DNA of 64,000 nucleotides from Bigelowiella natans CCMP2755 (Eukaryota; Protista; Cercozoa), in assembly GCA_000320545.1 (NCBI GenBank), contig ADNK01003025.1:62001-126000 (forward strand). The letters are read 5' to 3'. The notes beneath the pieces are model-generated. The model was not told the DNA's origin. It saw nothing but the letters and a program-made list of their open reading frames with translations, and searched no databases. The position numbers were made by a program, and so were the translations under genes. Shown here one piece after another: positions 1-64,000 of this stretch. Each line of letters starts with the position of its first letter. Positions within the stretch are counted from its first letter, which is position 1.

Positions 1-3000
1 GGAATCAACATCGATATCGGAGGCACTGGCACTGAAGGAACCGGTGACATGAAGATTGATCAGTCCGAACTTCGTTTGATTTCCAGTACAAATGCTACCT
101 TCACCGCTGTCGGCGCCAGTATTCACGTGTACGATACCGTTCTAAGTGACACTACTGACATCAAAGAACGAGTATTCATGCGAGCTGACGCCGATATTTC
201 ATACCGTGGCTCTACGGTATGGAAGTCCATCCGGGGAATGGCACCAAAAGTAAACATCTCCCAGGATATGAAGGTGACGGAAGGTCATTTGATCATGGAG
301 TCCAAGGAATACTATGTGCACAAGGATACTTGGATTCAGAGTGAGGCAAACAACATCTACATCGAGGATTCTGCATCTGGTGCGGGTAGTATGATCACTG
401 AAAGCCCAGTTTACTGGAGGAGCAGTGGAGATATGACCTTTGAAGTACCGATGAAGGTTCTCGGTTCTGGAACCCTCACATTCCAGGCTGACAGCGACGA
501 GGACAACCTGGGAACTTTGTCTTTTGATTCGACTGCAAGCATCACTGTGTATGACACAGCGGTTCAGGAGTTGACATTCACTGGCGCCGATTTGATTCTG
601 GAGGCTGATGTTCAAGCAAGACAGGCCAACATTACAATCCAGGTTTCAAACCACACCGGTTCGACAATGAGTGTTGGTACGGGTTCTCTCGGTATGCAAG
701 TGAGCAATGCTGAGCTTGGTCGTATTAAGTCGGATACATCCGTAATGTTTGGAAGCTCGCAGACTGATAAGTTGTTTGTGGATGCTGCCACTTACACGCA
801 CACTCCAGTTGATTTGTACTTCGTTGCTATCGACAAGGTTGAGTTCAAGACGGGTGCTTCAAATTTCGCTACCCGTGTTGGTGTGCATTCAGATAAAGAC
901 ATCACTGTAAGTGCACCTGTGACTACTACTGGTGGTACTATGACCTGGGTTGCAAACGCAGACTGTGGTACTACTACTGGCAGTGGTACATTTACTAAGA
1001 CAGCGTCTGGATCGATCACCACAACAAATAACGCCATGTGGATCGAGGCATATGATGTAGTATTGGCTCCCTCAGGTGGAATCAACACTGGGTCGTCTGC
1101 CCTTCACTTTGTCGGTTGTGGTGTATCCATTGACGTTGGAGGATCTGGATCTCCTCGAACAGGAGAGATGGTTGTTGACCGAAGTGAGCTACAGCTTCTG
1201 ACATCGACGAACCTGACGTTCAATAGCGTCACAAAGAAGATCACAGTGTACGACAATTTAATCACTGATACAACGACAGTTGCAGATCGTGTGACTCTTA
1301 ATGCTCACACAAATATTGACTTTTTGGGTTCGTCGTTCTTCAAATCGTTGCGAAGTTCTTCTCCGATTATCAACATCAAGAATGACTTAAAGGTGACTGA
1401 AGGTCATCTTGTTTTTGAATCGGAAAGGTATAATGTGGATGGTGGTATTTGGATTCAAAGTGAGGCAAAGAACATCTATGTCGAACCACCTAAATCCGCC
1501 ACTGGTAAGATGTTCACAAGCACTCCTGTAACATGGAGGTCTGTAGGCGACTTAACCATTGAAGTACCGATTGACGTGAGCGGCTCTGGCTCGTTCATGA
1601 TGGAAGCAGATTATGACGAGGATGCAGCAGGGACAGTTTCTCTAAGCTCTGGCTCTCATGTAAAGGTTGTTGGAGCAACTGTAGACCAAGTTCTTATTAC
1701 TGCTGCAGATTTCATCCTTGAATCGAATATTATTGGGGCTCAGGCCAATGTTTCTATTCAAACTTCCAACCATTCTTCATCAAGAATTAGTGTGGGAAAT
1801 AACCATGGAGGTATGCACATTAGTGATTCAGAACTTGACCGAATAACTACCACATCGGAGCTTGTTATTGGAAGTCTGCAAACTGATCATGTGATATTTG
1901 ATGGAGCTACCCACGCCGACACCCCCGCTGATGTCTTCGTTGTGACGAACAATCGTGTTGATTTTGTTGGTGTGAAATCTACGTTCGCAACTCGAGTTGG
2001 AATTCACGCGGACAACGATGTTAGGGTTGTTGCACCCGTCGAAGTTTCCGGTGGTCCGATTACTATTGTTGCTGACGCGGATTGCAACTCCACCGGTGTT
2101 TTTATATTAAATCCACCAGGCTCAATCAAGGCTACGAATCAAGAGTTCACAATACAAGCACATGATGTTCACATGACTGCTCCTATCAACACTGGAAGTT
2201 CTCGAACGAATTTCATTGCCTGCAACGGTGCCTCAATCGATGTAGGTAGCGACGGGAACACCAATACTGGAGATATCAGAATATCGCAAGCAGAGTTGCG
2301 TCTAATTACCAGCACGAACCTAACGTTCAATGCGGAAAGCGCCAACATCAATTTGTACGAAACTGTCATCACTGACACCACAAATGTTGCTGGCCGTGTT
2401 TTCTTCACGGCTTCTCACAATGTAACTTTCTATGAATCGACAGTGTACAAGTCAACGAGATCTACTGCAAATAAAGTGAACATATCTTCCGACATGAAGG
2501 TTACCGAAGGACACTTGATTCTTGAAGCTACCCAATTTGACGTGGAGGCTGGTGTTTACGTTCAATCCGAAAAGGAAAATATTTACGTAGAGCCTCAAAT
2601 GTACGGAACAGGACATATGACCACAGATACCCCTGTGACATGGAAGAGCGCCAAAGATCTGACATTTGAAGTACCTATGGATGTCTATGGCACAAGCTCT
2701 CTAATGTTCCAAGCTGATAGTGATGAGGATGCTGACGGAACTCTCTCATTCTCCTCGATATCCAGTGTTACAGTTAGGGACCCAACAGTTGAGTCTATAC
2801 TGATTACGGCTGCGGACTTTATCCTCGAGCCTACCATCAATGGATCATTCGCTAACATTACCGTTCAGGTGTCCAACCACACCGGATCTACGATGAGTAT
2901 TGGAAGCAATAATGGAGGATTGCACCTCAGTGACACTGAATTGGATCGAATTTTCACGAAAACATCCTTGATCTTGGGAAGTACACAAACTGATATTGTC

Positions 3001-6000
3001 AACGTGGATGGAGCATCGCACACAGATACTCCTCAAGATGTGTTCATCGTGAGTATGAACGCTATTAACTTCATTAATCAGGGATCATCTTTTATCACCC
3101 GCACTGGGGTCCACTCGGATAATACTGTTACCGTTGCAGCTCCAGTCTCAATAAGTGGGGGTACTCTCACTGTTGTCGCAGACGCTACTTGTAATAAAAC
3201 TGGAGATTTCATAATCACCTCAACTGGATCCCTGAAAACTTGGGATAACGTTGCCTGGATCCAGGCTCACGACGCACGCATCGGCGGAACGATAGATACT
3301 GGAAAATCAGCAACACACATCATTGGTTGCCATGGTGTCACCATCGATGTGGGAGGTGATGGAAGTTCAACTACGGGGCAACTGAAAGTTCAGAAAACAG
3401 AGTTGCAGAAGATTACGAGCACTAATCTGACATTCACCTCGCTAAGTGCCGATATTCATGTATACGATACTGTTATCACAGACACGACTAACGTGAAAGA
3501 AAGAGTCACTTTCAAAGCATATGAAAATCTAAGGTTCGCTGGGTCTACAGTCTTTAAGTCTGTTCTGGCCATGGCACCGAAAATTAATATCTCTGCAGAC
3601 ATGAAAGTGACTGAAGGGCATTTAATATTCGAAGGAACAGAGTACAATGTTGACTCTGGAACCTGGATTCAGTCGGAGGTCAAAAACATTTACGTGGAGC
3701 CTACTCAGGGTGGAACCGGAAGTATGCTTCTCCGAACACCAGTTTGGTGGAGAAGTGCCAGCGACATCACATTTGAAGTGCCTGTAAACGTTTCCAAACC
3801 AAGTTCTTTGATGTTCGAAGCTGATAGCGATGAGGATGCCGATGGCACCCTGTCCTTCAATTCTGTGTCCCACATTAATGTTCGTGATAGTGCAGTTCAA
3901 CAGCTCGTGTTCACTGGTGCGCAGATGATTCTGGAGTCAGAAGTCAGAGGCCTCCAAGCGAACATCACTGTCCAGGTGTCAAACTATACCGGATCGGTGA
4001 TGAGCATTGGCCAGACTCACGGGGGTCTTCACCTCTCTGACCAAGAGCTGGATCGCATTACAACAGCTTCTTCCCTGCAACTAGGTAGTCTGCAGACAGA
4101 TAAAGTCTACGTTGATACGATCACGCACACAGATACTCCAGCAGATGTCTATTTCGTGAGCAACAATGCCATTGAGTTCGCGGGATCAGCCATGTTCAAG
4201 ACCCGTGTGGGTATCCACGCTGATAACGATGTCATCGTTAACGGTGCTGTGAAGACCGAGGGCGGAACAATCACTATTGTTGCAGATGCAACATGCAATA
4301 GTACTGGCATCTTGCACAAGGGAAGTACGGGTTCTATTACTTCGACAAACAACGTCATCTGGATCCAAGCTTACGATGTTATGGTTGTTGGTACCGGAAG
4401 AATTGACTCTGGAACAGCAGCCACACATTTCGTAGGATGTGACGGAGTGAGCATTGACGTTGGAGGGGATGGAACTACTATGACGGGTCAGATGCGTGTT
4501 GATAAGTCTGAACTGCAAATTATCACCAGCACGAACTTGACTTTCAATGCGGAATCCGGAAACATTCATGTGTATGATACCGTATCCACTGACACAACTC
4601 AAGTCTTGGATCGGGTCACATTCAACGCTTTTGATTATCTAGTATTTGCCGGTTCTAACGTTTTCAAATCCGTTCGTGGTGCTGCACCAAAAATGAACAT
4701 ATCTGCGGATATCAAAGTGACTGAAGGACATCTCGTACTAGAGGCCACTGAATATATCGTTGATTCGGGAGTTTACGTGCAATCTGAAATTCAAAACATT
4801 TACGTCGAGCCAACCAAGGGGCTTTCCGGAAGCATGATGTTGCACACTCCAGTTACATGGAAGAGTGCAAATGATTTAACTTTCGAAGTACCTATGAATG
4901 TGGATGGATCTGGAACACTTAACTTCCACGCAGATACCGATGAGGATAAAGAAGGCACTTTATCATTCTCGACTGGATCTCATGTCGAAGTGAAAGATCC
5001 CGCTGTACAGCAAGTTCATATTACGGCTGCTGACCTGCTCCTATCTGCTAATTTGAAAGCTTTGCAGGCTAACGTCACCATTCAGAGTTCAAATTCTTCC
5101 CATTCCGAAATGGTAATTGGAAATTCAAATGGAAAGGGCGGATTACAGCTAAGCGATGCAGAGTTGGATCTTATAACGACGGCTACCTCGTTGCAGCTCG
5201 GCAGCATTCAGACTGACAGTCTTTATGTGAGCGGAGTTTCTCACGTTGATACGCCAGCAGATGTTTATTTCGTAAGTATGAACCAAATTCAGTTCTGGGG
5301 TGCGCCCTCCACTTTCAAGACTCGTCTCGGAATCCACGCTGATAATGATATCAATCTAGAAGCTCCAGTGACCACAACAGGTGGTACTGTCACTGTTGTG
5401 GCAGATGCGACTTGCAATGGTACTGGAACTTTAAAGAAAACTCACTCTGGTTCAATTACGTCGACGGACAATGCAATTTTCATCCAGGCCCGTGATATTG
5501 TGCTTTCCCATCCCGGTCGCATCAACTCAGGATCCGCAGCTACTCACATTATTAGTTGCGATGGTCATGTGGATGTGGGTGGAGATGGAACGTCAACCAC
5601 TGGAATAATGAAGATTGATAAACTCGAATTGGCACTCTTCACAAGTTCGAATATGACTATTAATTCTGTTGGTCACGGTATGCATGTGTACGACACTGTG
5701 ATTACGGACACCACACAAGTTGCGGATCGTATCACGTTCAACGCCGCGACAGATCTTGTTTTTGCTGGATCTTCGGTATTCAAGTCCACCAGGGCTGTAG
5801 CACCAAAGATGAACATCTCAGCAGATATGAAGGTCACAGAAGGCCACATGGTCTTCGAGGCAACTGAATACATAGTTGATGCTGGCGTGTGGGTTCAGTC
5901 GGAAGTACAAAACATTTACGTCGAGCCTACGAAAGGTTTGAGTGGTCCTGCTAGCATGCGTTTGAGGACTCCAGTATGGTGGAGGAGTGCAAACGACGTC

Positions 6001-9000
6001 ACCTTTGAAGTCCCAATGATCGTAACCGAGCCTGGATCGTTGATGTTCCATGCTGATAGCGATGAGGATGCTAGTGGAACCGTGTCGTTCTCTTCTGTAT
6101 CTCACGTGACCGTGCAGGATAGCAGAACTCAGGAGATCGTCATCAGCGGTGCTGACCTGATCCTAGAAGCGAACATTAACGCATTGCAAGCTAATGTGAC
6201 GATTGACCCAAGCAACCATACTGGCTCGAAGATGAGTGTTGGTTTGGTTGATCATGGGGGATTGTATCTGAGCGATACTGAGCTCGACCGTATCACGACA
6301 GCAACATCGTTGCAGCTCGGAACCCTTCAAACTGATAAGCTTTTCGTCGATGGGGTGTCTCACGTGGATACTCCAGCCGATGTGTACTTCGTCAGTATGA
6401 ACAGCATCGAGTTCAAGGGGACTGCGTCTACTTTCAAGACTCGTATTGGCATTCATGCTGATAACGATGTGACAGTGAGTACCGGACTCACGACCACCGG
6501 TGGAACCGTGACTATTGTTGCTGATTCCACGTGTAACGACACTGGTACTTTTACGAAGACAGCATCTGGGTTCGTAAAGAGTACGGACAACGTGATGTGG
6601 ATTCAAGCTCACGACGTGGTGCTGGCACCTAGTGGAAGGCTTGACTCTGGCAGTGCCGCAATGCACTTCATTGGTTGTGATGGCGTCACGATTGATGTTG
6701 GTGGAGACGGAAGTTCGACTACTGGTCATATGAAGATCGATAAGTCTGAGCTTCAGTTGTTGACAAGCAATAACTTGACTTTCAACGCTGAGAGCGCAAG
6801 CATTTACGTATACGATACGGTGATCACTGACACTACGCAAGTCCTTGATCGCGTTACCTTCAACGCTGCTGAGGACTTGGTGTTTGCTGGATCTTCAGTG
6901 TTCAAGTCACTCCGTGGAGTTGCTCCACGACTGAACGTATCAGCAGATATGAAGGTTACTGAGAGCCACCTCGTCTTGGAATCTAATGAATACAATGTTG
7001 CGGCCGGTGTATGGGTACAATCTGAAGTTCAGAACATTTATGTGGAGCCTCTCGTTGGTCAATACGGGACGTTGCGCACGAATACGCCTGTAACATGGAA
7101 GAGTGCCGGTGACATTACGTTTGAAGTGAAATCTTTCGTATTTGGAGATGGATCTTTCAACATTCACGCTGATAGCGATGAAGATACTAGTGGAACAATA
7201 TCATTCTCGAACGGATCCTCAGTTGAGGTTACCGATCAAGGTGTTATTGCAATGGTATTCACTGGTGGTGATATTATTCTTGAAGATAGAATCCTTGGGA
7301 AGCAGGCCAACATCACCGTGCAACCCTCGAATTCTACCTCTTCGCTTTTGAGTGTAGGTGCTAACCATGGCGGTATGAATTTGGATAACAAGGAATTGAA
7401 CCTTCTTCATACGACTTCTATGTTGAAGCTTGGAAGCTTCCAGACGATGTTCCTTTTCTTGGATGGAGCTGTCTACAAAGATAAACCACATAATGTAGAA
7501 TTGATATCTGAGCACAACATCAATGTTACTGGATCACCGGTCGTATTTAATTCGAGAACTCGAATGCTCGCAATCGATCATATTACAATTTCTGCAAATA
7601 TTTCCATCTCGGGAGGTAATGCAACAATATGGGCTGACTATGATTGCAATCACATTGGCCAGCTGACTATTACACCTACTGGAGGTGTTTACACTGACAA
7701 CACTGAGCTTTTCCTTATTGCACCGAAGTTTTCCATTCAAGGTGAAGTCATTGCTCTGAATAGAGAGACTGTTGTCTCAGCTTGTTCTGGACAAAATATT
7801 GACATCGGTGGTGACGGTACTACCACTACGGGTGATACTAAGATTACGAAATCAGATTTGAGGGGTATGACTGGTATGAACGTTTCCATTCGTGCAAGCG
7901 GAGGTAGCGTTTTCATTTATGATACTGTCATTGATGATACACGTGATTTGCAAGGACGGGTGAAGCTATATTCCGATATTAAGATCAACCTGATGAGATC
8001 GTCAGCTTGGAAATCAATCCAATTGAACGCTCCTGTCATTAATGCATACGCAGATATTAAGGTGACCGAAGGCCACCTCTATACTTGGGCATCATATTAC
8101 AACATCAGGGAGATGAACCATTTTCAATCTGAAGTTGGGAATATGTATTTCCTAAAGAAAACTGCTAATGCGAACATGACCGTTTGGACCCAAGTTGAAT
8201 GGCGAAGTGCAAGCGATATCACATTTGAAGTTCCGATTTTTGTTCAAGGCTTTGGAACAATGACAGTTAAAGCAGATAGCGATGAAGACGCAAAAGGAAC
8301 TATTTCCTTTTCTGCTGATGCAGACGTCACTGTTGTTTCGCCTCATGTCCAACAGGTACTCCTTACTGGAGCTGATCTTATAATGGATGGCAATCTTATG
8401 GGTAGACAAGCAAACGTTACAATCCAAGCCTCAAATTACTCAGGATCTCTGATGACACTTGGAAATGGAAACGGTGGAATGCACATTACTGACGCTGAAC
8501 TTGACCGTATCACAACAGATACATCGCTACAACTTGGAAGTCTGCAGACGGACAGGATTCACGTAGATGGATTGTCACACACCGACACGCCGGCAGATGT
8601 GCATTTCGTTAGTACCAACTACATCGAATTCAGAGGAACTCCATCCAGTTTCAACACTCGCGTTGGAATTTACGCTGATAACGATATCTTGGTGCATGTC
8701 CCTGTTACAGTTAACGATGGGACCGTAACCATTGTGGCGGATGCTAAGTGTAATAGCACTGGTACGTTAAAGAAAACATTAGGAGGTAGTATCAAGTCGA
8801 CATCCGGACCTATTTGGATTCAGGCTTACGACGTGGATTTCGCACCACCTGGAAGAATTGATGCGGGTGCGCACGCAATCCACTTCGTGGGCTGTGGCGT
8901 GTCTATTGATGTTGGTGGAGATGGCACTTCAACAACGAGTGAAATGCGAGTTAGCAAAACTGAGCTGAGCCTTCTGACTTCTACCAACCTGACTTTCAAT

Positions 9001-12000
9001 GCAGAAACCAGATCGATCACCGTTTACGATACAGTTTCAACAGATACTCTGAATGTTCTCGACAGAGTTACGTTTAATGCCTTCCACTACCTGACATTCG
9101 CAGGATCCAACGTATTTAAATCTATCCGCGGCCACGCTCCAAAAATGAACATCTCTGCAGACATGAAGGTCACAGAGGGGCATATGGTGCTAGAGGCCAA
9201 GGAATACATCGTAGATTCTGGAATTTGGATCCAATCAGAAATTCAAAACATTTATGTCGAGCCTCTTCCTGGTTTCAGTGGAAGCATGATTTCCGATACA
9301 CCTGTTACTTGGAGAGCAGCTCACGATCTGACTTTTGAGGTTCCCCAGAAGGTGCACGGAAGTGGATCATTGATGCTCCTTGCAGATAGCGATGAGGATA
9401 CCGATGGAACTATCACAATCTCTCCCGTGTCTACAATTGAGGTTATCGATACTCGAGTACAGGAGATCGTTTTCACGGCTGCCGACGTATATTTGAACCC
9501 TCTCTTAAAGGCAGGGCAAGCAAACGTAACGTTTGATGTTTCGAACCACACTCATTCCACATTGAGCTTAGGTAGTGTAAACTCTGGTGGTATGTGGCTT
9601 GACAACGCCGAAATTGATCGTATCAGGACTGCAACATCTGTTCAGTTTGGAAGCACTCAAACTGACAGAATCATCGTAGATGGAATGACTTACTTCCAGA
9701 CTCCTGCAGATGTCTACTTTATCAGCAACAACCAAATCACCTTTAAGGGCGGTGCAACAAACCTTGCTAGCAGAATTGGTGTCCATGCTGATAACGACAT
9801 CACGATCACATCGCATGTAAAGACTACCGGTGGAACAATGACCTTCGTTGCAGATGCTACCTGCAATGGTACAGGAACGTTCACGAAGTCAGCTACAGGA
9901 CATGTCACAACCTCTGATGATACTCTTTGGATTCAAGCTCATGATATGAGACTTGCACATCCTGGGCGACTCGATTCCGGCGCATCCGCTACTCACGTTA
10001 TTGGTTGCTCCGGTGTTACTATCGACGTAGGTGGCGATGGATCCTCAACTACAGGGCAATTGAAACTGAACAAATCTGAGCTTCAATTGTTCACTAGCTC
10101 GAATCTTACTTTTAACTCCGAGAGTGCAGCTATCTATGTTTATGATACTGTGATTACGGACACCACACAAGTTGCGGATCGTATCACGTTCAACGCCGCG
10201 ACAGATCTTGTTTTTGCTGGATCTTCGGTATTCAAGTCCACCAGGGCTGTAGCACCAAAGATGAACATCTCAGCAGATATGAAGGTCACAGAAGGCCACA
10301 TGGTCTTCGAGGCAACTGAATACATAGTTGATGCTGGCGTGTGGGTTCAGTCGGAAGTACAAAACATTTACGTCGAGCCTACGAAAGGTTTGAGTGGTCC
10401 TGCTAGCATGCGTTTGAGGACTCCAGTATGGTGGAGGAGTGCAAACGACGTCACCTTTGAAGTCCCAATGATCGTAACCGAGCCTGGATCGTTGATGTTC
10501 CATGCTGATAGCGATGAGGATGCTAGTGGAACCGTGTCGTTCTCTTCTGTATCTCACGTGACCGTGCAGGATAGCAGAACTCAGGAGATCGTCATCAGCG
10601 GTGCTGACCTGATCCTAGAAGCGAACATTAACGCATTGCAAGCTAATGTGACGATTGACCCAAGCAACCATACTGGCTCGAAGATGAGTGTTGGTTTGGT
10701 TGATCATGGGGGATTGTATCTGAGCGATACTGAGCTCGACCGTATCACGACAGCAACATCGTTGCAGCTCGGAACCCTTCAAACTGATAAGCTTTTCGTC
10801 GATGGGGTGTCTCACGTGGATACTCCAGCCGATGTGTACTTCGTCAGTATGAACAGCATCGAGTTCAAGGGGACTGCGTCTACTTTCAAGACTCGTATTG
10901 GCATTCATGCTGATAACGATGTGACAGTGAGTACCGGACTCACGACCACCGGTGGAACCGTGACTATTGTTGCTGATTCCACGTGTAACGACACTGGTAC
11001 TTTTACGAAGACAGCATCTGGGTTCGTAAAGAGTACGGACAACGTGATGTGGATTCAAGCTCACGACGTGGTGCTGGCACCTAGTGGAAGGCTTGACTCT
11101 GGCAGTGCCGCAATGCACTTCATTGGTTGTGATGGCGTCACGATTGATGTTGGTGGAGACGGAAGTTCGACTACTGGTCATATGAAGATCGATAAGTCTG
11201 AGCTTCAGTTGTTGACAAGCAATAACTTGACTTTCAACGCTGAGAGCGCAAGCATTTACGTATACGATACGGTGATCACTGACACTACGCAAGTCCTTGA
11301 TCGCGTTACCTTCAACGCTGCTGAGGACTTGGTGTTTGCTGGATCAACGGTGTTCAAATCTGTACGTGCTGTTGCTCCAAAACTTAATGTGTCTGCAGAT
11401 ATGAAAGTTACTGAAGGACATTTGGTTTACGAGGCAACCGAATATATCGTTGACTCAGGTGTCTGGATTCAATCCGAAGTTCAGAACATTTACGTAGAAC
11501 CTACAAAGGGTGGATCTGGACTTATGCGATCTGGTACTCCTGTATGGTGGAGAAGTGCAAACGACATTACCTTCGAAGTACCTATGATTGTCACCGATCT
11601 TGGCACTCTAAATTTCCACGCAGATAGTGACGAAGATGCTGAGGGTACCATTACATTTTCTAAAGATGCTAATGTGACTGTCCAGGACAGCGCTGTTCAA
11701 CAGATTGTATTTACTGCAGCTGATCTTATTTTGGATTCTCACGTTGTTGGTCTTCAAGCTAACATTACATTACAGCCAACTAACTTCACAGGCTCTGTAT
11801 TGAGCCTTGGCGTAAACCACGGTGGCTTCCATATTAGTGACGCAGAATTGGATCGTATTTCGACTGCTACATCGTTGCAATTCGGAAGTTTGCAAACCGA
11901 CAAGATTTGGGTCAGCGGAGTCAGCCATGCAGACACTCCGGCTGACGTTTACTTCGTTAGTACAAACAGCATTGATTTCTGGGGAGCTGCATCTTCATTC

Positions 12001-15000
12001 AGTACCCGTCTCGGTATCCACGCAGACAGCGATGTCACTGTTGCCTCCGATGTATCAACTACAGGTGGCACAGTAACTATTGTTGCCGATTCCACTTGCA
12101 ACAACACTGGTGTCTTCACAAAGACTCCTCAGGGTAGTATCACCGTTGTGAATCATGCTATGTGGATTCAAGCACAAGATGTTATTTTGAGTGGAACCAA
12201 AAGGCTGGATACAGGGGCTGCTGCGATGCATTTTGTTGGATGCGACGGAGTCACAATTGATGTTGGTGGATATGGTATCTCAACAACAGGTCAAATGACT
12301 CTTGACAAGATGGAGCTTAGGTTGCTTACCAGCACCAATCTGACCTTCAATGCCGAGACTGGTAGTATCTACATTTACCAGACTGTTATCGACGATACAG
12401 CACAAGTAAGTGATCGAATTACCTTTAATGCGTTCCATGACCTGGTATTCCGTGAAACAACGATGTTCAAGTCTGTTCGAGCTGTTGCACCAAAGATGAA
12501 CATTTCAGCTGATATTAAAGTCACAGAAAGTCATCTTGTGTTTGAGGCTCGAGAGTACGTCGTTGATGCTGGCGTATGGGTGCAATCGGAACTTGCAAAC
12601 ATATATGTTGAACCTCTGGTTGGTGAAACTGGAAGTATGCTCATTCGAACCCCGACGACTTGGCGTGCTGCCGGTGATCTTACATTCGAAGTTTCATCCC
12701 AGATCTTTGGACAAGATGTATTGATTCTCCAAGCCGATTGGGATGAGGACGCATATGGAACTCTTTCCTTCAACAACAAGGCAAACATGTCTGTTGTTGT
12801 CGAGGGAGTACAAGATATCCTTATGACTGGGGCGGACTTCATTCTTGAAGCTCCTCTCGATGCAATGCAGGCAAATGTGACCATTATTACCTCGAATTAT
12901 ACCGGATCTAGGATAAGTGTCGGAAAGAACTCGCATGGTGGGATGCACGTGAGTGATGCTGAATTGGATCGCATAACAACTGCTACATCCTTGCAGTTCG
13001 GTAGCATTCAAACGGATCGCATTATTATTGATGGAGCTACACATGCTGATACACCAGCCGATGTTTATTTCATCAGTGTGAACAGCATTGAGTTTGTTGG
13101 GGATGATTCCGTCTTCGCAACTCGATTAGGAGTTCATGCTGATAACGACGTAACCATTAAGTCAAATGTTACCGTACATGGAGGAACCGCTACCATCGTT
13201 GCGGATGCTGCCTGTAATCATACCGGGAAGTTCACTCTCGTGAACGGATCGTTGACTACCTCAAATAATGTCTTGTGGATTCAGGCACACGATGTTCACA
13301 TCGAAGGACCAATTAACTCTGGAAGCGTCGCAACTCATTTCATTGGATGTACCGAGGTGTCTATCGATGTTGGAGGATATGGGAATACAACAACCGGTCA
13401 AATGAAAGTTGACCGATCTGAGTTGCAGTTCCTCACCAGCACTAATCTTACCTTCAATGCCGAAACCGGGAGCATTTTTGTTTATGATACTGTCATCTCC
13501 GATACTACGACGGTGGCAGATCGTGTGACGTTTAATGCCGCAAACACAACTGTATTTGAGGGTAAGGTTACAGCTAGTACTTTCAAATCTGTTCGTGTGG
13601 CTTCCCCACAAATCAATATCACCGGCGACATTAAGGTGACTGAGGGTCATCTTATCTTTGAGGCTCATAAATACCATGTTGGTCCTGGAGTTTGGGTACA
13701 GTCTGAAGTCCAGAACATTTACGTTGAACCAACTAAGGGTCTTACTGGAAAAATGTGGTCGAATACTCCAGTGACATGGAGAAGTGCTAACGACATCACT
13801 TTTGAAGTCCCAGTTGATCTCAGGGGTGAAGGCGCGTGGCTTTTGGAAGCAGATTGGGATGAGGATGCAGTCGGCACACTCAGTCTTGACGCAGCTTCCA
13901 AAGTAACAGTTCTTGATGAGGGTGTTGAATCTATTCATATCACAGCTGCTGATTTCATCCTTGAAGCTCCAATGGAGGGTTTGATTTGTAATATTACTAT
14001 TCAAGTCAGTAACTACACGAGTTCTGTTATGAGTGTTGGAAACAGTCAAAAGGGACTATGGCTCAACGACACCGAATTGGATTTAATCAATACGGTTGGT
14101 GACCTCACTCTCGGAAGTCTTCACACAGACACCCTCCTTGTGAATGGTGTTACTTATCAAAACACACCAAGACACATTTACATGATTGCAAGAAATGAAG
14201 TTAGATTCGAGTCGGTTGGAAGTAAATTCCAAACCAATTTTGATGTAGAAGCTGGTAATGATGTTAACATGAAAGCCAGCTTAACAACATCGGGCGGAAA
14301 CGTCACCATCACTTCAAACTACAACTGTAATGGCACTGGGAAGATGACAATCGACTCTGGAGTTCATATTATTACGAATGATGAGAGACTAACTCTGCGT
14401 GCCACGGATATCATTCTCGATGGAACAACTTCCTCGGGAAATGAGCAGACTATCATTACCGGATGTACTGGTATCTCAATTGACGTTGGAGGTGATGGAA
14501 CGTCTGATACTGGCTCGATCCGAATTTCCCAGGCTGAACTTGCAAGAATGGAATCAAACAACCATACTTTCAAAGCAGTTGGCGCTAATATCACTGTATA
14601 CCCGATCTTACCAGTTGATATTCAGAAAATTGCCTACAGAATTGTATTGGATGCAGAGAGACATCTTTGGTTCAGGGAGTCCGCCATCTTTAACTCCCTG
14701 CATAGTATTTCTCCACGGATTGACCTCGCTGCTGACTTGAAAACATTCTCTGGTCATATGATTTTCCAGTCGAATGATATTCAAGCCAGGGCTGGAGTCC
14801 ACGTACAGTCTGAAGTTGAAAATATTTACTTCCTTCCTAAATCTGCGCAGGACGGAGTCATCCACGTTGAAACTCCTGTGAACTTCAGAGCTGCACACGA
14901 TCTGACATTTGAGGTTCCCGTGGAAGTATTTGGATCCGATTCATTCTTTATGATTGCGGACAGCGATGAAGATGCAAACGGAGACCTTGTATTCAACTCA

Positions 15001-18000
15001 TTTGCAGACGTCCTAGTTATAGAGAATACAGTGCAGCAGGTGTTCCTAACAGGCGCAGACTTCAAATTTGAATCTACTCTTGAAGGCCTAAGAGCTAACA
15101 TTACGCTTCAACCTTCGAACTACTCTGGCTCTGTATTGAGTGTCGGTGCAAACCATGGAGGTTTCTGGATTAGTGATTCAGAGCTTGATAGGATCACTAC
15201 CCAGACTAACCTCAATCTTGGAAGCATGCAAACAGACGTTGTCAGAGTAGATAACGTAACATATAAGGAACGAATGGATAACATTTTCATCTCTAGTACT
15301 AACAGGGTAAGCTTCGAAGGTCCCGAAGTTTCTTTCGAAACAACTCTTGGTGTCCATGCTGATAACGATGTGACTATTGATACAAACCTGACGGTAACAG
15401 GACTTGGTGAAGCCGTGGTTCTTTCTGCAGACTCAACATGCAACGGAACCGGAGTTCTTACTGTAACCTCGCAAGGATCTATCAAGGTAATGGATAGCAT
15501 CTTGACTATCCAGGCACATGATGTAATTCTGCTTGGACCTGTCGACTCTGGACCGGTTGCCACTCATTTCGTAGCTTGTAATGGAATCAACATTGACATC
15601 GGCGGAGATGGGTCTTCCACCACCGGGCAGATGAAGGTGTCGAAGAGCGAGCTGCAGCAGATCCACAGTACCAACCTGACATTCAGCGCGGTGACGGGTA
15701 GCATCTATGTATACGACACTGTGATTACTGATACAACGTATATCCGTGATCGCATCACTATGATGGCTCTTAACGATCTTGTGTTCGCTGCATCTACCGT
15801 GTTCAAGTCTATTCGTGCTGTCGCACTTAAGCTGAACATATCTGCGGACATGAAGGTAACAGAGGGTCACATGGTGCTTGAGGCTACGGAGTACAACGTG
15901 GAGTCAGGCATCTGGGTTCAATCCGAGGTACAGAACATCTACGTTGAGCCTACTATTGGCGGATCTGGAATCATGCGCTCAGGAACTCCTGTCACATGGA
16001 GGAGTGCGCATGATTTGAGCTTCGATGTAAGTATGAAGGTGTACGGATCTGGATCACTGATGCTGCAAAGTGACAGTGACGAGGACAACAGCGGTGTGGT
16101 TGCATTCTCTCGTAACGCGAACGTAACTGTTATTGACCCTGCAGTACAGCAGGTCGTCATTACAGCTGCTGACGTGTACTGGGAGTCTCACTTGAACGCT
16201 ATGCACGCTAACATTACCGTGCAGCCTTCGAATATTACTGGATCAGCTTTGAGTGTTGGTAACTTCCATGCTGGATTGCATTTGAGCGATATGGAGTTGG
16301 ATTTGATGAAGACCACGACATCCATACAGCTCGGAAGTCTGCAAACCGACCGCGTTTACATCGACGCTGTGAACCACACTGATACTCCGGCTGATGTGTA
16401 CTTTGTAGCTACAAACAAGGTAGAGTTCCTCGGAGCTCCTTCCAAGTTCTCGACGAGACTGGGAGTCCACGCTGATAACGACGTCGTGTTGAAGTCTGAG
16501 GTGACTGTTGACGGTGGTACTGTGACTATCGTAGCAGACGCTGCCTGCAACAACACTGGATTCTTCAACAAAACTGGATCGGGATCGTTGAAGACGACGG
16601 ATAATGTATTGTGGGTCCAAGCACAGGATGTAGTAATGGCGCATCCAGGAAGACTGGACTCTGGGGCTGCAGCGACACATTTCGTCGGTTGCGACTTGGT
16701 CAACATCGACGTGGGTGGTGACGGTTCATCGACCACAGGCGAGATGAATATCGACCGTTACGAGTTGCAGCTGCTCAGCGCGACAAACCTGACGTTCAAT
16801 GCCGAGAGCGCAAGCATTTGGGTGTATGAGACTGCAAGTTCGGATACACTCAAGGTCGAAGACCGCATCACTTTCAATGCGTTTGAGAACTTGGTGTTCG
16901 CTGGTTCAACCGTGTTCAAGTCCGTTCGCGGAGTTGCTCCAAACGTGAACATCTCGAATGATATGAAGGTATCTGAAGGCCATCTTGTTCTTTCAGCTGA
17001 TGAATACCAGGTGTCCGCCGGAACTTGGGTTCAGTCTGAAGGTTTGAACATTTACATTAAGCCAAAGGGAGCTTCTAGTAAAATGGTTGCTCATACGCCT
17101 GTGCGATGGAGAAGTGCGAATGATCTGACTTTTGAAGTTCCGCAGAAGATTTATGGTGATGGCAATGTGTTCTTCGAAACCGATAGTGACTCCGACGCTG
17201 GTGGAAAGCTTGTATTTTCGGCAGGGTCAGACATTGATATAATGGATCCAAATCTGCGGGGAGTTACTTTCACTGCCGCAGATTTTGACCTTCTTGCGAC
17301 ACTAAGAGCGAAAAACGCAAACCTTACGCTGGAGACATCTAACTACACCGATTCAGTTATGAGTTTAGGTGTAGATCATGGTGGTCTCCACTTTTCTTCC
17401 ATTGAAGCAAACAGAATGTACACGAATGGAACCACGATGTTCGGTAGCCCCCAAACAGATACCATCAACATTGATGGTTTCGTTTCTACAACCTTGTACC
17501 ATCGAATTAGTATGACTAGTCAGAGCGGTGTTGTTTTCCGAGGAGCAAGTTCCTCTTTCAACGGAAAACTATTTTTGTCTGCCGCCAACCATCTGACTGT
17601 CAATAGTACGTTGAATAACTATGGTGAGTACATCGAGATGATTGCAGATCAACTTTGCAATGGTACGGGAACCCTAACGATTGGTCTTGGAGGAAACATT
17701 AATTCCAACGGGAAGAAAATTAATATTCAAGCAAACGATCTTGTTTTGGAGGGTATATTAAATGCTGGAACTGGTGTGGTCACAATGAGCGGTTGTCACG
17801 ATGTGTCCTTCGACATCGGCGGAACCGGCATGACAAACACCGGACAATTCAGGCTTTCCAGGGAAGAGATGCAGCGAATTACTTCAGGAAATCTCACCAT
17901 TGTCAGTACTTCAGGAAATATTACCGTCTACAAGACTGTAGCATTAGATGTAGCAAAGATTGGTGACTTCGTGATTTTTGATGCATATCTGAAAACGAAA

Positions 18001-21000
18001 TTTGTCCAGCCAAGTATTTTTAATGCACTGAAAGTGGTTACTCCAAGCATTGAAATTCTTGAAGCTGTAAAGATGATTCAAGGAAATTTGGATATGCATG
18101 CATCGCATTACCAGATTGGCCCACAAGTTCGTATCACCAATGACGCTGGAAACATATACTTCAAGCAACTAAAGACTATGAAGACGAAGTTAAATACTGA
18201 GACCCCAGTCACTATTGAAGCTGCAGGCGATCTCACTTTTGAGACCCCGATATTTGTCAATGGTACTGGATCTGTGATTCTTAGAAGTGATAGTGATAGC
18301 GATGCGGCTGGGACCTTATCATTCGACTCCGTATCTGAAATTACGGTTACAGACGGAAGCGTGCAACAAATCCACCTCACCGGAGCCGATTTGATTTTGG
18401 AAGCAAAACTCAATGCCAACAATGCAAACGTTACTATCCAACCTACCAACATCTCGGAATCACAGTTGTCTGTGGGTATGAATCATGGAGGTCTACATCT
18501 AAGTGACTATGAGTTGGATCTCATTACAACTTCATCTCAGATGATTCTTGGGAGCTTGCAAACCGACTATGTATACATTGACTCTGTCTCTCATGCTGAC
18601 ACCCCGCAGGATGTATACATTATCAGTGGCAACCGCATTGACTTCTTGGGCGGAAGATCCAATTTCTCGACTCGCCTTGGAATTCATGCTGTCACTCATG
18701 CACAGATCGACACCCCAATTAGTGTGAAGAACGGTAAGGTCAATATCATTACTGACTTTGTCTGTAATGGTACTGGTGCTCTCTTTGTCACTGACACTGG
18801 ATCGGTGACAACCAATAACTATGAGTTGACTCTTCAAGTCAATGATATCGATCTCAACGGAACACTTGACTCAGGCAATAAAGTGACTAATTTCATTGGC
18901 TGCAGCGGTGTTGGGATCGATGTTGGTGGCGATGGCGGTTCAACAACGGGTGAAATGGTGGTTGACAAGCTCGAGCTGCAGAAAATCAGCTCTACGAATT
19001 TGACCTTCAAATCCGTGTCTAAAAACATCTATGTTTATGACACAGTCATTGAGGATACTGCAGATGTGAAAAGCAGAATGACATTCACCGCCTTTAAAGA
19101 TCTTGTTTTTGCTGCGTCGAATGTCTTTAAATCGGTTCTCGGAGTAGCTCCTAATATTACTATTTCCGGAGATATGAAGGTCACAGAAGGTCATTTGATT
19201 CTTGAGGCTACGAATTACGGCGTGGCTTCAGGAATCTGGATCCAATCTGAGATTGAAAATATTTACATTGAACCGACACAGGGTCAACAAGGTAGCATGA
19301 TCACTGGATCTCCAGTATGGTGGAGAAGTGCCAACGACCTAACCTTTGATGTTCCAATGAACATCACGGGGACTGGGAGCGTCATGTATCACTCCGATAG
19401 CGATGAAGACGGAACAGGAACAATTTCCTTTTCCTCAGTGAGCCACGTTACTGTTGTAGATCCAGCAGTTCAACAAATTGTGTTCACTGGTGCAGATGTG
19501 ATTCTCGAAGCAAATATCGAAGCACTTCACGCAAATGTTACGGTTCAGCCCGCCAACCATACCGTCGCGACGATGAGTCTTGGTACATATCATGGTGGTC
19601 TACATCTAACGGACGCTGAACTGGATCGTATTTCTACAACCACTTCTGTGACATTCGGTAGCCTTCAAACCGACAGGATTTTCGTTGATGGCATAAGTCA
19701 TTCCGATACTCCAGCAGACGTTTACTTTATTAGTATGGACACAATTAGCTTCCAAGGTGCATCAAGTAATTTTTCCACCAGAGTGGGTATCCACGCTGAT
19801 AATGACGTCGAAGTTGCAACCGATCTGTTAGTGGTTGGTGGTACTGTTACTATTGTTGCTGACTCAACTTGTGATAGGAGTGGAACATTCACGAAATCTG
19901 GAAATGGAAGCATTACAACTACAAACAATGTGATGTGGATCCAAGCAGATGATGTGAATTTGCAACATCCTGGCCGCATTGATACTGGCAGTGCAGCGTT
20001 GCATTTCGTTGGATGCAGTGGAATCAATGTTGATGTTGGAGGTCACGGACAGATGACAACAGGTGAATTAAGCATTGACAAATTAGAGCTACAGCTTTTG
20101 ACATCCACCAACCTGACCTTCAACGCGGAATCAGCTAGCATATTTGTTTACGAGACTGTGATTTCTGACACCGCGCAAGTTCAAGATCGTATCACATTCA
20201 ATGCTTTCGAAACTCTGAATTTCGAGGGATCCTCCGTGTTCAAATCTGTTCGGGCTGTTGCACCAAACGTGACTTTGAACGCTGACCTGAAAGTGACTGA
20301 AGGCCATCTGATATTCGAGGCCGACAGATACGTTGTCTCTTCTGGAGTATACGTACAATCGGAAGTACAGAACATATATGTCGAGTCCACGAAGGGGACT
20401 TCTACCGGCGTAATGCAGCTCCAAACTCCCGTTACCTGGAGATCTGCGAACGATATCACTTTCGAGGTTCCAATGGACGTACGTGGAAATCAAATTGTTG
20501 TTTTCCACGCAGACAGTGACGAGAGCGCCAATGGAGCACTTGTTTTCTCATCGAGAGCGGATATTAACGTCAAACAGACAACTGTGAGAAACCTCATTTT
20601 CACTGCAGCTGACATTGACTTAGAATCCCTCGTTAAAGCGAATAAAGCAAACGTGACTGTGCAGCCTACGAACTACACTGGATCTGTTCTCAGTGTTGGA
20701 ATCAACCATGGAGGTCTTTCTCTTTCAACCGATGAGTTGAACCGTATTACCACTACTGGTAATTTACAGTTGGGAAGTATGCAAACAGACTTCGTCTACC
20801 TCGATGGTGTAGCCCATACTGATGCCCCAGCTAAAGTTTTTGTCGAGAGTTGGGATCAAATTAGCTTACAAGGTTTTGACTCAAGTTTTATTACTAACTT
20901 TGAAGCCAACGCTCGTGGAAATGTTAATGTAAGCAGCGTGCTTCTAGTAAGCAATGGTCAAGTTACTGTGTGGGCCGACAACGATTGTTCTGGAGCTGGT

Positions 21001-24000
21001 GAACTAAACATTAAGACTGGAAGTTCGTTGGCCTCCTCAAATACATTTATTTCATTAAAGGCGTATGATGTTCATATTGAAGGTACTGTAAACTCCGGAA
21101 CAGCACCAACATACATGAGCTCCTGCTCTGGAATGTCATTAGATATCGGAGGAGGTGGATTTTCAACAACGGGATCCTTACGTCTTTCTGAAGCTGAACT
21201 CACACAGATTACCAGCACCAACTTCACAATGGAGGCTGTGGGATCTAATCTAACTGTGTACGAGCTAAAGAGACCTGCATCGCAGACTATTACTGACAGG
21301 ATTATTTTAATGGCAGACAAACTAGTCACATTCAAAGAATCCTCGATCTTTAAGTCTCTTCGAACTGTGTCACCGAGAATTAATTTGGATGAGGACATCA
21401 AAGTCTGGGAAAGCCATTTGATTCTCGAGTCAAATGTGTTGACAGTGGCTTCCGGGGTTCACGTACAGTCAGAAATTGAGAACATCTACGTCGAACCAAT
21501 AGTAGGCGGCGATGGAATCGTGTACACAGACACACCCGTGAACTGGCGCTCTGCAAATGATATCACCTTCAATGTACCTATGATGGTATACGGTGACCAG
21601 AGTGTCTTCCTCATCGCTGATAGCGATGAAGATTCCACGGGATCATTGGTATTCTCTAAAGAAGCTGATGTTGTTGTCACAAAGAATACTGTACAGCAGA
21701 TATTCTTGACTGGAGGTGATATCGAGCTTGAGTCCGTAATTGAGGGACTAAGGGCCAACATCACAATACAGCCTACTAACTATACTGGGTCTGTGCTTAG
21801 CATTGGTAACAACCATGGCGGCTTCTGGCTCAGTGACTCTGAATTGGACAAGATTACAACCCAAACCAATCTAAACCTGGGCAGTCTACAAACAGATGTT
21901 GTTCGTATCGATGGCGTTAATCATACGAACAAACCAGAAAACATATTTATTACTAGTATGAATAGAGTAAGCTTCGAAGGCAGTCCAGTGTCCTTCTCAA
22001 CAAGACTTGGGGTGCACGCTGATAATGATATTACTGTCAGCTCGAATCTCACTGTTGTTGGACGTGGTGAAACCGTGGTTCTTTCTGCAGACTCAACATG
22101 CAACGGAACCGGAGTTCTTACTGTATCCTCGCAAGGATCTATCAAGGTAATGGATAGCATCTTGACTATCCAGGCACATGATGTAATTCTGCTTGGACCT
22201 GTCGACTCTGGACCGGTTGCCACTCATTTCGTAGCTTGTAATGGAATCAACATTGACATCGGCGGAGATGGGTCTTCCACCACAGGGCAGATGAAGGTGT
22301 CGAAGAGCGAGCTGCAGCAGATCCACAGTACCAACCTGACATTCAGCGCGGTGACGGGTAGCATCTATGTATACGACACTGTGATTACTGATACAACGTA
22401 TATCCGTGATCGCATCACTATGATGGCTCTTAACGATCTTGTGTTCGCTGGATCTACCGTGTTCAAGTCTATTCGTGCTGTCGCACCTAAGCTGAACATA
22501 TCTGCGGACATGAAGGTAACAGAGGGTCACATGGTGCTTGAGGCTACGGAGTACAACGTGGAGTCAGGCATCTGGGTTCAATCCGAGGTACAGAACATCT
22601 ACGTTGAGCCTACTATTGGCGGATCTGGAATCATGCGCTCAGGAACTCCTGTCACATGGAGGAGTGCGCATGATTTGAGCTTCGATGTAAGTATGAAGGT
22701 GTACGGATCTGGATCACTGATGCTGCAAAGTGACAGTGACGAGGACAACAGCGGTGTGGTTGCATTCTCTCGTAACGCGAACGTAACTGTTATTGACCCT
22801 GCAGTACAGCAGGTCGTCATTACAGCTGCTGACGTGTACTGGGAGTCTCACTTGAACGCTATGCACGCTAACATTACCGTGCAGCCTTCGAATATTACTG
22901 GATCAGCTTTGAGTGTTGGTAACTTCCATGCTGGATTGCATTTGAGCGATATGGAGTTGGATTTGATGAAGACCACGACATCCATACAGCTCGGAAGTCT
23001 GCAAACCGACCGCGTTTACATCGACGCTGTGAACCACACTGATACTCCGGCTGATGTGTACTTTGTAGCTACAAACAAGGTAGAGTTCCTCGGAGCTCCT
23101 TCCAAGTTCTCGACGAGACTGGGAGTCCACGCTGATAACGACGTCGTGTTGAAGTCTGAGGTGACTGTTGACGGTGGTACTGTGACTATCGTAGCAGACG
23201 CTGCCTGCAACAACACTGGATTCTTCAACAAAACTGGATCGGGATCGTTGAAGACGACGGATAATGTATTGTGGGTCCAAGCACAGGATGTAGTAATGGC
23301 GCATCCAGGAAGACTGGACTCTGGGGCTGCAGCGACACATTTCGTCGGTTGCGACTTGGTCAACATCGACGTGGGTGGTGACGGTTCATCGACCACAGGC
23401 GAGATGAATATCGACCGTTACGAGTTGCAGCTGCTCAGCGCGACAAACCTGACGTTCAATGCCGAGAGCGCAAGCATTTGGGTGTATGAGACTGCAAGTT
23501 CGGATACACTCAAGGTCGAAGACCGCATCACTTTCAATGCGTTTGAGAACTTGGTGTTCGCTGGTTCAACCGTGTTCAAGTCCGTTCGCGGAGTTGCTCC
23601 AAACGTGAACATCTCGAATGACATTAAAGTTGATTCTGGAGATCTTGTTCTCGCCGTTGACCTGTTGAAAGTTGATTCTGGTGTCTGGATTCAGGCCGAA
23701 GTTGAGAATATTTATGTTGAACCAAGGGGAAGTACCGGAAAAGTCCTCTCCAATTCTCCCGTATATTGGAAGAGTGCGAACGATATCAGTTTCGAGTTAC
23801 CAATGACAGTAATTGGAAGCGGTATTGTGGCCATGCATGCAGATACTGATGAAGATGCATCTGGTTCCATTGCATTCAGCAGTTCCGCAAACCTTACTGT
23901 CATGGATAGTGCTCTGCAAGAACTTCACTTTACTGCTGCCGATATTCATTTGCACAACTTTATTGATGCTATGCAAGCAAACGTAAGCGTGCAAGTATCG

Positions 24001-27000
24001 AACTATTCAGGTTCGACAATGAGTGTCGGAGCAAATTATGGTGGTCTTCATCTCAGTGAGTTAGAATTAAACAGCATTAGGACAGCTACTTCCTTGAAAT
24101 TAGGAAGTTTACAAACTGATATGCTCAGTATAGACGGTGTTACCCATGTTGATACCCCAGCAGACTTATATTTTGTCAGTATGAATAAGATTTCGTTTCT
24201 TGGAAATAGTTCTACATTCAAAACACGAATGGGAATTTATGCTGATAACGATATTCACATCTTGAGTCCCGTTACAACCACTGGTGGAACTGTGACAATT
24301 GTAGCCGACTCCACGTGCAATAGAACTGGTATGTTTTATAAATCGGGTTCAGGGAGCATTACTACAACGGACAATGTTCTTTGGATTCAAGCATACGATA
24401 TTGAGCTAGAGCCAAATGGACGAATTAATACAGGAAACGCAGCCATTCATATAATTGGTTGTGACGACGTTTCCATCGATGTTGGTGGTGATGGTATGAC
24501 TACTACTGGCCAAATCCGATTGGGTAAGAATGAGCTCCAGTTGCTCACATCTACCAATTTGACCTTCAGCGCGGAGACGGGAGACATAACTGTATACGAT
24601 ACAGTCTCAGCTGATACTGCAGGAGTAAGTGACCGTGTCACTTTCATTGCTGATCATCAATTGGGATTTGTTGGATCCTCAGTTTTCAAGTCTGTGCGAG
24701 CAGTTGCTCCTAAGATGAATATTTCAGAGGATCTGAAAGTCACCGAAAGTCATCTTATCTTGGAGGCAACAGAGTTCATTGTTGCTACTGGTGTTCATGT
24801 ACAATCAGAAGCACAGAACATATATTTGGAACCCCATGCTCACATGACTGGCAAGATGGATATCCACGCTCCAATGGAGTGGAGGAGTGTTGGAGACATC
24901 ACAGTTGAAATCCCCATTGATGTCAGAGGTACGGGTGTTCTGAGATTTGAAGCCGACAGCGACGCAGATAAGGATGGAACTCTGTCTTTCAGCTCTGGTT
25001 CCGACCTTAACGTGATCGAATCTAGTGTAAGTGCTCTTGATATCTCTGCCGCTGATATTCACTTAGTCAGTTTCATTAGAGGCCGACAAGCAAATATCAC
25101 AATTCAAGTATCGAATAGCACGAACTCAATTACTAGTATTGGAGCAGATCACGGCGGACTGCATCTTAACGATACTGAGCTTGACAGAATCACGACAACA
25201 ACGCAGTTACAACTCGGTGGATACCAATCTGAGACTACTTATGTCGATGGTGTGAGCCACACGGATACCCCTGACGATGTGTTCGTAATGAGTGAAATTG
25301 ATGTCAATTTTATTGGAGCTCCTTCAACCTTCGTCACGGGATTTAATGTTTTAGCAAAGGACGATGTACGAATTAGTGCCCATTTGACAACCAAAAATGG
25401 AAACGTTAGTATGATTGGTGATTCCGACTGTAATGGTGTCGGTAAGTTTATCTTGACACGAACGGGGTCTCTCGATACAACTAACAACGAGTTGACTATT
25501 AGGGGCGCTACGTTCTACACTCAAGGTCAGCTGACAACGGGAACTGCGAGCACACAGTTTTCAAGTTGTGGTGGCTTGGACTTTGATATTGGCGGAGACG
25601 GAACTACAACAACCGGCAACATCAAGATCTCTCGAGAGGAGCTCAGAATGATGTCCGGAAGCAATTTCACCATTCGTGGAAACTCCATCAATATTTACAA
25701 CCTCTCTGCCGAAGATACGTTGGGATTCAAAGGCAGATTTAATCTCATCTCGAAGACCTTCGTCGTTTTCCATGAAGACAGTATGTTCAAAGCTTTGACT
25801 GTAACTGCTCCTGTAGTAAATGTTACTGCAAACTTGAAGATTACTGAGGAACATCTGCTGTTTTATCCGCATGCTATGCGTGTCGAGCGTGATGTGCACA
25901 TCAGCAATGAGGCCAGAAACATTTACGTTTATCCACGTGAGGGCAAATATGGCTCCATCATAACTGACACACCAGTTGAATGGAAAGCTAATGATGACAT
26001 TACTTTCGAGGTACCAATGTATGTTCACGGTGCCGGTGCCTTGATCTTCAAGGCTGACAAGAGTCAAGACGCAAATGGAGCAGTCTCATTCAATAACAGG
26101 GCAAACTTTACTGTGATGGATTCTGCTGTTCAAGAGATTGTTGTTGAGGGTGCTGACTTTATTCTCGAGGCTCCATTTGAAGCGCTCCAGGCTAATGTGA
26201 CTATCAAAACATCCAATTACACAAACTCTAAAATGAGCATTGGACATTACCATGGTGGATTCCATTTAGATGACGCTGAGCTTGACCGAATTACAACCAC
26301 ATCTTCATTGCAGCTCGGTAGCTTGCAAACGGATTTCATCACTATTGACGGAGCTACCCATACTGACACTCCAGCAGATGTCAACTTGATTGCAATAGAT
26401 TCTATTGTTTTCGCCAACAATGATACTGTTTTCACTGCAAGACTAGGTGTCCACTCGGACAAGCATATCGTCGTTGATTCAAACTTAACAGTACTGGATG
26501 GAACTTTGACGATGGTTGCAGATGCACCTTGTGGAAAGACTGGGCACTTCAGTGTAACTTCGAGCGGCAGCGTTACAACTTCAGACAATGCGTTCTGGAT
26601 TCAAGCATATGACGTGCGACTTGATGGAGGAATGAATTCCGGCAGATCAGCCATGCACTTTGTCGGTTGTGATGGCGTATCGATCGATGTTGGTGGAGAT
26701 GGTTCTTCTAAGACTGGGCAAATGATTGTTGATCGATCCGAGTTAGCACTGCTCACAAGCACGAATCTCACATTCAATGCCGAGAGTGCTGATATATTCG
26801 TCTATGAAACTGTATATGCAGATACACTCACGATTGCAGATCGTATCACTTTCAATGCATTCTATAACTTGGTTTTCAAGGAATCGTCCGTTTTCAAATC
26901 TATCAGAGGTGCATCACCTAGGATTAACATCACTGGAGACATGAAAGTCGCTGAGGGCCACATGGTTCTTGAAGCTATCAATTACACAGTTGATGCTGAT

Positions 27001-30000
27001 GTTCACATTCAATCTGAAACGTTGAACATTTATATTGAGTCAACGCCAGGATCCCAAGGACAGATGGATACCAACACACCTGTGACCTGGAAATCTGCAG
27101 CAGATCTTTCCTTCGAGGTCCCTGTATTTGTCCAGGGTGAGGATTCATGGATGATTCAAGCGGATAGTGACGAAGATGCAGATGGAACTATTTCGTTTTC
27201 GTCTGCAGCTAATATCTATGTCGTCGATGCTACCGTCGATCAGATTCAGTTGACTGCTGCTGATGTCATGTTGGATTCAACTTTGCAGGCAATGCACGCT
27301 AATGTTACCGTACAAGCATCAAATCATTCAAACTCGATGATCAGTGTTGGTGTAAACAAAGGCGGAATGCATTTAAGCGATGCAGAAATTGATCGCATTT
27401 TGACTACGAGTATCATCACCATTGGAAGCAGACAAACAGACTTTGTGAATGTCGACACACTTAGTCGTAATGATCACACAGCAGATATGCAGTTCATTGC
27501 ACTGTACTATCTGAAGGTTGTTGGAGGTAACTCTCTGACGAACTCGACAACGACGCTCATTTCCGACGGACACTTAGATGTTTTGTCTGGGTTGACAGTA
27601 CACCAAGGAAATCTATTTGTCACCGCGGATGGCAATTGCAACAAAACTGGTACGTTCACAATTGGTTCATTCGGCTCTATTACCGTTAAGAGCCAGGATG
27701 TGTTCGTGCGCGCTCGAGAAGTAGATTTCTTCGGACGCTTGGATGTAGGAAACGCACTTCTGGATATCACAAGTTGCTCTTCTTATTCCATCGATGTTGG
27801 AAAAGATAGATTCTTTGGCGATCAACTTCCTGCAGAAATGCATGTTGCTAGGGAGGACTTGCAGCAGATTGCAGCAACAAACCTTACTATTTCTGCTGTG
27901 AGTGCCAATTTGTCAGTGTATTACACCGATTCTGGCGATACGCCCTACCACACTGACCGCATCACTCTGAACGCAGATCAGTACTTAACATTCTACGAAT
28001 CGAGTATCTTCAGGTCGTTGCGGGCAGTAGCTCCAAGAATTGACCTGCTTCACGATCTTAAGGTTACTCACGGGCATCTGATCTTGGAATCAAACGTTCT
28101 CGACGTTGCTACCATGGTCCATGTACAATCTGAAGCTACGAACATATATATCGAACCTATTCAAGGTGGACAGGGTATTGCTTACACTGATACGCCAGTG
28201 AACTGGCGTTCGGTTAACGATATCACCTTTAATGTTCCATTATACGTTCGCGGATCGGAGACGTTGACACTTAACGCTGATAGCGATGAAGACGCAAATG
28301 GAGATCTAGTGTTCTCTGTTGAAGCCAACATCGTCGCCACCGAAAACAGTGTACAACAATTCTTCTTTACAGCTGCAGATATGAAGATGGAGTCCTTTGT
28401 TGAGGCCCTCATGGCTAATGTTACTGTACAAACTTCCAACTACACGAATTCTGTTCTTAGTATTGGGAATAACCATGGTGGGTTCTGGCTCAGCGATGCG
28501 GAGCTTGACCGTATCAGGACAAGAACGACTCTTAATATTGGAAATCTTCAAACAGACAATATCTTCATTGACGGAGTCAGCCACACAGAGAAGCCAAAGG
28601 ATGTTTTTATTACCGCGGCAAACAGGGTCAGCTTTGAAAGCCAACCTTCAACATTTGTGACAAGAATTGGTGTTCATGCTGACAACGATATCAGCATCAG
28701 CACTAATCTTACGGTAACGGGTCGGGGCGAATCCGTGATTTTGTCTGCGGATTCGAAATGCAATGGCACAGGAAGTCTCATCGTTTCACCACTTGGATCA
28801 GTGAAGGTGGTCGATAGTATTCTTACTATTCAGGCTAACGATGTAGATCTCCGTGGATCAATTGTATCCGGCACGACAACAACTCATTTTGTTGGTTGCT
28901 CCGGAGTCAACATCGATGTAGGAGGCGATGGTACGTCAACTACAGGCCAAATGACACTGGAAAAAAGCGAACTGCAACGTATTATTAGTACAAATCTTTC
29001 TTTCAGCGCAGTGACGGCAAGCATTTATGTGTATGACACCGTAATTACTGACACCGCGACTGTTGCTGGGCGTGTCACTCTACACGCTAGAGACAATATT
29101 GTCTTCGCTGGGCCGGGGGCAAGCACCTGGAAAGAACTCAGAGCAGCTGCCGATACTGTTAACATTTCTGCTGATATCAAGGTGACAGAGGGTCATATGA
29201 TATATGAAGCTCATGAATATAACGTTGCCTCTGGTGTTTGGATTCAAAGTGAGGTCCAAAACATCTACGTCGAACCTACACTTGGAGGGAATGGAAGCAT
29301 GGCGACAAACACACCAGTCTGGTGGAAAAGTGCTGGTGACATCACCTTTGATGTTCCTGTCAAAGTCTTCGGTTCTTCCATTCTCGCCTTCCAGGCGGAC
29401 TCAAATGAAGACGCGTCTGGTACTATTTCGTTCTCAGCACACTCAAACTTGACTGTGGTTGATCCGTCAGTTAAGCATGTACAAGTAACTGCAGCTGATG
29501 TGATCCTTGAAACGGAAATGAATGCTCTGAACGCTAACGTTACTTTCGAAACATCTAACTACACTCATGCGGTAATGAGTCTTGGTAAGAATTACGGAGG
29601 TCTGCATCTTACAGATACAGAATTAGATCGCATTACGTCTGTGAATGCAATAACCTTCGGTAGTACGCAAACTGATGTCCTCTGGATTGATGGATTTTCA
29701 TCTGTTGAAACCCCTCAAACAGTTTACCTGCTTTCCATGAATAGGATTAACTTCTTAGGAAAGGGGTCGTACTTCCATACTAATGTAGAAATGCACGCCA
29801 ATAATGATGTTATTGTCGATTCTCTTGTCAACATCACGGGGACTGTCATCGTCGTTGCAGACGCAACGTGCAATCACACTGGAGAATTTATACTGACTTC
29901 CCAAGGAACATTAAATGCTTCTGGATACGACGTAACAATACAGGCTCATGATATGACCATTAATCATCCTCTGATTTCAGGAAAAGCTCCTATGCATTTC

Positions 30001-33000
30001 ATTGGATGCACTGGTGTGTCGATTGACGTTGGTGGCATGGGTACCGACTTTGGCGACATGAAGATTTCCCGACCCGAGCTCCAATTCATAGTGTCTACCA
30101 ACTTATCTTTCAAGTCTGTGAGCTCGCGCATCAGAGTCTATGAAACTATTTGGACAGACACCGAAACGGTGCAAGGTCAGGTAAGTTTCCACGCCTACGA
30201 CTATGTCGATTTCCTCGGATCATCCGTGTGGAAGTCTGCATACGCTGTCGCACCCCACATCAGCATCAGAGAGCACCTCAAAGTCTCAGATGAGGTCCTT
30301 ATGTTTGAGGCCAGGAATTACAGCGTTGGACCAGGTGTCAGAATGACATCCGAGAGAGATGACATTCATCTGCTACCTCTCACGAGTCACGTTACGATTC
30401 CATCTCGCATGGATCTTCAAGCGCCCGTAACAATGCGTGCTTGGAGTGATATCATTGTTGACATGCCCATCGATGTATCTGGATCCGGTACATTAATGTT
30501 TGTTGCTGATAGCAACGAGGATGCAGTTGGACTCTTATCGTTTTCAAGTGTATCCGCAGTAACAGTGGAGAGCACCCAAGTTCAACGGGTTGTTCTCACT
30601 GCAGCAGATATTAACATTGGAGCAGCACTCAAAGCTGCTACAGCAAATGTAACCGTGCAAGTTACCAACACAAGCAACTCCGTGATGAGTGTCGGTGCGA
30701 ATCACGGAGGATTGTGGCTGAGCGATGAGGAGCTTGATCGCATTACTACATCAACGACTCTAACCCTCGGCAGTAAGCAAACTGACACTCTCAATCTTGA
30801 TGGCGTTACTCACACAGATACACCTGTGAAGGTGTATTTGGAGACTATGAATGAAATCAAATTCCGAGGAAGTCCTTCGCTTTTCATGACTGAGGTATCG
30901 ATTGAGGCTGACAACGACATTTCGATTGATTCCAACGTCACCATTAACGATGGAAAAGTTGATTTCGTCGCGGATGCAACTTGCAATCAAACGGGAAGGA
31001 TCCTCATCAGCAGTCTGGGATCTGTAACTGTGACAAATAATCCATTGACTTTCAGGGCATACGATATGATCATCAATGGCCCTGTCAAATCCGGTACACA
31101 ACCTACAGAAATCTACGGCTGCCCTGGTATTTCTATTGATATTGGAGGCTCTGGAATTTCAGATACTTCTCCTATGAGAATTGACCAGGGAGAACTTGGT
31201 CAAATCCATAGCAATAACCTCACGTTTACTGCTCTAAATGCCAACTTGACAGTTTACAAAATGGTTTCTGCGGATACCATGGGAGTTATGGACAGAATAT
31301 TCATGGATGCAGGGGTTAAGATCACTTTCTACGAATCGACTATCTTCAAATCTCTGCGTGCGACTGCCCCGATCATAAACATTTTCAATGATATGAAAGT
31401 TACCGAGGGCCATATGGTTCTTGAGGCAAACAAATATAATGTGTCCTCTGGAACCTACGTACATTCCGAGGTTCAGAACATTTACGTTGAGCCTTTGCAA
31501 GAGGGATTCTCGCATATGTACCTCGTTACACCTGTAACGTGGAGAAGTGCTGAGGATATCACATTTGAAGTCCCAATGCATGCGGCGGGCTCAGGATCCT
31601 TGACATTCTTTACGGACCACGACGATGACAATAGTGGAACCCTTTCTTTCAATAGCCATGCATATGTCAGAGTTGTCGATCCTCAAGTACAACAAGTACT
31701 GCTCACAGCCTCAGACATTATCTTAGAAGCCCCGATTCATGGCATGCAAGCAAATGTAAGTGTCCAAGTTTCGAACTACTCTGGCTCAACATTGAGTTTG
31801 GGTGGAAATCACGGAGGTCTACATTTGAGTGATGCCGAGCTAGATCGTATCACAACCGCCACAAGTTTGACAATTGGCAGTCTTCAAACTGATCGAATCA
31901 TCGTTGACGGTATCACACATGATGATACCCCAGCAGATGTGATCTTTATCAGTATGAATGCGATTGACTTTGTTGGAAATTCATCAACATTCTCTTCTCG
32001 TATGGGAATGTACGCTGACAACCACATAAACGTTGCCACTAACCTGACAACTACTGGTGGTACGATGACGATCGTTTCTGACTCCACTTGTAACAAGACC
32101 GGAGAACTAACAGTTACGTCAAGAGGCTCTATTACTTCCACAGACAATACAATGTGGATCCAGGCACACGATGTTCACATCAGTGGTCCTTTGGATTCTG
32201 GTGCTACTGCAATGCACTTCGTTGGATGTGATGGAGTGTCCATTGATGTCGGCGGAAACGGTGTAACAACCACTGGGCAAATGAGGGTAGACCAATCTGA
32301 GCTTCGTATGCTCACGAGCACAAATCTAACCTTCAATGCTGAAAGCTCAAACATCCACGTCTACGAGACTGTAATAATGGATACCAATGACGTGGCAAAT
32401 CGTATTACCTTCAATGCACGATACGACCTTGTTTTCGCTGGTTCCAACATCTTTAAGTCTATCCGTGCGTGGGCTACAAGAATTAACATTACTGCAGATA
32501 TGAAGGTGACGGAGGGACACATGATCTTCGAAGCCGATAAATACTACGTCGACGGAGGCGTATGGGTACAATCAGAAGTGCTGAACATCTACGTGGAACC
32601 TCATGTTGGCAAGAATGCGACTATGCTTACGGGTACTCCTATTACTTGGAGAAGTGCCCGTGATCTCACCTTTGAGGTACCTGTTGATGTTTGGGGCTCC
32701 GGAAGTGTCATGCTCCAGGCTGATAGTGACGAGGATGCTGATGGAACGTTGTCCTTCAGTTCTGTCTCAGATGTGACAGTGATTGATAGTATGGTTCAGC
32801 ATGTTGTCCTAACGGCTGCTGACATCATATGGGAGCCTAAATTGCTGGCTTCTCAGGCAAATATCACAATCCAACCTTCCAACTACACTGGAGCTACGCT
32901 CAGTGTAGGAGCCAATCATGGAGGCTTACATATCAGCGATTCAGAACTTGATCGAATGAACAGTACTACATCTTTGCAGCTAGGAAGTCTACAGACAGAT

Positions 33001-36000
33001 AGAATCTTCATTGATGCCGTGACACACACTGATACTCCAGCTGATGTTTATATCGTAAGTACGAACAGCATTGAGTTCATCGGAGGCCCATCTAGTTTCC
33101 TGTCGCGGATCGGAATACACGCGGATAACCATGTATTGGTTGATACCCCACTTGATGTATATCGGGGCACGGTGACTATCGTTGCTGATGCCACTTGCAA
33201 CAAGACCGGTGTTTTCACCAAAACAGCCACAGGTTCTGTGAATTCGCATAACAATGCCTTCTGGATTCAAGCGCATGACGTTAATTTCACACATCCTGGC
33301 CGCGTTACAGCTGGGCAATCTGCACTTCACTTTGTTGGATGCTCTAACATCTCCATCGATGTCGGTGGAGATGGAACTATGGCAACCGGTGATATGCGGG
33401 TGGATCGAACGGAGCTTCAGCTTCTAACGAGCACAAACCTTACGTTCAACTCAGAGACTGCAAATGTGCACGTGTATGATACAGTCATTACTGACACTAC
33501 CGAGGTACTGGACCGGGTGACTTTCAACGCGTACCACAATTTGGTGTTTGCTGGATCTAACGTGTTTAAGTCTGTGCGCGGTGTCGCTCCAACTATCAAC
33601 ATCACTGCAGATATGAAGGTTACAGAAAGCCATCTAGTCTTGGAGGCCAGGCATTACAATGTAGAAGGTGGTGTATGGATTCAATCTGAAGTTGAAAACA
33701 TTTACGTTGAACCAACGAAAGGAGCTTCCGGCTCTTTGATTACCAACACTCCGGTAACCTGGATGAGTGCAAATGATATCACTTTCGAGGTACCGATGTA
33801 TGTAACAGGTTCAGGCTCCCTAAACTTCAAGGCAGATAGTGATGAAAGTAGTGAAGGAACTCTTTCCTTTTCATCAGTATCAAATATCGAAGTTAGAGAT
33901 CCTTCTGTACACCAAATTCTCTTCACGGCAGGAGACATCATTCTTGAGTCGAACGTGAACGCACTTGCAGCTAACGTTACTGTTCAAGTTACGAATTACA
34001 CAAACTCTGTGATGAGTGTTGGTGCAAATCATGGCGGTCTTCATCTGAGCGATGCTGAGCTTGATCGTATCACCACTTCGACCACTTTGCAGCTTGGAAG
34101 TCTCCAAACTGACCTATTGTACTTGGATGGAGCTAGTCATTTAGACGTTCCTATCAATGTTTATCTTGTCAGTATGAACCAGATTGCTGTGACAGGAGCA
34201 CCGTCATCATTCGTAACTGAGGTTGAATTCCACGCAGATAACGATATCTGGGTAGATGCAAATCTAACCGTAAACAATGGAGACCTATCAATTATTGCGG
34301 ATGCAACATGCAACGGGACTGGCTTGTTCACGATAACACCGAATGGAGGTGTACGGGCAATGGATAGGGTGCTACTTATCCAGAGTCATGACGTTGACAT
34401 TTTCGGCCCAATCTACTCAGGAAATTCTGCTACGCACTTTGTAGGATGCTCTTCAGTCTCTATCGATGTTGGTGGAGATCATCCTACTAGCACTGGTCAG
34501 ATGAAGATCAACCAAACTGAGCTAGCAATGATCCAAAGTACGAACTTGACATTCACTTCTATCACGGCTGATATCAACCTGTACCAAATGGTTCCGGCTG
34601 ATACTGAAAAGGTGACGGGTAGACTATTCTTCACCGCAGCTGAACATTTGAACTTCATGGAAAGCACTATCTTTAAGTCACTTCGTGTATCAAGTCCTAA
34701 GATGAATATCTCTGACGACATTAAGATAACGGAGGGTCATTTGGTGCTCGAGGCCACTGAATTTAATGTTGACTCGGGTGTCTGGGTACAAAATGAAGGG
34801 CTTAACATCTACGTTGAACCAATGCAAGGAGGGACGGGCCACATGCGCACCGATACTCCTGTATACTGGCGCAGTGCAGGGGACTTGACGTATCAAGTTC
34901 CAATGACTGTTCTCGGCTCAGGAAACATTATGTTCCAAGCCGACAGTAACGAGGATGCTGACGGAACTCTTACATTTTATGAGGGAGCCAACGTCACTGC
35001 TAAAGTTCAATCTATCCAAGGATTTGTTCTTACCGGGGCAGATTTGATATTGAACTCTTACTTGGATGCCCTCCAGGCTAACGTAACGGTTCAAGTATCC
35101 AACTACTCTGGATCCACACTGAGCTTGGGTGGTTTCCACGGTGGCATGCACGTTAGTGATGCAGAGTTAGACCGAATCAAAACGGTCACTTCTCTCACTA
35201 TTGGAAGCCTTCAAACAGATCGTATTGTTGTTGATGGAGCTTCACACGTTGATACTCCAGCTGATTTCTACCTTATTAGTAACAACAAGATTGAATTTAT
35301 CGGAGCTCCTTCCAGCTTTGTAACCCGGGTTGGAATTCACGCAGACAACGATATCACCGTAGCATCTCCGATCACCGTGAACGGGGGCACTGTGACAGTT
35401 GTCGCAGACTCCACTTGTAATGCAACGGGAGTTCTGCACGTTGAACCTTCTGGATCAATCACATCTGTAAATAATGTGATGTGGATTCAAGCATACGATG
35501 TGAAAATCTTTGGACCATTGAACAGTGGTAACACAGCTATGCATTTCGTTGGATGCGATGGCGTGTCGATCGATGTTGGAGGTAACGGAGCATCTAGTAC
35601 AGGACAGATGCGTGTTGACAGGGGAGAGTTGAGACTTTTGACCAGCACAAACCTGACATTCAACTCAGAAAGCGCGAACATTCATGTATACGACACAGTG
35701 GTTTCCGATACAGCGACTATCACTGACAGGATCACATTTAATGCTGACAAGAATCTCGCTTTTGTCGGATCCAATGTGTTCAAATCAATCCGGGCTAACT
35801 CTCCAAAGATCAATATTTCAGCAGACATGAAAGTTACTGAAGGACATATGATTCTTGAGTCCCTTGAATATCATGTTGACGGTGGAGTATGGGTGCAATC
35901 TGAGACCTTGAACATCTATGTCGAATCGATCAATGGAGCAAGCTCAAAGATGGTAACTGGTACCCCTGTTACTTGGAGAAGCGCTCACGACCTAACCTTC

Positions 36001-39000
36001 GAGGTTCCTGTCAATGCATGGGGATCTGGAAGTGTAATGCTGCAAGCTGATAGCGACGAAGATGCTGATGGAACAATGACATTTAGTCCAGCAGCACATC
36101 TTACTGTCGTCGACACTCAACTTCAGCATGTACACTTAACGGCAGCAGATATTATCTGGGATTCGCTGTTGAAAGCTTCCCAGGCTAACATCACTGTCCA
36201 AGTTTCCAACTACAGCAACTCTATTCTAAGTGTAGGTGCTAATCACGGAGGTTTGAACCTGGATGACAATGAGTTGGATCGATTCACAACCACATCTTCC
36301 CTTTCTTTGGGAAGTCTGCAGGTGGATAAAGTATTCATTGATGGAGCTACCCACATTGATACCCCAGCAAATGTGTACGTTGTAAGTTTCAACACAATTG
36401 ACTTCCTTGGAACTCCATCTTCATTTGCTACCAACGTTGGCCTATTTGCCGATGGACACATTACCGTCGACTCTACTATAGTTGTAGATGGGGCAGTTAA
36501 TATCCTCGCTGATGCAACTTGCAACGGAACCGGAACGTACTACGTGAAGGCAGGAGCTAGTTTGACAACGCAGAATAAGGAAATCCTTATGCAAGTGAAC
36601 GATATTGACCTCAAGGGACAACTCGATTCCGGTACCGCAGCCACTCGCTTCGTTACGTGTGACGGATATTCCATCGACATTGGCGGTGACGGAAATACGA
36701 CAACGGGTGATCTCATTGTTGATAGAAAAGAGTTATTCCAGCTTTCTGCCGGAAACCTCACATTTTCTGCAACCACCGGCAGTGCGTACATATACCACAC
36801 TGTCGTTGCGGATACCTTCCCAACGGACAATAACATACGTGTAACCGCCTACAACGACATCAGATTCTTACAAACTTCGGCCTTTAAATCGTTGAAGACT
36901 GTTGCTCCAATGATCAATATATCGGCAGATATTAAGGTCACGGAGGGGCATTTGGTAATGCAGGCTGTCGATTATGTAGTGGATTCTGACATATTCGTTC
37001 AATCAGAGAAGCAAAACATCCAAGTTCTTCCTTTCGGTTTGCATGGATCCATGAAACTGCACACACCGATGTGGTGGCGAAGTGCTGGAGACATTACATT
37101 CGAGGTCGATATGAATGTCACTGGATCGGGCTCCCTCAACTTCCAAGCTGATAGCGACGAAGATGCTGATGGAACCCTCTCCTTCAACAAACCAGCAGAC
37201 GTTATTGTGCAGGATAGCAGCCTTGTACAAGTGGTAATGACAGCTGCCGATATCATTCTTGAGTCTAAGGTGCGGGCCATGCAAGCCAATGTGACAATCC
37301 AAGTCTCGAACCATTCCGGCAGCCTTATGTCGGTAGGTGCGACGAGTCATGGTGGACTTCATATTAGCGATGCAGAGTTGGATCGAATTACTTCCGCGAG
37401 TGCACTGACCCTGGGAAGTCTCCAGACTGATAGAATTGTTATCGATGGAGTTTCCCATCTTGATACCCCTGCAGACGTATACTTCATCTCGATGAACAGT
37501 ATTGAATTCAAGGGAGCGGCTTCCAATTTTTCAACCCGAGTTGGATTGCACGCAGATAATGATATCACAGTTGGATCAGCAGTGACTGTCACTGATGGCA
37601 CTTTAACTATCGTTGCAGATTCCACGTGCAATAGAACCGGGATATTCCGAAAGACGCCATCTGGCTCTGTGACGGTGACCGACAATGTTCTGTGGATCCA
37701 AGCACATGATGTTGTGCTCGAGGCACCAGGCAGGATTGAGACTGGAAGTGCAGCGACTCACTTTGTAGGTTGCGTTGATGTTTCGATCGATGTCGGTGGA
37801 AACGGAATGACGACGACTGGTCAAATGAGAGTATCGCAATCAGAACTTGCCTTACTTACTAGCACTAATCTGACATTCAACTCTGTTGAAGCTGACATAA
37901 CTGTATACTCCACGGTTTCAGCAAACACCAAGAATATTACAGATAGGATCACCCTCAATGCCCACAAGAATCTCGCATTTGTTGGGGCATCGGAGTTTAA
38001 GAGCGTACGCGCGGTCGCTCCAAAACTCAATATTTCAGCAAATGTAATGGTCACTGAAGGTCATCTGATTTTCGAAGCAGCAGAATACTATGTTCATTCT
38101 GGAGTCCACGTCAGATCTCTAGTTCAAAACATTTATGTAGAACCAACATCTGGCACTATGTCTGGAAGTATGATAACTGAGACACCAGTGACATGGACTA
38201 GCGCGAACGATATTACTTTTGAAGTTTCCCAGAAAGCCATTGGAAGTGGTGAAATGCTATTCTTCTCTGACTCTGATGCGAGCGGCGAAGGTGACATCAC
38301 CCTTTCGGAACTGGCCAACGTTACAATCGGAAATAACATTCCCGAGGTCACTTTCAAAGGACGTGACTTCGAGATGTTAAGTCACTTGAATGCCCTCAAG
38401 ACGAATGTTACATTGTGCACTTCTGTGTACACAAACGCCACAATGTCTATTGGTAATCTACACAATGGATACCATGTTAATAATGCCGAACTTCTCAGGA
38501 TTCACACAGAGAAGGTGTTGCGCATTGGATGCGAACAAACTACAAAGAATATCATTTTCGATGGTGCTTCATATGTTGGACAGTCCAGAATGGTACGCGT
38601 CGACAGTATGCACAGCATATTCTTTAAGCAAGAGAACAACAGCTTTAGCACGAACCTCGTCATGACCGCTAAACACGATGTTCTCATTGATGCGAATGTC
38701 TTTGCAGACGGATTTGTTAACATCGTGGCAGATGCTGATTGTATCTACAACGGATCTATCTCGATTCTCAACAACCACTACGTTGATAGCAACCACAATT
38801 TGATCCATGTCGTAGCGCATGATATGACCATTAACGGCCATTTTAAGGGTGGAGATCATGCGATCAATCTTGAAATTTGTCCTGGCAAGCACATTCACAT
38901 CGGTGGAGGCAACAACACCAGTGGCAATCAGATGATCCTTCACCAACATGAACTTGATAGAATGGCAAGTGAAAACTTGACGGTAATATGTAAGGATTGT

Positions 39001-42000
39001 ACCATTGACGTGTATCGATTCGTGCAAAATACTCGACAAGTACCAGGAGAAGTTTTCTTTAAAGCTGGACGAGACATCCGCTTCCTCGAGCCCACTGTTT
39101 TCAAGGATCTCACCGCAATTGCACAAGGTGCAATTCGCATTAATGCCGAGATTCATGTAATGGAAGGCGATATGGAATTGGAAGCTTCCAGTTATGACAT
39201 TGGACCTGGAGTTATGCTTTCGGCTATGGAAGAAAACATCCATATCCGAACATTGTCAGCACCAATGAAGCTGGAAGCTCCTGCCATTTGGAGGGCCGCG
39301 AAAAATATCTATGTTGAACCTACCGTCGTAATCAACGGAAGCGGAACTGTTGATTTCAATTCGGACTTCAACAACGACGATGTCGGTGAGTTGAAGTGTG
39401 CTTCAGGATCTAACTTTACAGTTGTTGATCCTGCTGTATCACAAATTCGTCTGACAGCTTCTAAGCTGGATCTGGCGTGCTACCTTAAAGCACTTGATGC
39501 TAATGTGACAGTCCAACTTTCCGATCATCCAGGATCTACCCTAAGTGTAGGTAATGACCATGGTGGTCTGCACCTGGATGATGGAGAGCTTGATCGAATC
39601 ACTACCACATCAGCATTCACCTTCGGAAGTGCACAAACTACTAACATTTACTTCGACGGTGTATCCCATTCAGACGTACCTAAGGATGTATTCGTCATCA
39701 GTCGCAACGCAATTAGATTCGAGGGATCTCCATCTTCGTTCTCTACTAGATTTAAGGCGCAAGCGGATAACGACATTTCAGTCGGTGCTCCTCTTACTGT
39801 TAGAGATGGAATTGTCACCATCACATCTGATGCTAAGTGTAACAGTTCTGGTACCTTATTCGTGACCTCGAGTGGATCTATTACAACATCTAACCAGGAA
39901 CTCTTTGTTTCTGTGCACGATGCTGTTCTTGACGGTCCTGTAAGTTCTGGTACAGCTGCAACCTATTGGACAGGATGTGCTGGTGTACACATGGTGCTAG
40001 GTAACGATGGAACGGATACACGAGGACAGATGCGCCTCTCCCAAGCTGAGTTGCGTCAATTGACCATGTCGAACTTGACGTTCACTACAAATAACGCCGA
40101 CATTTCAATTCTACACGTTGCAGTCAGAGACACAGCAACTGTAGATGGCATTGTCACCCTTGACGCTACAACTACAGGAACAATCCGATTCCTTGAAGAC
40201 TCGAGCTTCAAGTGGTTGAATACGTTCTCCGATGGCCATACTCACATCAATGCAAATCTGAACACCACAGAGAGTCATCTTGATGTGGTGTTGAGGAAGA
40301 ATGGCACGTGGTTGAGAATCAAGGAATCTACTGTTCGGGTCATCAAGGGACATCTTAAGATTGATGCTCCTGCACCTTCGAAGAAGGCAATTAATATTGT
40401 AGCTCCAGCAACACTGAAAGCTACCCAAGATATTTATCTATCACCACCTGTATATGTGAATGGATCTGGACAGATGCACTTCCATAGTGACTACGATGTT
40501 AACAAAATTGGAACCATCAGATTACGAAGCACATCAGGTGTCTACCTTGAACCAGGATCAAGCATTGCTTCAAGTGGAACTCTTGTGTTCACTGCTGCAG
40601 ATATGCACATTGATTCTCGAATTAACGCAGAGGGAGCAAACGTCACTGTGCAGACTACAGGATGGCCAAATTGGCCATTGCTGCTAGGTGATAGCTTCTC
40701 ACAAGACGGTTTGAAGCTAAGCGATTATGAGATTGACTTCTTCAACACAACTTCTCGTCTTGCTTTTGGAAGCATGATTACAAGTTCTGTGGAATTCGCA
40801 AATGTGTCCTACATGGGACTTGCTGAACACTTGGATTTCGTTTCGGTTAATAGAATTGTTGCTTCTAAGGGAGAAACGTACATCCAAGCAGGAGCTCGGG
40901 TACAATTTACCACGAATGGAGACATCGATATCCATTCCAATGTAACAATCAAAGGAACTACCATTATGAAGAGTGATATTGATTGCACACGTACTGGGAA
41001 TGTAAATGTTACAAATAGGGGATCTTTGAACACCATGAATCATGACCTCAGAATTCACGCGTTCGATATGAACATTGAAGGAGAGGTTAACACTGGATCT
41101 GAGATCTTCTCCGTCCTCGTTTGTGATGGTGTAAGCATTGATGTCGGAGGAAACGGTGATAATGCTGGTGACTTTAAACTCTCCTCAAAAGAATTGAGTT
41201 TTATCACTAGCAGCAACATGACCTTTATCACCCCAACGTCCAACATCAGCCTTTACCACACTACGCCAGTTCATACTGAAAAGGTCGCAGGATTTGTTCG
41301 ATTCGACGCTGGTGACGCAATCATCGTACACGAGAGCTCTCAGTACAAGGCATTGATTATGCTCTCGAAACGTATGACCGAGTTCCGTGCGGACACGCTT
41401 GTCTATGAGCGTGACATGTACATGGAGACCGGAGTAGGAGGTCGATTCGTCGTCTCCACTGTCAACCTTACGGCTACTTACGGAAGTATTCGATTCCAAG
41501 GTGATGCGACTCGCAAGATCTATCAAACCAGTCCATCGATCTGGACCACCGGCACCGATATCGTCGTTGGTCCACCTATGGAAGTTGTTGGTACTAAGGA
41601 GCTATTCTTCAATAGCGACTTGCACCATCAGAACGCTGGATTGATTTCGATAACCTCTAATATTACCATTAAGGATCCAAATGTGGCAAGCATCAGGATG
41701 GAAGGAAGTGACTTGCACTTCAATCCACATCTTCATGCATTGCATGCAAATATCACTATTTATACTTCTCCTTACCCAGGGTCAGTAATGAGTTTGGGTA
41801 CATTGGTGAAGGGTATGCACATCGATGACGGTGAGCTCGATAGGATGTACACGACAGGTCGAATCACTTTCGGTTTCCCAGGAACGGAAAGAATCTTCAT
41901 GTCTGGATTCAGTTATGACGGTGCTTCATATGGAGTTGACATGATCGCTCGCGAGCATGCTATCTTCTGGGGCCTGCCGAACTCGTTCAACACTGACCTC

Positions 42001-45000
42001 AATGTTGTATCACTTAACGACACAATCTTCTCGAACTCCACCCTCGATGTCATCGGAACCATCACACTCCATGCGCGAAAGAATATCCATCTGATGGAGA
42101 ATGTCACCAACAATGCCGACTTCTGGGCAATCGCTGATACCGATTGCAGCGGAAGCGGTGTGTTCAAAGTTGGAAACGATACCTGGGTTGTCACCAACGA
42201 CAATCTGATGACCCTCAGAACCCATGATATCGCTCTCTACGGTCACATTGACACCGGTGTGGATACCATCAAGATGTCCGTCTGTCCTGGAATCTCCATG
42301 GATATTGGTGGTACTGGACATGGAACCGGCCAATTCCGAATTCAACAGTCTGAGCTACAGCTGCTGATCTCTAAGAATGTGTCGTTTACTAGTCCTACGA
42401 AGAACATCAGCGTATACCACACATTGCAAACCGATACAACGGATGTTGCCGGATTCTTCAAGTTCTATGCTGGAGATACCTTCAGACATGTCGAATCTAA
42501 CACATTCAAGTCCGTGCTTGCTATTGCTCCAAACACAATCGTCGCAAAAGATATTGTTGTAAACGTACACGAAGGGGATATGGACATCCAATCCGAGTTC
42601 TATACCGTAGACTCTGGAACCCATTTCTCCTCCGAGTATGCTGACATTCGCTTCCGCACGATCAGCGGAGCAATGCAAATGGAACTGACCTCGCCTTCCA
42701 CTTGGCGTGCTGCCGAGCACATCTTGGTGGAACCAGCCACCAACATATACGGAAGCGGTGCTGTACAGTTCTACAGTGACTACAACAACACAGGGTACGG
42801 AACGTTGACGTTCTCTGGAACCTCGAATCTCACTGTAAGGGTTCCAACAGTTGAGACTATCGTCTTCACAGCAGCAGATCTCGATCTTTCCTGCTTCGTG
42901 AATTCGATGAAAGCAAACGTTACAATCGAGGTTTCCAACACTCCTACCTCGACGCTAAGTGTTGGTGCGAACAATGGAGGCTTGCACTTGAGTGATGCTG
43001 AGCTTGATCGAATTAAGACTGCATCGGCACTCTCATTTGGGAGCCTTCAAACTACAAATATTTACTTCTCTGGAGTTACACATACCGATGTTCCATTGGA
43101 TGTTTTTGTGATTAGTCGCAACGCCATCCGATTCACTGGAACAACCAGTTTTGTTACAAGGGTTGGGTTACATGCACACAACGATATTGTGATCTCGGCT
43201 CCTGTTGACATCAGAAATGGGCCAGTTGATATTCAAACAGATGCTACGTGCAACAGTACCGGAACACTGTTTGTTAAATCTGCAGGTTCGCTTACAACTA
43301 ACAACAAAGAGTTGTTCTTGTCTGTGCACGACTTCGTTCTTGAGGGACCAGTATCTTCAGGAACTGCAGCGATTTACGTAACAGGGTGCAGTGGTGTTCA
43401 CATGGTCCTTGGTAATGATGGTACCGATAGTCGTGGTCAATTGAGGCTCTCTCAATCTGAGTTGAGTCAGTTGACTTCTACAAATCTAACTTTCACTACT
43501 GTCAACGCGGATATCACCGTCTTACAAACTGAAATCGCAGATACAGAGAAAATAAATGGCATTTTGACTCTTGACGCTGTTGGTACTGGAACACTGCGTT
43601 TCTTGGAAGACAGTACCTTCAAGTTTTTGCATACTTTCTCCGATAGTCACACGCATATCAACGCAAATCTTAATACTACTGAAAGTCACCTTAATATCGT
43701 GCTTCGCGAGCCTGATACTATGCTCAGGGTGAAGTCCGTAACGATGAATGTTCACAATGGACATATGAAGATTGATGCGCCTTACGCAAGCAGGAATAAG
43801 ATTAAGATCCTATCTCCAGCCACTTTGATGGCATCAGAAGATATTTTCTCTTCCGTTCCAATGTACGTTAATGGTTCTGGAGAGACTCACTTCCACAGTG
43901 ATACAGAACAAAACAACTTTGGTTCTTTAGTGTTCACAAAGACTTCTGGACTGTACCTCGAAGAAGGTGCGGACATCTCTACCAAAGGAACTCTCGTCTT
44001 TACTGCAGCAAACATGATCCTCGACTGTCCTATCGAAGCTCAAGCCGCTAATGTAACTGTCCAGACTTCCGGATACCAGAACTGGCCACTGTTGATTGGG
44101 GATAACTACACCATCCCCGGTTTCAAGCTCAGTGACCGTGAACTCGACTTCTTTAATACAACCTCAAGACTCGCGCTAGGAAGTATGCAAACAAGTTCCG
44201 TGGAACTTGGTGACGTATCCTACACAGGACTCGCGCAGCATCTTGATATTGTTGCAATCAACCAAGTTGTGTTCAACAAGAATGCGTCTTATCTACAGGC
44301 AGGAATGAGAACACAGATCATCAGCAAGGGCCACGTCGACATTCACTCGAACCTCACGATCGATAGTATCACTATCATCAAGAGTGACTTCGATTGCTCA
44401 AGGCATGGAAACGTCAACGTCACCGAGAGAGGCTCCATCGACACGCTCAACCATGACCTCAGGGTACATGCGTTCGATATGAACATTGAGGGTGAGATCC
44501 GAACTGGATCAGAAATCTTCTCTGTTCTAGTGTGTGACGGTGTCAACATCGACATCGGAAACGATGGAATGAAGACTGGAGACTTCAAGCTCTCCCAGGA
44601 TGAGCTTCGTTTCATCACGAGTACGAACATGACATTCATTACGCCTACTGCAAACATCAGCCTCTACTACACAATTCCTATTGATACTGAAAAGATCACT
44701 GGATTTGTCCGGTTGGACGCTGGCGACGCAATCACCGTACACGAGAGCTCTCAGTACAAGGCATTGATTATGCTTTCGGGACGTAAGACCGAGTTCCGTG
44801 CGGACACGCTTGTCTACGAGCGTGACATGTACATGGAGACCGGAGTAGGAGGTCGATTCGTCGTCTCCACTGTCAACCTTACGGCTACTTACGGAAGTAT
44901 TCGATTCCAAGGTGATGCGACTCGCAAGATCTATCAAACCAGTCCATCGATCTGGACCACCGGCACCGATATCGTCGTTGGTCCACCTATGGAAGTTGTT

Positions 45001-48000
45001 GGTACTAAGGAGCTATTCTTCAATAGCGACTTGCACCATCAGAACGCTGGGTTGATCTCATTCTCCCCTCTGTCGAAGATTGTTGTCACAGATCCAAATG
45101 TGGCAAGCATCAGGATGGAAGGAAGTGACTTGCACTTCCATCCAGATATGAGGGCGTTGCATGCAAATATCACTATTTATACTTCTCCTTACCCAGGGTC
45201 AGTAATGAGTTTGGGTACATTGGTGAAGGGTATGCATGTAGATGATGGTGAGCTTGATCGAATCTACACAACCGGTCAACTTACATTCGGACATCCAGGC
45301 ACCGAGAACATTTACATGAGCGGGTTCACTTACAGCGGAAATGCCCACAGTGCTCATTTTGTTGCTAGAGAGAGTATCCAAATGCAAGGCGGAGGCAACT
45401 CTTTCAGCACTCATGTGAATATGCTTGCTTGGAATAACAGCATTACGTCGAACACTTCGCTTGATGTTGATGGAACCTTGACTATGTATGCACAAGTGGA
45501 TATCGAGCTGTTCGAAAATGTGACTTCCGCTGGAATCACTAAGTTTGTCACAAACAAGAACTGTGATTCAAATGGAGTCTTAATTATTGGACCAAACGCT
45601 GTCGTTAGAACCTCGGACAACTACATGGAGATCACTGCAGAGGATATTGTCCTCTCAGGTCTCCTATCAACGGGAGTTGAGAGTCTTAAGATAGACGTAT
45701 GTGACAACACTTCATTCGTACTCGGGGGAGACAATCAGACAAATGAGCACGGAGTGGTATTAGAGAGGCTGGAACTCCAGCGCCTCACCACGAACAATTT
45801 GACCATTGAAATTCCAGATGGTTCAATTGACGTATACCACCTTGAAGCCCACGATACGCATGATGTGTCTGGATGCATCTACTTACACGTCTCTGATGGT
45901 GTCGACTTCACTTCGTTCACACAGGTAAAAGATTTGTCTGTTACCGCCCAGACCTTGGTGAAGATCCAAAAAGATGTCCTCATTACCCACAAAGATTTTG
46001 AGATTTTTGGTGACACGGACATCATCATTTCGAAGAACGTAAGCATAACTTCTCATCACGGATCTATTGTATTTAATACAAGCTCCGCCTCTACGATGGA
46101 AATGTATTCTCCATCTGTATGGAATGCATCCCACACAATCCTCGTTAATCCTCCCGTAACTATCGGTGGTGTTGAGAACTCAAGCTTCTACGCAGATACT
46201 AATGCTGATGGAACCGGAGTTATCATCTTGAGATCCAATGTAACTGTTGTTGATCCTTCTTTGGATCTCATCAGCATTCATGCAGCGGATTTCATTCTGG
46301 AGAGTTATTTAAGTGCCTATCAGGCTGATATCTTCATGGCAACATCTCCATATCCTGGATCGACGATGCTATTCGGTGCATCGACGGCTCATGGATTCCA
46401 TGTGACTGATAGTGAGGCTGATCGTATCTCAACTACTGGAACGCTCACAATTGGTGGTGAAGATACAGATATTATCGTTATCGATGGGTTAACTTTCGAT
46501 GGAGGAGTACTGTATACTCACATATCCGCTATGAAAACTCTGAAAAGTAACATCAGTTTTGTTGGTGGATATAGCTCCCTTGGTCAATCGGCAACCCTGC
46601 AAGCTATGCATGATATTAAGTCAGAGGCTGACTTGAACATCAATGGTGAGCTGGTAGTCCGTGCTGACTCTGACTGCAACGATAAGGGTGACTTCAGAAT
46701 TACAGTGAATGGTTCGGTTGAAACTGTGGACCAACATATTAATATCACTGCGCACGATATGCGTTTGAAGGGAAGACTCAGCTCTGGAACTGCTGATATT
46801 TTCATCATCATGTGCTCTGGAAGATCTGTTGACCTTGGTGGCATGGGTGGAACGCCTGGAGATATGGTCGTTCAAGAGAGCGAACTTGCTCTCTTGTTTG
46901 CGGATGATCTCATTGTAGAGACAGGCGCAGGCTTGGTAACAACCTACGATGTAACACTTGCTGATATGGCTAACGTCACAGGTCGTCTGTTGCTACTGGC
47001 CAACAGCACAGCCTTTGATGGGGTAATTACCTTAAGAAACATTGATATCTACGCCAGAACTGGTATTGCGATGGCTGGAAATATCACAATTATGGAGCCG
47101 CTCCTTTTCGATGCAGACCCTCTTTGCGATGGACATGGTGCGTTCTCCATTGGACCAAATTCCCACATCCGCAGTAGCAATAACCCAATCTACATTAAGG
47201 CCAGCGATATCGATATGGCAGGATTCCTTGATTCAGGCCATGCTCCAACCACAATTAAGAGTTGTTCTGGAGCGGATATCGATATTGGAGGCTCTGGATC
47301 CGGAAGAAATATTAAGATCGGAGCTACCGAAATGAGTTATTTCATCGCATCTGATCTTCACCTTTATGCTCTTGAGAGTAACATCACCCTCCATGAGATG
47401 GAATACAAGCATACCACTTGGGTACGCGATACCATCTATGCAAGCACCACTCATCCGGGCAGTGCTTTCATTGTGGGAAGTGGAGAATTTAAAGAGCTAA
47501 ATGTAACAGCTGCAAACGGGCTCTGGATTCAGGCAAATGTATCTACAAATCGTGGAGATATTATCCTGGAGGGTAACCAGGAAGATACGAATAAAGCAGA
47601 CATCAATATCCTTGCTGACGTCCATCTTACCGCCTGGAACGGGTCTATTTGGATGCAAAGATCGCAAGACGCAAAGATTACCATGGCAGCGCCAGCATTC
47701 TGGAAAGCTGCTGAAAATATTACCGTCTATGCTCCTTTGTTTGTCACCGGGGAATACAACTTCGATATTCATGTTGACAGTGATGTCGATGGTGTAGGTC
47801 TGATCGAGTTTACTGACTCGTCAAACCTAACCTTCACCAGCAACTTAATCACCGAATTCAACATAAATGCAGCTGATGTCGAATTTGCCAGCTGGACTGA
47901 CCTGAATAGGGCCAATCTAAACATCAAGATGTCTAAAGAGACTGAGTCTATGAATTTAGGCATGGATGATGGTGGCGGACTCACGATTACTGATGCAGAA

Positions 48001-49146: not shown

Positions 49147-52100
49147 ACACCCTCGGGCGGGTTACCTTCGGTGGTACACTCACTCACCACATCCAAATTG
49201 AAGACTTCGGAGTGTGGGTTCTTGTAGACAACATCGTGATTGCGGCAATGATGCACACCAATAGTACCGTGACCTTCCAAGGCATGGCAGGAAATGACTT
49301 CTGGAAACCATTGTTCGTTAAGTCTCTTGGAGATGTCATTGTGAATGCACCTGTGAAAACTCGTGAAATAGCAACTGTCTTCACTGACGATGATTGCAGC
49401 AGGAAGGGTGAACTCATCGTTTCTGATACCGGAAGTATGGATGCACGATCGAACCTCACAATCAGGGCAAGTGGAATGCAGATTAATGGATCAGTTCATT
49501 CTGATACAGAACTATTTGTGTACGTATGCTTTGGAGATTCAATCAAAATCGGAGGGCGGAAAGAAGAGGGGGCACAAGTTGTCCTACAAAGATCTGAACT
49601 GAAGAATCTGGGGTCATCGAATGATGTAAATCTCAGAACTCAGTTCGGGACTATCTCAATCCATGAGAGTGAATTCGGAGATTACACCAATATTCAGAAG
49701 CATCTCGTGCTTGATGCACAGCTGGTTCAGTTGAATAGTAGTCTTGATCTGAACTCTCTGCGACTCTTCTCTCAGCAAGGATTCATGGTTCCACACAATA
49801 TCACAGCGAGGAAATCTCTCTATATTGATACGGACTCGTATTGCAACAACTCCGGTACCTTATGGGTGAGAGATAATGCCTACATCCAAGGTAAATATAC
49901 AGATACAAGGTTCAAGGTAACAGATGTGAGGTTAGATGGATATATTAATACTGGTACCAAGAGTACCGTATTCGGATTCTGTCCTGGACACACTCTGGCA
50001 ATTGGAGGAGACATTGACCGACCGCAACTCTTCGGATTGAAGAGAACAGAACTTCAGCATATTTATGCTGAAAACCTTCTCTTTGAAGCAGCTTTGGCCA
50101 ATGTATCTATGTATTACACATATGATTCTGATACGAAGAGGATTCCAGGAACAACTGAAGTACGAGCAGGCCATGTAAGTATTGTTCCTCCCTTCGGAAT
50201 CGAGTATCAAGGCATCAACATCACAGCTACGGCAGGCTTAAATGTGAATGCTGATGTAACAACTAAGAATGGTGATCTCTACCTTGAGGGCGACGAGAAT
50301 GGAGTTGCAAATAGAAAACACGCTATTGTTTTCCACAACTCTACTCTTACCGCAATCGGAGGCTCCATTTATCTACAGCAGACAAAGAATCTTGAAATCG
50401 AAATCCACGCTCCTGGTGCATTCCAAGCGACCAAGGATATCGTGGTGAACGTTCCTTCTCAAATTCTTGGGGAGCAACAATTTAAGATTCATGCTGACAC
50501 AGACCAGGATGGTGTTGGTTTAATTGACATCAAAGCAAATGCAGATATGATGGTCGAAAGCCCAATGGTGACAAATTTCACCATTGAAGCAGCAGATTTT
50601 GAGTTAAGAAGTTTGTTGCACACGCGGCAAGCAGACCTCTACATCGATACCTCAGGCTACCCTGGTTCTACGATGAGACTAAATGGATCGAAGAGCGACT
50701 TCCACATGGATGACTTCGAGCTTGATGCCATCCTTACGTGGTCGTTCCTACGCTACGGTACAGTACAGACGGAGAACATTATTGTCACAGATTACCTATA
50801 TCTGAACTCAGCTCCGATTAAGTTCAAAACTGGTGGAGATCTTAAGTTCTTCGGAACAAGCACCCATCTAAACACCTCCCTCTTAGCTGAAGCTGACTCA
50901 GATATTGTAGTTCAATCAAATCTTGAAGTCATGAAAGAGGTAACAATGATGGCTGACTTCGACTGTACTGGCCAGGGTGATTTCAATATATCATCATTGT
51001 CAGAGATTGATTCCCACGGTTCCGTAATGAAACTTCGGGCACACGACATTGAAAACAAAGGTATTCTCCGTGCAACTGGAAATCACTTGGAGATCTCCGC
51101 TTGTAACGACCATCGAGTAGATGTTGGAGGAGAGTATAACTCTGCCGAAATGTCCCTGAAGGCCAGCGAGATTGATAACATGATCGCTAAAAACCTTACT
51201 ATCGTGATTCCAAGCGGTTTGATGAGAGTGTACAAAATGGACGCTGTTCATACCGCAGATATTGCAACGAAGGTTAATCTCATGGTACACAATGCTTCGC
51301 ATTGGGGTGAGATCAAATTTTTGGAACCAACGGTCTTCAAGTGGCTTCATGCATCCGCTGGAAGAATCGAAGTTCACAAGTCTATTCAGACTTACGTGAA
51401 CGATCTGTACCTACAATCTCTTCTTCCCGGTGTGTCAATGCTCATCGGGCCTAGTGTCAACCTGACTTCAACGGCAACTAGTATTGTTGTTGACAACTAT
51501 GCCAATAACACAATGCTAGTCCACACTCCTACAACTTGGAAGGCAGCTCAGGACGTCCTTCTCACCAGACCTGTAAATGTTACTGGTTCACACCATGTGT
51601 ACTGGAGCAGTGATATGCACAACACTGGAGCTGGTACTCTAAGGATCACGGAAACCTCTAAGGTCGAGGTTACATCAGACGATGTCTCTGAAGTTACTCT
51701 CGTAGGAGCCGATATGGAAATTGATGCTCTTGTACAGGGACACAAGGCCGATGTGTATGTCAAAAACACTTGGTCTGGATTAACGACATTGAGTCTCGGA
51801 AATGTGGCTCAAGGTCTGCACTTGACGAATGTTGAGATGAACTTTTTCGACACCACTGGATCATTAAGATTTGGTGGAGAGTCCACAGAAACACTGAAGG
51901 TGAACAACATCGACTACCTCGGAAGGCCATATGTAGTTCGCTTGCAATCCACGGAAACGGTGAATAGTAGTATTCTGGTTGGTGGCAGCGCAACCTTCCA
52001 CCAAGATTACCTTGAAATCTTTGCCAGAAATAATATTGTGGCTTCTGCCAACGTAACATCTGGAGGTCTGACTACTATCAAATCTGACTATGATTGTAAC

Positions 52101-55100
52101 GGAGTCGGTGATCTCAACATTACAAACTCAAGCGTAGTTCGAACTTTGGATAAGATCCTCAGAATCCAGGCTTACGACATTGATTTGGAAGGAAAGATGA
52201 GCTCAGGATTAGAGTCAACCGAAATCTCCACGTGTACATCACATTTGATCGACTTTGGTGGTAACGGTTTGACAAGCGGATACATGATCATTGATCGCTC
52301 TGAAGTGAATCATATGACAGCAGCAAATCTAACTATTGTTGCAGAGCATGGACACGTGAAAGTTTATGAGCTCAATACGTTCGACACTGAGAATCTACAA
52401 GTTGTGACTATCAACTCAACTGGAACGTATGGATTAGTGTCGTTCGAGGAATCCTCATCTTTCCGACACCTAAGATCGTTCTCAGAGAACACCACGATGA
52501 TTCATGCTGACATTTTCACAACTGAAGGATCAATGTATCTGGATGCAGATACAGAAATTCTCCAGAGCACAATAGATGTCACCGTTGCATCTATCGATAA
52601 GCTTTATCTGCAGAGCATCGGTGTTGGAAAGATTACTTTCACTGCAGGTGCAAATGTGACTGCAAGACAAGGTATGTTCTGGAATGCACCAACCACGGTG
52701 ATGGGCGAAGGATACTTGGTGATCGATGGAGACTCTGACGCAGATGCTGTTGGAACCATCCACATTTCACCAATTACGAATATCAAAATATTGAATACTG
52801 TAGATCAAGTATTCATTGCAGCTGCTGATATGATCCTTGATGGAAGCTTTGATAGTTATTCAAGCGTACTGCAGATCACAGTTACAAACAGCACAGGATC
52901 AACAATGCGTCTTGGTGGAACTCAATCTCATTTCCATTTGACTGATACCGAGATCAACCGCATTTCTCATGCAAACCATTTGATCATTGGTGGAGATCTC
53001 ACTGAAAACATAATAGTCAATGGAATCTCATACACAAAGAATCCTAACATTGTCAGACTTGTTGCTGAGAAGAACGACGAAAGTAATATCACCTTCGAAG
53101 CGACACCATCTACTTTCGTGACATCTCTAAAGCTTGTTGCACATGACAATCTAGTCGTCAACACAAACGTGACAACTAGCAGCGACCTGCAGATTGTCAC
53201 TGACTCAGATTGCAGTGGACAAGGATCTGTTGTAGTAGCGTCCGAATGCATGGTTCAGTCAGGCATACAGACCCTCATCGAGGCACATGATATCGTATTG
53301 TTTGGTATCATCAAGGCCGTTGATATGCCAATCACTATCAAAACGTGTGTTGGCCGAGACATCACAGTTGGAGGAGAAGGGCAGCCACATCATGACCTAG
53401 AAGTAGAGCAGGCAGAGCTTCAACAGCTCCGCAGCACCAACTTGACCTTCCTCACCACGGAGGGAACTATCCGTGTGCACAACATGAAAACAGTTGACAC
53501 CAAGGACATCGTCGGAATTGTGACCTTCAACGCTTCCGGGCAAGCAGGACACATCACCTTCGAGCAAAATGTCCACGTCAAGGGCATGCACGCACTGTCT
53601 TCGAACGGTATCACAATCAACAGTACCCTCACGATGACAGAGTCCAACATGGTAATCAACTCGGACCAATTCCCATCCAGCCAGTATGGTGTCAGAATCC
53701 ATCATGGTATCGGACTGATATCTCAGTACGGTATCATTCTGCTACAGCAGGATAGCGTCACAGCTCAGATCCACCAGACTACTCCTACATACTGGGAGGC
53801 GTCTGAGGGAATGACCGTCGGCGCGCCTGTAGTTGTGGACGGTGTCGGCAGACTTGTCGTCAACACCGACCGCGAGGCTGACGGAAAGGGAACTTTCGTG
53901 CTCGAAGCTACCTCCAACATCACCGTCACATCAGCAGTGGAGCAAGTTCACATTACCGCCGGAGACATCCGATGGGAGTGCCACTTGCAGGCCCTCAACT
54001 CTCCGATCGAGATCCAACCATCTCCATCGAGTGGATCATTGATGGCCCTTGGACTTACTGGAGATGGAGACGGTCTCCACATCAGCGATGTTGAGGCTGA
54101 CCGCATCCATACAACCAACACCTTAACGCTCGGTGGCAACCAAACTGAACGAGTCAAGTTTGACGGACTCACATACACCGACCGCGCAAGCGCAGTGTAC
54201 ATCCTTGCTGATAAGGTTCTTGGGGGTAACGTGACGTTCCACGGCACACCAGTGACCTTTGCTCAGCCGGTGTACATCAAGGTGCGCGACAGCGTCGACA
54301 TGCTCACTAACGTGACCATCAATGGATACACGTCCATCATCCTCGACGCTTGGTGCGAGCATGCAGGCGCTCCTGGGACGCTGTACCTCAGCGCAGGCAA
54401 CTTCCTCACCACACTTGACAACCTCCTCGAGGTGACTGCACGCGATGTAATCCTACATGGTGAGATTCACACAGGTATGGACGACATCATGTTCACCACC
54501 TGCCAGCACAACTCCATCGGAATCGGTGGCACTGGCAACGAGGAAGGATTGATGAACTTCAACCGCACTGAGCTTTCAAACCTCAAGTGTGATGACCTCA
54601 AGTTTGAGACCCCGGCCGGACAGATCAACGTCCATCTGGTTGAGGACCTCGATACTGCACGGGTAACTGGAGCTATCACCTTCAATGCATCCTCTGAGGA
54701 AGGAAAGATCATCTACAACGATGACGCCACCTTCAAAGAGCTGTTCTCCTGGGCCGGAAACGGTACTATCATCAGAAGCAACGTAGAAATCATGTCTACG
54801 GTTGGCGATCTGCTCTTCGAAGGCGATCACGAGAGTGAGAGCATCATCGAAAAGCACATCGATATCGAGTCCCATGTATCTATCCACGCCAAGAGGCACC
54901 TGTTCCTGCAACCATCAGCTACAGGATTCCTACGACTGGCTGTTCCTAGTAACTGGACCGCATGGGAAGGCATGACCGTTTACTCGCCACTCGAAGTAGT
55001 TGGCGCTGGAAAATGGTATGTTGATGCAGACCTCAACAACAACTATACCGGTACTGTGATGTTTGCGACAACCTCGAACGTCACGGTGACAAGTCGCCAG

Positions 55101-58100
55101 GTCTCTGAAATTACGCTCGCAGCTGCAGACATGCAGATGTGGCCGTTCTTCCAAGCCTACATGGCTGACTTGATCATCAAGACCTCCTACACCGTGGACT
55201 CCACGATTGCACTCGGAGCGACATCTGCTCACTTCCACCTGACCGATCGTGAGATGGACAACATCAACACGACGGGTACTATTACCATTGGAGGTGCCGA
55301 CACCAGCAATATCATTGTTGATGGTCTCACCTACAACGGAAGCGCCAGCAAGTTCTACTTGAATGCTATGAGGCAGCGCAACAGTACTATCAAGGTGGTC
55401 GGCTCGGATGTTTGGTTCGTGCAACCAATAGAAATCAATACTCGTGCTGCATTCGACATCGGCGCAAGTGTAGATGTATTGGGAACTATCCGAGTGGATG
55501 CTGATGCAGACTGTATCGCTCCAAGAGCAACCTCGAAGGTATCTGATGGAGTCACCATGACTTCAAACAACCACCATATCTACTGGAGAAGTCACACTCT
55601 CGAGTTGAATGGTCGCTTCGTCGCGGGTAGCATGCCTATCGAATTCTCTATGTGTCCTGGAGGCGCAATTGATATCGGTGGCAACGGCGACGGACTCGCA
55701 CACTTCAGTCTGAATAAGACCGAATTGCAGCACCTCGAATGTACTAACGTGACTTTCGAGACCGTCTCTGGTGACATCGACGTGTACGAGGTTGAAATTA
55801 CTGATACAGAACTCGTGATCGGACACGTGTATCTGAATGCGTCTTCGAACATGGGTAAGATCAACTTCAAGGGCCAGAACGCAGCATTCAAGACTCTCTA
55901 TGCGTATGCAGGAAATGGTACAACCATCTCCTCAAACATCCGCACTACAGAGCATGATTTGATTATTGAGGGAGACCACTCCCACAGTGGTACGGTTCCA
56001 AAGCATATCGACATCCTGGTCCCAGGTCTATCATTGACCTCCGAACAGGCCATGTTGAGACTGCAGCCGGGTGGATCAGGTTTCCTACGCCTTATGGCTC
56101 CTGGAAACTGGACTGCGAAGGATTACATCTCCATGGATGCGCCATTGGATATCCGCGGAAGTGGTGCTCTCGACATCAAGGCCGACAGCGATCACAACGG
56201 ATATGGATATTTCCGTGGTAGCAACATGACGAACCTGAACAGCGATATCACCTTGGTTTCGATCCGTGCTGCTGATGTAGAGTTGTTGGGAAGCTACAAG
56301 ATGCTTCACGCAGACTTTGTGGTGATTCCAACATGGCATCTGCCTGAAGTATCTCTAGGTGCTACGGTAATGCCAGGTCTTCATCTAACCGACCTAGAGC
56401 TCGACTACGTGACGACAAACGCCTCTGTGATCATTGGAAATCATGTAACTCGCAAGATCCACATGGATGGTGTCACTTATGAGAACCCAGCAACTAATTT
56501 TATCATTAGAACTTCTGCTAAATTAGAATCCAATGTTACTGTATCTGGGGGCGCATGTACTTTCTTGCCAATACTGAATATGTCGAGTGGACACTGGACC
56601 AACATCCAAACAGATATCACTGGATATGATGATATCTATATCCAGACAGATATCGATTGTGATACAATCGGAAATCTTTACGTCGGAGCTGGTTCAAAGG
56701 TTTATAGCGCAAAGAGAAGCTACTACACAACAGCCGACATTATCTTGGATGGACGCATTGAGAGCCATGACTCCATCCGTTTCTCAGTCTGCAGTGGTGA
56801 TTCGATTCAGAGCGGCGGGTACACGCAATATGCCCATGTCCATCTTGATAGACATGAATTAGCGCGTTTGGCCACGCAGAATCTAACCATTGCGTCTACG
56901 AACGGTAGAGTGATGATATACAACATGGAAAGTGTTGATACCAAGGATATCAGCGACCATGTCGTTCTAGATGCATCAGGAATTTCCGGTCAAATGGAAT
57001 TCCAAGAAAGAACATTCTTCAAGTCCCTCCATGCAATGTCTGGATTTGGTATGGTTGTCAATGATAACATTACAACTACTGTAGAAGACATTACGATCGA
57101 GAACGTCCACACTATCTTCGAAAACTTTGAGCCTCTTGGTTACAGTGGTGGGTATAAGATCTGTTCGAACTACGCAAGTAGTCCAAAGAACGAATATGTG
57201 TCCACTGCAAACGTAGGAGAGTGTGCCAATTCATGTCTGTCCAAGGGAAGTTGCGATTACTTCACCTGGTTCCCAAGTACTGCAGGTGCAATGGCCAATA
57301 GATGCTATTTGGTCTACGATTGTGGCACTGTTGAGCTAGTAGAGGATGATGTTGCGCAGCTGAAGGGGCAGAGCTACAAGAAACGTTTCGAATGGCAACT
57401 TGCGATGCAGATTGCTGCAGATGACGGCTTTGCCTATGATTCTTATCACTGGCAATCCAACACTTCTACCCTGAATACGAATGCGAACATTTCTGACAAC
57501 GTTAATGCGAAGTTCAGTACCTTCAACTCCGTTCAAACGAGAAGTATTAAGGTTTGCGTCGAAACGTTGAACAACTGTTTCTACCAAGGACTGAGTTACC
57601 CCGTATCTAATATGGCTGAACTCTTTAATGGAGTCTACCAACCGTACACTGTTGACGACGCTAGCATCACATCCGTGATGAATGCGACTGGATTCCGCAA
57701 TTGCCCACCTGTAAAGGCGGGATTCAATATCAAGTATGGCAATAACAAAGCTAGATTTGGTTTCTTCAACAATATTCCATCCCAAGCTTGCAATGTTGTG
57801 AGCGAGGCAGATGGAGTAATTGGAATCGGTATCAACGGAAAAGACTGCTGCCCAGCAGGAGCAGGATACACGAACTACTTCGTGAGCGACTACACCAACA
57901 CTGGGCATCAAGCTTCTAAGAAGGCATGGGTCTTTGTGAGGGAGCATAAGACTAATCCTCTCTGGGATATCATCGTTAAGAACTTTACAACGTGGAAGAG
58001 TGCTCAGCATATTGATCTCCAGGAAAGTACTGAAGGTAGGGTGAAGATCTCGAGTCCATTCGTGTTCCGAGCCAACTCTGGTATCAGGATTACTACTCCT

Positions 58101-61100
58101 GTAGAGGTTTGGGGTACTGGAAAGTTCCTAATCGATAGTAACTTTGATGCTGATGGTCATGGAGTGCTAAACATGAGACCGACATCTAATTTTACTGTCA
58201 TGACTTCCGAAGTTACACACGTTACGGTCAGTGCCTCAGACTGGATCCTTGATAGTCATTTCGATGCAAAGCATGCTGATCTTTGGATTGAAAACTCCAA
58301 CTCTGGTAACTCAACCATGAGACTTGGAGGACCTGGTCCGGACTTCCACCTCACTGATAGCGAAATCGATAGAATCAGCACAACAATGACTGTTCAGTAT
58401 GGTGGAGATCGCACAGAACGAATCATCTTGAATGGAGTTTCGGATTCCTCATCTTCGAGAGAAATTCAGCTCATTGCAAGAAAGAACAGTAAAAGCAATG
58501 TAACCTTCGAGGTTACACCTTCGACATACGTTCAGCCTCTCAAGATCATTACTACAAGCAACTTGGTAGTGAACACAAACGTATCCACAACTGACAAGAT
58601 CCATGTCGTTCAAGACTCTGATTGTAGCGGACAAGGATCTGTTGTAGTAGCGTCCGAATGCATGGTTCAGTCAGGCATACAGACCCTCATCGAGGCACAT
58701 GATATCGTATTGTTTGGTATCATCAAGGCCGTTGATATGCCAATCACTATCAAAACGTGTGTTGGCCGAGACATCACAGTTGGAGGAGAAGGGCAGCCAC
58801 ATCATGACCTAGAAGTAGAGCAGGCAGAGCTTCAACAGCTCCGCAGCACCAACTTGACCTTCCTCACCACGGAGGGAACTATCCGTGTGCACAACATGAA
58901 AACAGTTGACACCAAGGACATCGTCGGAATTGTGACCTTCAACGCTTCCGGGCAAGCAGGACACATCACCTTCGAGCAAAATGTCCACGTCAAGGGCATG
59001 CACGCACTGTCTTCGAACGGTATCACAATCAACAGTACCCTCACGATGACAGAGTCCAACATGGTAATCAACTCGGACCAATTCCCATCCAGCCAGTATG
59101 GTGTCAGAATCCATCATGGTATCGGACTGATATCTCAGTACGGTATCATTCTGCTACAGCAGGATAGCGTCACAGCTCAGATCCACCAGACTACTCCTAC
59201 ATACTGGGAGGCGTCTGAGGGAATGACCGTCGGCGCGCCTGTAGTTGTGGACGGTGTCGGCAGACTTGTCGTCAACACCGACCGCGAGGCTGACGGAAAG
59301 GGAACTTTCGTGCTCGAAGCTACCTCCAACATCACCGTCACATCAGCAGTGGAGCAAGTTCACATTACCGCCGGAGACATCCGATGGGAGTGCCACTTGC
59401 AGGCCCTCAACTCTCCGATCGAGATCCAACCATCTCCATCGAGTGGATCATTGATGGCCCTTGGACTTACTGGAGATGGAGACGGTCTCCACATCAGCGA
59501 TGTTGAGGCTGACCGCATCCATACAACCAACACCTTAACGCTCGGTGGCAACCAAACTGAACGAGTCAAGTTTGACGGACTCACATACACCGACCGCGCA
59601 AGCGCAGTGTACATCCTTGCTGATAAGGTTCTTGGGGGTAACGTGACGTTCCACGGCACACCAGTGACCTTTGCTCAGCCGGTGTACATCAAGGTGCGCG
59701 ACAGCGTCGACATGCTCACTAACGTGACCATCAATGGATACACGTCCATCATCCTCGACGCTTGGTGCGAGCATGCAGGCGCTCCTGGGACGCTGTACCT
59801 CAGCGCAGGCAACTTCCTCACCACACTTGACAACCTCCTCGAGGTGACTGCACGCGATGTAATCCTACATGGTGAGATTCACACAGGTATGGACGACATC
59901 ATGTTCACCACCTGCCAGCACAACTCCATCGGAATCGGTGGCACTGGCAACGAGGAAGGATTGATGAACTTCAACCGCACTGAGCTTTCAAACCTCAAGT
60001 GTGATGACCTCAAGTTTGAGACCCCGGCCGGACAGATCAACGTCCATCTGGTTGAGGACCTCGATACTGCACGGGTAACTGGAGCTATCACCTTCAATGC
60101 ATCCTCTGAGGAAGGAAAGATCATCTACAACGATGACGCCACCTTCAAAGAGCTGTTCTCCTGGGCCGGAAACGGTACTATCATCAGAAGCAACGTAGAA
60201 ATCATGTCTACGGTTGGCGATCTGCTCTTCGAAGGCGATCACGAGAGTGAGAGCATCATCGAAAAGCACATCGATATCGAGTCCCATGTATCTATCCACG
60301 CCAAGAGGCACCTGTTCCTGCAACCATCAGCTACAGGATTCCTACGACTGGCTGTTCCTAGTAACTGGACCGCATGGGAAGGCATGACCGTTTACTCGCC
60401 ACTCGAAGTAGTTGGCGCTGGAAAATGGTATGTTGATGCAGACCTCAACAACAACTATACCGGTACTGTGATGTTTGCGACAACCTCGAACGTCACGGTG
60501 ACAAGTCGCCAGGTCTCTGAAATTACGCTCGCAGCTGCAGACATGCAGATGTGGCCGTTCTTCCAAGCCTACATGGCTGACTTGATCATCAAGACCTCCT
60601 ACACCGTGGACTCCACGATTGCACTCGGAGCGACATCTGCTCACTTCCACCTGACCGATCGTGAGATGGACAACATCAACACGACGGGTACTATTACCAT
60701 TGGAGGTGCCGACACCAGCAATATCATTGTTGATGGTCTCACCTACAACGGAAGCGCCAGCAAGTTCTACTTGAATGCTATGAGGCAGCGCAACAGTACT
60801 ATCAAGGTGGTCGGCTCGGATGTTTGGTTCGTGCAACCAATAGAAATCAATACTCGTGCTGCATTCGACATCGGCGCAAGTGTAGATGTATTGGGAACTA
60901 TCCGAGTGGATGCTGATGCAGACTGTATCGCTCCAAGAGCAACCTCGAAGGTATCTGATGGAGTCACCATGACTTCAAACAACCACCATATCTACTGGAG
61001 AAGTCACACTCTCGAGTTGAATGGTCGCTTCGTCGCGGGTAGCATGCCTATCGAATTCTCTATGTGTCCTGGAGGCGCAATTGATATCGGTGGCAACGGC

Positions 61101-64000
61101 GACGGACTCGCACACTTCAGTCTGAATAAGACCGAATTGCAGCACCTCGAATGTACTAACGTGACTTTCGAGACCGTCTCTGGTGACATCGACGTGTACG
61201 AGGTTGAAATTACTGATACAGAACTCGTGATCGGACACGTGTATCTGAATGCGTCTTCGAACATGGGTAAGATCAACTTCAAGGGCCAGAACGCAGCATT
61301 CAAGACTCTCTATGCGTATGCAGGAAATGGTACAACCATCTCCTCAAACATCCGCACTACAGAGCATGATTTGATTATTGAGGGAGACCACTCCCACAGT
61401 GGTACGGTTCCAAAGCATATCGACATCCTGGTCCCAGGTCTATCATTGACCTCCGAACAGGCCATGTTGAGACTGCAGCCGGGTGGATCAGGTTTCCTAC
61501 GCCTTATGGCTCCTGGAAACTGGACTGCGAAGGATTACATCTCCATGGATGCGCCATTGGATATCCGTGGAAGTGGTGCTCTCGACATCAAGGCCGACAG
61601 CGATCACAACGGATATGGATATTTCCGTGGTAGCAACATGACGAACCTGAACAGCGATATCACCTTGGTTTCGATCCGTGCTGCTGATGTAGAGTTGTTG
61701 GGAAGCTACAAGATGCTTCACGCAGACTTTGTGGTGATTCCAACATGGCATCTGCCTGAAGTATCTCTAGGTGCTACGGTAATGCCAGGTCTTCATCTAA
61801 CCGACCTAGAGCTCGACTACGTGACGACAAACGCCTCTGTGATTATCGGAAACCATATCACTAGGATTGTTGTTATTGACGGACTTACGTATGAAAATCC
61901 AGCTAAGAACTTCACGATCATCACGTCGGCAACCCTTGAATCTAACGTGACCTTCCACAAGCATGCAAACTCATTCTTGCCAACTCTGCACGTCACTTGT
62001 GGTCATGATATTCACATTACGTCTAATGTAACCGTTCGTGCCGTGATGCGAATGTATGCGGATACCGATTGCGATACCCAAGGTGATATCAACGTCGGGC
62101 CAAATGCAACCATTACAGTCGACAGCGACATCTTCATGTCTGCTAACGATATGGATCTCCAAGGCTTCATTATTAATCCAGGACAGAACTTCTGGTATGA
62201 TGTCTGCCCTGGACGATCCATCCAGCTGGGAGGAATTACCAGGAATACACCTGATGCCCTTGTCCTCTACCAAACAGAGGTCGATCACATCTTAACAGAA
62301 AATATGACGTGGTCTTCCAAGGTAGGGGTAATTGAGGTCTATAATATCCTCCTTGAAGAGTCGCAAGATATCTACAGAGTTACATTGGATGCATCTCTGG
62401 GTGGCCGTACTAACTTCTTTGAGCCAACATGGTTCGGAGAAATACTGGTCAACTCGGGCAACGGAACCTTCATTCACAAGAACATTACTGCCACGCACGG
62501 AAATGCGATCTTCGAAGGAAATTGGAACCTCACTGCAACAGTTCCAAATGATATCTTCATTGGAAAACATGTCACCATCCGTGCTCATCATGGAAAGATC
62601 TTCCTAAATCCTACTATGACTGGTAGAATGCAGATGATTGCACCTCTTGGCTTAGTTGCGGGAGAGGACATTATGTTTGGAGCACCGATGGATATCCACG
62701 GGGATGGCTCGGTGTATTTCAGAACAGACTACAACGTGGTAGGATATGGTGAATTGTTCTGCTTCAGGACATCAAATATCTCCATTGTGTCTAAGAACGT
62801 CACGGAAATTAAGTTTATCAGCAAAGACATCCATTTCGAATGCTGGCTTGAGGCGAATATGTCACATGTTCACTTCATTACCTCAGCATCTCAAAATTGG
62901 GCAATGTCTATTGGACACTTCCATGAAGGTTACCATCTCTCAGATGAGGAGCTTGATCACGTTGAAACACGTGGTGATCTCATCATCGGGGACGAAACAA
63001 CTGGTACCATCTACTTTGATGGCGCTACTTATCTTGGAAACGCATTCCAGCTGAATATTACCAATGCACGTGATCCTACCACATCGGTGATCTTCCACAA
63101 TAAGTCGTCTCTATTCACACAAGAAATGTGGTTGCGAACTCGTCACAACGTATCAGTTAGAACAAATGTGACTGTGAAGTATGGGGAAACTCATATGTTC
63201 GCGGATACCCGTTGTGCAAGAACCGGGACGATTTACATCGCACCTGAAGCCACATTCAGCAGTGCCGACAACGTCATTGATATCCGTACGCACGACATGA
63301 TAGTCGATGGATATCTAAGATCTGGAAGTGAATCACTTTCTATCGAAGTGTGCCCAGACAATGTTGTCCAAGTGGGAGGAGATGAAATCGAACATCAGGA
63401 CCTTGTGCTGTTACAGCCTGAGCTTCAGCACATTGAATGTAACAACATCAGCTTCCACGCTCCAAATGGCCATGTACATCTCTACAGGATCACACAGTAC
63501 GACTTGGCAACCATCGCTAACAAGTTCCATGTGAATACGTCTGTTGCTAATGGAAACGTCACCTTCCATGAGAATGGTGATTTCCACATTCTGTACGTGT
63601 TTGCTGGCCATACGACTGTGATTGAGGCTAACCTTACAACCTCGATGGGAGCAATGTGGTTCCTTTCTTCGTTGAAGGACACCAACGTGAGTGTCGATCT
63701 ATCTACTCCGAATTGGAATCTGGATGAAAGAGAACTATTTGCCTTCCAGTATGATGAGGCTGAACACGGAGCCGGAATTATCGAAGTGAAGAGCAATGTA
63801 ACTATCGAACCTCACACTGACCTTTACATGAAGTCTGACCCAAGAGGTCTAGTCTTCAGAAACCACATCATGATTGATGCTGGGGACAATGTGTACATTG
63901 AGAGTCCAATGCTAGTAACAGGCGATGGTTCTCTTTACATCAACGCCGACAGGAAAGATGCAGGAACCGGAAACTTCAGTCTTGGCCAACTGTCACCAAT
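49113..64000 (+). CDS. Giant repeat glycoprotein, part 2 (frame +3, 3'-partial, about 4,960 codons, no stop before window end); continuation of part 1
   Basis: Manual translation from 49113 gives FHLTLAEYKYLNTLGRVTFGG..., and the window ends ...YINADRKDAGTGNFSLGQLSP in the same frame. The same repeat motifs recur (DxDC, IGG...EL, DxDxDGxG, FHLxDxE). Every + strand ORF the track lists after 49113 is in frame +1, consistent with frame +3 running off the end without a stop. Frame +3 is open from 49080 (after TAA at 49077). Confidence 0.93.
53217..56431 (+). repeat. Direct repeat D, copy 1 (3,215 bp; partner at 58629-61843)
   Basis: Offset is 5,412 bp. The whole series of shadow ORFs is duplicated. 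One synonymous difference was seen (CGC at 56154-56156 vs CGT at 61566-61568). Confidence 0.94.
57126..57383 (+). other. PAN/apple-like domain inserted in the giant protein (frame +3)
   Basis: Translation: GYKICSNYASSPKNEYVSTANVGECANSCLSKGSCDYFTWFPSTAGAMANRCYLVYDCGT...QSYKK. The pattern EC-x3-C-x5-C-x2-F-x-W...CYL is the PAN/apple core. Confidence 0.75.
57393..57941 (+). other. Fibrinogen-C-related globular domain resembling the coral skeletal organic matrix protein 5 (USOMP5) family (frame +3)
   Basis: Translation: WQLAMQI...FAYDSYHW...NAKFSTFNSV...IKVC...AELFNGVY...GFN...KARFGFFNN...C..ADGVIGIG...AGAG...AWVFVR. The motif order matches my recollection of that family (WTLVMK, F.Y.S..W, ETK, GFN, KARIG, DS.IG.G, YILV). 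Not verified by a search. Confidence 0.6.
58629..61843 (+). repeat. Direct repeat D, copy 2
   Basis: Near-identical to 53217-56431; the flanks are homologous but diverged. Confidence 0.94.

What the first reader, a model, noticed from the sequence alone, without database searches (positions are those of the whole stretch)
1..64000. Intron-free gene for a >21,000-aa (>2 MDa) glycosylated beta-solenoid filament, open at both ends
Seen: every base of the window lies in one repeat-encoding reading frame apart from a single 1-nt shift, giving about 21,300 codons with neither N- nor C-terminus in view. It has no Ig/Fn3, cadherin, PKS/NRPS or dynein-type domains, so it is not one of the familiar giant proteins. 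Inference: the short V/I-x-V/I strands separated by G/D/N/S/T turns indicate a parallel beta-helix. At about 4.8 A per ~20-residue coil, the visible part alone would be a rod of roughly 0.4-0.5 micrometre. It is a candidate single-chain extracellular filament (adhesin, hair, scale, spine or capture fibre) of an apparently undescribed family, in the size class approaching titin.
Basis: partly seen in the sequence, partly recalled or inferred. Interest (0 to 1): 0.93.

Follow-up and report, generated by a model that had tools for sequence, protein, structure and literature searches.

The report
Titin-sized algal surface filament gene
The marine alga Bigelowiella natans has one gene, split into separate pieces in the public annotation, for a membrane-anchored protein of about 37,600 amino acids (titin-sized), mostly a bacterial-adhesin-like rod predicted to reach about 0.8 micrometre from the cell.

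Summary
Confirmed, and larger than reported. The window is the middle of a 113-kb Bigelowiella natans gene (contig C712) of about 37,645 aa (~4.07 MDa), with one 109,340-nt exon; the genome's mean exon is 159 nt. Order: likely signal peptide, WSC, ~77 units of 370 aa, NHL, ~50-60 IPT/TIG, Cys-rich repeats, 11-helix membrane domain. AlphaFold gives a parallel beta-helix (pLDDT 95). The unit is homologous to bacterial filamentous-haemagglutinin-like exoproteins and has gained a Cys pair and fixed N-glycosylation sites. The TIG/Cys/TM part belongs to an unnamed protist family (787 clusters); none of the best 150 carries the solenoid. A spliced transcript joins the giant exon to the membrane exons. 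A 3.2-kb internal duplicate differs only at silent sites. Two frame breaks look like Sanger/454 indel errors, but raw reads could not be checked, and transcription of the solenoid part is unshown. JGI models cover only separate pieces. Best reading: a membrane-anchored adhesive or contact-sensing filament of ~0.8 um. The membrane domain weakly resembles TMEM16/OSCA by fold only. The scan's index showed no such gene on other DNA.

The parts
1..64000 (+). The whole window lies inside one giant exon, contig C712:37568-146907 (109,340 nt; contig = window + 62,000). Upstream, in contig coordinates: 5' exons 36793-36862, 36971-37034, 37248-37438 (signal-peptide-like start, by eye); WSC 37666-37911; ~20 more units from 39106; frame break 1 at ~50905-50925. 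Downstream: array ends ~126295; NHL ~126722-127714; IPT/TIG ~127724-144679; Cys-rich repeats ~144680-146608; 3' exons 146982-147197 and 147260-150317 (11 TM helices, tail, stop)
1..49143 (+). Beta-helix array, frame +1 (370-aa units, mostly 40-65% identical to each other; more diverged after ~38.7 kb)
49096..49113 (+). Frame break 2: one base missing somewhere in this stretch, inside a conserved unit motif. No slippery heptamer; no intron scores as well as a read-through with X
49080..63998 (+). Beta-helix array continued in frame +3 (diverged units, 25-35% identical to the core)
57105..57980 (+). About 300-aa Cys-rich insertion with a weak PAN/apple match (E 0.002-0.004, below cut-off)
53202..56444 (+). 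First copy of a 3,243-bp near-identical duplicate (99.8%)
58614..61856 (+). Second copy; 6 of 1,079 codons differ, all synonymous
42508..46472 (+). Block with a 90%-identical, mosaic extra copy on orphan contig C99 (3,988 bp, wholly open frame)
32020..34239 (+). Two representative units used for the structure model (parallel beta-helix, pLDDT 95, pTM 0.81)

Best explanation
One expressed gene encodes a ~4-MDa polytopic membrane protein whose ectodomain is a long rod on the cell or flagellar surface. SHOWN: the reading frame, the domain order, splicing of the 3' end onto the giant exon, purifying selection in the array, and homology of the unit to bacterial exoproteins. PREDICTED: each 370-aa unit folds as ~15-16 stacked beta-helix coils (~7.5 nm), so ~77 units give ~0.55-0.6 um, and ~60 TIG domains add ~0.2 um. 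INFERRED: the chain enters the ER by its signal peptide, is N-glycosylated and disulfide-bonded at fixed sites, and is anchored by the 11-helix domain with the tail inside. The tip WSC domain and the PAN-like and NHL inserts bind glycans on prey, substrate or partner cells, and the membrane domain passes contact on to the cytosol, as CRMPs are thought to do in alveolates. INFERRED origin: an ancestral TIG/Cys/TM gene captured a bacterial adhesin module and amplified it by intragenic duplication and conversion.
For: Continuous frame and unit array. Domains. Structure. Spliced transcript L024 joins the giant exon to the TM exons in frame. All 6 codon differences in the 3.2-kb duplicate are synonymous. 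Breaks score best as simple indels, and the assembly is Sanger plus 454 (PMC12730881). Bacterial homologues score 64-122 bits per unit against at most 4 bits for reversed controls; one is a TPS-domain gene in a bacterial neighbourhood. Sequons sit at five fixed positions in 24-34 of 34 units, and the Cys pair is invariant but nearly absent in the bacterial relatives. Positive-inside pattern fits N-out, C-in. Environmental relatives exist at 55-65% for the unit and 54-65% for the TM part.
Against: No transcript or peptide evidence for the solenoid itself; the only transcript covers the last ~4 kb. The signal peptide was judged by eye, and the JGI model starts 98 aa earlier. No localisation or binding data. 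The direction of transfer rests on distribution; the unit tree is unrooted and a quick tree. Rod length uses a recalled 4.8 A rise per coil, not model coordinates.
Confidence: 0.5

Rival explanations
1. Same gene and filament, but the 11-helix domain is a distant TMEM16/OSCA/TMC-superfamily channel or scramblase. The rod is a built-in tether that gates it, a one-chain version of the mastigoneme-PKD2 hair-and-channel arrangement.
Confidence: 0.2
2. The ectodomain is cut from its anchor and serves as a secreted structural fibre (extrusome content, coat or mucus thread). The TM part is only a trafficking handle.
For: Bacterial TPS relatives are released filaments (established knowledge). TgCRMPa is proteolytically processed (PMC9670195). 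B. natans has extrusomes (recalled, not checked).
Against: No cleavage site was identified. The TM domain and tail are conserved across 787 clusters, beyond what a plain anchor needs.
Confidence: 0.12
3. One or both frame breaks are real in strain CCMP2755, so it makes a truncated ~4,600-aa or ~24,600-aa product, or none (a recent null allele).
For: The breaks are in the assembly and reads were not checked. Break 2 is not in a long homopolymer and its position is not fixed by scoring.
Against: No in-frame stops in 109 kb. Silent-only changes downstream of break 2. The 3' end is transcribed and spliced. Break 1 is two surplus T in T runs, typical of 454. The paralogue also shows one break.
Confidence: 0.1
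4. The array length is an assembly artefact (expansion), so the real gene is much shorter.
For: There are four DNA duplicates of 92-99.8% identity inside the array.
Against: Units average 37% identity and only 4 of 2,701 pairs exceed 90%. No DNA tandem repeats. The near-identical block has a diverged homologous flank and silent-only differences. Orphan contig C99 points to collapse rather than expansion.
Confidence: 0.04

Closest known systems
Bacterial filamentous-haemagglutinin/TpsA-type exoproteins and Planctomycete 'beta strand repeat' proteins (e.g. WP_143543846, WP_289162412; DUF5649 carriers)
   Same: Homologous beta-helix module with shared loop and helix motifs; TM-score 0.86-0.89 by target to bacterial and phage Atlas models.
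   Different: Those are 2,400-4,900 aa, Cys-free, and several carry an N-terminal TPS domain. Here there are ~77 units, a Cys pair, fixed sequons, no TPS domain and a eukaryotic membrane anchor.
Unnamed protist TIG(n)-Cys-rich-11TM family (Albugo CCA22724.1, Cantina transcripts, B. natans paralogue on C3558)
   Same: Same C-terminal architecture and homologous TM domain (E to 1e-109).
   Different: The longest record among the best 150 is 7,926 aa, and the paralogue is at least ~8,400 aa. None carries the solenoid, though many records are 5'-incomplete.
Alveolate CRMPs (TgCRMPa/b, PfCRMP1-4, Tetrahymena homologues)
   Same: Signal peptide, glycan-binding domain, Cys-rich repeats, multipass C-terminus with cytosolic tail (PMC9670195).
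   Different: No MAR or Kringle hit, TIG and solenoid arrays added, far larger; sequence homology not tested.
Meckelin (TMEM67) and fibrocystin/PKHD1L1
   Same: Cys-rich, beta-rich, multipass layout (meckelin); TIG array plus beta-helix (fibrocystin; recalled).
   Different: The true meckelin gene lies on another contig and is not alignable. No G8 hit in the stretches scanned; not single-pass.
Giant proteins: PKZILLA-1 (45,212 aa), titin, Omnitrophota giants (up to 85,804 aa predicted)
   Same: Size class; like the PKZILLAs it was split in automatic annotation, and poly(A) data show only the 3' end (10.1101/2024.01.29.577497).
   Different: An extracellular membrane protein, neither an enzyme nor cytoskeletal; 97% of the coding sequence lies in one exon.

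Membership tests
TpsA / filamentous haemagglutinin exoproteins | Parallel beta-helix passenger homologous to family members | tested here: met
TpsA / filamentous haemagglutinin exoproteins | N-terminal TPS secretion domain (PF05860) | tested here: not met
   N-terminus gives WSC only
Protist TIG-Cys-11TM family (unnamed) | Homologous C-terminal beta-sandwich plus multipass domain | tested here: met
Protist TIG-Cys-11TM family (unnamed) | TIG array followed by CxxGxYC Cys-rich repeats | tested here: met
CRMP | Cys-rich receptor-like repeats plus multiple C-terminal TM helices | tested here: met
   definition from PMC9670195
CRMP | MAR/Kringle domain (CRMPa/CRMP1 type) | tested here: not met
   no Kringle hit in the stretches scanned
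CRMP | Sequence homology of the TM region to TgCRMPa/b | not tested
   no CRMP sequence was fetched
Meckelin | PF09773 match or alignable profile | tested here: not met
   1 of 60 relatives at E 9e-4; Foldseek E 0.26
TMEM16/OSCA/TMC superfamily | Ten-helix core fold | tested here: inconclusive
TMEM16/OSCA/TMC superfamily | Sequence-profile match (PF04547, PF02714, PF07810) | tested here: not met
TMEM16/OSCA/TMC superfamily | Ion or lipid conduction | not testable with these tools
   needs electrophysiology or a scrambling assay
Fibrocystin/PKHD1L1 | G8 domain and a single TM helix | tested here: not met

The most novel reading that the evidence does not exclude
A single ~4-MDa polypeptide, possibly longer given orphan contig C99, is both a ~0.8-um surface hair built from a captured bacterial adhesin and a divergent TMEM16/OSCA-like channel gated by that hair. 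The 787-cluster protist family would then be an unrecognised branch of tethered mechanosensors.
Probability: 0.2. Interest if true: 0.97.

Novelty: new variant of a known kind. Interest (0 to 1): 0.88.

Why it matters
At about 37,645 aa it would exceed the titin length implied by the PKZILLA paper and fall below only PKZILLA-1 among eukaryotic proteins I could find. To my knowledge it would be the largest eukaryotic membrane or secretory-pathway protein. A 109-kb exon in a genome averaging 159 nt per exon is very unusual. It makes several questions testable: how the ER translocates, glycosylates and ships a chain of ~0.8 um; whether algae reuse bacterial adhesin modules as surface filaments; and what a widespread, unnamed 11-TM protist family does. 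It also shows how such genes stay hidden: indel errors split the models and poly(A) RNA-seq sees only the 3' end.

Tried and rejected
The tool did not call the stretch human-like. Alignment A1, made afterwards, held translated units from part of that stretch and went; from then on I kept those letters out of search tools and used them only in local scripts. No match: TRF, Pfam and NCBIfam for the unit, Foldseek PDB and viral at E<=0.001, two metagenome-contig scans. Rejected: bacterial contamination (spliced transcript, 100% match to a Bigelowiella model); introns or a slippery site at the breaks; meckelin orthology; assembly expansion. Upstream DNA of the longest relatives could not be fetched (length limit). 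Paper searches found no description of this gene or family.

Full report
Observation. Frame +1 is open over 1-49143 and frame +3 over 49080-63998; all other frames are closed. The chance of this is about 10^-399. The protein is rich in T, S, V, G, I and D, and Cys recurs as a pair every ~370 residues. A profile finds 54 full units in the window. Each unit is two homologous half-modules (hhalign 95%, E 2e-8). Units average 37% identity over the array, and there are no DNA tandem repeats, so this is an old array, not an assembly loop.

The whole gene. The window is C712:62001-126000 of a 91.4-Mb, 3,736-contig assembly. A protein identical to the C-terminus is Bigelowiella natans JGI model Bigna1|144722, 1,095 aa; the assembly size and contig count match the published table (PMC12730881). 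Stop-free stretches run over contig 37528-50973, 50853-111143, 111080-146908 and 147234-150314. Exon borders give three small 5' exons, one exon of 109,340 nt and two 3' exons: about 37,645 codons and ~4.07 MDa. JGI model 144719 holds the first piece and ends just past break 1, so the annotation splits the gene. Exons were searched one by one, by reference. The joined model was not sent to any search tool; local scripts joined pieces only to estimate length and mass and to score the breaks.

Domain order: a signal-peptide-like start (by eye); WSC (E 2e-13); an unassigned ~390-aa region; ~77 solenoid units (contig 39.1-126.3 kb) with a PAN-like cassette; NHL repeats; 49-52 detected IPT/TIG domains; Ephrin_rec_like Cys-rich repeats; a beta-sandwich; 11 TM helices; a cytosolic tail.

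Is it a working gene? Transcript contig L024 (JGI 3300017138) starts in the giant exon, skips both 3' introns and reads in frame into the TM exon. It covers only the last ~4 kb, the limit also reported for poly(A) data on the PKZILLAs. The 3,243-bp duplicate differs at 6 of 1,079 codons, all synonymous; with about a quarter of random changes silent, the chance is ~2e-4 (inference). Break 1 scores best as two surplus T in two T runs (471 bits, against 461 for one missing base and at most 423 for an intron). Break 2 scores best as one missing base at window 49096-49113 (266-268 bits, against at most 241 for an intron), and neither break has a slippery site. The assembly is Sanger plus 454, which is prone to such indels. 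Raw reads could not be checked, so the breaks are likely, not proven, errors. Transcription of the solenoid part is not shown. Orphan contig C99 is a wholly open, mosaic copy of a 4-kb block, with 100% tracts alternating with tracts up to 44% different; the real array may be longer, or allelic.

Relatives of the unit. Seven bacterial-type proteins of 2,373-4,885 aa match, including Rhodopirellula and Roseiconus 'beta strand repeat' proteins and TPS- or DUF5649-bearing exoproteins. Best single-unit scores are 64-122 bits, against at most 4 for reversed sequences. One lies beside succinate dehydrogenase and 2-oxoglutarate dehydrogenase genes on a bacterial contig. The bacterial modules form one clade; two environmental fragments at 55-65% identity nest among the core algal units (quick, unrooted tree). 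The algal unit has an invariant Cys pair and sequons at five fixed positions, while the bacterial proteins are almost Cys-free. Transfer from bacteria is the simplest reading, but it is inferred from distribution.

Relatives of the anchor. The TM region hits 787 clusters, including Albugo and Cantina proteins. Long members are TIG arrays plus Cys-rich repeats plus this domain, and none of the best 150 has the unit. A paralogue on C3558 has the same layout with no solenoid in the 70 kb examined. No Pfam family or PDB sequence covers the domain. Its model (pLDDT 84, pTM 0.85) shows 11 helices with basic inner loops. The only recurrent fold match is TMEM16, with OSCA, TMEM63 and TMC weaker; rmsd is high and sequence tests are negative, so this is a lead only. 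Meckelin is a separate gene.

Mechanism. Most likely (0.5) it is a membrane-anchored glycoprotein rod that holds glycan-binding modules ~0.8 um from the cell, for adhesion, prey contact or sensing, and couples contact to the cytosol. That would work like CRMPs (PMC9670195) and, in its rod, like bacterial haemagglutinins. Rivals: a tethered TMEM16/OSCA-like channel (0.2), a released fibre (0.12), a broken allele (0.1), an inflated assembly (0.04).

Novelty. Each building block is of a known kind, so I file it as a new variant. I found no description of the combination, the size or the anchor family in ten paper searches. PKZILLA-1 is 45,212 aa, about 25% above titin, and bacterial predictions reach 85,804 aa. 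This protein is titin-sized and apparently the largest eukaryotic membrane protein predicted so far (my knowledge, not a database test). Four notes on this same window agree with what I tested; word searches showed no such gene elsewhere in this genome.

Noticed in passing
G000:C3558:19285-46401 (minus strand; L016-L019): Paralogous TIG-Cys-11TM gene of at least ~8,400 aa with 66 detected TIG domains, one frame break near 32.9 kb, a reelin-like-looking N-terminal domain and a propeller-like insert in the Cys-rich region (both by eye).
   Followed up: partly
L015 (G000:C99:1-3988): Orphan contig, open throughout, mosaic copy of window 42508-46472; may be a collapsed extra block or a second allele.
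   Followed up: partly
window 5638-11502, 15080-23621; contig 55321-63484: DNA duplicates of 92-96% identity at offsets of 4 and 6 units (4,452, 6,657 and 6,660 bp) show block duplication and gene conversion inside the array.
   Followed up: partly
L025 (G000:C2910:10813-13706): True meckelin (TMEM67) gene, E 3e-121.
   Followed up: partly
G000 contigs C3479, C221, C2839, C1335, C3149, C737; C1850, C800, C2544: At least six anoctamin and three OSCA-family genes in this alga.
   Followed up: no
contig C712 174884-175750 (minus; L012-L013): PP1-like Ser/Thr phosphatase gene downstream, by eye.
   Followed up: no
contig C712 37950-39100 (L004:7948-9105): About 390-aa region between WSC and the solenoid with no Pfam or NCBIfam match; looks like a beta-propeller and would sit near the rod's tip.
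   Followed up: partly
alignment A4 (60 family members): Invariant or near-invariant intramembrane charges (R337, E601, D684; E404 in 90% of the family but Val here) suggest that the TM domain does more than anchor.
   Followed up: partly

Follow-up and report, generated by a model that had tools for sequence, protein, structure and literature searches.

An in-frame, cysteine-rich insert in the 64-kb window of Bigelowiella natans DNA (the whole stretch that was analysed) probably encodes a translated and unspliced extracellular binding cassette of two domains, one PAN/apple-like and one intelectin-like, which replaces one turn of a continuous beta-helix in a giant host protein. The arrangement is new and its parts are known; it is not a new kind of system. 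In the mechanism that we propose, the cassette would take the place of a turn of ~10 aa between two consecutive beta-helix strands and would lie at ~92% of the length of the beta-helix array, in its membrane-proximal part, where it could give the rod its one lateral recognition site. We infer that it may act as a lectin displayed from the side of this rod, and its ligand could be a glycan, probably bound with Ca2+ as in the intelectins, or a protein partner.

Results

The giant host gene and its repeat units

Almost the entire window is one open frame, with frame 1 open at 1-49143 and frame 3 at 49080-63998 (Table 1), and a profile of the repeat unit of ~370 aa gave 82 matches (~80 sibling units tile the gene). 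The gaps separating the unit matches are 22-36 aa everywhere but at window 57105-58034, where a single gap of 310 aa was found. Irregular or partial units occur at 44926-47577 and 48811-50297, and besides the insert no non-repeat stretch longer than 70 aa was found elsewhere in the 64-kb window. Beyond the window, a domain search indicated that the gene goes on with NHL, ~46 IPT/TIG and Cys-rich domains. Therefore, the original prediction that the insert is the only non-repeat stretch is valid for the window, with its one abnormal gap among 82 unit matches, but not for the gene as a whole.

The host protein has more than 36,000 residues (more than 36,500 aa by the fuller figure), of which the beta-helix accounts for ~29,000 aa. 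Domain matches of the extracellular type in the host gene include WSC, NHL, TIG and Ephrin_rec_like, and transmembrane helices were found in the exon after the main gene body. The order along the protein is WSC, the beta-helix array, NHL, ~46 IPT/TIG, the Cys-rich repeats and then, probably, a multi-pass membrane region, and this domain content predicts that the host is a surface fibre protein of this marine alga. A diatom as the source was considered and rejected, as a search for a silicon transporter gave none. The assembly shows two frame changes in the giant gene upstream of the cassette, at window 49101-49104 and about -11080, which leave in doubt the production of the whole protein as a single chain; it may or may not be made in one piece. 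Comparison of the host units with the Pfam beta-helix families revealed no sequence relation, and one outside relative only was found.

Table 1. Coordinates of the host gene, the insert and its surroundings (window numbering)
Feature	Position	Strand	Remarks
Whole giant gene	-24472..84908, plus multi-pass membrane exon 85234..88314	+	
Host gene part in window	1..63998	+	frame 1 to ~49101, frame 3 from ~49104
Left copy of the ~3.2-kb direct repeat bracketing the cassette	53200..56420	+	nearly 100% identical; offset-5412 identity scan
Host repeat unit upstream of insert	56082..57104	+	profile E 4.2e-90; AF2 pLDDT 82-96; beta-helix templates Z up to 16.2
Host beta-strand (..ITIEN) directly before insert	57090..57104	+	strand E337-341 in host model, pLDDT ~90
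Whole in-frame insert, putative two-domain cassette	57105..57965	+	287 aa (861 nt), 12 Cys; fills the sole abnormal inter-unit gap
PAN/apple-like module	57162..57326	+	first to sixth insert Cys (C20-C74); core C-x3-C-x5-C ... C-x5-C
Intelectin-like, coral-SOMP5-like domain	57390..57941	+	~190 aa; AF2 pLDDT ~95; divergent fibrinogen-related, without N-terminal A-subdomain
Host beta-strand (DIIV) directly after insert	57966..57977	+	strand E629-632 in host model; pLDDT back to at least 87; aligns with sibling HIDIL
Host repeat unit downstream of insert	58035..59084	+	profile E 6.5e-104; AF2 pLDDT 87-97
Right copy of the 3.2-kb direct repeat	58612..61832	+	offset 5412 nt = 1804 codons

Position of the insert in the beta-helix

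Aligned with its siblings, the host unit has the extra ~285 aa between the strands ...DITIEN and ...PLWDIIV, and at the same place the siblings have a turn of ~10 aa, e.g. DLIIE-GDHSHSGTVPK-HIDIL. An in-frame, Cys-rich insert of ~280 aa at this point, opposite a sibling loop of ~10 aa and in a region absent from the open-reading-frame list, had been described in the original prediction, and this description agrees in each respect with the 287 aa and 12 Cys found here. The frame-3 frame is missing from that list because it runs off the window end. The Cys content of the insert reaches 4.2%, versus 0.6-0.9% in the host.

The host model obtained with AF2 is all-beta, with short regular strands and a pLDDT of 82-97. 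Single-domain beta-helix templates align with it from before the insert to after it, the stacked three-strand rungs running on; the HMW1 template (2ODL) spans the insertion site with Z 16.2 (model residues 311..928), as does that of Cthe_2159 (4PHB) with Z 14.5, rmsd 3.3 and 203 aligned (model residues 232..768), and the downstream unit matches the filamentous hemagglutinin (FHA) secretion domain with Z 14.0 (model residues 684..955). These alignments support a host predicted to be a right-handed parallel beta-helix that is continuous across the insertion site, with the cassette looped from one turn, and the earlier claim that the cassette is plugged into a loop of the solenoid, for which a structure prediction of the host had been called for, is borne out by the templates that align across the site. 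The alignment behind the model took sibling units only, and because of this the model, in which the insert has a pLDDT of ~26, is silent on the orientation of the cassette.

Coding, transcription and selection

The insert reads through in the phase of both flanks, with zero stops in 287 codons. Contigs from RNA libraries (seawater metatranscriptome, in which contigs can contain DNA) cover 56402-57145, 57119-58360 and 57946-58214, thereby crossing both insert borders, and no splice joints were seen in them there; splicing-out of the segment, an outcome that the original prediction had considered, is not what they display. A culture RNA run contributed 5 reads only. At the DNA level, one unitig of 2257 nt spans the insert junctions, and the insert sequence recurs in 14 DNA runs (12 studies) and in the seawater RNA libraries of several studies. 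Each of the nine sequence variants (9/9) falls on a third codon position and is synonymous; one lies inside the insert. The frame is under purifying selection. The insert DNA is unique within the genome, and its GC and GC3 match those of the host; therefore, the insert is not a recent arrival. A foreign origin was considered and rejected on the same host-like GC and GC3; a high codon-usage distance was measured, but amino-acid composition confounds it.

The two direct repeats that bracket the cassette are in frame, since the offset between them is a whole number of codons. DNA word depth is 198 in the repeat versus 84.5 in the unique part, and the repeat-to-unique depth is 2.2-2.45x versus 2.0 expected. 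In-frame recombination between these identical 3.2-kb repeats could remove or multiply the cassette. A near-identical, insert-free duplicate of the upstream unit was also considered and is ruled out, because the 3.2-kb duplication ends at ~56420, ~700 nt before the insert.

The PAN/apple-like domain

The first ~80 aa of the insert make up the PAN-like part. Three Pfam models match the same core, all below their cut-offs: PAN_1 (PF00024) at E 0.0023-0.0039 and 17.4-18.2 bits versus a gathering cut-off of 21.4, PAN_4 (PF14295) at E 0.0039-0.0056 and 17.1-17.6 bits versus 27, and PAN_2 at E 0.12-0.15. PAN clusters came first in the atlas language-model feature search (score 0.95, recognition 2824), and hhalign against the genome's own PAN_4-matching segments (n=9, five of them above the PAN_4 cut-off) gave E 1.7e-5 with a probability of 79%. 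The PAN disulfide core is present as C41-x3-C45-x5-C51, DYFTWF, C68 and C74, in the same columns as in these nine segments. The feature search, the profile comparison with the genome's PAN segments and the Cys pattern agree, and they support a PAN/apple-like identity for the first domain as judged from its sequence, the level at which the PAN/apple claim of the original prediction stands, with the Pfam scores below their cut-offs. The PAN fold is a sheet of five strands packed against a helix; modelled by AF2 without homologues, this part has a low pLDDT of 30-55. No match was found between the PAN segment and the N-termini of the second-domain family matches, and the pairing of PAN with the second-domain fold was seen in cnidarian atlas clusters only, not among the sequence relatives.

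The intelectin-like domain

The second domain is the sole copy in the genome, its family profile matching here only (E 5.7e-63), and metagenomic tandem-domain proteins match it at E 8.7e-35. Of the 557 representatives that the profile assigns to the family, 110 reach E <= 1e-30. The family forms clusters at 50% identity, mostly marine, that have neither a Pfam model nor a name. The window copy keeps 13/13 of the residues invariant in the family and the 8 near-invariant ones, and is without two of the three Asp of the common acidic motif D-x-x-D-A-D; the 12 Cys of the insert are all kept.

Searched against solved structures, the model of this domain matches the intelectins 4WMQ, 4WMO, 5ZC0, 6USC and 7E1E with Z 8.7-9.3, rmsd 3.3-3.5 and 154-168 of ~190 residues aligned; an unrelated fold first appears at Z 3.4. 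The shape search in the atlas returned the cluster "Skeletal organic matrix protein 5" (181 residues aligned at rmsd 3.1; TM 0.50 relative to the query and 0.61 to the target) and the cluster "Fibrinogen C-terminal domain-containing protein" (TM 0.51/0.71; with the SOMP5 cluster, 181-182 aligned and rmsd 2.8-3.1). Cnidarian clusters found by shape combine PAN_1, EGF and Fibrinogen_C, and the feature search likewise points to a cnidarian cluster. These matches to the model support a predicted intelectin-like fold within the fibrinogen-related superfamily, a fold common with the SOMP5-named clusters.

At the sequence level the relation is remote. Positions 2-57 of PF00147 were found above cut-off in the relatives P0064, P0066, P0068 and P0147 (4/10 long relatives), adjoining the domain in three of the four and, in P0064, with the best stretch ~200 residues upstream; this N-terminal piece is absent from the window copy, and over the domain itself PF00147 matched 0/76 family members at E <= 1. 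Against all PDB sequences, neither phmmer nor a profile of 76 rows detected homology with intelectins at E <= 10, and they gave no meaningful match to any other solved structure. Word-index searches gave 2 and 5 matches, none of them named, and ten relatives looked up by cluster yielded no informative names. Family sequence patterns matched 90 places in bacterial and archaeal genomes, none of which was confirmed, and in the literature on USOMP5 and intelectin evolution we found no functional or domain description for comparison. Of the two halves of the original prediction, both PAN and fibrinogen-C/USOMP5-like hits were thus obtained; the latter half is upheld by the shape matches to the SOMP5 and Fibrinogen-C clusters and the PF00147 pieces upstream in relatives, but not by any PF00147 match over the domain, and the relation it names is a remote one. 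Partner domains in the family are Sushi, fn3, LDLa, discoidin and laminin-G, and PA14 and NPCBM-type glycan-binding partners also occur in relatives.

Discussion

Comparison with known systems

The best structural match of the second domain is to the intelectins, or X-type lectins (human intelectin-1, 4WMQ; Xenopus XEEL, 4WMO; lamprey LSVL, 7E1E). Intelectins and the family relatives share a layout in which a short Fibrinogen_C-type N-terminal piece is followed by a domain outside the Pfam Fibrinogen_C model, and both intelectins and, by its predicted location, the cassette are extracellular and disulfide-rich. However, intelectins comprise ~280 aa versus ~190 aa for the second domain, the identity in the structural alignments is 9-11%, and in the window copy a PAN module takes the place of the fibrinogen-like A-subdomain. 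Whereas intelectins are secreted oligomers, the window copy is embedded in a beta-helix. Intelectins hold an exocyclic 1,2-diol through Ca2+ sites and ligand-binding residues, and such sites in the window copy would be putative; the family alignment displays a partly kept acidic motif.

Coral USOMP5 and the cnidarian "Fibrinogen C-terminal domain-containing" proteins are not inserts but small proteins (220-460 aa) that are secreted, and the likeness to USOMP5 is one of atlas cluster shape, not of direct sequence comparison with Acropora USOMP5. The classical fibrinogen-related domains (ficolins, FIBCD1, angiopoietin-like, fibrinogen gamma) give a weak fold match (Z 2.2-3.1, 107-146 aligned), by which they count as one superfamily with the second domain; PF00147 N-terminal segments recur in sequence relatives, but the A-subdomain is absent from the window copy. 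With the PAN/apple modules PAN_1, PAN_4 and PAN_2, the insert shares the Cys core and a hydrophobic FTW motif, while its scores fall under the curated cut-offs, and this likeness is known here from sequence. For the host, the best templates are the beta-helix adhesins (Z 12-16), namely the two-partner-secretion proteins HMW1, FHA and EtpA, the autotransporter passengers IgA1 protease and SepA, and phage tailspikes. Autotransporter passengers are already known for additional domains that loop out from their helix. The host differs from all these in being eukaryotic, probably membrane-anchored and far longer, and in that its inserted unit is a two-domain lectin-like cassette.

Alternative readings of the insert

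The same anatomy could serve a cassette that is not a glycan lectin and instead makes protein-protein contacts (lateral fibre bundling, or partner docking via PAN) or binds a mineral or scale matrix. PAN/apple modules have protein ligands besides carbohydrate ones, part of the family acidic motif is missing from the window copy, and the partner domains from Sushi to laminin-G are general adhesion modules; moreover, the nearest named structural cluster is that of a coral skeletal organic matrix protein of unestablished activity, and the occurrence of this namesake in the skeleton matrix would fit. Nevertheless, we regard such a role as unlikely, as the best solved matches are all carbohydrate-binding intelectins, WSC is present in the same protein and glycan-binding partners of the PA14 and NPCBM types are found in relatives; as to the mineral, we know of no mineralised structure in B. 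natans. A good deal less probable still is a passenger that exon shuffling or gene conversion brought in and that an exposed turn tolerates, with no role of its own and liable to recombinational loss. Its presence as one copy in ~80 units and as the only family member in the genome would suit such a passenger, as would the identical repeats at an in-frame offset on both sides, and the excess of repeat depth over the expected value could hint at some cassette-less molecules; but the family-conserved residues and all Cys are kept, the frame has no stop, the sole variant inside the cassette is synonymous, the sequence recurs through DNA runs and seawater RNA libraries of many studies, and the host-like GC and GC3 argue against a recent arrival.

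That the insert is not a protein feature at all, but an intron, a transposon remnant or an assembly chimera in the repeat array, is close to refuted. The surroundings are indeed highly repetitive and the assembly of the gene has two frame changes, yet the reading frame continues unbroken from one flank to the other, the protein homology is strong and the fold confident, and the DNA unitig and independent environmental RNA contigs cross the junctions without joints. Against these alternatives, the two-domain binding cassette in one turn of the beta-helix is the reading that we prefer. It could be carried further, to an ancient and unnamed "mini-intelectin" family of lectins pre-dating the chordate intelectins, a single PAN-fused copy of which was captured into one turn of a sub-micrometre fibre as a dedicated lateral docking site (e.g. 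for bacteria, prey, scales or neighbouring fibres) that is switchable via recombination of the 3.2-kb repeats; this extension is tentative, and we hold it to be doubtful.

Implications

As 861 nt of a single exon, the cassette offers a concrete and expressible example of a widespread unnamed family of intelectin-like domains, the only named members of which are coral skeleton-matrix proteins of unestablished function; its function or structure, once known, would annotate hundreds of marine proteins, and would test whether glycan recognition of the intelectin type long pre-dates the chordates. A very long beta-helix rod, as predicted here, can hold a complete two-domain module in one inter-rung turn, which bears on the ways in which specific binding sites arise on giant surface fibres and on the engineering of display scaffolds. 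The giant gene of ~110 kb is otherwise repetitive, and the cassette is a unique-sequence stretch inside it, a marker that could be used for antibodies, probes and strain typing.

A Cys-rich insert in one turn of a predicted beta-helix

The plus strand of the window is essentially a single coding region, open in frame 1 at 1-49143 and in frame 3 at 49080-63998; the ORF listing gives frame 1 only because the frame 3 ORF passes the window end, which explains why, as had been remarked from the sequence, the ORF track omits the insert region. A profile of the ~370-aa host repeat unit, searched on the rest of the contig besides the window, gave 82 unit matches of ~343 profile positions each at spacings of 22-36 aa, and the sole abnormal spacing, 310 aa, lies between window 57104 and 58035. 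Alignment with sibling units places ~285 extra aa between the strands ...DITIEN and ...PLWDIIV, where the siblings have a turn of ~10 aa, and this gap and these alignments bear out the original prediction of an in-frame, Cys-rich insert of ~280 aa at that loop. The 287-aa insert contains 12 Cys, whereas Cys makes up only 0.6-0.9% of the host; in GC and GC3 the insert resembles the neighbouring sequence, and it is single-copy as DNA and as protein across the 91-Mb assembly.

Coordinates of the insert, its host gene and associated features (negative values lie upstream of the window; C712 is the contig carrying it)
Feature	Window coordinates	Description
Cys-rich insert	57105-57965	
Giant host gene	-24472..84908 (contig C712 37528-146908), plus 85234..88314	three abutting open frames and a further open frame
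Two frame changes	about -11087..-11075 and 49101-49104	within repeat units, profile positions 237 to 242 and 100 to 101
Direct repeat of ~3.2 kb	53200-56420 and 58612-61832	nearly 100% identical; brackets the cassette

AF2 modelling of unit, insert and unit, with an alignment of 47 sibling di-units, gave short and regular strands in both host units at pLDDT 82-97. The VIA-align matches of this host model are right-handed beta-helices throughout, among them the HMW1 secretion domain (Z 16.2), Cthe_2159 (Z 14.5, rmsd 3.3, 203 aligned), FHA, EtpA, HxuA, tailspikes and pectate lyases, and the weak Foldseek rows are likewise beta-helix. Several single-domain templates span the insertion site (model ranges 311..928, 232..768 and 318..949), and therefore the two flanks belong to a single unbroken helix from which the insert loops out; such templates, reaching across the site, agree with the earlier proposal of a cassette plugged into a solenoid loop. 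The analysis shows a folded module, rich in disulfides, whose two domains are of binding-type folds and which occupies a single turn between rungs of the unbroken beta-helix.

Domains of the cassette

The PAN/apple label proposed for the first domain is not reached at Pfam thresholds, as three PAN models match a common 40 residues with E 0.002-0.15, all under cut-offs, but it is favoured by three other comparisons. PAN clusters rank first in a language-model feature search (score 0.95, 175-179 shared features, recognition 2824), the insert Cys pattern is that of the PAN core, and hhalign against a profile of nine PAN_4-matching genome segments, five of them above the PAN_4 cut-off, gave E 1.7e-5 and probability 79%. 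PAN_4 genes are present elsewhere in the genome, and the insert segment aligns with their PAN cores. Modelled without homologues, the domain has AF2 pLDDT under 50. With moderate confidence, we consider it a divergent PAN/apple module. A PAN-like piece also occurs in a second giant gene on another contig (locus L026, G000:C2862:192081-195230), an open frame of 10,314 aa that matches PAN_4 weakly (E 0.0046) and does not share the 370-aa repeat.

Judged by sequence comparison, the second domain belongs to a real and widespread family. Insert residues about 95-282 share 32% identity (E 8.7e-35) with two metagenomic proteins, picked up by word search, in which a ~195-aa unit is repeated in tandem. 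Among 1.8 billion representatives scanned with a profile, 557 proteins score E <= 0.001, and 110 of these score E <= 1e-30. All invariant and near-invariant family residues are retained in the window copy, and the partner domains in 20 relatives (LDLa, PA14, TIG, discoidin, laminin-G, Sushi, fn3 and MopE) are all extracellular. The family also occurs in two very large metagenomic proteins, P0085 (4748 aa) and P0131 (7227 aa), one of which its source labels 'endonuclease I'. The closest relatives are P0152 (45% identity) and P0049 (weak NPCBM match), at loci L028-L033 on marine and Tara metagenome contigs; the contigs of these two proteins are crowded with small ORFs without a Pfam match and look virus-like or picoeukaryote-like.

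The AF2 model of the second domain (76-row alignment) has pLDDT about 95. Human intelectin-1 alone tops the exhaustive structural comparison (Z 9.2, rmsd 3.5, 164 aligned; next fold Z 3.4), and in a second comparison Xenopus XEEL and lamprey LSVL also score Z 8.7-9.3, whereas the classical fibrinogen-related domains of FGL1, angiopoietin-like, fibrinogen gamma, ficolin, FIBCD1 and tenascin reach only Z 2.2-3.1. The 'fibrinogen-C/USOMP5-like' description in the original prediction stands at the fold level, since ESM-atlas shape matches include a cnidarian 'Skeletal organic matrix protein 5' cluster (TM 0.50/0.61) and a 'Fibrinogen C-terminal domain-containing protein' cluster (TM 0.51/0.71). 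Pfam Fibrinogen_C (PF00147) matches none of the 76 aligned members over the domain. Further shape matches are cnidarian clusters joining PAN_1, EGF and Fibrinogen_C, and bacterial and viral clusters, part of them labelled Fibrinogen_C. Profile positions 2-57 of PF00147 score above cut-off in 4 of 10 long relatives, in three directly upstream of the domain; intelectins share this layout, in which a divergent body comes after a short fibrinogen-like head. The window copy is without the head. Given the intelectin-like layout and the absent PF00147 match over the domain, it is best classed as compact and intelectin-like, within the fibrinogen-related superfamily.

The giant host gene

The three abutting stop-free frames (4482, 20097 and 11943 aa) sum to ~36,500 aa across roughly 110 kb with zero introns, and encode a WSC domain near the N-terminus (E 1e-13), ~80 repeat units, NHL repeats, ~46 IPT/TIG domains and Cys-rich Ephrin_rec_like repeats, in that order; ~330 nt further on, another open frame of 1027 aa encodes many transmembrane helices. 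The module-bearing helix is part of the ectodomain of a giant protein anchored in the membrane. This ectodomain totals at least 36,500 aa, and the protein would be among the largest known if made as one chain; its gene is a more striking object than the cassette.

The profile continues across both joins between frames, which therefore represent 1-2-nt frame changes (indels), not introns. The window differs from the RNA-library contigs at nine sites, one of them within the insert, and every change is synonymous and falls on a third codon position of frame 3. Nine third positions would arise by chance with a probability of ~5e-5, and therefore the frame is under purifying selection. Such synonymous-only variation downstream suggests that the change at ~49101 is an assembly error, and the same is suggested for both frame changes.

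The repeat matches no Pfam family and has a single relative in the word-indexed protein collection; in the genome it is confined to the giant gene and one ~4-kb contig (G000:C99:4-3819, minus strand), whose 3.5 units mirror C712:105798-107987 with slightly different scores. A portion of the gene is probably present there as a second copy, allelic or uncollapsed. At window 44926-47577 and 48811-50297 the units are irregular, with partial matches that overlap or restart near profile position 160, as if parts of the array had been duplicated or deleted internally.

Proposed role

We propose that the cassette gives the rod a single site of lateral recognition, ~92% along the helix array and so closer to the membrane end. 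Intelectins bind glycans, and by analogy the ligand is most likely a glycan bound in the intelectin manner; the main rival is a protein or matrix ligand. For glycan binding, Ca2+ dependence is plausible by the same analogy, and the family acidic motif D-x-x-D-A-D is kept only in part by the window copy. None of the parts is of a new kind: PAN, the intelectin/fibrinogen-related fold and the beta-helix stem are all known, and in bacterial autotransporters, too, domains project from beta-helices. What is new is the two-domain cassette nested in a eukaryotic giant beta-helix, and a second-domain family without a Pfam model or characterised member, represented in the host genome by a singleton.

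Flanking repeats, transcripts and occurrence

The copies of the ~3.2-kb repeat are offset in frame by 5412 nt (1804 codons), and recombination between them would remove or duplicate the cassette in frame. The repeats have a DNA word depth about 2.2-2.45 times as high as the unique sequence between them, where 2.0 is expected; noise, a third copy or some molecules lacking the cassette may account for the excess.

Across 55800-59200, RNA-library contigs cover 56402-57145, 57119-58360 and 57946-58214, crossing both insert borders with no joints reported, which speaks against removal of the insert by splicing, a possibility the original prediction had raised. Expression in culture looks low because the culture RNA run yielded only 5 reads. 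No silicon transporter was found in the genome search, which gave at least 25 light-harvesting-complex gene matches. The stretch is complete in 14 DNA runs from 12 studies, and seawater metatranscriptomes of several studies contain 53-89% of its words; by the runs containing it, the organism is marine.
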